DNA from: Glaucostegus cemiculus
Taxonomy: Eukaryota
Assembly (NCBI GenBank): GCA_976551045.1
Contig: CDPCPM010000052.1
Location: forward strand, 14,198,001-14,262,000
Length of the DNA: 64,000 nucleotides
Direction of reading: 5' to 3'
The notes under the pieces were generated by a model that saw only the letters and a list, made by a program, of their open reading frames with translations, had not been told where the DNA came from and searched no databases. A program made the position numbers and the translations under genes. The stretch's first letter is position 1. The number at the start of each line of letters is the position of its first letter. Positions 1 through 64,000 of the stretch are shown piece by piece.

Positions 1-59
1 AGTCGAACATCAGGAGAGGTGGGCTGGAGACAAAAGCAGGTAACCTGCATCTCTATTAG

Positions 60-450
60 GTCACAGAACACCATGCCAGCAGGCCATATTGGGGAAACAT
101 CAGAATAGACATGGACTTGTCCCCAAAGAACAAAGAAAGTCTTACCTTGACCCTTGAGACACCCTGATCCATTGGTTGGCTTCTGTAATGGTCAGTTCAG
201 CAGTGGCTCTGTCGAGCCTGGGTTCTTTTATACTCAAGCAGGCCTTCATCCTCCTGAAGGTCTGCTCTTCCAATGGAGCCATGTGCTGTTTCTTCAGCAC
301 GCTCCAACACTAATGTAACCACTGCATGTCTGACAGCCTCCATGCAGAAGCACAACACATGCATCGGAACTTGTGATTCATTTTTATATTGTACACAATT
401 GCAGAAGAGTCTGTTGTAATTCACAATCAAATTTCTGCTTCAAGTCGGTC
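60..450 (-). mobile_element. Highly degenerate Harbinger transposase DDE relic
   Basis: VNYNRLFCNCVQ..MHV..GGC and EYKRTQA..RATAELTI follow the order of VNRKGFHSLNVQ..MHV..PGSCHD and YNESHAATRATIEQTI. Confidence 0.4.
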
Positions 451-1365
451 TTTTGCTCCATAAAACTTGTATGGTACCATTGAATTTTTAGGCCATGACA
501 TCATGCAGGTTCAGCATTTATTGCTGTGAATTAATGCTTAGGCAGAAATTACTTCCTTTCACGAGGATATATATATTGTTCCCATTACATCATGTATCAT
601 CAAGTGTTAAGCAGACAATTTATGACAGGGCAATAGGATTAACAAATATCAAATGTACAGCTTTCGTCTTTAAATACTAGCTAATGTCCCTTGGTATTGT
701 TCTTAAATAGTCTGGGATCTGGAGAATGTGTGAATTGATTGGCTCACAACAGCTGGTCTTAGGGCCGACACTTTACACAGCAAATGTTGATGACAGGAGA
801 AGCAAAGAATATTTGCATTAAATTTAGAATATCATTAGCTGTCTTTTGAAGGGATGGAATAGTCCAGTTCATCTGTTAAGGACTTACGCCTTTAGGCTTC
901 TGTCAAAAATACCCAACAGCATTTTGCATTAAGTGAGCAAGGTGCAATGGCAGTTATCAGAACAGCAGTCTTGAGTTCCTGCAAACAAGCAGTGAATTGA
1001 ATGGTCAGTTAAGAGAGTTCTGGTGCTGTTAAATGATGGAGGAGTGTAATCTTTTGAATTGTACAATGGCTCCTCAAACATCTGTGTGGAGCTGATTAGC
1101 ATCACGCTCAGAGGATGGTACCTCGAATATAGTATCCTCAGGATTGCGCTAAACTGTTGACCTAGTTTATGTACAGCTGATTTATGTACAGCCTGTACAT
1201 GCCAATGAGTGTTTGAGAGAGAAAGTGGGATGAATTTGTTGGCTGCTGCTGGGCTGCAGGCATTTTCTGCTGTGTGGGAACTCAGTTCACGGCCAGATTT
1301 CTGTCCCTTCTCTAACTTGGGGAGGACCTGTACTCAGATCCTGGTGAGATTGTCGAAACTACATT

Positions 1366-1710
1366 AGAGTTATAGAGTACAAGAGCCAGAAAACAGGCCC
1401 TTTAGCTCTGAGTCCATTTCAAATATAAAAACACATTTACACCAATCTGACATGAATCCCATTTTTAAATTCTCCCCAAATTCCCTCCAGAACCACTCAC
1501 CCTCATACCAGGGGCAAATTACATTGTGCAATTACCCTACCACCCTGCACATCTTTGGGATCTGGAAGGAAACCAGAGCACTGGAGGAATCCCATGCAGT
1601 CTCAGGGAGAACATGCAAACTCCACACAGAAAGTACCGGGGATCAGGATCAAACCTGCACTGCTGGAGCTGTGACACAGCAACTCTAAAAGCTGTATCAC
1701 TGTGCTGCTC
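1366..1710 (-). mobile_element. HE1/V-SINE (tRNA-derived head, V core, CR1-type tail)
   Basis: Core GGAAACCAGAGCACTGGAGGAATCCCATGCAGTCTCAGGGAGAACATGCAAACTCCACACAG on + and tail AAACAGGCCCTT. Confidence 0.85.
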
Positions 1711-2314
1711 TCAGTACCCTGCTGTTTAAAAGTATTGACAATTCAGACCATTTAATGGTTTCACATAGACCTTGCCCTCTCACGTCATTCAACAAAAGAA
1801 AGAGTTTTAGAAACAACACATAACGAGACAGCACAGAAACAATCTTCTTCAATCTTGAGAGTCTAGAATACAACAGTTTTATAGAGCTATAGCCATTCGT
1901 ACAGCCATCCCTAACCTCTCACCTCCAAAAAAGCAAGGAGCATTACTAAGCCTCTGTTAAGTAAGTGTGCAGTTGCTGCGCATCAGAGCCCCAGTGTCCA
2001 CCACCCCCTCACTGGACCATGATGAGCAGAGAGAGGCTAATGCAGGAGCAGTTGTAGTTTCTCAGCTAGGAGGAAAATTGGGAGAAGTTCCTTTTTGCAC
2101 CTCTGCGAGTCCTTGTGCTGTTGGCAGGGAGCACTCAGCCAGAAGCCAGACGGGCAAGGAGGGATAGGAACAGTATGCTCCCTCAGCAGTAAAAGAATGG
2201 ATTGTTTAAGAGTGGTTGCTTTGATACAAATTCAGCTCAAGGGAGCTCCCATTTGTGGATATAGTTGTAAAGAAAGTCTTTTCACTAAATCAACCCAGGA
2301 CACCTATGAACTAA

Positions 2315-2400
2315 TACAGTACTTTTGAAGGGTTGTAATGTGGGAAACATGGCAGACAATTTGTGCACAGTAAGATTCCACAAACAACAACAAAATGGAT
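2315..2400 (-). mobile_element. DeuSINE (AmnSINE1/SacSINE1-like) relic; further relics at about 1100-1190 and 13410-13570
   Basis: GTACTTTTGAAG..TTGTAATGTGGGAAACATGGCAGACAATTTGTGCACAG..AGATTCCACAAACA is the recalled antisense Deu-domain pattern. Confidence 0.6.
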
Positions 2401-2614
2401 TTTTTTAGACTTAAAACACAAAATGCTAGAGACATTCATCGTGCCAGCGAGCATCTGTAGGGAGAGCAACAGTCAACTTTTCAAGTGTGGGACTTCCCAT
2501 TCGAGCTGGAAGCAAAAACCAAGTTAGTTTTAGGTTGCAGAGAAGGTGGGGATGGGTTGGGTAGAACAAAGGGAATATCTCTAATAGGGTGAGACCAAAT
2601 AGGTTAATAGGGGC

Positions 2615-2850
2615 AGAGTCATAGTGGCATACAGCATGGAAAAATGCCCTCTGTCTGCTGACTCCCTGTGAACTGTCAATCTCCCACTTATCCACTAATC
2701 TCCACACATTCTCATCAACTCTCCCCATATTCCACCACCACCTGCACAAGAGCCAATTTACAGTGGCCAATTAATTTACCAGCCCTCAGGTCTTGGGATG
2801 TGGGAGGAAAACCATCCAGTGACAGGGAGAAGGTGCAAACCCCTCACAGG
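2615..2850 (-). mobile_element. HE1/V-SINE, partial
   Basis: CAATTTACAGTGGCCAATTAA...GGATGTGGGAGGAAA core with an AGAGTCATAG tail. Confidence 0.75.
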
Positions 2851-5779
2851 AGGCAGACCCCGTTGCCCCAGATTCAATGCATACCTCCTTCTAATTCTCA
2901 CTTTAAGAGCCCACAGCTGCTGCTCTCCACTTTCAATTCTCTTGTGAGTTCATGACCCAGGCTCTTCACTGCTCTCCTGACACGTAATAAAGATGAATCA
3001 GCCACCGTATCTGACACCTGCCTGCACACACAGGTAGAAGCATGTCAGCCTGAACCTTTAAACAAACACTTTTTCCATACAATTTCATACAACATAAATC
3101 ACTTTTACTCTTCATTTTAACAGTGGTACCAAGTGAGTAAGGAGCGAAGAAAATAAATGCCAGACTTTAACATTACCCTAGGTGTGGTACACCTTGGAGC
3201 AAAACCTTTATTAAATTTGCTTGTTATTCACCAGTATTACATTAACAACCAGGGAGACTGACTGGGGCAGACTAACTGCAAGTCCTTTCAGGCCTCACTG
3301 AAAAATATTGATTTTATTATATTCTTGGCCATGGCGTGCAGACTGCCATTTTAATGTTGTATATTCAGAAAAGAACGAGCACTTGCAACTTACGCATTAC
3401 ACTGTAGAACTAGAGTAAATAACTTGCTTGTGCAAGCATCCTGGATACGTTACAAAAACATAAGACTGAGGTGTGGGGGTGGGAGGAAGGGGAGAACTTG
3501 ACTGACCCTGAAAACCCATGGGTTTACTTGCGCAAATGCTGTAGGTAAGAAAAGGCAGACTCACACTCCAGCCATAACTGATTAGATACCACCTTCATCT
3601 TAGTTTAATTCCCTTCCTGCCCCAGTTTTTCACTGACTGTAATCTCCCAGTCATTTTTCTTTTAAATTTTAATGCTAGCCAGAAGTAAAAGCAGAACAAT
3701 CTGAGACAAGGTCTCCTGTGAGTTGGGGCCACGGTGAAAGGGTAGTGGGCCTAACCAACATCAGAGCCTTTTGAACTCTTTGGACTGAAGCAGAGCTTAT
3801 GAGCTCAGAGTATTGGATTCCTCACAGAAGGAAAGCAGTCTTTAAGGGGCCATACTTTAAAATATGCCAGAAAAATATGGAACATACCAATTCTCAGTGG
3901 GGGTCAGACCATACAGGCTAAAGAATGATCACGAGTACAGTAATGCAGTAAAAGCACTTGTTTATTCATTTGAAAGAAAATCTTTCAGCCACTCTGAAAT
4001 CTTTAAAAAGAATTTTCTTTCGATAGAATGTTTTCTTCACAGCACTAGGTCTTTTTGGGTTGGCAGTTTTGGCTGACGTTTCACACTGGTCTGTCGTTTT
4101 CATAAACTGAAAAAAAATGCAAGTGTTAACCTGCTCCCACCCCAGACTTAGGGCAAAGCTTGCCAGATATCAGATTGGAGGCCCAGCCAGATTTTAAAGG
4201 TAGACTATACATCTTCCTAAAGCTTCAAGCAAATGTCCCCAGAGAAGAGATTTTTGACAGAACTGACACTAAAGTAATTCTAGTTTAATTCGGGATTGCC
4301 ATCTACAGCTTTGCAGCCACTTCTGGTGCAATTTGTTTGCTGCAATAATTAACTTGTCACACATTTGGTGTTGATCGAGTTATGAACAAATCTCATTTTC
4401 CCTAATTACCAAAAGGCAAAGATGGTGAAATTCCAGTCAGTTCTAGGGTCAGGTACGAACTTAAATTTAATGTGAATGCAAAGGGGCTTGCCTGCCCGGA
4501 GAGGAAAGATAACTACCCTACATATAACATTTATCCTTACCCTCTCATGTTCTGATCAAACAGTGCAAACTGCCAGCATTGTCTGAAACTATTTCTGATT
4601 TTCAACAACTTTTTTTTTAAATAACATTACTTTTTCAATAATCCCACTTCTATGAAAAGATGATTAAACTTGACCATTCAGATTATTTACAACAAACTTG
4701 TTCAAACCGCATCCAGTCCATTTCTTACTCCTAAGAGCATTACCAATTAAGACCTTGAAAGAAATACTATTAGGGCTTTCTTTTCTCATTTACCAGTTCA
4801 TCTTACTTGAATTTCTTGAGCCCGGAGACTGACCAAATGTGCTCTCAGCTCACTAGTGGATAAATTCTAAAATAAAGCACATGTCGTGTCTGCTAAGTTT
4901 ATCACTTGAGGTATGTGCACATTAATGAGAACGTTGACTCAAAAATTGCATGTGGCTCATGTGACCTTGGGCAGTCAACTCAGATAAATTGTGTGGAGAG
5001 TCTTGATCTCATGGAAATAATGAGGTTTCCTTTAGTGAACCTGTGGAGGATCAAATAATACAAATGAACTTTAACACCTTTCACTTCAGTGGATTCCTAT
5101 TCATATTTCTTTTAGGTCATACAAGGAGAAATGAGGTGAATTAAGGAGAAATAGCTCAGGGAAGTTATTTAAGCAGGCACTGTGAACAATGTAAACTAAT
5201 ATTGTGGAACTCCTGCTCTGCAGTCTCACTGACTTTTCACATCAAACCAAACTTATCACCTATTGAAATTCAATCCTTGTTTTATTAACCTGGTTCTTTA
5301 GTGAGTGCTTTGCTTGTACTGTTCTCATTTATTCACGTTTATTCTTTTTCTCAGCTGTGTATCTCATAAACACCAATTAAACAAAAATAGATGGAATTAG
5401 CAGCACAAGAATAGCCATCTGTGTTCATGCTCCACTCAAAGCTTCTCCCAATGTATTTATTTCATCTCAATCTCCCCACTTATCAAAATAATCTTCTATT
5501 CCTTTCTTAATCAGATACTTATCACCTTTCTCCTGAAATGCACTGTGCCTCAACCATTTCTTCAGCTGCCGTGGTCTACAATTTAGAAATGTTTCAAATG
5601 GCTCAGTTGATATTGACAGAAAAGCTGAAGTTCAATAGCAACTTTCAAAGGTGAAATGGATATAATTTAGACCCATGGGAATAAAATAGGGAATTAGTAC
5701 TTTTTCAAAAAGCTCTCACTGCCAGAGAAGACACTTCTTTGTTAATTCTCATATGTCATTTGTCTGTATATGGACTCAT

Positions 5780-6190
5780 CTGGCTGTGTCTTTCTGAGGG
5801 CTATTACTAAGCTCCTCATTACTTATAACATGTCAAAGTTTCATATCATCAACAAACTTTGAAGTGCCTGTATACCAAGGCTAACTGATTAATATATAGA
5901 AAAGTGTGCAATGCTGTTGAAACCAGTCCCTGGAGATCTAATGTGATAAACAACTGTTCACTGTTATTCCTCACTTTGTCCCTTAGCTAATTGTATATTG
6001 ATGCTATGATGTCCTTTAATCGATGAGCTTTAATCTTACTATTGAGTAGTACATTGTTAAATATCTCTTGCAAATGGATGCACACAACAACAACAGCCAC
6101 ATTAACTTTATTAACCCTCCCCAGTACTTCCAATTTTAATGACAATAATAGTCTGGTAAAGAAAAGCTGTTCCCTGTGAGATTCGAATGT
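5780..6190 (-). mobile_element. CR1 ORF2 (RT) relic
   Basis: EVLGRVNKVNVAVVVVCIHLQEIFNNV...KIKAHRLKD resembles EEVTERVDEGNAVDVVYMDFQKAFDKV...KIKAHGIKG. Confidence 0.7.
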
Positions 6191-6589
6191 TACCTGTGCA
6201 GCATTTGCGAAGTTCCTCTTGCCAACCGTCACTGACTTCACTGGTTTTCTTGGCTAATGCAGATTTCATTTTCTCAGTTCCATGCAGGACCTGAGCTAAA
6301 GGCAAAGAGCACCCGAGAGCACCATTTATAATGTCAACATATTGCTTAAGATAATTAGCACCCACAGATAAATACAAGGTCCTAAACAAAACCATTGTAA
6401 TGAGCTCCTAACTTTAAAAGTGCTATGATCTTGCAGTGCCTTTAAGTTTCATGATGTTGAATGAACCTGCAAACAGATATAGTCCTTCAATGTGGTCATT
6501 GGATCCAAGCCTTATTCAAGATCCAAAGTAGATTAATGTGAGAAAACTTGCAGTAAAATTGCAAAAGTTCTTTAAGAAGTTAAAATCGA

Positions 6590-6686
6590 TGCAAATAGGA
6601 GCAGCTTAGCTGGACACCTTGGTCAGCAAGGACAAATTGGACCAAAGGGCCTGTTTCCATGCTGTATTTCTCTATGACTCTATGAC
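6590..6686 (+). mobile_element. CR1 3' tail
   Basis: AAGGGCCTGTTTCCATGCTGTATTTCTCTATGACTCTATGAC. Confidence 0.8.
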
Positions 6687-7099
6687 AATGACTGATTCCA
6701 GCTCGAAAAAGCTCAGCTGTTGTTGTTTCACACAAACTCACATGCATGGGATGAAGCCATCAATTCCACACAGGTAGATTGCTAGAAAAATAACTAATAG
6801 TATATCCCATCCTACTCCCAACACCAGGGCAGAGACATCAATCCATGCTGTTTCCCTGGTGTTGAAACAGTGTTGTGGATCACCCAAAATGCTCTTTGAG
6901 AAACTTACATAAACAGCAAGAACATTAATTGCAAGGTTCGCAGAATAATGTTCATGGGTGTTTTTTTCAATTTCAACCCAGTATTCTCTCTTGACGTGTT
7001 TCAGATTCTCACTGGTGTAACAATGGAGGTACAATCTTCTAAGAACGTAATTCTATACAAGCTACACTCTTCAGTCTACATGGGAGTGTTGCCAAAGAA

Positions 7100-7330
7100 T
7101 TAGTTAAAGGGGTGGGAGGGTGCCTGGGGATAAAGGAGGTGGACAGGCTGCTGGTGAAGAACAATGCCAAAGGAGCCATGATTGCTGTGTAGGGTGAGCC
7201 ATGTTAACACACCAGGACTAGAGCCTGGTTCACCTGGAAGGAAATAGCAAGGGAGGTCTCTGTAAAGACACGAGAGCAGTGTCTCAGTGCTGCACTGTGG
7301 AGAAACATGTGGCATGAAGGCAAAGTCTCA
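7100..7330 (-). mobile_element. Possible Harbinger transposase relic
   Basis: Weak nucleotide similarity to 25690-25740 (TGCAGCA...TCG.GTCTT.TA.AG). Confidence 0.25.
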
Positions 7331-7449
7331 TCTCCTTGGCTATGGAGCTTGGGTGACCTCCCTAATGCACCAATCAGCATCAAACCATGGCCTGTGACAA
7401 AAGTTAACAGCAGACATCTGGAGTGATCTAGAGGCTAAGAAATTGACAA

Positions 7450-9270
7450 TGACTGTAATAGATGACCAAACAGCAAATATTTAAATTTTTGGTCATCATG
7501 GAGACAGGATTGCTACTGACCAGATTTAGGAATTAAATATTCCAGGAGATTTGGTTTTGGGAAGAAATAGGAAAACTGGAAAAGGTGGTGAGGAATGGCC
7601 CTGATAATGAAGGACTTGGTTCAGGCAATAGAGAGGAAGGTTCTTAGTTTGGGAAATCAAGAATTAGAACATAGATTTAAGGTGAGCAGGAAAGGTTATG
7701 GGAGATTTACAAGGCAAGTTTCTACTGTTTTGTTTATGCACAAGACAGTGAATGCCTGAAACACACTGCCAGAGGGAGTTATGGAGGCAGATACCAAAGC
7801 AACATTTAAGAGGCATTTAGCCAGATGAGATTAGTTAGATTGGCATCATGGTCAGCACAGACATGGTGGGCCGAAGGGCCTGTTTTAGTGCTGTACAGTT
7901 CTATGTTCAATGTAAGATCAGTCTGGCTGAAGCTAAGAGACAGCAAGGGCAGAAAACGTTGTTGGGAGTTGTCTGTAGCGTCTCAAACAGTAATGGTGAT
8001 GCAGGGCATAGCATAAATCAGGAAATTAGAGGCACACATAATAAGGGTAATACAATAATCACTGGACACTTTAACTTGCATAATCTGCAAAACCATACAC
8101 TCAGAAATAAATATACAGTTCAGAAAACACATACTGCCAAACACCTGATATATTGATCTAGAAAACTATCTTTTACACACTCCATATAAGAAGTGCTTTT
8201 CTTGATCAGTATGTTGCACAACCAACTGGGGAGCAGGGTCTTTTAGTTTGAATACTGCACATTAATCTGGTGGTTGAAGAGTTTTGAGGGGAGGGTGACT
8301 GTAATATGCTCGAATCTTGTATAAAAATTTCAAGTACATTAGTTCAGTTAGAAGCCAGGGTCTTAAATCAAAACACAGCAAACAATGAAAGTTTAAGGTG
8401 CAAGTTTCTATGATAGATTGGGAAACTACATTAAGCACAGGTCCACATGCCAAAGGCATTCTGGTAAGTTAATTGATCTTTCCACATTACGACTCCCGCA
8501 AACCCCCCCACTGTAGGTCGGTGGTAGGAGACGCTGGGGGAATTAATGAGAATTAATACATAGCTCATGGGAAGTAAGCAAATATATGCCTCTGAACCAT
8601 AACAACGCAAAAGGAAAAGTGCTCCAGCTATGGTTAAGACAGTATTAATTCATAGGGAAAGGCTTCCGACATTGCCAAAAAATGCATTAAGCCTGAGGAT
8701 TGGGAAAATTTCAGAATTCACTGAAGGAGGACCAAGAAATCAATAAGGAGAAAGAAAACAGAATATACTAATCCATCAAGAAACATTAAAAACAGGCTGT
8801 AAAAGCCTCTGTAGATAGTAAAAAGGAAAGAGTTAGCTAAATGTAACCTGGATCTGTAACAGACTGAGAAAGGAGACTTAATGTTGGGGATAAAGAAAGG
8901 GCAGGAAATTTAAACACATATTTTGCTTCCATTTTCACTGGAAATAACGGAGAATAGCAGGTGAGCAGCTGGATGAGAAGCTGGAAGGAATTGGTTGAAA
9001 ATAGTATTGGAGAAATTAATGGTTCTGAAAGCCAACATATCCCCAGAACCTGATCATTTGCATCTCAAGATTTTGAAAGAGGTGACTATGGTGACAGTGG
9101 ATAAGGTAGTTGCTTTCTTCTAAAATCCCAGCAGTCCTAGAATGGTTCCCGCAGACTGAAAATAGCAAATGCAACCTTACTGTTTAAGGAGAGAAAAAAA
9201 TCCCAACAGGAAACTGCAGACTTGCCAGCCTGACATCAGTGGCATGGGAAGTGTGAGAATCTTTAAGGAA
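7450..9270 (+). mobile_element. Fragmented CR1 ORF2 (endonuclease to pre-RT) with a nested CR1 3' end (7670-7905) and SINE fragment (8420-8580)
   Basis: NKGNTIITGHFNL motif, GACTGAAAATAGCAAATGCAACC (DWK.ANV), and a GGGCCGAAGGGCCTG tail. Confidence 0.75.
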
Positions 9271-10421
9271 ATTATAACAGTTGTAATAGGTTGGGCGGAG
9301 TCAGTATCCAGGGGAAATCTGCGCTGGGTTAGCCTGATTTTCAGATGCAAACTATTGTTATTTTTGGGATTATGTGAACAAATTTTAAGACTCATGAACG
9401 TTTCACTTGTCAAATTTACAAAACTCGAGCAATGGCAGACTAGGTGGAGATTTGTAAAGCAGCAATTGTATCCGACCAAACTAATCTTATCAAATGGCAA
9501 ACACAAGTGACATCATTGACAGATGACACTGATCATTGCATTGTACTGCATGAGTGAGAGCAGTTCAAGGCTTTTGAGTTCACCTGCTCCAAACCCCCAC
9601 CAGCAAGGTCAGAATTTCATACCAGCAATGTTTGAATGGCCTTACACTCTTACTTGTGAGAGCGGTGTTAAATATTTTTCAACACCTTCAATTTCTTGCT
9701 GAACATATGTAATAAAGCTGATCAGCTGTCAGAAGTGAGACCAGCATTAAGTCTTACTTAAGTCCTAACTCTCACAATGATGTTGCTTTTACCTCAACTT
9801 ATCTTTTTAACAAGATGGTAGGGGTATTATTAGCAATGTGGCAGCTTTTATCTGTAACTGAGCTGGTGAAGAAACTAGCTATTACGCTGTGGGAACTGAA
9901 TTGAATAAGGAGTCATAGGCTTACTGAAACGGACCTTTCCATTCACAGTTAATAGGCCAGGAAAGACGATTGAAGGATGTCATATTGGTGGGATCAAAAA
10001 GCAATTGGATGTTTATCTAAAGAGGGAAGAGGATGTGATAAGAACATTTAAGTTTGTCATTAAAACAATTAAGTTCCTGTGTCTTGGAGCCTCTTTGTTT
10101 CTCTCATTCTCTCAGAAGTGGATGAGTACCATGCACAGAACAATACCACTGAGCAAGAAATTACCTTATATTGGTGAATGGAGTTGGCCCAATCTCTGCC
10201 TCGATCACACAGTATACACCTGGTTTGTGTTGATTTTGATTGCAGAAGTCATTTAGATTGACAAATGTAACAAAAGAAGTAATTGCATTCAGATTGCATT
10301 CATTCATTCTGGTAAATGATTCAGCTCATTAATCTGTTGCTCTGTTTCACTCTCCACGACCGCTGCCCGACCTGCAGAGTATTTCCAGCATTTTCTATTT
10401 TAATTCAGAATTTCAGCATCT

Positions 10422-10608
10422 AGAGAAACAAAGGACTGCAGATGCTGGAATATCTAGATGAAAAACACCATGATGCTGGAGGAATTCAACAAGCCAGGCA
10501 GCATCTTTGGAGAAAAACAGTCCTGAAGAAGGGTCCTGACCCAAAAAGTTGACCGCCTGCTTTTCTCCACAGATGCTGCCTGGCCTCCAGCATCAGAGTG
10601 TTTTTCAT
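10422..10608. repeat. Palindromic Penelope-derived repeat with hammerhead motif at 10518-10555 (+)
   Basis: Arms GATGCTGGAGG..GCCAGGCAGCATCTTTGGAGAAAA and TTTTCTCCACAGATGCTGCCTGGCCTCCAGCATC. Confidence 0.8.
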
Positions 10609-13114
10609 TGCAGCATGTAAACCTTTTGCCTTGTCATTTATTGATTGCTAACCAGTCATCAAACCCTGGATTGTAATTTTTTTGCAAAGAATAATCAAGT
10701 GCTAGAGACTTGGGTCTTGACCTTTCATGAAGGTGTAAAAACACTTCTGAAGCAAATAACACACTAAAACATGGCAGCTGACTTTTGAGGTTCATTGAGA
10801 TCCATGGAGCTTGTGGGTTCTAGTGTTGTTTGTTTGTTCTTGGAATTGTGAAGAGATGCTTCAAGGTCATTACATCAAAGATCCTTTGTCACTCTGGGAT
10901 CATGCTCAGCAACAGAGTTTATAACTGAATAAGTGAGTTTTAGAATTAGCTGCAGTAATTGCCAAGGCAATAAGTGGCACAGACGGCAAGTCAACGAGTG
11001 TTGGCTCAAGTTGTTGGCTCATCCTTTTCCACTTCACCACGAAGCAGATCAATACCATGAACCATGATTTACTGGATCAGACACCAAGCCATTCAGTGTT
11101 TTTTCTTATCAATTTACTTAGTCCTTTATTTTGAGTTCACTCTTTGTTGCTTCTTGAAGAGAAGACCCACATCCAATCTCCCCATCGCCCCTTCCAGTGG
11201 GAGACAAAATGGTTCTCCAGTCAGCCAGATGCTCTTTCCAACCAAATAATATATTTTTGCCTTTTTTAACAGCTTTTCCCATTAGTTGTGTACACTTCGG
11301 CTGGCAAATATTACACTGCCAAATGTGTTGAGAAAAAGTGTGCCTGATTGAACTTTGTGTGCATCCCAGACCAGAAGTTACCTACATTGTTAAACTCTCT
11401 GTTTTTTGTTTGTTAGTTGCCCACTTATTCTGATGGAGAGGGCTACCAATGGTGCACATGAGATTATTCACAATACAGTTGCATCAGGCTTGTTCACCAA
11501 CATCTTGTATTTAGCTTCCGACCACTTAAATTGAGACAAGGGATTAAATAAACTCCAGGCAATTGGGAGGAGGATATTGACATTCAATGTGATCTTTGGG
11601 ACACTTACATGCATTTTTATCTAGTACTTTGCTGGATTATATGTCACTGATCCTTGGGAAAACAATAGGGTGGAACTCATAATGGAAATGAATTGGAGTT
11701 TGTGTGGGCCAAATTAATTAAGATTTCTGCTGTTAAACATAAGTTAACGGATATTTGAAGTAAAGAGACTTGTTGAATGTGAATAGCTTTAAGGTCCAAT
11801 TATATTAAAAAGCATTTAATCCACTAACCCACTGACTCCACTTGTGATAACACAACCTTTGTTGTTCTGAGACATCTTCTGAATTGACATGGTCGCTATT
11901 TGAAGTGTCGTTCTCTTGTGGTATTCATGGATGCTTGGTTCAAAACAGGTCTTCATGCTGGAATGGTAGAAATAGATACAAAAAAAGAACAAGAGAACAC
12001 CACACAGAGGTTACTGTCTCTACTTCAGTGCCATTCCAAGGCTCCCCCCTTGCCAACAACAACGAAAGCATTTTGCAATGATATACCATTAGTGTGCGAA
12101 AATAAGTTTGAAAACATTTCTCAATTAGACAAATGCTGTACTGCATTGCGCTTTTAAAGCTGTCTCTATGCTGTAGTTGGGGGATGAGGAGAGTTTAGAA
12201 AAAAGGTTCAGAATCATTTCCCAATGATACATGTATTTTTCCTTGGAAATAATCTCATCTATTATTTCCTCACCTCCGCCAACCCCCCAACCCAACCCCA
12301 GAGTCAACCTTGGTCGCTGCTCATCCTATCCAGATCTGAAATGGATTAGCATCTGTTTAAAAATATTGAATGCTAAATTGAAGCATGAGCACATTAAGTG
12401 CTTGTACATAAACTTAATGGGTTGAAAACTCCGCTCTCTGACGTCTTGTTTTTCCGAACCACACTGGTAAATATGAGTAACTCTTCCAAGCTAAACAGGC
12501 AACTGCAGAAGATTTAGATGGTGTATGCATAAAGGGTAAATTTCTGGCACTGTGTTTCTGGCAGGAAGCTGGACCCACTGGCAGAACATATTAAAATTCA
12601 CGCGCCCAATGCCTATGGTTTTCCGACCATTCATTTTAAGCAGGAGCAGAAAATTTCTCTTAGAACTTACTGACACCTATTAGAATTTAAAATTTACATG
12701 AAAAGCTTAAATAATCAGAAAAGATCTGGATGTATACCAGTAAAAGGCATTTCCTGGAGTTCATATTGCTGATAAATACTGGAACCAAAATGTTACTTTC
12801 TCCTGTACAAGTAGGTATCAGTAGAAAATATATTTCAAGCCAGTAGCTGTAACTTTATTGACACCACCGTCACCTGCTTTGAGTACAGTCTATCCTCATG
12901 TTTCCACTTCTGGTGGAGGAGGTCTAGAATCCATTTTGTCACAAATTTTTTTTCTTGCTGAGATACCTGAATATTTTTTCCAGTTCAGTACATTCCCCTT
13001 ATTTGTTGTGCTGATCAATTGCATCAGAAAGCAATGGACTTTATATTCTTACAGTTCGAAACAAAAGTCTTTGGATTGCTCCTCCCAGTCCTTTTACTAA
13101 GTCCATTTTTTTTT

Positions 13115-13285
13115 GGAGCAGCAAACAAAATACTGGAGGAACTCAATGGGTCAGGCAGCATCAATGGAGGGAAGAGGACAGTTGACATTTCCAGCCGACT
13201 CCCTTCATCTGGACTAAAACATCGACTGTCCATTTCCCTCCACAGACCCGCTGAGTTCCTCCAGCATCTTGTTTGTTACCTCAGA
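13115..13285. repeat. Palindromic Penelope-derived repeat with hammerhead motif at 13179-13215 (-)
   Basis: Arms CAAACAAAATACTGGAGGAACTCA and TGAGTTCCTCCAGCATCTTGTTTG. Confidence 0.8.
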
Positions 13286-13887
13286 TTCTCTTGTGTCTCC
13301 ATTGTTTTACTTTGGACGTGTTTCTGTGCTTTTATTTGAAAATGTCATGAATGCTTTGAAAGGGAAAGACACTAACTTGCACACAGGTGGATTTGTTTCA
13401 CCAGATGAAACAAGCTCTCATTCTAATGCCTTTCACGACCTGATGACATCCCAAAGCACTTTCCAGACAATGACTTCCACTGGAAGTGCAATCTCTATCT
13501 GCAGCATTCCTATGCACAGTGCTGCAGACAAGTCATCTGGAATGGGTACATAAAAAATTGTACCATTGTGACCTGACCACCATATCTCCCATGAGAAACG
13601 TACTCAGTTCTCGTTTTAAATTGATGTTGTGTAGGTGAAGGTAAAGTGCAACCAGGCAATCCCTGATAATGGAGTAAAGATGCGTTACTGAGCCCAATGT
13701 GCCATCATATTTATGATTCACAGTGAAGCTTTTCTGCAGCTGAATAAATGATTAAGTAAAATGACATGGTGTTGGCAGGTGGATGTGCTATTTTGTCATT
13801 TTATGATCTATTCTGCCCCTCATGTGTCACACGCCTCAGTGGATGACAGCTCGTGAGAAGTGTCTAATGCACTCCCTTGTCTTACAG

Positions 13888-14001
13888 GTCATACCTTTCC
13901 CAATGTCTTGTGAACTTCATGGAGACTGTGCTTGCCGAGATCCCACAGCACAGGAGCATGGCAAAGCGAGACAGCAACGCTTCTATCACGGACACCATTA
14001 G
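13888..14001 (+). CDS. PAPPA: Pappalysin-1 terminal coding exon (phase 0): VIPFPMSCELHGDCACRDPTAQEHGKARQQRFYHGHH*
   Basis: Branch-like CTAAT at 13864, pyrimidine tract and TTACAG acceptor ending at 13887. Translation closely matches the recalled human PAPPA C-terminus VTPFPMSCDLQGDCACRDPQAQEHSRKDLRGYSHG. Tail-to-tail with ASTN2, as in mammals. Confidence 0.93.
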   Translation, partial: VIPFPMSCELHGDCACRDPTAQEHGKARQQRFYHGHH

Positions 14002-14082
14002 CCAGGAGAAACCGGGAACTGCTAACAGCTGAAGGCAGACTGGAAGAGCCACACATTCTTTGCTGCTTAACGGAGAAACATC

Positions 14083-14275
14083 NNNNNNNNNNNNNNNNNN
14101 NNNNNNNNNNNNNNNNNNNNNNNNNNNNNNNNNNNNNNNNNNNNNNNNNNNNNNNNNNNNNNNNNNNNNNNNNNNNNNNNNNNNNNNNNNNNNNNNNNNN
14201 NNNNNNNNNNNNNNNNNNNNNNNNNNNNNNNNNNNNNNNNNNNNNNNNNNNNNNNNNNNNNNNNNNNNNNNNNNN
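14083..14275. other. Assembly gap (193 N)
   Basis: Run of N in the sequence. Confidence 0.99.
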
Positions 14276-17200
14276 CTGTCTGAAGACTGGAGTGAGAGAA
14301 AAGAATAAAGACATGAACGACACATTGAATGAACAAACCCCAAAATAGCATGTTTTATGCCTGCTTGACTGGCCTCTCCTGGCCAATCCCTTGCCCTCAC
14401 CCACCTGACTCCCACAGTACCGTCTCCCCAATCTCTACTTTATAAGGGTTACAAACACAATACCACCACATCCAAAAAATAGAAAAGTTTTCGGCAAAGT
14501 GAGTAAAAAAAATAGTTCAAATACAACACAAAGATGATTATCCATAGAAAGATTAAAGAACAATTTACAGATGGAAAAGCAATTAATACACACTTCTGAA
14601 AGGAAACAGCTGTTACCATGGCTGTTGCTGCTGCCCGATAACCAGCCTACACACAGTGTAAGAGCAGGTTAACACCAAACCCAAACTTCAGTCTATCTGC
14701 CTTAAGCAAAACTTAAGCTTTGTTTTAAAACCCTTTGATTTCATCTCTTAATCTTTTAATTGAAAACAGATCCAGCCAAAAGAATGAGCCACATTTCAAG
14801 GGAATCAAATCTGCTTGCACTCATTCCAATTGCTCTTCCCAAGGAACCCAATTTCGATCCAGAGGAGATTCAGACCAGTGGAAGGTAACTTTAGGGGATT
14901 GGTGTGAGGATGTTAATGTCACTCCAAAGGTGATCAATGAGTGGAATAAACTTAAGGTGAAGAGAGACAAAAGCCCTTGAAGTGGCTTTATCTGTGTCAA
15001 GAGGGTGATTTATATCAGCAGTTGCTGAAACACTGGCCTTGCACTCCTAAGGACTACCTTGCAAAACCAGATCTGCAAAGGGCAGCATTCCATGAACAGA
15101 ACTGCTAGACACTAGTTTTTACCAATTGGCAATTCTAATTGTCATGAAATACGATTGTGTTGGTTAAATTTAAGAGAATTAAAATCTTAGTCTCTCAGCT
15201 ACTTGGATAAAACCTGAAAGGAACATGAATAAACAGACAAAACAAAAGTCACCTTTCAAAAAATGAATCTCGAAGCAAATCTTGGCAATAGCTTTAACAA
15301 TGCAGATAGAGTTACCATTGAAGAGGACGGCCTGGAGAATGATCACATAGGTTCTTGGTGCAGAATACATGGTGAGTTAGGCATAAAGAAGCTAGGCACT
15401 CGTTCAACCAGAACAGAGTACATACATTGAGCACCTTTAACTAGATCTGCAGCACACACTGTCTACGTTTGTGACTCAGTGCAGATCAGTGCAAGACTAT
15501 ATACTCTGTGGGGGAAAAAGAAGCAGCAGAAAGAATGGTACTCATTGGTTAGCATCAAATATAACTACTGCCATAAATATATCACATAGCTTTGCAGGCA
15601 GTTAAGGAATTGAATCCAAACTGTATAGAGAAAGATAACACTGCTAGCTTACTGAAAGAATTTGCTAAATTCTGTTCTACTAGCTTCCGAAAACCCTGAA
15701 AAGTAAAACTCTTTTTGAAGTGTCTCTGTTGAATTGCCATCAGCTTCTAAATTGCATTCCTTGAAGTAAATGTAAGAGGTAAACTTCCATTCAGTTGGGC
15801 CAGAGAATGTTGTTTAAAAAAGAAACTGCATAATCATTCTATTGAGAAAGGAACAGAAGTTTGGAAATATAATTATAGAAGTCACTGCTATAAATGCTCA
15901 CTGGAACATGATGAATCCCCATTTCCACACACTCAGTGCGTAGAAGCTTTCACAGGGCAGAGGTCAGAATATCAGTGTTGCATGTTTGTAGTTTTACTTC
16001 CAATCTACAATTGTTTATGGCATAGTTTACCTTGGGGCCATTGGCTGGATGATTTCATCCAACTATCTCTGTAAGTTTCATTCAGCACAATGTTTCCAAT
16101 GGGAGATGAACAAGAATAAGTCAAAATATCAGGAGGGAGCATCAAAAGTAGATATTTTCTTGCATTTACAGTTGGGCTACTCCTGATATTTGTCTGGAAT
16201 ATATTTGCTTGTTTAACAGAGGCATTAACCTATTGAATTAAAAATAACTGCAGTGGACAAGTACACAAGTTTGCCAAATATTATCTATTATAAATAACAG
16301 TAATTTATAGTCTTTTAACACCAACAGTCAGAACACTTTGGTCTAACTTCACAGTGGAAAGATAAAGTATCCTGCAATTGAAGTCAATAATTCTCAGTAA
16401 TATTGGTTAACACCTTCTTCAGCTTACACATGGAGAATTGCCATCAGCTTATAAGGTCCTGCCAAGTTATCCCCCAGGATAGGTTTCCTGATGCAAAGTG
16501 CACCGTCCAATAATTTGCAGGGTGACACCAACATCCATTGTAAATTTAGTGGAGCTGGAATATCTGGTTAACAATAATCAGGTGGCACATACAAATAAAG
16601 ATCCCAACAGTATAAATAAAATGATACTACATTGGAAAAAAATGTGAATATCAATTTACAAATTCTCCACAAATTCATGTAAAATTACTTAATCATTCCC
16701 ATTGCAAAGTTGTTAATGTCTTTAAGTAGGTTAGTGCCTTGGTTAAAAGAATGAACAGCAATCTGAGACAAATATGTACCAACATTTGTGCAGTGATATT
16801 TGTGATGTACCTCCATAGCTGATGCTGTAGTCATAATAATATAATGTTAAGGTGAGGATGTATACACTAAAAGGAGAGAATCATGGGAGAAGGATGCACA
16901 TTTTGATTTTCATATCTATCACATGCATGACTTCAGTGATAAGACAAACTTTTGCTTCAGCTTAATTTTTAAAACAGAGAGCAAAGCGCAAAATCTGAAG
17001 CAGTACCACATGCAAACGTCCAAGTTTCTGTAAGTATAACTCTAAATTTTCCAATAGACAGTATTTCCTCACAAACCGGTTGGTCAGGACCGAAGTGGCT
17101 CATACTTCTGGCTGGCTGAGGTGTGTCAAAAAGTGGAACATGCCAATTTCAAAGGGAATTTAAAACAAGCCAAGCTACCTCCCATCTCTCTTCCATTTTG

Positions 17201-19624
17201 CCTGGTTGTAACTGTCGGTTCTTATCGGTTTTACCTGTGTTGTTTAAAAAAAAGATTTCATGCTGCAAACTCCTGACAGACGAGGTTGTGCAAACTGCAT
17301 GAACCGAGATTGAGAAGAGAAAAATGAAATCTACCACAACATTAGGGATTAGACAAAAAAAACATAGTTCTCCATAGGATTTTGGTGTAGTCACGTCGTA
17401 ATGTCTTGTCGACTTTTGTGCATAGTATTAGCTCCAGATAGAAGAAAAAGGAACAACTTTTTGACATTTAATTGTTTAAGTGTTTAAAGTGTTTATTTGT
17501 ACTTTTGTTATAAACTTTTGCTTAATTGTATTTAATCAGTATTTTTATTGTGCTCAGTAACTGCATTTGGATTTTCTGTACAGTCATTTAAAAAAAGTCT
17601 ACATCAATGTTTGTTTTCAAAAAGCTGCTAAGGTCAGACAGGTTTTTTTTGTATCTGATTCTATTTTAAAATTTTAATTTTTGTTTCCTGAGGCTTTGCA
17701 TATATAATATCTCGTGCATTTAAACATTTTTTTAAGAGGTGATTAGTTTAGCTATGATAGCAGCCATTAACAAGGGACAATCGGATGCAGGAAGAACAGA
17801 TGGAAGAAATTTCAGAAAGGTTGGTGTCAGAAGAGTTAATTCTTAAACTTCCATTCAAGCATTTTGTATGACGGTGAGGTTTGTTGGGAAGCCCCTTGGC
17901 TTTTGCTAATTAATCACAAATATTTTGTTTTATATAATCAACAAAATTGTATTAAGATGATAGTTAATCAATATTTGCTTTTTCTTTTGTTGTTATTTAA
18001 CAGCATACAGAAATATTGCTGCTTTTAACAATGAAATATTTCAGTAATGGGAGGCAGATAAATTCAGTCTAAATACCGAATACTGATAACTGATTTAAAT
18101 ACCAAGTCACATTTGCTGGTGGGATGCTGGTTATTTTCTCTCAAGTAAACTGGTCACGATAACATGCTTTAAAACACTCTCCCCCACAACCAATCATTAT
18201 GAACAGAAGTTAAACTTATTTGCAAAATTCCCACATAATCTGTTGAGGCATTTTTATTTTCCAGAAGAGTACATGAAGTCTTGGTTTCTGATTGATCATT
18301 TACCTGTCTGCATAATACAAGTTAAGCTGTGATTTCTTTGAGAGAGGAAATATTTTCATATGGTAACTGCCATTGTGAAAAACCTGGTATTTATTAGTCA
18401 TACTAGTTACTTGTTGGGCACCTTATGGAAGTCATGAAAACAATAATCAAATGAAGTGCTGAAAAACGTTATAAATGTAACAGTCTACTGTAATATCATA
18501 TCTTTTGCTGTACCTCATGCCTGTAAACTAGCTGCTTTTAATTTTTAGTTTAATTTAAATTTCCTAGCAATATATAAAGATGTAAATAGTAGAGTTATTT
18601 ATTAAGAATGTCATCCATTTTTAATTTATATTTACACTTTATCATCTAAATTATTTTTACAACTTTACAATTCCGTTGTTACAGCCATTTTATTACCTTA
18701 ATGGTATGAGAGGATATGAAATCTACATGAGACATGCACTGTGCTCTTGTAGCTCTCTCATTCTGAAGTACAGGACATTGAACCACAAATGAATTTAGTA
18801 TAACACATGCATCTGTGAAATGATTACCCTTGCCATTGCTGTGACTGTCCTTTGGAGTATAACCTCCATACATCTCTGGAAGTGGATCTGGATCAGTCAA
18901 TGACCAAATATCAACAGTGTTTCATTAACAAGTGTATAAGATAATACCACTGGAAGGGTGACCTGAATTAAAGTTCCATGGGTGGGGTGAGTTCAAATAC
19001 AAACCTCAAATATTGATGTTGTGCAGATTTTGCTCATGGCACTTACCACATACACTGGGCCATGTTTTTCCTTGATACGATAAATCTTCCATGACCGTAT
19101 TTGCCAAATTTTAAATCTTCCATAATTCAACAATAATCTGTATGAAATCAAGGCTTTGTCACTGTATTGGTGTGCTAATCTGCCTGTTAAAATCTAGCAG
19201 TTAAATTGCACTTACCAAAACAACCATTCAGCACTGACATCATAATGCCTCTCACCCCCTGGGTTCACATGATGAACTTCCTCCTGACCTCTATCCAAAG
19301 TGTCCAACACTTCATCCCGGATTCTAAGATGAAGGATGATTCATCCTTGATTGGTCGCAGTATACAATAGTCACAGCATGTTTTGCGCTGCCTCTTAAAA
19401 ATTCAGTTCCACTGGAGAGTTCAATCATCATCAACCAGAGATGAATTTCCAGGCAAAAGTGTTTTTCTGTTGGTCTTCATTTCAGTGAAGCAAATGTGCT
19501 TTGAGCTATTAAAGAAGTCCAAATCAATCTCAAAATTGTCTATCTTTCAGGAACAATGTAAGAAAACTAATTCTTTGAATACATTGATGTTCCTGTTGTG
19601 GATAACATCATCTTTAATAATTTG

Positions 19625-20050
19625 TAGCCTGTTCTCAGTTTCCATAAGAACATAAAGCAGAAGTGAGAGAAGATGACATATCCCTCTGAACCAGCTCCCC
19701 AATTCAAGATTATCTCCTTCCTTAGCTTCAGGTTCCCACCTGAAATCCAGATTCTTTGATTTCCTACAATTCCTAAGAATTATATTAATCTCAGCTTTAA
19801 ATATAATGAACAACTGAGCATCCAAGGCCTTTTGATGACTCACAACACTCTGCAATAATAATTTCCTCTTTACCAATGTCTGAAATGTCCAATACTTTAT
19901 CCCAAGATACCTTATCCTCGACACAGCAGCCAATGAAAACAGTTTCCCATCACTCACATTGTTAAGTCTGTTCAGAATCTTCTTTTATAAGTTCCAACAA
20001 GATCACCTCTCATTCTTCAGAACTTCAGACATTAGCGAGCCAATCTATTC
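19625..20050 (-). mobile_element. CR1 3' end, antisense within the putative PAPPA 3'UTR
   Basis: CATAAGAACATAA tail and typical antisense CR1 3' ORF sequence. Confidence 0.7.
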
Positions 20051-20632
20051 AATCACTATAGAATCTCTCTGAGTTATTTCACATTTACTGACTTACACTA
20101 CATTCATGCACAGCAATGGCAAAGTGAATCAAAAGAGCTTTCTTGTGAATGCTTTAAAAGAGATAGTAACTTTTTCATCTGTTGTATGTAGTCACTGGTC
20201 CTGACAAACCAAAATTTAGCTGCTTTACTCCAGCATCAATCCAGATGCAAGAAACCATTGTCAGGTCAAGTGATCAGCAGCCAGCATTGAAACACAAGGA
20301 GCTGTTTTAGTACAACTGGTGGTTAGAACAAGTGTCATCAGTTTTTCAGTGGATCAGAGTTGACCATTGGCACTGTACTTTAATACCATTATGGTGTTCA
20401 GAAAGCACTGGTTAATTAGTGGAATCCATTCCACTGTCCCATACTCACAATGCACTGTGTTGGGCACTTACCACAGACATTTTTTTTGTTCTTTTGTACC
20501 GCTGCATATATTATGTTGGTGCTCTGACTTTACACAACAAACATCTGTCTGGTGTACTGTATATTTGTTTCTCTGGAAATAATTATTTCTTATGGATAAA
20601 TAATGTCTCCTCCCTGTTATGTATTGGTTAGA

Positions 20633-20638
20633 AATAAA
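20633..20638 (+). terminator. Candidate PAPPA polyadenylation signal AATAAA
   Basis: AATAAA with UGUA motifs upstream and a TTTGTTTTTTTTTTTG tract at about 20688-20703. Confidence 0.5.
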
Positions 20639-21127
20639 CACTGGCTAAATGAAGGAAAATGAAGGTGTGCCTTACCTCATTTATAAATTTGTTTTTTTTT
20701 TTGCAATCAGTGTCTGTTTATTGGACATGCATCTGTCATTACTGCTTTCAACTGATAGGTCCATTACTCAAAACAAGCTGTTTTCATCAAAGTAGACATG
20801 CCAATTTAGAGGTGAACAAGTGCCATGGTCTCTGCTTGGTTTGATCAAATTCTGTCACACCCATCAAATTTGGAGCCAAACAAAAAAAAAAGCAAAGATG
20901 CTCTTCCAAATTATGCTAAAGGGAAAGCTATGTAATGTATAGTCTACTTATCTATATAATTAGAAGTCTCCCGCCTCGTTGGCTGATTTGCTTCATAGAT
21001 TCAGAGGTATCCCAATTCAGAAGAACCATGCCTCCCTCATAACACCACTACAAAACAAACCAGTGCATTTCACCGAAATGATAGGCATTTGGAAGATATA
21101 AGCAGCGGGAAAATAGAGTTGAAAATT

Positions 21128-21298
21128 AAAAAGAACTGCAAATGTTGGAAATCTGAAATATAAACAGAAAATGTTGGAAATATTCAGCAAATCAGACAGC
21201 ATCCATTGAAGGATTCACAACTGTAAACGTTAACCGTTTCTCTTTCCATGGATGTTGCCTGAGCTGCTGAGTGTTTTCAGCATTTTCTGTCTTTATTG
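21128..21298. repeat. Palindromic Penelope-derived repeat, degenerate core
   Basis: Arms ACAGAAAATGTTGGAAATATTCAGCA and TGCTGAGTGTTTTCAGCATTTTCTGT. Confidence 0.75.
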
Positions 21299-21469
21299 AG
21301 GAAAATTTTCTCCATTTTGTTCTGTTCACAAAGCTGCAGGAACCACAAAAACAGGTAATTAGTTAAACTAATTTTTTTGCATGGTATTTTCCCCCCAGTT
21401 TCTTTATTTCATCCAGCTGAATGTCAATAATGAAGAGCAACAATGGGACATAAAAATAACTAACACATT

Positions 21470-21744
21470 TAGTGTAACGCTTTACAGCACCAGCAAACGG
21501 GGTTCAAATCCGGCCACTGCCTGTAAGGAGTTTGTACATTCTCCCCGTGTCTGTGTGGGTTTCCTCCAGGTGCTCCAGTTTCCTCCTACATTCCAAAGAC
21601 GTACAGGTTAGGAAAGTTGTGGGCATGCTATGTTGGCACCAGAAATGTGGCGACACTTGCGGGCTGCCCCTAGAACACTCTACATAAAAAGATGCATTTC
21701 ACTGTGTACTTTGATGCAAATGTGACTGATAAAGTTATCTCTTA
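21470..21744 (+). mobile_element. tRNA-derived V-type SINE with alternative (ATCTT)n tail
   Basis: Same head and core as the poly(A) SINEs; 3' part GGGCTGCCCC..GATGCATTTCACTGTGT..GTGACTGATAAAG. Confidence 0.85.
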
Positions 21745-22449
21745 TACTATTCTGTGGGAAAGAAATCAATAAACTGAGGCTTAAAAATGTTCCTTGTGAA
21801 ACAACGATAAGATTATACCATTTGCAAAGATTTTATCTTGAGCCTAGGCTTTCACTACTGGGATTTTCAGCCTCTGTGATAGAGTGCATACTTGCAGATA
21901 ATTGTAGAATTTTCCTAGTTCACAAGAAACTGCAAAACTAATAGTGCATCATATCAGCCAGTGTCACATGGCTACCCTGGCTGACAACAGGAACATCCCG
22001 GCAAGGACTGGGACATCCCTGTTCCTGTTCCCGTGACTTGGTTGTGATAGGAATTGCATTGTTCATCTTGTCCTGGTAGAACTGCCAATGTCCAGAATAT
22101 ACATCAACAATGCTTGCTGAAAACAATTTTAAAGTAAAAGCATTATTTGTCTCAGGTGATTAATGCAGCTTATTCTGTAAGATTTATAATAACATAATGA
22201 CATGGTTTGCCTATGACCTGGGCTTATGTGGGAGCATTATGGGTTCCCAGTTTAGATAGTGACACCTGGAGTAAGTCACTCAATCTGAGCCCATGGCCAT
22301 GTGGCAATTTTTTGATGCCTTCATTGGCAGGTACCAAGAGAAAGGGTATTCATCATCATCATTAACTTGTAATCTGAACTACATCACTTTTGGCCAGTTC
22401 CACTTCAATTTAAAGATCTCCTTTCCGATCTGTAAACCTTTCAATAGTT

Positions 22450-22810
22450 TCTCCCCTCTGAACCTGCAACCCCGCTCAGCTTCTCCACATCCCTTCCATG
22501 AGTCATTGGCACAAATGCCAACCTCAGCCTGAAGCAGCAATTGAATTTCAGGAGTGGCACAATCTAACCTGGAAATGGACACAACTGCATTTCACTGTGG
22601 GTAAAATCAATCTCCCTTCATGCAGCACTGAAAACAAAACATGCAACATGAGTGGACTGCCAAACAAACGTGACCCCATGTGGACTACCATGCGGTTGAC
22701 CATTAAAAGGGCTAGCAGACCACTGTGTTCAAAGATGAGGAGGGTTAGGTAATAAGTGTTGGCCCAGCCAGCAACATCCATGCCCAGCACACATTGAATT
22801 AAAAGAAGAA
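22450..22810 (+). mobile_element. Old CR1-clade 3' end (GGCCCAGCCAGCAACATCCATGCCC..GAATTAAAA type)
   Basis: Similar tails in reverse orientation at 42970-43260 and 49310-49610. Confidence 0.55.
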
Positions 22811-23389
22811 CACTGTAAAATCACTTTAGCTGCATCTTTAAACACTTGATCGTCTCAGGATTCAAACCCTGGAGACAAACCTATAAAGCTATGCCCACAG
22901 CTTCCCTGTTATCCCTTCACTTCTTATAGGGAGGTCACTAATGCAGAATTACAAATCACTCATTCTAATGCAGACTGGGCAAAGGTGACCAAACTTCCTG
23001 AATTGGAACTACCTTATAAGTGCCAATGAAGTAAAGATTTTTCTGGTATCTGCAACAAAACATTCATTCCACATCATAAAGAAAACAGGTTCATATTGCA
23101 ATATTAAATTAGAATATAAAACTGATCCATTGGATTAAATAGTAGTGTACTTTAAGCGGATTGATGTCATTGGTCAGGTGACTCAGAACTCCATCAATCC
23201 AGGCATGAACTGGAACTGAAAGCTCCTCACCACTACTGTTGAAGAACAGTCTCATTGGGTTTAGGAGAACGTTCATCTTAGTTCTTGCTGTCGTTGTTAC
23301 TTAAAGGGGCACTCATCAGGAGACCTGACCAGGCAGCCTTAGAACTAACTGCAAACTGTTTAAGCACCTTCCACTGCACATGCTACAAT

Positions 23390-25315
23390 AACAGCACTCT
23401 GGAAGATCTCGGCATGTCAAGCAGTTTCTGTGGAGGCAAAAGGTGTAAGTCAATGATATGGGTCAGGACTCTGCATCAGGACTTGGAAGAGGAAAGACTG
23501 TCAGTATGGGGTGGGACAGAGCTGACAGGTGACAGTGGAACCAGATGGGGAGGGGATAATGCACAGATGGAACTAGATGGTGGGAGGGCGTGAAAGAGGT
23601 GAATAAAGGCAGAGGAAAACTAGCAGGAATGGTGAGAATGTGTTAGAGGAGAACAATGAGGGGGAGGGTTCCCTGAAAGTGGAAAATTCAGTGTTCATAC
23701 CATTAGGCTGTAAACTACCTGAGCAGAATTTGAGATGTTCCTCCAATTTACATTTGGCATCTCCGTGCCAGGGACAGTCTGGGAGTGGTAAGGAGAGTTA
23801 AAATGACATACAACTGGAAGTTCAAGAAATCCATCATGGACAGAGCATGGGTGCTCCACAAAACAATTGCCTTGCTGACGCTTGGCTTCACCAATGTGGA
23901 GGAGGCCACGTCGTGAGCACTCAATTCAATAGACCAGGTTAGAGGAAGTCGGCTGAATCTCTGCCTCACCTGGAAGGGTTGTTTTGGTCCCTGGTTGACG
24001 GTGAGGGGGAGGTGAAGGGACAGGTATCACACCTCCTATGGTTACTGGGGAAAGTGCTGGGGACAAGGACGGGTGGGTGGAGAGGGAAAAGCAGACCATG
24101 CAAGTCACAAAGAGAGTGGTCCCTGCAGAAGGCTGAAGGTGGGGAAGATGTAATTGGAGGTGGGATAATGTTGGAATTGACAGAAGTGGCAGAGGACGTT
24201 GGACATGGAGGCTTATGAGGCGAGAGGTGAGGACCAGGGGAACGCTATTGCTTTTCTGTTTGGGGAGAAGGGAGGTGAGAGCAGGTGTGCAGGAAATGGA
24301 AGAAATGCTAGTGAGGGCTGCAGCAGAGGGTGAACCACATTTCCAGAAGAAGGAGAACATTTCAGAAGCTTTGGAGCAGAAGGCTTCATCTTGAGATCAG
24401 ATGTGGTGAAGATGAAGAAACTGAGACAAAGGGTTTGCATCCTTGCAGGAGGCAGAGTGGGAGGATGTACAGTTGAGGTAGCGGTGGGCATCAGTGTGTT
24501 TGTGGAAGATGTCAATGGCAAGTCTGTCCCCTGAAGTGGAGACACAGAGATCCAGAAAAGGAAGAGAAGTATCAGAGATGGTCCAGGTGAATTTGAGGTT
24601 GGGGTGGAAGTTGGCGGCAAAGGTGATGAAATGAACAAGTTCTGCACGAGTGCAGGAAGCGGCCCCAATGCGCTTGTTGGTGTAGTGGAGAAAGATTTGG
24701 GGTGGGTGAGGTGCCACAATAAGTTTGGAACAAGGACTGTTTCATGTAGCCAACAAAAGGCCAGGCATAGCTAAGGTCCAATGTGAATGCCCATGGCGAC
24801 CCCCTTTGATCTGCAGAAAGTGGGAGCAATTGAGAAGTTATTGACGGTAAGGGCAAGTTCTGCCAAATGGATGAGATTGCCAGCAGAGGGGAATTGTCTG
24901 GATCTTTGTTCAAGAGAGAAACAGAGGGCCTGAAGAACATCCTGATGTGGGGTGGAGGTACATGGAGACTGGACATCCATGGTCAGGACAAGTGGTTGGG
25001 ACCAGGGAATTGGAAATTACTGAAATGGTGAAGAGCATGAGAAGTGTCCCAGATATAAATGGGAAAAGACTGGAGGAAGGGAGACAGGATAGAGTCAAGG
25101 AAAGAAGAAATGAGTTCAGAGGGGCAAGAACAGGCAGAAACACTGAGGCTACCAGGGCAGTCCTGTTTACTGATCACAGGTAAGAGATAGAAGCAGGCAG
25201 TGCAGGGTTGGGGCACAATCAGGTTGGGGGCTGTGGAGGGGAGATCTCCTATTGTGATGAGATCTGCAACAGTTGAAGTGACGATGTCTTGGTGTTCATT
25301 ACAGTGTTGCAACAA
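23390..25315 (-). mobile_element. Penelope-like retroelement, 5'-truncated and frameshifted (RT + GIY-YIG endonuclease)
   Basis: ORF fragments KGVAMGIHIGP, FHPNLKFTWTISDTSLPFLDL and SSHSASCKDANPLSQFL (RT/thumb), and TSSNLVY... (GIY-YIG region). Hammerhead-like motif at the 3' end (23448-23483). Confidence 0.9.
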
Positions 25316-25429
25316 GTGTTTTTTTCCCCAGCGTTTAGCTGCTGTACAACTCATTCGCTGTGACAGTGCGGGCAACATTCTTTAACTGCAGACTTCAGGA
25401 CAGGACTTTCAAGGAGGATCAGGAGCATT

Positions 25430-26010
25430 GCGGCAAGAAGCAAAAAAGTGCCAACCTGTGAAGAGTCTGCTTCCAGACACCACATCCTATGAGAACCTAT
25501 CAGGTGACCAAGAAATTCACAGGATCAGGTTGCCAATATGTGTCTTCATGGAGATATGTGGCATTCTGCAGGAAAACCTTCAATAATGATCTCAGTGGGG
25601 CTCAAAGTGATGGTAACTCTCAACTTTCTGGCCATTAGATTATTCCAGGCCACAAGAGCAGATCCATACCATGCTTGCAATTTTCTGCTTGCTGCAGCAT
25701 CAGGGAAACAATCGAGTCTTGTATAGTAATGATTCATCTCTGATGGTTTTAGTGAGAAGGTAACTTCACTGGCTTCCTGTGAGTGTGGCAGTCATGTCCC
25801 CACAAGAGCCATGAGTTAAGATCCCATGAGTGGGAACAAGGGAGCAGAATGATGTAGGCTACCAAGTGGATGTCTCTGCCCAACATTCTCAGCCTCATCT
25901 CCCAGCTGAGCAGGAGATAAGGACTCCCTCATAGGGAGAGACACTTCTCTTTTGGACGATGAAGAATCACAGTCCCCAATACAAACCAATGACCTTCTCC
26001 ACTTACTAAT
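25430..26010 (+). mobile_element. Degenerate PIF/Harbinger (HARBI1-like) transposase
   Basis: SYENLSGDQEIHRIRLPICVFMEICGILQENL and ISVGLKVMVTLNFLAIRLFQATRAD resemble LPVAVKVTAALNFYASGSFQ; later AGDKD resembles the LGDKGYP motif. Confidence 0.7.
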
Positions 26011-26499
26011 TTTACCATCAAGACAGTATAATTGGCTGAGAGAGATTGGGCAATGCATGATAATCATTACGTATTGTAAGAGCAGACCATGCTTAAAAGA
26101 AGAATCCTGTTATAGAAACCAACACAGTGGTGCAGCGAGTAAAGCTGCTGCCTCGCAGCTCCAGAAGCCCTGGTTCAATACGGACCTCTGCCGCTGTAAT
26201 GCGGACTATATTTGCTGAAGTAGGAGAGCGATTGGTCATAAGGAGCACGTCTCTGCACATTCAGGGAAGCAGTCTGTCAACAGACAGTATCAATCGTTGG
26301 TGAGCAGGCAACTGCTCTGAGTCAGCTGCTGTTCTCTTGAGGTGGGGGCGGGAGGAGGTGGGGGCATCCTCTCATAACCAGGAAAGACATAACAGAAGAC
26401 ACCTGCACTTGCAAACAGTGCAATTGGTAATTGGTTTATTGTTGTCACACATATCGAAATACAGTGAAAAGCTTTTGTTTGCAATAGTACCATAATGGT

Positions 26500-26820
26500 G
26501 ACAGAGAACAGTACAGCACAGGAACAGGCCCTTTGGCCCATGTGTGCTGACCTAATTAAGCTAATGATGCCCAATTACACAAATCCCTTCTACTTGCACA
26601 TGGCTCATATCCCACCATTCGCTGCATATTCATGTGCCAATCTAAGAGCCTCGTAAACGCCTCCATTGTACCTCCCTCCACCACCACCCCTGGCAGCACA
26701 TTCCAGGCATCCACCACTCTGTGTAGTAAAACTTGCCCCGCACATCTTCGTTGAACTTTCCCCCTCTCAGCATAAATGCATGCCCCATCAACTTGTGCAA
26801 CCACTTTCAAGGACATTTGG
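26500..26820 (-). mobile_element. CR1 3' end
   Basis: HRVVDAWNVLPGVVVEGGTMEAFTRLLDWHM and ACAGGCCCTTTGGCCC tail. Confidence 0.85.
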
Positions 26821-27099
26821 TAATGATGCACAGAAATAAACTTTGGGATCCACACTGAAATGAATGGGGTCCAATTGGAAAATGCACACATGCACTTCTT
26901 CCTGGTTATGAAACACCCTAATGTTGTTGCAAACTTGTTTCTGACAAATTTCATGATATGTTAAATTGAACAATGGGGTGAATCTAGGTGAAATCTAGGC
27001 TTAATGGTCACTATCCGTTGTATTTCCTTTGCAATTAATGTTCTCTTAGCATTTTTTTAAATGGGTTGTGTGGAATCATATTGACAGAAAGAATAAGAT

Positions 27100-27417
27100 A
27101 CTCAGATTTAAAACTCTCATTCTCATGTTCTCATTCCTTCATGGTTATCTCCCTCCTATCTCTATAATCTGCTCAGCTCTTTTTTCCTCGAGATCTAGCC
27201 TCTTGTGTCTCAAAAGTCCCTTCCCTCACCCTTAACTCTAATCTCCAGTGCATCCAAAAATACGTTCCCCAACCTGATGCCTTCTACGTTTCCTCCTATT
27301 CCTTTCAAACCATCCTGAAAAAGAACTCTGTGACCCAACTTTCAGTCACCCCTTTTGGACATCTTTGGGTGAACATTGAATTCTGTTTGATTTTACTTTG
27401 TGGAGACTTTGGAATAT
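27100..27417 (+). mobile_element. L2 3' region relic
   Basis: GATTTAAAACTCTCATTCTCATGTTC...CTCCCTCCTATCTCTATAATCT and a degenerate tail. Confidence 0.55.
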
Positions 27418-27917
27418 TTAATAGGAAGGATGTTGAGGCTTTAGAGAGGGTGCAGAGGAGATTTACTGGGATGCTGCTTGGATTAGAGGGCATATGCTAT
27501 CAGGAGCGGCTGGACAAACTTGGGCTCTTTTCTCTGGAGCGGCGGAGGCTGAGAGGTGTTCTGTTAGAACTGTATAAAATTATGAGGGGCATAGATAGGG
27601 TGGACAAGCAATATCTTTTTCCCATTACTGAGAGATCCAATACCAGAGGGCATGCATTTAAGGTGATAGGGAGTAGGTTCAGAACAGACGTGATGGGTAC
27701 TTTTTTCACTGAGAGAGAGGTGGATGCCTGGGATGTGTTGCCTGATAGGGTGGTGGAGGCAAATTCATTGGGGGCTTTTAAGAGGGGCTTGGATGAGCAC
27801 ATGTATGAGCGGAAGATAGAGGACTATGGGCATTCTGTAGGTAGGAGGGAATAGCTATGTCGGCACAACATTGTGGTCCAAAGGGCCTGTTCTGTGCTCT
27901 ACTGTTTTATGCTCTGT
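27418..27917 (+). mobile_element. Relatively young 5'-truncated CR1 with open ORF2 C-terminus, inserted in an L2 tail
   Basis: RKDVEALERVQRRFTGML...LGLFSLERRRLRG...AFKRGLDEHM and a 3' AAGGGCCTGTTCTGTGCT tail. Confidence 0.92.
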
Positions 27918-28424
27918 TTTTCCATGTCAGTTTTCTAAATGCAGGTTCCTGATTTATATTCTCCTCACCCTGGCTGTAATGCGAAAGGCTTGATACACTT
28001 TTTAGGCAGGGTTATGTTTCATATGGATAGTCTGGCTGCATTTACAGTGGGAGGTAATCTGCTCTGTTAGATTATGATGTAGGCAGAGGAAATGAAAATT
28101 ATCTTCATGAGCCTTGAATTTCTATTACTGTATGTAGTACAATAGGGTTGTGCTCTACTTTACAGAATTTTACTAATTTCTTCATACATTAGATATAGAT
28201 TCTCCTGAAGTCTGATTAGATCTTCAGGGAAGAGCTACAATGTCATATTTCATGCTATTTTAATATCACTTGATAAAATTATTCTGTGTCGATGAAGACA
28301 AGACTTGTTCATAGAAGCAAGTTTTTAACAGGAGGGTTGAGGCCTCCTTTAACCGAATTTACAGGGCACAACGTTCCAGGGATCATTGCCCAGGAGCGTG
28401 AAACATTACAGGTAGGTACTTCTT

Positions 28425-28524
28425 CAACAACAAACAATCTGCTGGAAGAACTCAGCAGGTCGAGCAGCATCTGTGGGAGGAAAGGAATTGTCGATGTTTC
28501 GGGTTGAAACCCTGCATCAGGACT
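28425..28524 (-). repeat. Single arm of Penelope-derived repeat with hammerhead motif at 28489-28524
   Basis: Minus strand reads agtc CTGATGC agggtttcaaccc GAAA ca TC gac. Confidence 0.8.
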
Positions 28525-29189
28525 CTTCAGCTTCAACTTCTTCAAGTTGTCTCTGTTAAAGACAGCTTGTACTGCATCTTCAACCAGCCTGTCGCCCTGA
28601 CACCCTCTAAACATCTCTCTGCTCCACACCACCCAAATCACTACAGTGACTTCAGAAGTTCCTCACTGTTAAATAAGCAGCATGAGAGATTGTTAATCTT
28701 GTATTATTGGGCCAAGTAATTGTAATGTGCCCAAAAACTGTGCCAAAAATAGGGCAACTGACAGCTTTGTGAGTGATTCCCATGAAACTATTTTGCATCA
28801 AGCATAAGGTCGAGACAATAAAATAAGCACTAGATGACAAATAATCTCCTATTCCTATGGTCAAGGACATAAGGAAATAGGAGGAAGGGGAGGCCTCTCA
28901 GCTCTTCAAGCCTGCCCCTCTATGCAAATGAGCATGGCTGATCTGCCCCAGCCCTTCATCCTTTCAAATCGTTCAGGATGAATGACAAAATGTCTGCACT
29001 GAAGTGCAGAGCCAAAATCTAACTTCAGAAATTCCTAAATGTTCAATAAGCAACGTCAAAGATTCTTCATCTTATTGGGCCTGGTAACTATAATGTGCCT
29101 GAAAATGTAAACTGAAGTAATACCCTGCATGGGGCCAGTGAGTGTGTATACCCAAAGCAACATTGTGGAGTCAGTGGAGTGAAATCTCT

Positions 29190-29890
29190 CCAGTGCTTTG
29201 TGGTGCTGACTGTATGTTCTTCTTATTGTGGTAGACTTAGACTGGGTGTTGAGTTTGAGGTTTTCAGCTTCAAGCACTCTTTTGTCAAATTTCCAAAGGC
29301 TGTGCTGGCACAATGAATGGAAATTGTGGTGAGTTTCATTATTGATGTCTGCCTTTACTGGGAGGGTGGCTTCTGAAATATCTGAATCATGGATGCTGAT
29401 CATCAGAAGATCGTGTGGCTACGATAGGTTGCCAAAGAACCACTGCATTCAAGATCAATGGCGACTTGGAGCTGAGTTTCCAAATGTATATGCGTGCAAG
29501 CATCATCTGCGTACTGTGATTCAATGACGCAGATTGGGTTGAACATGGTTCTGGAGTGAAGGTAACCAAGGAAGATTGAGAAGGCAATTGGTGCAATGAT
29601 TCAGTCTTTGCTGACCAAAATCTGCCACAGGATTGGATCATGGTGGACCCGCTGTTTAGGATTACATCTTGTACCCCATTGTGCAGCAGACATCGAACGG
29701 CAATGCATTCCTGGGGGCAGACAAAATCTGAGGAGGATTTCCCATAATCCCCCCCAGTTGTTGGAGTTGAATGTTTTGTGAGGTCAGAAAAGACCAAGTA
29801 CAGTGGTTGGTGCTGCTACCTGAATTTTTTTTTGGATTTATCACATGGCAAATACCTCCATACATCATATGCTGGAAGGAATCTGGATTA
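29190..29890 (-). mobile_element. RTE-clade LINE relic
   Basis: LLHNGVQDVILNSGST and TLPVKADINNETHH...KRVLEAENLKLNT resemble RTE RT segments. Confidence 0.75.
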
Positions 29891-29899
29891 CACATCTAG

Positions 29900-30216
29900 G
29901 AGGAGCTCTGGCAACAAGAAGGGGTGGTTGAAGAGGATCTTTGCACCACCAGGTTCAAGAATGGCTATTTCCCTCCAACCTTTCAGCTCTTGAACCAACC
30001 TGCCTAATCACTACCTTGTTATAGCAACACGATGGCCACTTTGCGCTACAGTGGACTTTTTTTTGTTCTAATTGTATTCTTTCTTGTAAGAATTATGTCT
30101 ATGTTTTTCTTGTGAATGTTGTGAAATGATGCGATGTGCCTGTGATGCTGCTGCTAGTAAGTTTTTCATTGCACCCGTGCATACATGTACTTGTGCATAG
30201 ACAATGAACTCAACCT
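29900..30216 (+). mobile_element. Rex1/Babar-like LINE 3' end
   Basis: ACCACCAGGTTCAAGAATGGCTATTTCCC (TTRFKN.YFP) followed by a typical 3'UTR. Confidence 0.7.
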
Positions 30217-30559
30217 TTGACTGTTTTGAATCTTTGATGACCTTCTCACTGGTCTTTGTAATTCGTTGAGTGTGGAGATTGAGTGATTTCCTTCAAACAG
30301 CTGGGAGCTGCAAACTGTGGGGTATGACCAGGGGTCAATGGCAGCAGCCTGGAATGTTCCTGAGGTGAGGAAGCTGTGAATGGGCTTACCTTGAGCCTGC
30401 AAGTAAAGCACCCATGTTAGACTGTGTTTGAGGTCGCAAAAGGTCACAGATCTCAAATGAGGACATGGAGTGAAGTGTGAATGCTGGCCCTTCAAATAGC
30501 ACAGATTCAGGGCAAACAGGGTGAGTTATTTCCCATCAACCTTTTGGTTCTTGAACCAA

Positions 30560-30872
30560 GCTGGTACATACCACTAGGCTCAAGGACAGCTTCTATCCCA
30601 CAGTGATAGGGCTATTGAATGGTTCCCTTATACGATGAGATAGACTCTTAACCTCACAACCTACCTTGTTATGACCTTGCACCTTATTGTTGACCTGCAT
30701 TGCACTTCCCTGTGGCTGTGTCACTTTACTCTGAATTCTGTATTGTTTTACCCTGTACTACCTCAATGCACCACGTAATGAATTGATCTGTACGAACGGT
30801 ATGCAAGACAAGTTTTTCATTGTACCTCAGTACGAATGACAATAATAAACTAATACCAATAAACCAATACCA
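30560..30872 (+). mobile_element. Rex1/Babar-like LINE 3' end with (AATACC)n tail
   Basis: TTRLKDSFYPTVIGLLNG motif and AATAAACTAATACCAATAAACCAATACC. Confidence 0.75.
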
Positions 30873-32235
30873 AATTATCATTTTTCAGAAGAGTGAAATT
30901 CACAATCTCACATAAATTGAACTGTAGAGTTGCAGTCCTATCGATGTTATCTGGGAATTCCTCATCAGAATAACTTGCAAGTGCAAATGAAAATCATGCT
31001 AAAAAGCCAGGAGTCCAATTTTCCGATGGGTGCAAAAACACCCAGAAATGTTCACAATATTTCTCTGCTCCAAGTTAAGCTGACTCTCAGCAACCCTGCA
31101 CTGTTATTTTTGGAGTTGTGCAAAGCAAGCCCTCAGCCAAGTCCACAACTTACCACCTGAAAACACATCGTGTCAGTAATGCCATATTTTTTGGAAGCAT
31201 TTAATAAATGTAGGCGTAATACAAGCAGCATCTATCAATGAATCTTCATTTGTGAGTTCCTCCATTTTGAGTATGAGTACCTGTTCTTAGAACATTGCTT
31301 TTGTAAATCAGTTCAGCAAGCTTTGGATTTTAAAACTATTTGAAAGGAAACATAAATGATGGAAAATATATCAAAGGAAGCAATTTTAAATCTACAATTG
31401 TGCATTTTACATCAGGGACTGTTCAGATGGTATTTATATATTGCTTGATTTATGATTTGTAGCAAGGGATTGGGTGCGTCACATATTCTTGGATCTATGG
31501 TCAACTCCTGTTCAAAGATGATTAGATGAAAACCTTTTCTATGTAATACCTATGAGGAGCTTGTTCCTTGATAACCCTGTTTTATGTGGCTATGTATCTG
31601 GCATAAAGGTGTCTGTAATTCAACACCATTTGTGTATCTTCATCATTGCCTTCATACTTTTGCTGTATTTCCTTGAACATCTGAAAGTTAAAAAGGCACT
31701 AGAGTAAAGTTTGGCTCAACAACGGGGAGAGAAAGACAGGATGTGCGTGCCTACACCACCTGCACTTGTAAATCAGAAAGAAAGTGTGGGATGAAGCAGA
31801 AAATGATTGGAAAGAGGAGGATCAGGTGTGACGAGACCACAATAATGAATATTTTCACAAACTCAACAAAGGGCACTCCATTTTCAGGACACGTCAGGAT
31901 CGTGCCCTCCCCGGTTAGTTACTGTTACCTCCTGACTTGGGCCATCTTCTCCAGTGAATGAGGGAAGTACGTCAGTGATGCTGCACAATGTGTCCCTCAG
32001 AGTAATGTATCTGCAAGCTTGTGGCAGGTCGAAGTGTGACAGGGCGTGGTTGAATATATTAATGTTGGGTCTTAGGTAATGGATAGAAACTGTTGGCAGG
32101 TGAATGACGGGGGTGAGACGCATTCAGAAAAACTTGAGGCCAGTGCAGTTGATGGGATATGGCATCAGAAGGTGCACTTGCTGAACACCACCACTTGTGA
32201 GATCATTGAACATTTTGCCAGTCGTCTTCGGGGTA

Positions 32236-32275
32236 CTTGGACCTTGGGACTTGGAACTTGGAACTTGGTCCTTGA
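32236..32275 (+). repeat. Degenerate 7-bp tandem repeat (GGAACTT)n
   Basis: ACTTGGACCTTGGGACTTGGAACTTGGAACTTGGTCCTTG. Confidence 0.75.
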
Positions 32276-33270
32276 CCTCTGGCATTGACATCCCATTGAC
32301 TTTAGAGTGAAGGGCTTCCTACCTCTCTATTCCTTCATCATGCTCTCCCCTGAAGCATCCAAAAATTGGCAACCTATCCCCGCACTTTGTCCATTATCTT
32401 GTTGTGCATCCATTGGCACATCACTGTCATTTTAGCAATGGCCTCCACCAATTGCTCCACACACAAAGCAGCTGCATTTTGAGAAGAGCAAGCCAATTTA
32501 AATGGGTGTGAACCTCTCATAGATTAGGCCCTCCTCTGATACAATAGAACTTGCAACAGGGAAGTTGGCATTAACTGGACACTGAAATTATTCCAAAGAA
32601 CAGGCAGGACAGTTTCTGCTACCAGTCAATTGACCAGCTTGTGGGACGTGATCTACTTTCGACTCAATTGTTTCTGTTTAATATAGAAATGTCTTGTCCA
32701 CCTTGGCATTTTGCAACATTGGAATATTTATACCTACTCATTCAGTGTTCACTAAAGAGCCACACTTCACAAAGGTATTTCATAATTTATATAAAACAGC
32801 AACAATTAATAGCAAGAGTACAAATGGTTTTCAGCTGACTCGTTCACACTCACTCTTCTCTGGCTCCTCCTGCTTTTAAAGTACGTTTAGCTGAATTGGT
32901 CCACGAGTCATCAGATGTTCCATTTACTCTTTTAAGTTGATTTCGACATTCTTCAGCAAAATCGCGACAATCTTCAATGCAATTTATGATATGGATCATC
33001 AATGTATCTATGGTAAACCATTTCCTTTCATGACTACAGTAATGTCAGTATAATAAGCTGTAATTTTAGTAAAGCTGTTGTAATAAACTATCTAGTCCAG
33101 AGTATTGTGTAGTCACAGAAAGGAGTGGAACGTTTCCGATGGGAAACTCACAGGTCACTCCAACAGCTACAGCAACCAGGGCAGAAACCCCACAAAGTTA
33201 ATCCTGTTGAGAACCGACAGTAGAAAAGGCCCAGTCTGGTTGGTCGTCTGGCTAAGAAGAGGGCATCCCC

Positions 33271-33773
33271 CTCAAACTATATCATGTCGAAACTTGGAAA
33301 AAATCAGTACTGTTGACTCTTCGCTTAAATTTGAAGATATTTGGAGTCCATTTATTCAATACTTTCATATGATATAATCCCTTTTCAATAACTTTTCAAT
33401 TTAAAGGAATGGAGTTGACAACATAATATTGCTCTGTTTTTTTTGGAGAAATTTCAGTCCAGTTTTTTTTTCTTTTTTTTAGTCTCTTTTTTTCCAGAAA
33501 TTTTCTTCATAGTTTAGTCTGTTATATGACAATTTTTTTTTATTGATTTGGGGATTCACTTTTTATATATATAATAAATCCTTTTTTTTCTTCTTTTATA
33601 TTATATTAATCTCCTGAGATTCTGAGATCTAATGAATTTTTTATATATTTTTTTTGATTATCTTTGCCATGATTGCTCTCATGATCCCTTTGTATTACAT
33701 GTACAATCATTGATGTTATATATCATTCTGTATTAATTTGGAAACAAATAATAAAAAGATTGAAAAAGAAAGA
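33271..33773 (+). mobile_element. 5'-truncated L1-clade LINE 3' end with a 17-bp target-site duplication
   Basis: SCRNLEKISTVDSSLKFEDIWSPFIQYFHMI* (fish-type L1 ORF2 end), T-rich UTR, AATAAA and (GAAA)n tail. AAGAAGAGGGCAYCCCC at 33254-33270 and 33774-33790. Confidence 0.85.
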
Positions 33774-34140
33774 AAGAAGAGGGCACCCCCATAGGCGAAA
33801 GGATGTTTCATGTGCCAAAGTTCAGCTGTTGACGGCTAACTTTATGTTTAACCTCTGTCTATAAAGGAAAGTTCCACCGGGCTGAGGGATCAGTTTTACA
33901 TCCAGAGATTTTGCCTTGGCACAAATCCCTTAGGGCATTCACAGTGGAACTTGTGTTTTGTGTTACTGGCATAGGCATGGAGGTCTGGCATGCATAGTTT
34001 TAAATACCTCAGCCGAAGGCTGCGACTTAAGTCAGTCTGGCACCAAAAACAACAACTTTCATGACTTAACACCTTTAGCTTTGAGGAACATCCTTCACAG
34101 GGGTCTCATCATGCAAGTAGTTAGACTATAATCAAGCACA

Positions 34141-34432
34141 GGGTGGCACAATGGCACAGCTGCTTCTGTGGAGTTTGCACGCTCTCCCTGTGACTCTCTG
34201 GGTATTCTGGTTTCCTCCCATACCCCAGAGATGTGCAGGCTGATTGGCTAACTGGCCACTGTAAACTGCCACCAGTTTGTTAGTGTGTGGTAGAATGTGG
34301 GGGCAGTTAATGAGAATGTGGGGAGAATATAAAATGGTGTTAATGTAGGATTCGTGTAGATGGACTGTTGATGGTCAGTATGAGCTCAGCGAGCCTAAAG
34401 TCCTGTTTCCGTGCTGTATGTCTCTATGACTC
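34141..34432 (+). mobile_element. HE1/V-SINE inserted in an L2 relic
   Basis: GGGTGGCACAATGG head, TGTGGAGTTTGCACGCTCTCCCTGTG core, CCTGTTTCCGTGCTGTATGTCTCTATGACTC tail. Confidence 0.85.
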
Positions 34433-34434
34433 CA

Positions 34435-35060
34435 ATAAGGTCAAAAAGTCCAGCTTTTTGATGTTAAAAAGGGTGATGTTAACATCAAAAAGGGTGATGT
34501 TAAAGGAAGGAAGGAAGGTGGAGACTTTCAGAAACAAGTTCTTGAGGGTGGAATCTAACCAGAGAGGCCAAGGACGAAACTATATCACAAGGGTCCACAC
34601 CTGCAGATTTGGAGAATTTGATGGTGGCTGAGGGGATGAAGGATGTTCCAGAGGTTGAGGGGTGGATCCCCCAATGGGATTTTAAAGGGACAGAAGAAAC
34701 TGAAAGTTAAGGCAATTTTGATCCAACATAGGTCTGCATGGAAGCGATGAGTGAGTGGAATGACAGTGGATAGCATAAAGCCAGCAGAAATTCAGGAAGT
34801 TTAGAGACTGGGAGTCTGGAAAGTGTTGGGTTTCTTCAGTCTGGAATTGAAAGAGGCAGAGATAAGGATTTCAACAGGGCTAAGGCTATGGCAGAAGCCT
34901 GTGATGTTACCAAGGCAGAAAATGGTAGTTCTTTAAATGAGGAAAATAAGGTGGTAAGAGTTCAGTTTAGAGGCAAGGGAAGAGAAACCTTTGAGGGGCA
35001 TGGTGTGATTCACCAGGTCAAAGACCGCTCCGAGCATAACGAGGAATAGTGGTGCACCAC
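34435..35060 (-). mobile_element. L2 ORF2 relic
   Basis: LFLVMLGAVFDLVNHTM resembles LLVLLDLSAAFDTVDH; L2-type tail at about 34050-34100. Confidence 0.55.
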
Positions 35061-37399
35061 CGATGTAACTTTCATTAGGGCTGAAAGAGAAAGAGAGACT
35101 GTTAATCATATCACCACAAACATTAAAAAAGAGTTGTCATATTTCAAGATTATTGTGAAGAACATTTTCAAGAGATTGTTTTTTAATGATTCTGCTATCA
35201 TGAGGCCTTTATATTATAGTGTGCTCTGCCTAAAGTAACCTTAATTCAACCACTCTACAGAACTGAAGAAATGTGCGACGCAATTGGCTGCCACAGAGGA
35301 CAATCATTTATAACAGATTACATTCCAGGCAGGTCATGGCAACTTTCAAACTTCCATAACTGTCAGATGCCAGTTTAAAGTGACGCATGTGTGGTCTTGT
35401 AAGTAGCACAATTTGTTCTAAAATATATCATGTGATTTTAGCCATCTAAAGAACAAACTTTTGACTGAAGTTAGCTTGACTTGCAATAGAATCCTTGATC
35501 CAAGTACTTAACTTTTTGGCATCAGACAATCGGCTTTCATAACTTGAACGCATTTTTTTTTAAACATTGTTGGGTCCGTCTCAATCATTCATGTGAAGGG
35601 TAAATTTATCATAACCTACACAGCTTTTTTAACCAAAGAAGAACAATTTAACATCTCAAAAGATTTAAAATGGAGTTCTGAAGCATCTAGAATTCCTAGA
35701 ACAATGCTTTCCTCAATATTTTTTTGAGAGAATTTAATACTTTACTATGCCGTAGATAGAATAAAGATTGCAAAATATGTTTTTCTATAGAAGGAATGGG
35801 GGAAATTTTAATTTACAAGGATTTGTGGCAGATAAAGGAAACAACTTCTTGCTTTTCGAAAGGAAAGCTTGCTGTTTCCATTAAATGATATGTCCATACG
35901 ATTTTTAGATGTTAGTTCAGAAATAAGAGCGTGGTGCCTCACCTTTTATGTAGTTCTCCAGCGGGAAAACTCCGACCACCATCTGCTAAATTCAAAACAT
36001 TTGAGTTCTTGGCAGTAAGCCACAAGGTTATATAACATACCATTAAATAAATGTTTGAATAGTAAAGAGAAAATTAGATGGAGTAGGAAGACAGAATTTA
36101 ACATGACAATGTATTAACAATTTTACACCAAAGCACTTAACTGTTCATAAAAGAGGGAAATTATTTCATTTTCATTCAAACATTGAGAGATTCCAAAACT
36201 CCATATTTTTATTAGTGTAATTTTCATCCTTTAGTTTATTGAGGGAAAGGGTTGCTGGTGTTTCATATCATGTATTCAACACACAATGGTATTTTTCTAT
36301 GCCACTCACAAATCCATTACATTGACTGAACTATGTGCTTTTAGTTTCGTTGCTCAGATCTTTATATACTACCAGGGGCTTCCAAATACCATTCCTGCTT
36401 TTAACAAGCATTTTTCCCACTAAGTTTTCTCAACTTTTAGAATCACAGAAATTTCTTTTTAGTGCCTTGCAAATTGTAAACTAAAGTGCTTCACTCTGTA
36501 TAATTATTGACATGCAAAAACTCAGTGTTGTCCTTATCTGTAAATCAAAACATGAATGACATCTTGGTTCAAATACTACAGGCACATACAGTGACTGTTT
36601 TCCCATAACTTCAAACGAATGTGTATCAGTCATGCAAAATACCATGAAGGCCACATTCATTACACCATTGCCCTGATTTCCATTGGTAGAGAGACTGAAC
36701 GGGAAAGGAAATTCAGCTGAGCTGTGGTCATTCTTGGTATTCCAGTCAGGAGTTGAGGCGAGGGACAGAAACTGCTGGGAGCTTCGTCAAGGTATTCAAA
36801 AATGGGAACAAAATGGATCCTGCACAATGTTCAGCCAAGAAGCAAGATAACTGGCATTTGAATGAGGAGGACTTGGAAATGGGAACACTCCTGTGCAGGT
36901 CCACACATTCACAAGGTAAAGGAAATGCTTCTTCCTTGAAGTTTTGCTTTGGTTCCTTTTTGGCATTTTGGTTTCAGCCATGGTTAGATGGTCATGTTAT
37001 TTGTTCTTTATAGGAATCAGAAGGCTTGGCAGCAGGGTTCCAGACAGTTGGTGTGTTTGGAGGACAAGGTGACCTAAGGGTAGTCATGGCTCAATTGCCC
37101 CAAATTGAATCTGAAAAATTTGCGGAGACAGGTGGTAGACTTCACTTGGAAAATGGAGCTGTTGGAGACTTTTCTTCCTGATGATGGCTGATTGTACCAC
37201 ACAGTGACGGTGGGTCGAAGAGCTTCCTCCTGTGCAGTACATTTCTATGAACCTATATTCTTTATCCTAGTTAACCTTAGGAAGTTTTCAAGTCATGATG
37301 TGCTTAGAAAGATAGTGCATGGTCAAAGGTGTGCGCAGGTGAACAAGTACTAGGGTTTGTTCAGCTCCACCTGTCAAGATACCATTGATCACAGCTGTA

Positions 37400-38830
37400 G
37401 GCCTATGGATAGAAAGAGATGTTGGCTGTCAAGTACCTTTCTATACTAATCCCATTTTTCAACACTCATGGCCCATCACCTCCTATGTCATATATTGTCA
37501 TCTAAATGTTGTGAAAGTACCTGCCTCCATCACCCACTCAGCCAATGTAGTTCAGATTTCAACCACCTTCTGGGTGAAATAATAATCCTCCTTAATTCCC
37601 CTCCACATCTATCCCTCATCTTAAACCTATGCTGTCTGTTCATAGCTACCTCTGCTCAGTGAAACATTCCTCACTGTTCTATGTCCCCCACAGCTTTGTC
37701 TACCTCAGTCAGGACCCCTTCATCTTTCTCCAGCCCAGCCTATCCGGTTTCACCTCATAGCTGAAACACTCCATCCCAGGCAACACTCGGGTCAACCTCC
37801 TCTGCGCCCTCTCCAGTCTGATCATCTTCGCCGGAGGCGAAGGAGCCGGGGGTCGTCGGCCTGCGGGGCCGGAGGCGAAGGAGCCGGAGGTGGTCGGACT
37901 GCGGGGCCGGAGGTGGTCGGACTGCGGGGCCGGAGGTTGTTGATGGTCTGTGGGCCCTGAGGTTGTAGGTCTGCGGGGGTTGGAGGTGGTCGTCGGTGCG
38001 GGGTGAGGCAGGGGGGCTGTTAATGTTTTGATGTTTTTGTCCAGGTGTCCTTTATTGTCTTTGATGTCTTTTGCACATGTATACGTGTAAGTAAAAATCA
38101 ATAAATTGATCCTGAATTTAAGTTCAATCCCCTTAGCTTTTAAGGTGTAATGATCTGTACTATGTATTCTGCCAAGTGTGTATGTGTCTCTGTTGATTGT
38201 TATGTTATTTTTTTGTATGGGACAAGCACCTGAGGAGGACGGTATATCGCTCCTCTGCATACTTTGTATGTATGTGGTTGTGACAATAAAACTGATTCTG
38301 ATTCTGATTCTTCTTCTAATGTGATAACTAGAATTGCACGCAATACTCCAGCTGTGGCCTTACTAATATTTCATATAGTTTTACCATTATCTCCCTGCTC
38401 TTACTTTCTATGACTTCGTCAATGAAAACAAAAATACCATATATCTTCTTAGTCTTGCGCTTCAGAGATCCTTGGACATGTAGAAAAAATTCTTCAACTG
38501 CTCAGTATTTTCTCGAGTCCCACCATTCAGTTGTATATACCTTAACTGTATTTGTCCTCCTAAATTGTAACAGATCACGTTTTTTAGGATTAAGTTCCAT
38601 TTAGCTTTTCTCCAGCCATCATACCAACTGATCAATATCATTTTGTAAAGCCAAACACTAGCCTCCTCGCTGTCAACAACACCAGTAATCTTCATGTCAC
38701 CTGAAAATTTGTTAGTATGTGTAAGCAACAGTAAGAGTCCCATTACCGATCAGGTCACAGGTTTCCAATTGAAAAAACAACCTTCGACCATCACCCTCTA
38801 TCTCCTTATCCCCAAGCCAATTTGACGTAG
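37400..38830 (-). mobile_element. CR1 ORF2 3' part, interrupted by an insertion at 37830-38308
   Basis: LERAQRRLTRVLPGMECFSYE and NKFSGDMKITGVVDSEE (KFADDTK motif). Confidence 0.85.
37830..38308 (+). mobile_element. Retrotransposed insert: CpG-rich 23/15-bp minisatellite, T-rich segment, AATAAA and (CTGATT)3 tail
   Basis: Interrupts CR1; possible TCTTC duplication at 37825-37829 and 38309-38313; tail identical in type to 58330-58352. Confidence 0.75.
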
Positions 38831-40639
38831 AACCAATATGGTTTCAAGAGCCATGGAAGGGAAGAAGTTTGGTTGCAACCTTCAGCAAGCACCGATGTAC
38901 TCTGCTGGTTTGTAATCGCATTACGCATCACCTTTTTAAATCCACACCTCCCCAGCTCACTCCACCCCCTCGTGACACTTCTCCTTCAATTGACTCCAAC
39001 CCATTTTCATTTCTTACCGGTGCAGGAAGAGCAAAATGTTTTTCTTGGAACTGAGAATCATTAAGCAAAATGAGGTCAAACCACAGTACCACATTATATT
39101 GGCACCTTATCTTTCGGCAAACTTTGAAGTAATGCAAACTTTAACTGCTTCCTCACTCATAAGGACAAATAAAAAATAGCTGCATGCTTCTATCTTTTAT
39201 CTCAGGAGTTAAAAAAAAGGTTCAAATATTTTTCTTAAAATACTGGTGCACTGACCACTGTCAAACCAATGTACTGTTGAACCTTCTCCATTTCAATAGA
39301 GAAAGGAACAAGAATGATTTAATGTTTCACCTGTCCCCCAAATCCAGGTAATTTCTTATCATGTGCATGTATTCTGTCGAGATAGGATGAATTGCAACAG
39401 AAGTATAAACTGGTTTGGCATTTGCCCAACAAACAAAGCCTCTGAACCTCAAGGAATAGTGGATTGAGAGAATGAAACAATATTATTGTTCTAAAAGAGT
39501 GTAAATTCAAATTACTTTGAGAAGTGAGACTGCACACGTTCTTTTGAATTGATAAGAAATGTGAATATGTGCATGGGATGCATGAAACGCTTTATTTTTA
39601 TCAAATCAAATGAGATATTTATTACAGTGAAATCCGATCATACTGCTTCATGTCATAATCAATTATCATTGAGTATCAAAACCCATTTCCTATCCAGATG
39701 TCTGTAGTTAATCCCATCATAAGCCACACTAAATGTTTCTAGTTCAAAGCACCTCAACGAGCTACAATTAACCAGAAATTAAATGTGCATTCAAATTGCT
39801 TTATTCTTCATCCAGTATCAACAGCTGCAATTAAATGTTAGTTTGTGAACAATCCTGACACCTAGTTCCTTTAAACTCCTCTCATCCTTGTATGATTTTC
39901 TCTATCTCACCCCCAGTTCATTCATTTGTTATCCTGTGATTTAATTTTATAACCTGCTATATCTTCACTTGCTCTTATGAGTCTTACTACACACCTATTT
40001 CCTCAAGCATATTCTAGCAACCGCTAGCTTCTTGTTCCTGTTAAATGGTTGTACAAATATATATTTGCTCTAGCTCATACGCCCTCTTAAGAGAAAAATA
40101 CCGGTTACATCTTACTCCATTAAAGCATAAAAAGGAATCAATTACCTTATTGATAAATACCTCCTTTATTGAAGTTGATGACACTGGTGTAACCAGATCA
40201 AAACTTCAATCTGGTGTCTTTTGAAAGATATGTTTAGTATCCATGGTTCTATATTTAATCAAAAAATAGCCAACATATATGATAACTACTACTGTGCACT
40301 GGAAACCATTTCACTTTTCAAAGTCATTTATTCTATTTACTTTCAAAGTCTAGGTTAAAGCGTTGTTAGGAAGTTTCAAGCCAGCATTTTACAGCTACCA
40401 TCAGAAAAAGTAAGTCAGTATGTATTTTAGAACATCATTGCTTACCATCATGTACCAATGCACAACTTGTGTTATCAATGGCATTTATTGGTTAGTTAGA
40501 GGGGCAAAGAATGTAGGCTTCCTGCTGGTATAATTTACTAAAGACTACATCCTCAATAAACAATGAAAACTAATTCTTATGCACCTGCCTTTATTTCCCT
40601 CAATCCTTCCACCATTAAAAGGTAAAACACTGTGCATTA

Positions 40640-41260
40640 TTAGTGGTACATTGTGCATTTTATTATTTACAAGAGTGATTTGTTAATCTGACTTTTGCAA
40701 ATCATGAATTGTTAATCAACTGTCATGACTACATTTCTGAATTAACTGCTAAAAGTTATTATCTTTATCTGATACTGGTCAGTTGATTGAACTCTGCTCT
40801 CAATTAAGGCGGTTAAAATAATCAACTCCACCCATGCTTGGTTCAATTTTTATAAACCCATTATTCCTCATATAATTCTGCATCATCTTGTTAAAAAGCT
40901 GTGCATTCACTTCTTCGGTCAAATTATAAAAAGCCAAAAAAAAGTGCTACAACATTTTGTATGAACCTTTCTGGGAATTTTTGGTCAGTTCACTAATTTA
41001 TGCACTCATTCAACATCTTGTCTGTTCACTTAACAGTTGATTGGAATTAAGCACTTCACATCAACAATCATGTAGCTCCAGTTTTGTCATTCATTAAACA
41101 GTTGGACAAGCACCAAAGCCTGAAAGGCTTATGTTATACACATGTATTGTCTGATGAAGCTTCCACTATCGTTTGAGATGAAGATTCTTTTTTTTTTGCC
41201 TTGCTTCTTTTAAAATTTCAAAAGTTGAGCACATGATTAAAGTTCAGTTGCGAAGTCATC
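40640..41260 (-). other. ASTN2: Putative proximal ASTN2 3'UTR
   Basis: Transposon-free AT-rich sequence between the stop codon and an AATAAA about 600 nt downstream. Confidence 0.55.
40659..40671 (-). terminator. Candidate ASTN2 polyA signal AATAAA overlapping a Pumilio-type element TGTAAATA
   Basis: Minus strand reads CTTGTAAATAATAAAATGCAC. Confidence 0.55.
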
Positions 41261-41498
41261 TCACCACAATTTAGTGTCTCCGTAGATATTGCGAGGGACG
41301 GACATGAGTTTTTCATCGCAAGTCACCTTTGCGTCATGTAAGGTGCTATACCAGACCATCCCCGTGGGTCTGGTTTCTTCCATTCGACAGATGAAATACA
41401 GAACTGAGTCTATGTGGCTCTGAATATAGGCACTGTGTAGTAAAGATGCACAGCGGTCACTTACGGTGTCCAGTCGTTTTAGAATCAGGTGAGCTTTT
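41261..41498 (-). CDS. ASTN2: Astrotactin-2 terminal coding exon (phase 2): (R)KAHLILKRLDTVSDRCASLLHSAYIQSHIDSVLYFICRMEETRPTGMVWYSTLHDAKVTCDEKLMSVPRNIYGDTKLW*
   Basis: Strong minus-strand acceptor TCCTTTTTATTTCTCGCTACAG; 238 nt = 1 + 79 codons. Matches recalled human ASTN2 RKAHLILRRLERVSSHCSSLLRSAYIQ...RPAGMVWYSILKDTKITCEEKMVSMARNTYGESKGR better than ASTN1. Confidence 0.95.
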
Positions 41499-43349
41499 CT
41501 GTAGCGAGAAATAAAAAGGAAGAGAGGGAGGAACAACAATTATGATCACCTTATTCCGGTATTACTTTGAAATTTGAGGCTAATACCTTCATTTCCATAT
41601 CTCATATCTTTCAACACAAAATAGATTTGAAGGAAAATAGGCTCTTTAACTGCATTATTTCAGTGACATGATCCTTTTTTAAATATATTCATCTGAATAT
41701 AGACAGGGACTGGAATTGGCCTCTCATCTAAAGGGCAACCGAGGACATCAGCTTGTGCACTCGAATCTCACTCCACAAACACACATACACATGCACAACT
41801 TTCAGAAACTGTTTGCATTCCCCTGTTGTGAAGGTGACTGCTCTCTAACTTTTACTGAATTCAGTCTTAAGCTGGCTGCTGGGTGAGTGACAGCAGCTCA
41901 GTGTTACTCCTGTTGCCACCTCCCTGTGTCAGGCACTCCCCTGGAATAGAGACAAAAGGGCACTGGAACCCCACTCTCCTACTGTGTGGCTTATATTGAT
42001 CATTTTCCAGGTTCCATTACTTTAGAAAATGAGTATGAACTAGTAAGGGGGGTGTGGGAAGAAATATTCAGTTGTGTTTCGTAAATCTGCTTTTGAACAC
42101 GGACCAACCCATACTGAGGTGTGCCTGCCAACAGTTCCTGCTGATATTACAGCTCCTTTGAAAATTGCAGGAAGAGTTAATTCCATAAAACATGTGTCAA
42201 CCACTGCAAGGGAAAATTCTACATAAGGAAATTATTTGGTTTTCCTTAGTTACTTAAATATTGTGTATAAACATGTCACACATCCAGCTTCTTGAAATAT
42301 AAAATTTTTTTGTGCTACTGGTATACAGTTGTGCAGTTGTTTTCTTTTCTCCTTGTGTTTGCCCGGAACTTTTAGAATAGTTAAAATAATAGGAAAACTC
42401 TATACCAATAATAATAGATATACTTGACCAAATCTTCGCAGGAGCCTTGAATTTATTTTCTGTGGTATATTCAAGTGAATCCTTGGGATCGATGAGTTTT
42501 TTTAAAGTATTTTTTTCAAGAAAACAAAACTGGTTCCTTTTTTTTGGTCGTTCAAGAATTTTTCACGCAAGAGCTTCAAGACTTCATACTTAGGGAACTA
42601 ATTGGCAAGTTTACTAAGCTTAGCCGCATGAGGGAGCTAAGCATCCGTTGTCATTGGCCCAGAAAGTTTCAGGGACCGTGCCATTTCAACATATGTCATC
42701 TGAGGTAATTCCCCCTTTGCCGATACCCCAGATGATATATTCAGTAGATATTAGTCATTAATAATAACACAAATTTTAAATTAATAAATAAAATGCAATA
42801 TTATTCATTATTTTTCATTTAATTTACTCTGGACCATATGGATAAACAGAATTATTCCACATTTTCTTCCAAATGCAATTGGAGTAATCTGATCAGAAAT
42901 GTGTACTTATTTACGTGAACTAAGATTATACTGAATGAAAATATGAAAATATTCCAGAAAACCTTGTGAATTCATTAACTTTTCTGGGGAGTGGCATCAC
43001 TGTAAAGACCAGTATTTAATGTCCATCCCCAGATGTCCTTGGTGAGCCATCCTTTGGAACAACTACAATCCCAGTTAGGCTGAATCACTCCCACTGTGTT
43101 GTTAGGTTGAGGGTTTCCTTGCTTAGATCTAGTAACAATGAAGGAATGGTGATCTATTTCCACATCAGGATGGTGTTAGATTTTGACGGGAACTTGCAAG
43201 GTGTCCCCATATGCACAGAAACATTTTTCAGCCTTTGTCTTTAGTTCAAAATCTTTCTTGAAGGTCTTTTCACATAACATCAAGTAAAATGACTTGCCCT
43301 GAGGATAATCCTGAAGAAGAACATAATAAAGAGCTTGGCTGTTGTGCCA

Positions 43350-43605
43350 AAGGATCATATAGCCCAAAAGTCTTTAGCCCATTGAGTCTGCACTAACCAT
43401 CGAACACTTACTTACTAATCCCATTTCAGTCAACTTCCCCAGTTTCTGCCACTCGCACAAGGGAAAATTTACAGTGGCTAATTAACCTACTAACCCACAA
43501 ATCTTTTTGGACCAGGAGAAACCTACACATCACAGGGAGAACGTGCAAACTCCACACATACAGCACCGGAAACCAGAATCAAACCTGTGTCCCTGGAGCT
43601 GTCAG
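43350..43605 (-). mobile_element. HE1/V-SINE
   Basis: CACAGGGAGAACGTGCAAACTCCACAC core and AATTTACAGTGGCTAATTAACCTAC. Confidence 0.8.
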
Positions 43606-44321
43606 GTAGACAGAGTGTTGACCTGTGGATGGTAGACGTTAAATTCTTTACTTTCAGGATTAGTTAAGTACAAACCCAAAGTCAGAACATGTTTATCATG
43701 AAGACAGTATTTTTTTGAACAATTGTATTTTTTTTAGCAAAGTATAAAAGATCATCAGAACAACAAACCTAAGGAACAAAATAAGATTTCATTAAAAAAT
43801 TTTCACATTCACCAATTTGACTGTTAATGAGTTAACTATATAAGAAATGAAAGGCCATCTCATGGCAATTGTTAACATCTAGCGCTTCAAGGTCAGTGGT
43901 TAGATGTTGTAGAAGGACAATAATAGTGCAGCCTTCTAAGTAGCTTAAAGACATTTTATAACATGACTCATCTGGAACGTACAAAAGGTGACAAGGATTT
44001 GTTTATTATAATTGAAAGCAAACTACTGGTGATGACATAACACAACATGGTGCCAGAAAGTAATCTGAACAGTTACATCAATTTTGAGTGAAGTTTAATT
44101 TGGAAAACTGACTTGCTGTTGAAAACTACCACTTGGATTGCTGTACAAATGGAGAGATGCACAGACAAAGAACCTGACAAGAGTACAAGCTCCTGCAGAT
44201 GCAAGTTCTATGGTCAACAAGGAACAGCAAGGTAAAGTTGCAGCTCTGTTTAAAGGAATTGGAAAGCTATAGGGTGGGTAAGAGTAGCAGCCAGTAGCAC
44301 CTCCTCCAAGAAGTGTTCTAG

Positions 44322-44611
44322 TTAAGATAAGATTTCTTTATTAGTCACATGTACATCGAAACACACAGCAAAATGCACCTTTGCGTAAAATGCTCTGGGG
44401 GCAGCCCACAAGTGTTGCCACGCTTTCGGCGCCAACATAGCATGCTCACAACTTCCTAATCCATACCTCTTCGGAATGTGGGAGGAAACCGGAGCAGCCA
44501 GAGGAAACACACACAGTTACGGGGAGAACATACAAATTCCTTGCAGACAGTGGCCAGAATTGAACCCGGGTCGCTGGCGCTGTAATAGCATTACGCTAGC
44601 TGCTACGCTGC
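44322..44611 (-). mobile_element. tRNA-derived V-type SINE with alternative (ATCTT)n tail
   Basis: Reverse-complement homolog of 21470-21744. Confidence 0.85.
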
Positions 44612-44946
44612 GACGTAATCTCCATATTTAGAAAAGAGTTGAACTTAGGTAAGAGATATCTTTACAAAAGTCTAGTTTTCTGCTTGTCTCAGTCTACCTT
44701 CAATGGAATCATTGTAATATTACACTCAACCATTTAACACCCCAGAGGTCGCCATTCAATAGCAGTGGCATTGGAGAAGTCATATCCACAACCTGATCAC
44801 AAGATTCAGGTTGAGGTTGGGGAACCTGCAACAGATGGCTCACCCGTTTACTCATTATATCAATGGCTCTCCACTACTGACAACCATCCTGTCATTGAAG
44901 AAGGGAACACTAATGCAGGGCTTGCATGAGGACGACCCCAAGAAAC

Positions 44947-45235
44947 AGGCAGCACAGTGGTACACCTTGGGCACTATCTGTGTGGAGCTTGAACATTCAC
45001 CCTGTGATCACATGGGTTTTCTCAGGGTACTCCAATTTCCCTCCACGTCCCAAAGATGTACCAGTTGGCAGGTTAATTGGCAATCTAGTGTGTAGGTGAG
45101 TGGAAGAATCTGGGGAAAGTTGATAAGAATGTGGGGAGAATAAAATAAGATTAATGTAGGATTAGTGTAAACGGGTGGTTGATGGTTAGTTTGGACTTGG
45201 TGGGCCGAAGGGCCGGCTTCCATGCTTGACTCCAT
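44947..45235 (+). mobile_element. HE1/V-SINE
   Basis: GGCAGCACAGTGG head, V core and GGGCCGAAGGGCC tail. Confidence 0.85.
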
Positions 45236-45859
45236 GAACGCTCAACCACAGGTTGCAAATGTGCTCCCTTGCAACTGAAATCAGCATCAACCATTTTCAT
45301 AACTGAAGAACGGTAGCAGTTCAGCAAGCTTGCTTTAGCCACGCCTCGATGCCATGGAATTATCCACTATCATTATGGTGTCAAAGGGCAATTCTTTACT
45401 CACCATCAGCTTGTGGAGAGAGTGTTTGGCAACCCTAGTCCATTAGCTATCTTCTGTGGGTGACTTGGAACAAGCAATGAAGCCTTGCCAGTGTTTTGCC
45501 AGGAAAAATAGTTCAAAAAAACATATTTCTAAGCATATGAAAAGCAATAAAACCAATGGGAAACTAACAAAAAATGGAAAAAAAATCTACAAGGAAGGCC
45601 AAGAGTAGTTGCCTTGAAAATGCTTTGAACACTGTCCTACCTGGAGATTTGCCTGTGGCCTTGCCAGGTTTTACTGACATGCTGGAGACTGTCTGTCCAG
45701 CACAGCCTTGGTTGCATTCCAAACCTTTCCAAAGCCCTTTTCTGCCCCTCTTAACACAGCTCCTGCATGCTTCCTGTGCAAGCTTCAGTTTTTTGTCAAA
45801 GATGGTCAGGCAGGACCTAAATCATGCAAGTTTCCATTATATTAACTTCCAGTGAATTT

Positions 45860-46760
45860 CCATTCCTTCATCACCTTGCAACTGTGTGAAGTTGAAGTAG
45901 GAATAACATCAATTTTCTGCATCACATGCAGCCACAGAAAGTAATTAGGAAGGCAAGTGGTCCGCTCATCTTCAATGCAAGAGGATCTGAGTCCAGAGTG
46001 CATGGACCTTTTCTTGAAATTATATGGGATACAGGTGTGACTGCACATGGAATATTGTGTGCAAGGACTTTTTTTTTTATTTACAACGTGGTAACAGGCC
46101 CTTTCGGCCCTCCGAGTCCACGCCGCCCATTTTTAACCCCCAAATTAACCTACCCGTACGTCTTTCAGAATGTGGGAGGAAACCGGAGCACCCGGAGGAA
46201 ACCCACGCAGACGTGGGAGAACGTACAAACTCCTTACAGACAGCAACGGGAATCGAACCCCGATCGCTGGCGCTGTAACAGCGTCGCGCTAACCGCTACC
46301 CTATCGTGCTGCCCTTTGACTTCCTATCAAAAGAAGGATATATCGAGATAGAGGGAATGCAGTGAAGATTCACCAGATTGATTCCCGAGATGCAAGGAGG
46401 CAAAAAGCAAAGTTAAACATTTAGGAGAGTGAAAGGTGATTTAACTGAAACATACAGTATTTTTTCATGGGGACTGGAAGGACAGATGTCCGGTCAATGT
46501 TTCACCTGCCTAGAATAAGGAAGGTGACCATGCAGAGCTTGAGGTGAGAAGAATCTTCTCTCCAGGAGGATTGAAGAGGCTCAGTCGCCGAGTATATTCA
46601 ATGCAGCGAGCGATAGATAGATTTTTGGATATTAAAAGAATCAAGGGATATGGGGTTAGTGTAGGAAAATGGTGTTGAGGTAAAAAAACGTTCAGTCATC
46701 ATACTTTTGAATAGCACAGCAGGTGTGAGGGGCCAGACAGTCTAATCCTGCTGCTGCTAC
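45860..46760 (+). mobile_element. CR1 3' part, interrupted by a SINE
   Basis: GAGGGAATGCAGTGAAGATTCACCAGATTGATTCC and the downstream CR1 3' region. Confidence 0.75.
46069..46314 (-). mobile_element. Young tRNA-derived V-type SINE with CR1-like 3' stem-loop and poly(A) tail
   Basis: Intact A and B boxes (GGTTCGATTCCC), CpG-rich, near-identical to 49773-50018. Confidence 0.9.
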
Positions 46761-47999
46761 TTCTCAGGAAAATTGATTTTTTAACTGCATTATATGGGGG
46801 AAGAAACAAGTGGCTAGTTTGATTGTTGTGTGTGAACAAAATATGACCTCCACATGCACAATACAGTGTCCCACCATAACAATTAGCTTAAAGATTGACT
46901 TTGGAGATGGGTAAAAACAAAGATTTTCACTTTTTGTTCTTTATTTCATTACAATAGAATTAATACAGTTCAATTGCATTTAATGTCTAATGGAATAATC
47001 AGTTTAGTAACCTATCTATGAAGATAATTCCTTGTTAAGTCTATCAGGGCAGCACATGATGACAAAGAAATCATTGAGGAAAGCAGCTCCAAGTGATAGA
47101 AATAAATTACAACCTGTTTTTTGTTCTTTCCAAAACTCCCCTCCATCCTTTATTTCCTTTTCTCTCTTTTTTTTCTTGTAACCCTCATTACATTAGCAGT
47201 TGAAACATGATAAGAAATTCACGATGTCCCACAATACTAAATGGACCGTTTAGTACTGATGCTAACGTACAATCTATTTTCAACCGAAGTCCAGAATTAA
47301 TTGAAAGGCAGAAACACTTTATTTGTCTCAAATCACTTTGAAGTACCCTGAGATTTTGAAATGTACCAAATAAATGCAATTTTTTTTGTCTCTGGGGGAG
47401 TATTTAGAAAAGGTGCCAAGACATGTGATAAACCCTTGCTATCTTCTGAATTTGGCCAATTTTGAAGTTATAGTGTTCAGTTAGTGGTGGAATTGTTTCT
47501 CAGTGTTAATTATAAAAACATTATAACTGGTACTTTATTCCTTTATATAACCACCATAGAATTTGTACTATTTTTGCTTGAAAGGCAGTGATACAAAACC
47601 TGACATTTTCGCAATTCAAACTATGTTATAGCAATGCTTTGGTGCAAACGACATGAATTCCCCACAGCTGTCTATAATCCAATGCTGCCTCCAACAAAGG
47701 TCTTATTACCTGAAAAGTAATTATAATCCCTCACATAAGCAGCATGATTCATGAGTAGCAGAAGAGAACCTTGCCAAAGAACACACCAAGAAAGGGGTAG
47801 AGAATGCATAGTGGTGGGTGAGTGAGGGGAAAGTGTGTTTGCTGTACCTCAGTCACATAAGAAAACACTTACAGCAAATTACCAGATGAAGCACCCCCAG
47901 ACTGCTTTCAGATTTGAGTTGCTATGGTAGGTTTAAATAACATTGCACGTGCTGGGTTGCGGTGAAGGTTGATTAAATGAAATTAATTTTAAAAGAAGA

Positions 48000-48600
48000 T
48001 TGATTGCTTGAATATTCACAAGGAGCCTGAGCCAGGTAAATAGAATATTCATGGGATAGAATTAGGGGAGCTGAGGCTCAATTTCTTGCAAGCTTTTTAA
48101 TTATAGGGTTTGCACTAAATGATTGGAATACAAGAAATATTATTCAGATTTAAAAAGGCAGAAGTCAGAAATCTGATATTCAGATTTAATGACCTGCCAG
48201 TTTGACACCGATGGTTAAAAAATTGGAGAGAGTATTATAAAGGTAAGAATGCAAGTGCTTTAAAACAGAACAAAGGCTACAATTCAAAGCAACTCAGTCT
48301 TTGAAAAGTAGTTTAGACTTAACACAAATCATTATAAAAGTCCTTTGAACATGTAACAGACTTGATGAATGGAGGGAATGTTTTGGATATCACTTAACTA
48401 GAATTTCAGAAGAGATTTGATAAAGGGCTTTGAAAGAATTGTGGATAAATAGGCAACAAAGGAATGATAGCGTCAAATGGTAACAATTTAAATTATAAAA
48501 CTGTCATCAGCTGAGATGCTTGGGTTTAGGAGCTTGCAGTACTTAGTGATGTTCCTAATGAAGCTGTCAGATCCATGATGTCAATGTTTTCTAATTGCTC
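48000..48600 (+). mobile_element. Degenerate CR1 ORF2
   Basis: GACCTGCCAGTTTGACA (RP.SLT) and GAATTTCAGAAGAGATTTGATAAAG (DFQKAFDK-like). Confidence 0.55.
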
Positions 48601-49599
48601 TCTAGAGAAAGGTTGGTACTAATGTTCAAAAAAGCATGAAAGTTAAGGGGTAAGTTACCTTGACACAGATTATACATTTGCTCTCTGGGCTTTGATTCAA
48701 GCCTGTATTAGTAACTGTAACATGTATTGCAGTTTGGTATCAGCCTCCTTGGCACATCACACCCTCTCAGCTCAAGGTGCAGAAGGTGCCCCCTCCATTT
48801 GCTGCACCTGCATCCTTTTCTCCAGTATTGGGTAAACACTATCTAAATGGGCCCCTTAGTCTATGGTGAAAGGTTCCCAAGACTGGGTGCACACTTGCAG
48901 GCCTGAGGCTGGGTGAATGAGTTCACAGTGAGGTCCACAGCAACATGGTACAAGTGTATAAACCACTGGAGTCTTTGAGTTAAGACTGGAGAGTTCCAGA
49001 TATGGTGTCCCCATGAGCATTGCTCCCTTTCTCCCATCTATTCCTGCTCTCCCTCTCTACATTGACACGCCTCTTCTTTCTCCAGGCTGAAGGACAGATC
49101 TTTCAGAAAACCCAGGGCTAAATTTGATTGCCTCTCAAAACATGGCTGATACGTCATTCACGGCCATTCAGTGGAATCTGGGCAGCTTTTCAACCTCATG
49201 CTGTTTGCTCACTTCCATTTCTATAGCTGTGAGTCTGCACTGCTCATAGACTGAATACCTCATCACAGCACTAATATAGAGAGTTACAGCACCACTTCAA
49301 GCTAGCTATTTTTTACATTTTTTGGGGGATGTTGGTTTCTCTGAGCTGCCAGCATTTATGCTCATTGCCCTTGAAAATTTGGTGGTGAGACACCTCTTTG
49401 AACCACTGAGTGGTTATGACACAATAGAGCAGTTATGATACGGTTGTATCATTCCCAGCCTATGTCAGAAGGTTAACAGTGGTTCTGGGGTCACAGAGAG
49501 GCCAGATTGGGTAAGGGTGGTGGATTTCTTCCCACAAAAAGCACTAGTGAACCAGATAATTTGACCACAATCTGGTAGCTTCACTGTTGGTGCATTAGG

Positions 49600-50160
49600 T
49601 TTAATTTTCCAAAGTTTCCTGGATTCAGGGTAGGTTCCAATAGATGGAAAATGTAATTCCTTCATTCAGAAAGGGATAAGGCAAGTGGGAAGCTACAAGA
49701 CAGATAGCTTAGAATTTGTCATGGGGAACAATGTTAGAAGTCATTATTAAAGACACTACAGCAGGGCACTTAATTTTTTTTTATTTACAGCGTGGTAACA
49801 GGCCCTTTCGGCCCTCCGAGTCCATGCCGCCCATTTTAAACCCCCAAATTAACCTACCCGTACGTCTTTCAGAATGTGAGAGGAAACCGGAGCACCCGGA
49901 GGAAACCCACGCAGACACGGGAGAATGTACAAACTCCTTACAGACAGCGACGGGAATCGAACCCCGATCGCTGGCGCTGTAACAGCATTGCACTAACCAC
50001 TATGCTATCGTGCCGCCCACTTAGAAAAATTCAAGCTAATCGGGCAAAGTCAATGTGGGTTTGAAAGGGGAATCATGCTTGAGCAAATCATTGGAGTTGT
50101 TTAAAGAAGGAAATTTGTTGTGGATTAAGGGGAATGGGTGGATGAACTAATCCAGGTGTT
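49600..50160 (+). mobile_element. CR1 ORF2 fragment, interrupted by a SINE
   Basis: MLEVIIKDTTAGHL|EKFKLIGQSQCGFERGIML continues across the SINE. Confidence 0.75.
49773..50018 (-). mobile_element. Young tRNA-derived V-type SINE with poly(A) tail and ACTTA target-site duplication
   Basis: ACTTA at 49768-49772 and 50019-50023; interrupts a CR1 ORF2 fragment. Confidence 0.9.
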
Positions 50161-50689
50161 CAGGGAGTGGTCCTCCAATCTGAAACCATTCAAGAACAAC
50201 TTGTGGTATGTCTGTGCTTCATTAAGAATGGCTTCTTTGAAATTTGCTACCCGTTGCAGCTGTAACTGAAAACTCAGAACAGCGCATGGACGAGTTATTG
50301 CTGTCAAGGTGACAGTGATAATGAAGTCTTGTATGTCTGGCTGCTTGCTAGACAGAACTAGAGATATGCACAACATCTCATAGCTGTTGCACAAGAGAAG
50401 TCGCTGAGGCTCTGTATTCAAAGTGGGCTGGCCAGATTTCATTCTCTCTTGCCAGAGACCAGCAGGCAAAGAGAACAAGTGGTTCTATGAAGTCAACAGG
50501 CTTCTTCCTTAGTGTAGAGTGCCACTGATTATGTGTAGGCTGTGATATTATAGTGCAACAGAGAACAAATAACAGGATGCTTGGACTAGCAATCCAGAGA
50601 GATGAATTTCAAATCTCACTGCAGGTCTACTATGGAATTTAAGTTTTGTTCTTTAAATGAAGTGATTTTTTAAAGATGTCTTAGAAGTA

Positions 50690-51100
50690 TGTATGAACAT
50701 AAAATTAGGAGCAGGAAGAGGCCATTCATCCTTTGAGCCTGCTCCACCTTTCAACAAGATTGTGACCAATCTGACTGTTAACCTCAATTTTGCATTCCAG
50801 TGTATTGAGAAAAACATTTCACCCTCTTGCTTATCAAGAATCTATCTACTCTGCCTTAAAAATGTTCAAAGACTCTGCTTTCACTGCCCTTTGAGGCGTT
50901 CCAAAGACTCACTGTCCATCCAGAGAAAAGAAATCACCTTAACTCTCTTAAATGAATGTCGCCTTATTTTTAAATAGTTCTAAATTCTCCGACAAGAGGA
51001 AACATCTTCTTTCTACCCACATCCAGACCCCTCAGAATCTTAATGTTTCAAACAAGTTTTCTAAGTTTCAGTGGATGCAAGCCAAGCCAAATTTGTCTTT
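50690..51100 (-). mobile_element. CR1 3' end
   Basis: GAACATAAAATTAGGAGCAGGAAGAGGCCATTCA...CCTGCTCCACC antisense tail. Confidence 0.8.
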
Positions 51101-51139
51101 TGATTCCTTAATCATTTGCCTACATTAAAAAGTAATTCA

Positions 51140-51317
51140 CATGAGCTAAGTGAGCTAATTAGCCACATCTTTGGAATGTGGAAGGAAGTCAAAGCACCCA
51201 GCAGAAACTCATGTGGAGAATGTGAAAAATCCACACAGAGAGCCCCCAAGATCAGGATCGAGCCCAGGTACCTGGATCTGTGAGAGAGCAGTGCTAACTG
51301 CTGCACCACCATGCCCT
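51140..51317 (-). mobile_element. HE1/V-SINE, 5' part
   Basis: GGATCGAGCCCAGG (B box antisense) and core. Confidence 0.75.
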
Positions 51318-51741
51318 CTGTTATGACACCCATTCCAGCACTCTGAATTGTGTCAGAAATACCTGCCAACGTTCCACCATCTGGAAGCAACCAGCTTGCT
51401 TCGAAGGTTACAGTCGGCAAAAGATCCTTTTGGCACCTTACCTTGTCCTGAATACTTACAGATCCACAACAGTGATACACAGATGCCTACCAGCAATCTG
51501 TAACTTGTAAATGGTCCCTTTAAATCATGGAATTGGGTGTCCTTCTCTTTACTAAACAGTTGTTGAGATAATGCCTGAGGCAGTGAAATCAAAATATCAC
51601 TGCTGATGCAAGGTCGACATTACATTGTGATAGATGCATGTTCTGCCCATTCTCTGGCACTCAGTGCTTACACATCAACTGTCTCATCACTATATCATCC
51701 TGGCATGGTCCAGGCCACGAGCTGGGCTGCATTGGTGACAT

Positions 51742-51781
51742 TATGGCCAAGTCTTCTATGGCCAAGTCTTCTATGGCCAAG
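51742..51781 (+). repeat. Perfect 15-bp tandem repeat (TATGGCCAAGTCTTC, about 2.7 copies) at the edge of a CR1 fragment
   Basis: Directly visible. Confidence 0.9.
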
Positions 51782-52054
51782 CCAATTTGGAATCCAATCT
51801 ACCAAGTCCCCATGGATCCCATGTGCCTTAATATTCCGGATCAGCCTACCATGAAGGACCCTGTCGAAAGCTTTAGTTTGTTGAACTTACTCAGGTATGG
51901 TACATGTCACACCAGCTGCTAAAATTTGATGAGCAACTCCTGAAGTTGATATGCTAGGAAGATCTTTTAGCAATTCTATTTGAAGGGTTTTTCCTGTCTT
52001 TGCATTTTAGTGGTTGGCTCCATATTACCTTCTGAATATCTTCTGAATGTTGAG

Positions 52055-52522
52055 GGTTGAGGTGCAGAAGAGGTTCACCAAGACATTGCCTGGATTAGAG
52101 AGTATTATTTATAACACGTTAGACAAACTTGTACTGTTTTCTCTGGAGGATTGGAGGCTGAGGAGTGACCTGGTGGAAGTATATAAAATTATGAGAAGCA
52201 CAGACAGGGTAGATAGTCAGAGTTTTTCCCCCATATAACAAATACTCAAGGTGAGAGAGGGAAAGTTAAAAGTAAATTTACAGGGCAAGTTTTTTTTTCC
52301 CCACAGAGAGCGCTAGGTGCCTAGAACCTGATGCCAGGGGAAGTGGTGGAAGCAGATATGATCGCAATGTTTAAGAGGCATTTAGACTGACATGTGAACA
52401 GGCAGGGAATTGAGGGATATAGACAACATGCAGGCAGATGTACAGTTTAAATTGGCATCATAATCAGCACAGACATTGTAGACCGAAAGGCCTGTTCCTG
52501 TGCTCAACCCTTCTGTGTTCTA
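52055..52522 (+). mobile_element. CR1 3' end
   Basis: VQKRFTKTLPGLE...LFSLEDWRLRSDLVEVYKIM and a GACCGAAAGGCCTGTTCC tail. Confidence 0.9.
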
Positions 52523-52739
52523 TAAATGTCCAGCAACAAGCATGGGATGCTTAATGAGGCATTAACATATAAACTTGGAGTGGTCACCATACTGGACCCA
52601 TCTGTGTTTTATTGCTGTGAAGTGAGCACCAATCTACATTCACTTCCAATGTTTTTAAGTTTACATAACAAGGCCATCCAGTAATACTTTTCCAACAATT
52701 AATATTCCTTTTAAGGATGTTTAGAAGTGGTAATTTATT

Positions 52740-53078
52740 CCTTTGACGTCAATCTCTCCACGCCAGTCCACATTGGTTAAGCAAGAGGGCATATCTCTGC
52801 AATCTCACCCACCATTAACTCTCCAAGATACCTGCACTTCTCCTGGCTCTTACTGATCTTCGGTTTAAGTCACTCCACTTTTGACAGCAGTGCCTGAAAT
52901 GCTGAGCTGCAAAGTTCTGGGATTCTCTCCTTAAACCTGAACACCTCTCTACCTCACTGCATCAAAATGCTCTTTAAAATCGATGACCTTTTGATCCTAT
53001 GCCTTTGTGTGACATGTGAAGCACCTCAGGATATTTTGCTGTATTGAAGGTGCAATATAAATATAAATTATTATTGTT
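52740..53078 (+). mobile_element. L2 3' end
   Basis: TGTGAAGCACCTCAGGATATTTTGCTGTATTGAAGGTGCAATATAAAT..TTGTTG tail. Confidence 0.65.
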
Positions 53079-56009
53079 GCCAATGTTCTTTTCTACTGGG
53101 ACAATGCTGATGTGGTTAGGCAAGTTCAGTGCAATCACTTCAACATTGGGCTAGACTGTACTCATCTTCAGCAGGTGGTTCCGTGGCGGACTGCCAGGTC
53201 GCTGTAGCTCGCGGGTCACACCTGCACATTGCAATGTGGGAATTAGGAATTAGTGGAAGGTCAGATGCCAGCACAGGTAAGCGCAGTTAAGTCTTCTTTT
53301 ACCTTTATGTTTACTTAATTTTCAGCAAAGATATTCTCAAATGATGTTATTATTTTATATGTTTTAATATAGTTTTTTAAAACAGTTTTCAAATGTCTTC
53401 AATGGTCTAAAATCATTCTACATCTACCTAAATACCAGCAGGTAATCTGAGCAAGACATCGGGATCCATTGCCTGAAACTAATTACTGCTCATGGTCTAA
53501 TCCATGTCAGGGATTGTAGGCTGGATAGAGTAAAATATGGCCCATTATTGTGTTGATCCAGGTCAGTTTGAGACACTAGATAAGGACCTGGCACAAGTTT
53601 GTTTCCCATTGAATCAGTAACTTAGTTGGATTATCCACAGGTGAAAGGAAATGGGTACCATTACACAAATTACCATGTACTGAAGATGAACAAAAGATTA
53701 TGATTCTTTGGAACCTGAGCTGTTCGGGGATTTATCTACAACTTTGGTGAAGAGACCTTTGCCTGTCTTGTAAGGTGAAAAGTTGAATTCCTATGAAGAG
53801 AAGGGTTGGTTCAGAGTTCTACAAATTTTGGTGACTCATTTTGGTTTTCAAGACAGCATTGGTGAGTAAAAGGACTCATACATCCTCATTGGATGGGGTA
53901 ACGAATCTGTGACTCCCAGTGGATGAAAAGGCAGGCGACTTTCTGGTGCTGGATTTTCTTAATCACCCATCTTTTAAATCAGAAACTTAAACTCTGAAGA
54001 GAAGAGAAACATTGGAAAGACTCTGGTGCCCGAGGCTCACCTGAACTGTAAGGGTAACATGCACCTTTCACCATCAGATCTATCCTGGCTCTCTGTGGTT
54101 AGTGGTTTAGCTCTTCCTGAACTGCCAAGCATGATCTAACACAGAAGTCTGAGAAAAGCTGGAGTTCACATGCTGGTGCAAATGACCTCCTGCTCCACCA
54201 CTGGACTCACCACTGAGTCCATCAGTGCAGTACCTGCGCACTGAGGAAAGGAGCTTGACGGACTGCACATTCTGGTCTATGAATAGCAACTCCACTCATT
54301 TGAAAGGGGTTGTTCACTCTGTGGAATAAAGAAAGTAAAGGTAATTGATTTACTTCATATTTTTAATTATTTTTATCATTTCAAGGTGTTTGTGATAGCA
54401 TTTAACTTGGACGTTTGAATAAATTGTTATTTTAAAAAATTATTTAAATTGATCTGAAGAAATCCTGAATGTTTCCATCCAGCAGAAACTCTTAAAAAGT
54501 AAAGTAGTTTCAAACATATTTGCTAGCAGCAGGTTGCCACAAGTAGTCAGGGTGTATTCCTACTCAAAGTATGGAGTCAGTTTGTTTCCACTCCTCAGGT
54601 AAGGGGTAACAAAGCCAGCCCTTCACATCGGGAACAAGTCAGTATGGGCAGGCAGTGAGTTTGGGAAGTACACCATTCCAGGATGATCCAGCCCTGCATG
54701 CTGGTCTCAGTGACCTCTGAATGTTTCTGCTGGTGCTCTGCACACATCACAAACGTACACCTTTAATTGAGGTAATAAATGGAAAAGTCTTCAATCAGGG
54801 AGACTTTCTTTCCTAACATACAAATGCATTCATTGAGACCGATACAGGAAGTCGACTGGATAAAATGCGTCGCAATATTTAATTACAAAAACTTGGCAGG
54901 TAAACCAAACTGCCCTGCAAATAGTAACTATCTAATAAAAAAAATTACCTTGCAAAACCTGATGGCTCAGATTTTGAAAATGAGAAGTGCAGAGATAATC
55001 ACATCTGTAATGCAGATTTTGCTAAACTAGAGCATTTAATGCTACTGAAATAAATGCCACCAGTTGTTTCCAATGACAGAAGCCTCTTATTGCATTCCAC
55101 ACTGAATCATCAGTATGAACACGTGAATCATAACATTTGTGCTCTTCGCCAGCACCCTAAGTTGTCTGCTCACCTTGCTCCCCATTGCTATCAGTAGAAT
55201 CATGCAAAGCACTATTTGGGCCAAGCCAGAAGAAGTCTGATGAAGTCATTACAGCTCTGAGACAGTAAAAAATGTTACTTTTATGTTCAATGTCTATAGC
55301 CATTGCTGAGAGAATTAATGAGCATTGGTATATGAAAGCCAGCTTACAATTTGATCAGGATCTGATACATTACAGACATTTCAACTTTCTTCCTACAAAG
55401 CTTATATTCGTATTCTTGCTGGGCTGCAATTAGTCTTTTCACAACCTGTTTGTAAAAACACAATTGTTCCTGAAACTCATTCAGTGACCTGCTGTTAACT
55501 CCTTGAAGACCAACGATTTTCCTTTGCATTATCCTTGTCCAAAATGCTGAAGGAGAGGACATCTGGTGGTGACAGTGGGGAGGAGCGAGAGGGGATCGCC
55601 TGGAAGGTGGGGCATCCACTACCTCAGCCTCTGGCACCGAAGTAAAGCCCAAAGGATTTTCACAGTGGGTGAAAATCACCCACTGTCATTTAGAAAACTT
55701 AGCCATATTGTGTAAGGGTTGCTGGTAGTCCTATTGGAGTTGGGTAACCTGTTTCAAGCCCCAAATATTGAAATGATTGCCACATTGAGTCAATATATAG
55801 GATTCCAAGTAACTTCGTACCAATTCTTGCCTGCCAACCGGATTTTTTAAACTGGTGGAGAGACAAATAAATGGCTGAGATGTACGTAGATGTAGTCATG
55901 CTTTGAAGAGGTTTCCAATTTTCATCTATTTTATGTTTCAGTTGGATGATGGTTGACTGCGGTAGAGCATGAGGAAGCCCCAAAAGTTAGCGTCTGCCTA
56001 TTATTGGAA

Positions 56010-56308
56010 TGGCACGATGGTGCAGCTGGTAGAGCTGCCACCTCACAGCTCCAAGAACCCGGTTTCAATCCTGATCTCCGCTACTGTCTGGGTGGAGCGT
56101 GCACATCCTCCATGTAATCAAGAGGGTTTCCTCCAGGTGCTCTGGTTTCCTCCCACATCTCAGAGACATGCAGCTTAGTAGGTTAATTGACCTCCGTAAA
56201 TTGTCCCTGGTGCATTGGTAAGTGGTCAAGTCTGGGGGACATTGATGAGAATATTGGGAGAATAAAATGGGATTATTGTAAATGGTTGGTTGATGGCTGG
56301 CATGGATC
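56010..56308 (+). mobile_element. HE1/V-SINE
   Basis: A box TGGTGCAGCTGG, B box GGTTTCAATCC, V core. Confidence 0.85.
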
Positions 56309-56316
56309 ACTGGAAC

Positions 56317-56415
56317 CAGTCCAGATGAAAGGTCTTGACCCAAAATGTCGACTGTCCATTTCCCTCCACAGATGCTGCCTGACCTGCTGAGTTCCTCCAG
56401 CATACTGAGTGTTGT
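56317..56415 (+). repeat. Single arm of Penelope-derived repeat with hammerhead motif at 56317-56354
   Basis: cagtc CAGATGA aaggtcttgaccc AAAA tg TC gactg. Confidence 0.8.
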
Positions 56416-57624
56416 GCCACATAGCTGTTAGCTTTCCAAAAATGGCACCTCACTCTCTGGCTCCACATTGAAATTTCCCATCAAGTAGCTTGAATCTGAT
56501 ATCCTTGCACCATAGACACAAAGTAAGCTCATCACAGAAAGTTACAGCTTATTAAAGGTGAAACAAGAAGCCACTTACGATTCATACAGGTGATCGCCCA
56601 GGTTACAACAGTTTGGGTAATGGACATTCACCCTGATTGAATTCACAAATCACAAACAAGAAATCTGGGATACAGAATAAAAATTGCTTTTACAAAATCT
56701 GTGTGAAAAAGAAGTAACTTTTTTTTAACTTGATTTGTTGGTGCATTCTGAGATGATGTGGCTTGGTATTACAGAAGATTGTCATGAAGACTGTTTTTAA
56801 GGACTACATACCCCCCATAATGTGGGGGTTGCCTGTTTTTAATCCCCTCTGGATTAGCTATCCATGGTTCTTTTAACAATGTTATTAACTGCTAGTTAAC
56901 CACTCCGATACTAAAAACTAACTATAATAAGTATAGCATCCCCCCCCCCCCCCCACCCTCCAGAAACTTTTGGCAGTCCTGGTTCATGATTGCACAAAAT
57001 GGAGAAAGAGCTTTGAGATGGCATTTAGAACCTCAGGTTCATTCATCAGGACCAAAGCAAAGTCTGGGTCGAAGGTGTGTACCTCCTCCCAGACTGCCCA
57101 CCTTCACAAGCACAGCCAATCTCACCTTCTCCTCTGCCTGAGTGGAATTTACCCACTCTTCCTATTAATTCCTCACAATCTTTGATTTGTTAATTTTGCA
57201 ATCCCTTAATCTGACTGGTTAAGGAGCAATGAGCTTGCTTGTCCTTTGCACCAAGGTCCCAGATGCTTCGCTTCTATTGATGGGACATTATTAACTGACA
57301 CTTTCAACAATTTGCAGGGCAGGTTTTCTTTGTTATTAAACATGCAAGGGCGAGTCTGGTTGACAGAGGCTGCTGTTCAGTGCTCTGTTTTAGCAAATTT
57401 TATTACTTCTCTAATTGTGCTGTCAGCATTTTTGAACTTCAGAGATTTTACAGCCAATGCCAGACAGTAATTTGGGCTGGGAACTGATGATTCTCTCATG
57501 GTTAAAATTTGAGCTTAAAATTAGAATTTAAAATGATTACACCAAGGACTAGCACATCTTGCTTCAGTGGGGAGAGAAATTATCCTTAGTTGTTAATACT
57601 AAACATGTGCAAGTCAAAAAGCCA

Positions 57625-57755
57625 AAAAAATGCAGAGGTTGGAAATCTGAAATAAAGACATGAGATGCTGGACAGTTTTCACCAGTTCTGATGAAGTTCC
57701 GTTGACCTGAAACTTCTGACCAGTTGAGTATTTGTAGCATATCCTGTTTATATTT
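57625..57755. repeat. Internally deleted palindromic Penelope-derived repeat with intact CTGATGA and GAAA boxes
   Basis: CTGATGA at 57688-57694, imperfect stem agttc-cgtt-gacct, GAAA at 57709-57712. Confidence 0.7.
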
Positions 57756-58020
57756 TCCACAGAGTGTTGGCTGCTGGCTGTACTCGTCTCCACACATTTA
57801 GATTCATTAACTTTATGTGCAAACAATCAGCTGCTGATACTCTCCAATGTGCTTAGGACATTTGAACAAGGATGAATTCCTCCCCCATTGGTGTGTTTTA
57901 ATTGCCACAAACAAGAACATTCCATAAGGCTGAGATGCAGTGATATTGGTCCTTTGAATTGCAAGGATAACAATGGAATCATCAATGGAATGATTTAATG
58001 AATCTATATCTTCATCGTCC

Positions 58021-58352
58021 CTCACCATTCCAGGACGTGCCCTCTTCTCATTACTACCATCGGGGAGGAACTACAGGTGTGGCTGTACAGGTGAAGCTGT
58101 TCCTAAATCATTGAGTGTGGGCCTGGGAAGATGCATACTCAGTGATTTAGGAACACCTTCTTCCCCTCCACCATCAGATTTCTGGACAGTCCACGAACCC
58201 ATGAACACCATTTTGTTATTCATTTTTCATTGCACTATTTATTTATTGTTGCAATTTATAGAAATTTTATGTCTTTGCATTGCACTGCTGCCACAAAGCA
58301 GCAAATTTCGCATGATATAAGTCAGTGATAATAAATCTGATTCTGATTCTGA
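58021..58352 (+). mobile_element. Rex1/Babar-like LINE 3' end with (CTGATT)n tail
   Basis: LFSLLPSGR and FRNTFFPSTIRFL motifs; AATAAATCTGATTCTGATTCTGA. Confidence 0.75.
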
Positions 58353-58678
58353 ATTGGACAAATTGCTCCCAAATACTTGGAGTGAAACATAAATTGTAGC
58401 ACTTGGCTTACCTTAATTACATTTACCATTATTAAAATAGCAGATATTCTGGATGAACCAGTTATGTACAAAAGCTAAAAGGAAAATTTTTGAAAGGCTG
58501 AATAATGAAGCAATGGCTTAAGGAGACAATGGCCCAAACTACGCAGCCACCATTGAAGTGACTATGCTCACATCTGACTTTGAAAAACACCGTCTATAAC
58601 TATTTAGCTTGTCTATGGTATGCATTGCACTTTTCCTAAAGCTGGTTGGAGTTAGACTTCAGGTCCAGCATATCTCTA

Positions 58679-58780
58679 ATGTTGGCAACACTTGTGGGCT
58701 GCCCCCAAAACACTCTCCACAAAAGATGCATTTCACTGAGTGTTTCGATGTGCATGTGACTAATAAAGATAACTTATCTA
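58679..58780 (+). mobile_element. 3' fragment of the (ATCTT)n-tail SINE
   Basis: Homologous to 21630-21744. Confidence 0.8.
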
Positions 58781-59109
58781 ATCAAGGAGACTGCACCGCA
58801 AATCAAACTGAAGAATTCTCACACAGAGCAAATCAGGAAGTAAACAGAATGGATTTTAGCTCATTTCTTAAATACTTAACACACTAAAGACTGGAGTGCA
58901 GCCATGAGAGTAACGGAGAAGCTAAAATATCATAAGCAAAGATTATAAGTAAAAGTAGAATTAATTTTAGAGGCTTATGAAATACTAAACAGACAAAAGT
59001 AGTATTTTAGAGTTAATGAAGTTATTAAACATTTATGATGACTTAGTAACTCATTAAAGATTGATTTAAATTTCATGCAATAAGCCATAATATTCTCAGT
59101 GATAATATC

Positions 59110-59300
59110 AGAGAAGCTCAGTTGCCATCGATGGAGAGAGAAACAGAGTGAATGTTTCAGGTTGATAACCTTCCATCAAAACTGATGTGTATTCATAGAC
59201 ATTGAATAAAGCAGCATGTTGTGAAAAGTCATCAGCCAAAAACATTGACCGCATTTCTCTCATCACAGAAGTTGTCTGACCGTCTCTGATTTTATTCCTG
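59110..59300. repeat. Degenerate palindromic Penelope-derived repeat
   Basis: Minus strand cagtt TTGATGG aaggttatcaacct GAAA ca TT; decayed opposite arm at 59220-59285. Confidence 0.6.
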
Positions 59301-59994
59301 AAAATACTATGGCTTACAGTATAAGATTGATTATGCAGATAAAGCAGGGATGTAAGAAACTTGACAACTCTTTCAAAAGAGGAACAATGGGTTGAATTCT
59401 GTGCTGTGTAACTTGATCTCAAGGTGTAATATTAGTATGTTGGTGAATGACAAACTGGTAAACTAAAGAATAAATACATTTTTACCTGAAAAATTTATCA
59501 AAATTACAATTGAATACTGCTGCTAATGTGAATTTTAGGAATTCCAACCTTCATTCTTCAGCACATTAATCTTGTGAGAGAATACTAAGCTGGAATTTTT
59601 TAGCAAAATATCTCAACAGATTCCTTCCTAATAATACCACTGACTAGTGGTTCCAAAATAAAGAAGACTGGAGCTTTTCTTTTCTCCCAGAGTCCGAATG
59701 AGGTAAATTAGCTCAAGTACAGTGTACTTCTTTGCTGTGACACTCCACAATATGACTCTGAAGGATGTTTAATGAGTTTCATTCTGCACATGAACATCAA
59801 ATATCAAGAGGTTTGTATTTGCAAAATGACCACTTCAAACAGTGCTCAGTTTAGAAATAAGCAGACTTGTTTCACAAATTGCAATATTAACTGTCATCAA
59901 CTTGAGCATGTTGAAGTACAACCTGTAAGTCATAGTTAAAAACAATGATATTTGCCTAAGAGTGGGGCTTCACAACTTGAATCTTCTCTGTCAG

Positions 59995-61260
59995 ATTCAT
60001 AGATTTATAGAGTTATAATCCTTCAGTCCAACTCATCCATGCTGACCAAGATATCAATCTATGCAAATCCCACTGCCTGGATTTGGCCCATCTAGCTCTA
60101 AACCTTTCCCGTGTACCTGTCCAAATGTATTTTAAACACTGTAATTGTACCTGCCTTTACCCCTTCTCTAGCATTCCTTCCAGATAGTTACCTCCCTCTG
60201 CATGAGAAAATTACCCCTCAGATCTCCTTTAAATTTGTCCACTCTCACTTTAAATCCCTGTCCTCTAGTTCTGGACTCCTCTCCTCTGGGGAGAAAAGAC
60301 TATGTCCATCTATCCTACCTCAGCATCTCATAACTTTATGACCATCATCAGGTCACCCCTGAGTCCCCTACGTTCCAATGAGAATAAACCCAGGCTATCC
60401 AATCTTTCCTTATAACTACAGTCCCCCATTCCAGACAATATCCCAGTGAATCTCGTCTGCACTCTCTCTATTGCTACTGCATCCTTCCTGCCGTGTGGTG
60501 ACCAGAACTACACACAATATTTTGTACAGCTACAACATGACATCTTAACTCTTACTCAATGCCTCGGCTTATGAAGGCAAACTGATCAAATGCCTTTTTC
60601 ACCACTCTGTCCAGCTGTGTCACCACTTTCAGGGAGCAATGGACTTGCATCTCAAGGTATCCCTTCATATCAATATTCCTAAGGTCCCTGCCATTTGCTC
60701 TATGTGTCGTACCAGAATTTGACTTCCCAATGTGCATCACCTCACACTTGTCAGGATTAACTTCCATCTTCCACCACTCCGCCCAACTTTCCAGCTGATC
60801 TATGTCCCACTGTATCCTTTGATAAGCTTCTTTCTCCGATTCCACCAGTTTTCATGTCATCTGAAAACGTACTAATCAGACCATCTACCTTCTCATCCAA
60901 GTCATTTATAAATATTACAAACCACAAAGGTCCCAGCACTAATACCTGTGGTACACTACTTGTTATAGGCTTCCAGTCAAAAAAAATACACCCCTTCACC
61001 ACGACCCTTTCCCTCCTATCACCAAGCCAATTTTGGATCCAGTTTGCCAACACACCTTGGATCCCTTGTGACTTAACCTTCCTGATCAGCTTACCTCATC
61101 AAGAGCCTTACTAAAGTCCAAGTAAACCACATCTACCACTCTGCCTTAATCAATTTTCTTAGTTACCACCTCAAAAAACTCAGTCAGATCTGTGAAACAT
61201 GATCTCCTCCATACAAAATCATGCTGACTCCTCCTAATCAGTCCCTGCCTTACCAAGTGG
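59995..61260 (-). mobile_element. CR1 ORF2 (RT domain to 3' tail)
   Basis: ITSSVPQVLVLGPLWFVIFINDLDE...STFSDDMK and WKMEVNPDKCEVMHIG. Confidence 0.92.
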
Positions 61261-63197
61261 ACATAAACAGGTGAGGAGCGTGCTTTAGGGGCTGGTCCTG
61301 GTGTGACTGAAGTGTCCTGATGGACATTAAATGAAACAGCATGTTGAAGGTTTCCTAGTCACTGCTAACACATTTGGAAATCAATGAATTAATTCATAAA
61401 ACAAACCTACTGTAAATGTGTTACAGGCTGGTAGTCATGCACATTGTATTTTGCATGGTGCCAGGGGCATATTTGTGTAACTTTAACTGCCAAGACTATC
61501 ATGGCAGGGATCCAGAAACCAGCAGATGGTGCATCTTTTGGACTCACCAGTTAAACAGAAAGAATAGTGAAGCATGACAGAATCACACATACTTATCCCT
61601 TGTTAATGGTGCACTTCTGTGTAATGCATTAATCATAATATTTAATTACAGAGTCAATTACAATCACATTTGAGAACTGACCAATTTTTGATTTTTGTGA
61701 ATGGGTATAACAGCAGAGATTTTTTTTTGCTTTGTACCTTTGAAATTAAATACCTGAGGCAAAAGGAAATGTTTAGTGTCTGCCCAGAAGGGGAGTCTCT
61801 GAAATAGCTTGCAGGGAAGCTGGAAGGGCAAACAGATCAGGCAGAACAATCGATTCCAGGGTGACATTCAGGCTCCAGACTGGAAAACCTGAGAAATATA
61901 CTTTCAAAATTCCCTTCCTTGAGAATTTATAGGAGTCTTGCTCATAGACCACAGACTGCAGCTTCTGCTTTTCCAACCATTTTAATGAACATGAGTGGAA
62001 TGAAGGGCAATGATTCTGTGATTTCCCAAACCATACCCCCTCTGGATGTTGCTTCACACAGAGAGTGGCCCTTAAATACCAGTTGTTGATGAAACAGTGA
62101 TTCGTGCAAGAAGGCCAGTAATTAAAAACATTTTCTGTACAGCCCCATGCTTTTACGTGAAGGAGAAACCTCTGGCCTTGATTCATTACACACACTGTTG
62201 TTTAACGGCTTAACACCCACCATATTCTCCTTTTACTGTTAATGAACATCACTAACTTTTCCAAGCTAAATAAAACCAGAACAGCAAAGTGTGTTATTAA
62301 ATATTTGAACACTGTTTTACTATCCTCCATGAGATCTGCTCCAAAGACCTGTGATCTGTCAGTGGATCTGACTCACACCCTCCTCTTCACATACAAAAGC
62401 ACACTTTCAAATTAAATGCTAGATTGTGGATGTGAAACATTACTATGAGGGAACATTGCACCATTTGTACAAAAGACTGAGGCTTTCCCAACTGGCTTTC
62501 ACTTGAAGGTTTTCACCCACTGTCTGAGTGAGGTGGTAATTCTGTGGGAGGAAGTCAAAATAGAAAGGTTAGTTTATTGGTTTTGGTCTTTTGGATGATT
62601 ACTGGCACATCCGGATGAGGGTGAGGAACACTTAAGGTAAACACGCTCTGAGGTGCAACCTGACTTAACTAAGAATGCAGTTACCATGACAGTGGTTGCT
62701 GCAGAGCAGGTTCATAGAGGAACAGCTGTAAAGGAGTTACATTTAAGTGCCATGTAAAGAAGGTGTAATTGCACTTGAGGGCTAATTGACTTTAGCCAAT
62801 GCAGAGCAGAACAATAAAGACAGGTCCCAGAGACAATTCCTATACATGTCAACAGAGTGACTTGGGTAGGGAGATGAAAATTGGGTGGGATTCCCAATGC
62901 TGATTGCTATCAGCAATTCCAGCTGTCAGTGGGCTGGGTGAAGACGTTGAGAAAGTCAACAACAGGCTTTTCTCGAGGATCCTGCTTCATGTTAGAGTAT
63001 GACCATTCACTCCGAACATTACCATGTGAATTAAGGTGACTTTACAGTCCCACAGCCAGTCTTCAAAACCGTAGCTTGTCAAAAAACTATGTGACCTTGC
63101 ACGAGGAAACAAAACAAAAAGAGACTGAAAGTTCTTGCAGGCATTTGATCTTGTTAGCCTTAATAATATTTGTTCTGTTGATCCTTCATGGACCTTT

Positions 63198-63298
63198 GGA
63201 GCAACAAAGAAGATGCTGGGGGAACTCAGTGGTTCAGGCAGTATCTGTTGAGGGAAATGGACGTAGGCGTTTCAAGCTGAGATCCTTCATCTAGACTG
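63198..63298 (-). repeat. Single arm of Penelope-derived repeat with decayed hammerhead motif
   Basis: Minus strand reads cagtc TAGATGA aggatctcagctt GAAA cg CC. Confidence 0.7.
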
Positions 63299-64000
63299 TG
63301 TCTCCTTTATGGACCCATAACTGACAAGACATTTTATGAACTCCTTTTACCCTCCACTTGTCTTAATCCAATCATGTTCTTTTTTAATGCTTCTCACCCA
63401 TTCTTTTCTGTTGTTTCTTTAGTTGGCAACTTTTGTTCCCAACTTTTTTTTCCCTCTTTTTCGGAAGGTACAAGTCCCTTAAGGATTCACTAAAGCTACA
63501 ACTCCTGATGTATGAACCTAGCAAAATTGTAAGCTTGGCAGACAATTCAAGATCAATTATCTGAATTAGCACTGAACCTGGTCCTGTCCTCCCCTGATCC
63601 AATGTCCTTTCAACAAAAGAACAATGAGATCTAATGAGGTATACAAAGAATTTGAAGGCCCATTGAATTTGGCATCAAGTGAGATATGACCTCCCTCAGA
63701 AATGAATTTGTAACCCTAAAGTGGGTTGCTGAGCTTAAAATAATAAATATAACTATTAATTCAGAAGGATGATGGTCAATCTGTTGATTGGAAATAATAA
63801 ACACTTAACCAAACCCTTGTGGCATTGTTCACGGTCAGACGGAAAATACTACCAAACTTGTGGTTAATAAAATGGAATGGAATAAGTGTTGCATTTTAAT
63901 ATGACACAGGAATTTCAAATAATGTGGAAATGTGTTAACACACAAGTCACTGCTTCCCTCTTTGTGACTGAATACCGAACAAAATACATGACTTTGTAGT

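What the first reader, a model, noticed from the sequence alone, without database searches (positions are those of the whole stretch)
10422..63298. Dispersed palindromic Penelope-derived mini-elements carrying minimal hammerhead ribozyme motifs
Seen: at least seven short repeats (10518-10555 +, 13179-13215 -, 28489-28524 -, 56317-56354 +, 57684-57713 +, 59147-59184 -, 63263-63298 -) share the layout stemI(cagtc) - CTGANGA - stemII(gggtc..gaccc) - GAAA - cg - TC/TT - stemI'(gactg). Several copies sit inside long inverted arms with no coding capacity. Many deviations are CpG transitions (cGAAAcg to cAAAAtg). Known: Penelope-like elements carry minimal type I hammerheads with a palindromic helix III that are thought to cleave as dimers. 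Inference: these are ribozyme-bearing non-autonomous derivatives. A head-to-head pair would put a sense hammerhead on either strand, while the hairpin could suppress it. No copy here is clearly intact, and the repeats may simply be inverted Penelope termini left after deletion.
Basis: partly seen in the sequence, partly recalled or inferred. Interest (0 to 1): 0.7.

Follow-up and report, generated by a model that had tools for sequence, protein, structure and literature searches.

The report
Head-to-head stumps of Penelope-type retrotransposon
These short repeats are real, decayed end-pieces of a Penelope-type jumping gene that carry its usual small ribozyme motif, now broken; each landed separately, and the mirror-image ones likely arose when the element copied its RNA into both cut ends of the target, a layout already described for this class.

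Summary
All seven motifs are in the window, plus an eighth that ends a decayed 2-kb Penelope-like (Neptune-type) element; none is intact and four of the seven sit in palindromes. The genome holds roughly 160 such ends per Mb. In 90 loci picked by a motif downstream of the ribozyme, 37 are head-to-head. These have their own target-site duplications (26 of 37, chance 1%), nearly unique junctions at microhomologies, and one tailed plus one untailed arm (33 of 37). Short and long copies share all four subfamilies. So they are separate, 5'-truncated insertions, not deletion relics and not a self-copying palindromic family. The likely mechanism is priming at both target ends from the element's two start sites. 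5' ends pile up at the hammerhead's first bases, not at its cleavage site, and none of 43 arms of short palindromes runs far beyond, which suggests a short RNA with a fixed start (not tested; no RNA reads). Inverted copy, one-sided tail, duplication and minimal hammerhead are all published. This scan reached the same reading before, in this genome and at least five others.

The parts
2414..2515 (-). old single Penelope-type end, motif heavily decayed
   Evidence: nhmmer 32 bits; no clear duplication
10344..10422 (+). older copy of the same end; the younger palindrome is inserted in its tail
10423..10606 (.). head-to-head insertion: tailed inverted arm 10423-10517, hammerhead remnant 10518-10555 (+), untailed arm to 10606; joined at helix I
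   Evidence: duplication 10410-10422 / 10607-10619, 11 of 13
13113..13297 (.). head-to-head insertion; hammerhead remnant 13179-13215 (-), subfamily with U4A; second arm starts inside the motif
   Evidence: duplication 13102-13112 / 13298-13308, score 9
23374..25380 (-). decayed 5'-truncated long Penelope-like element (RT and GIY-YIG remnants), ending in a hammerhead remnant at 23446-23483
   Evidence: a related copy matches Pfam RVT_1, E 2e-4, below the curated cut-off
28428..28524 (-). single short insertion starting at the motif's first bases; hammerhead remnant 28489-28524, subfamily with C at position 9
   Evidence: duplication 28418-28427 / 28536-28545, 10 of 10, with 11 filler bases
56316..56419 (+). 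single short insertion; hammerhead remnant 56317-56354 (U4A subfamily, GAAA lost to CpG decay)
   Evidence: no duplication found
57624..57750 (.). old palindrome remnant; motif 57684-57713 (+) lacks the 3' strand of helix I
   Evidence: not found by the HMM; no duplication found
59081..59316 (.). old palindrome; hammerhead remnant 59147-59184 (-), partial second copy on +
   Evidence: no adjacent duplication found
63195..63302 (-). short insertion; hammerhead remnant 63263-63298 (U4A subfamily); a 4-7 base stub before it may be a tiny inverted arm
   Evidence: duplication within 63175-63194 / 63296-63315, score 12

Best explanation
These are separate, 5'-truncated insertions of the end (pseudo-LTR) of an endonuclease-bearing, likely Neptune-type Penelope-like retrotransposon, each with a decayed minimal hammerhead, and the palindromic ones likely arose when both nicked ends of the target primed reverse transcription. 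Shown: own target-site duplications, two classes of 3' end about 35 bases apart, one of each class per palindrome, varied junctions at microhomologies, 5' ends piled up at the motif's first bases. Inferred: the protein nicks both strands about 13 bases apart; one end primes at the outer start site (+135) and the other at the inner (+100) on the same RNA or a sister RNA; the two cDNAs anneal through short self-complementary bits of the RNA (often the hammerhead's own stems) and are repaired into a head-to-head unit. Inferred less firmly (about 0.55): the template of the short class was an RNA beginning at about +1, the hammerhead's first base, such as the 5' end of the element's transcript. The ribozyme is a passenger in these copies.
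For: Numbering: 0 = first base of helix I. 90 loci chosen by a 34-mer downstream of the motif: 37 head-to-head, 53 single. Duplication score >=9 in 26 of 37 palindromes and 8 of 25 short singles, against 1.3% and 1.1% for shuffled pairs; median 13.5 bases. Arms: 33 of 37 one tailed plus one untailed, 0 both tailed, 4 neither; Fisher p 1e-6. The arm reaching further 5' is the untailed one in 10 of 25, which a plain fold-back cannot give. Microhomology mean 1.79 in 28 junctions against 0.57 (jitter) and 0.50 (simulated through a re-run of the same junction caller). Arms agree at subfamily sites 59 of 77 against 0.51 shuffled. 5' ends: 23 at -1..+3 against 6 at -24..-2 in 100 rows counted by eye (p 1e-12); 29 of 80 ends at -1..+3 and 5 of 80 at the cleavage site, about background. 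0 of 43 arms of short palindromes that reach +10 pass -100, against 4 of 7 traced inverted arms of long elements (p 1.5e-4). In vitro a lizard PLE protein nicks and extends both strands, starts at two internal sites that define the tail, and does not need ribozyme cleavage (PMC11167929).
Against: No biochemistry or RNA ends were obtained. No full-length element was found, so its 5' end is unseen. The in vitro work is on a Poseidon element, not Neptune. Why the two ends use different start sites is unexplained. 18 of 77 subfamily sites differ between arms, and arm likeness could also come from later gene conversion. A cap-derived G is not established: 314 G against 180 A before the start, but about 157 against 126 once inverted copies are removed. 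The start site also looks like a 3' splice site, as in D. virilis (PMC4209133), so it may be a block rather than an RNA end. The 90 loci are biased to well-kept copies of the commonest subfamilies.
Confidence: 0.72

Rival explanations
1. Fold-back self-priming: one strand folds on itself near the hammerhead and is copied back; the endonuclease then cuts the hairpin with a stagger, leaving a tail on one arm (the reading of PMC3846280 and PMC8557442).
For: Published interpretation. Microhomology at junctions and same-subfamily arms fit it too. The 10423-10606 unit is joined at helix I, a natural fold-back point.
Against: The more complete arm is tailed in 15 and untailed in 10 of 25; a fixed stagger predicts one class. 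Five junctions sit at a site that would need a 2-base loop. Tail ends match RT start sites in vitro.
Confidence: 0.14
2. The single 100-135 base stump is itself a SINE-like RNA: solo copies are transcribed from an initiator at +1 and re-mobilised in trans; palindromes are its double-primed products.
For: Fixed 5' and 3' ends, duplications and very high copy number; initiator-like sequence at +1 (consensus recalled).
Against: No column separates 29 short from 28 extended copies (smallest p 0.023 of 93); all four subfamilies occur both short and extended.
Confidence: 0.08
3. One reading: a palindromic, ribozyme-bearing mini-element that amplifies as a unit.
For: Units are bounded by duplications; three junction pairs occur twice.
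Against: Among 41 raw calls only three junction pairs recur, each twice; 8 loci with one identical junction differ in subfamily, arm order and length; both ends are RT start sites, which a single transcript would not give; the long hairpin (about -190 to -205 kcal/mol) removes the ribozyme fold in two of three modelled junction types.
Confidence: 0.04
4. Inverted termini left after deletion of a longer insertion.
For: Long elements with an inverted 5' arm exist.
Against: Deletion would not pile 5' ends at +1 or give duplicated singles of 100-135 bases.
Confidence: 0.02

Closest known systems
Insertion units of endonuclease-positive Penelope-like elements (Pen2a_Av, PMC3846280; PMC8557442 Fig. 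2 legend)
   Same: 5' truncation, adjacent inverted 5'-truncated copy, 30-40 base tail on one end only, short target-site duplication, microhomology joins.
   Different: Here the whole unit is often only two pseudo-LTR stumps, at very high copy number, with 5' ends fixed at the hammerhead's start; duplication about 13 bases against 8-10 in the rotifer examples.
Minimal hammerheads of metazoan PLE pseudo-LTRs (PMC4209133)
   Same: Type I, short helix I, unpaired base between 9 and 10.1, palindromic remnant of helix III, mostly single dispersed motifs, some close pairs on opposite strands; helix I starts at a splice-acceptor-like site as in D. virilis.
   Different: Copies here are decayed; two subfamilies carry fixed core changes (U4A in 12, C at position 9 in 20 of 67 copies).
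Poseidon element of Anolis (PAc, PMC11167929)
   Same: Two internal RT start sites that define the tail; both strands nicked and extended.
   Different: Different clade; that paper does not describe head-to-head stumps in the parts read.
Non-LTR retrozymes (10.64898/2026.07.22.740005)
   Same: Non-coding, hammerhead-bearing, PLE-related.
   Different: Defined as head-to-tail tandem repeats; these are single or head-to-head, with no separate lineage.
L1 twin priming (recalled, no call)
   Same: Second target end primes a second, inverted cDNA; microhomology join.
   Different: In L1 the inverted part comes from upstream RNA; here both arms copy the same 3' end.

Membership tests
EN+ Penelope-like element (Neptune-type) | RT followed by C-terminal GIY-YIG endonuclease | tested here: met
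   Related copies give RT motifs and a GIY-YIG-like stretch downstream (read by eye); Pfam RVT_1 E 2e-4, below cut-off; no Pfam GIY-YIG hit in 6 fragments
EN+ Penelope-like element (Neptune-type) | CX2-5CxxC linker before the endonuclease (absent in Penelope/Poseidon) | tested here: met
   C-x4-C-x2-C in L094 frame; definition PMC8557442
EN+ Penelope-like element (Neptune-type) | placement in the Neptune clade by RT tree | not tested
   no reference set; Nematis shares the linker
EN+ Penelope-like element (Neptune-type) | inverted 5'-truncated copy, one-sided 30-40 base tail, target-site duplication | tested here: met
Minimal type I hammerhead of PLEs | core CUGANGA / GAAA / UH with helices I and II, bulge after A9 | tested here: met
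   met by the majority sequence and 8 of 67 sampled copies; 0 of 8 window copies
Minimal type I hammerhead of PLEs | covariation in helices I and II | tested here: inconclusive
   double changes 6 at 4/33 and 3 at 13/24 in 67 copies, near the 4.5 and 2.3 I estimate by hand from independent decay; two subfamilies weaken helix I instead
Minimal type I hammerhead of PLEs | self-cleavage as a dimer | not testable with these tools
   needs in vitro transcription
Non-LTR retrozyme | head-to-tail tandem units each with a hammerhead | tested here: not met
   window copies are single or head-to-head; no tandem array seen in the 90 loci by eye
Self-amplifying non-autonomous family (MITE- or SINE-like) | uniform master sequence with private mutations | tested here: not met
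Self-amplifying non-autonomous family (MITE- or SINE-like) | defined ends and target-site duplications | tested here: met

The most novel reading that the evidence does not exclude
The stumps record an undescribed in vivo mechanism: one PLE complex primes both target ends at its two different start sites on a short RNA that begins at the hammerhead's first base, so every palindrome gets exactly one tail and both arms share one 5' limit; this would replace the published self-priming model, and if solo stumps supply that RNA they form a PLE-dependent SINE.
Probability: 0.35. Interest if true: 0.55.

Novelty: new member of a known kind. Interest (0 to 1): 0.3.

Why it matters
As a feature it is ordinary debris. 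Its value is as a large fossil record (roughly 4-5 x 10^5 ends if the 600-kb sample is typical) of how Penelope-like elements insert, which is still open: the one-tail rule, the coupled 5' limit of the two arms and the absence of ends at the cleavage site give sharp predictions for the existing in vitro system and argue that the ribozyme does not set the template's 5' end.

Tried and rejected
Rfam: no hammerhead hit, only hairpin look-alikes below gathering score. Pfam on 7 window frames: nothing for the Penelope remnant. Sequencing runs: no RNA holder listed, so no reads were laid; this says nothing on expression. Full-length element: none among 29 long copies; no continuation past the tail shared among the 90 loci. 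Cap-G: inconclusive. Spliced first exon upstream of the acceptor-like site: no shared sequence seen by eye in the 100 rows. 5' ends at the cleavage site: not enriched. Core versus non-core conservation in 27 copies, 10% against 16% changes, too small a set to read as selection. One search's 3' ends overshot and were redone. Rows dropped: 4 of 41 inversion calls were reclassed as single (L121, L140, L163, L166; L163 later looked like a real short arm); 3 of 37 left out of the arm comparison; 9 of 37 left out of the microhomology test (an arm before -2). Lünse et al. (PMC5785218) is not held.

Full report
Observation. The window is contig C52:14198001-14262000 of a 2.85-Gb genome with CpG depletion (0.24); the repeats look like those of sharks and rays (recalled, no call). 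All seven motifs are present. BLAST and an HMM add an eighth at 23446-23483, an old copy at 2414-2515, an older host copy at 10344-10422 and a palindrome without a whole motif at 21134-21297. No window copy is intact (0 of 8; 57684 lacks the 3' strand of helix I). Four of the seven are in palindromes. Rfam finds no hammerhead.

Parent element. The eighth motif ends a decayed 2-kb element with many relatives at about 70% identity. Stop-free stretches of related copies show RT motifs, a C-x4-C-x2-C linker and a GIY-YIG-like stretch (by eye); one matches Pfam RVT_1 at E 2e-4, below the curated cut-off. The linker marks Neptune and Nematis, not Penelope/Poseidon (PMC8557442, passages). No tree was built and no full-length copy was found. 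An HMM of the end finds 96 loci in 60 evenly spaced 10-kb stretches from five large contigs, about 160 per Mb.

The ribozyme motif. Numbering from 0 = first base of helix I, the majority of 26 copies has the full minimal type I core with an extra A after A9, as described for PLEs (PMC4209133, parts 1-2 of 4). In the sample, 11 of 67 copies keep the core and 8 also keep both helices; 12 carry U4A and 20 carry C at position 9 as subfamily traits; covariation is not above decay noise. Model palindromes fold into long hairpins that remove the hammerhead helices, except the helix I type, where forming them costs 2.2 kcal/mol as in the monomer.

Anatomy. I took 90 of the first 100 listed matches of a 34-mer lying downstream of the motif (3,111 matches in all). 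A junction aligner called 41 head-to-head; 4 weak calls were reclassed, leaving 37 and 53 single. 3' ends fall near +100 or +135. Of 37 palindromes, 33 have one arm of each class, 4 two short arms, none two long (p 1e-6). Duplications scoring >=9 flank 26 of 37 palindromes, 8 of 25 short singles and 1 of 10 mid-length singles; shuffled pairs give 1-2%; median 13.5 bases. Four window units show them. So each unit is its own insertion, not a deletion relic.

Not a self-copying palindrome. Only three junction pairs recur, each twice. Eight loci with one identical junction differ in subfamily, arm order and length. No column separates 29 short from 28 extended copies, and all four subfamilies occur in both forms. 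Junctions favour self-complementary bits of the RNA: mean 1.79 bases in 28 junctions against 0.57 and 0.50 in two controls. The two arms usually share a subfamily (59 of 77 sites, 0.51 shuffled).

Mechanism. A lizard PLE protein nicks and extends both strands, starts at two internal sites that define the tail, is predicted to be a dimer and does not need ribozyme cleavage (PMC11167929, parts 1-2 of 4). Priming at both target ends, one at each site, followed by annealing of the two cDNAs explains the one-tail rule, the duplication and the microhomology (inferred). The published alternative is self-priming with endonuclease resolution (PMC3846280 and PMC8557442, passages). Against it, the arm that reaches further 5' is untailed in 10 of 25 and five junctions would need a 2-base loop; a variable stagger could still rescue it.

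The 5' boundary. Of 100 listed matches of a motif starting at +3, 23 end at -1..+3, 6 at -24..-2 and the rest run on upstream (by eye; p 1e-12). The cleavage site (+33) is not enriched: 5 of 80 ends. In short palindromes 0 of 43 arms that reach +10 pass -100, while 4 of 7 inverted arms traced to long elements do (6 of 9 with two uncertain ones). Adjacent inverted arms were found in 3 of 46 extended copies (about 6 by eye) against 37 of 62 short ones. This coupling fits a short template beginning near +1 better than a random block. The site reads both as an initiator and as a 3' splice site (consensus recalled); in D. virilis an intron ends at helix I and the transcript starts further upstream (PMC2377424, passages), which counts against a start at +1. 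A cap-derived G is inconclusive. I put the short-RNA step at about 0.55.

Comparison and novelty. Inverted truncated copy, one-sided tail, duplication and minimal hammerhead, including close pairs on opposite strands, are published. Retrozymes are tandem (10.64898/2026.07.22.740005, parts 1-3 of 5; PMC6765202, passages). I found no paper stating double-ended priming or the 5' pile-up for PLEs in searches; subscription papers, Repbase/Dfam entries and all supplements were unseen and may hold it, and PMC5785218 is not held. Earlier notes of this scan, seen after I had recorded my reading, agree in this and at least five other genomes; they are not independent support.

Verdict. Observation confirmed; interpretation partly supported; a new member of a known kind; interest 0.3.

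Noticed in passing
window 10344-10619: The younger palindrome inserted into the tail of an older copy of the same end; its duplication is taken from that tail.
   Followed up: partly
window 13179, 56317, 63263 (U4A) and 23446, 28489 (C at position 9): Whole subfamilies amplified with fixed changes in the ribozyme core (12 and 20 of 67 sampled copies), suggesting cleavage was dispensable or the core is a variant.
   Followed up: partly
window about 23965 (-): A strong splice-donor-like site lies in the linker/endonuclease region about 480 bases upstream of the acceptor-like site at the hammerhead start; no spliced copy was seen in 100 rows.
   Followed up: partly
L253, L256, L270; window 63299-63302: Some apparent single copies have 4-15 base stubs matching an RT start site in inverted orientation, so second-end priming may be commoner than counted.
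   Followed up: no
window 46070-46314 and 49774-50018; 44470-44609: SINE-like repeat family, one pair 94% identical over 245 bases.
   Followed up: no
window 27168-27854 and 60757-61095: Fragments of a CR1-like LINE (name recalled); the second matches Pfam RVT_1 at E 2.5e-4.
   Followed up: no
window 37830-37928: GC-rich 38-base tandem repeat.
   Followed up: no
window 59181-59221 and 61306-61346: The old subfamily at 59147 has a different upstream sequence, shared with 61306-61346.
   Followed up: no
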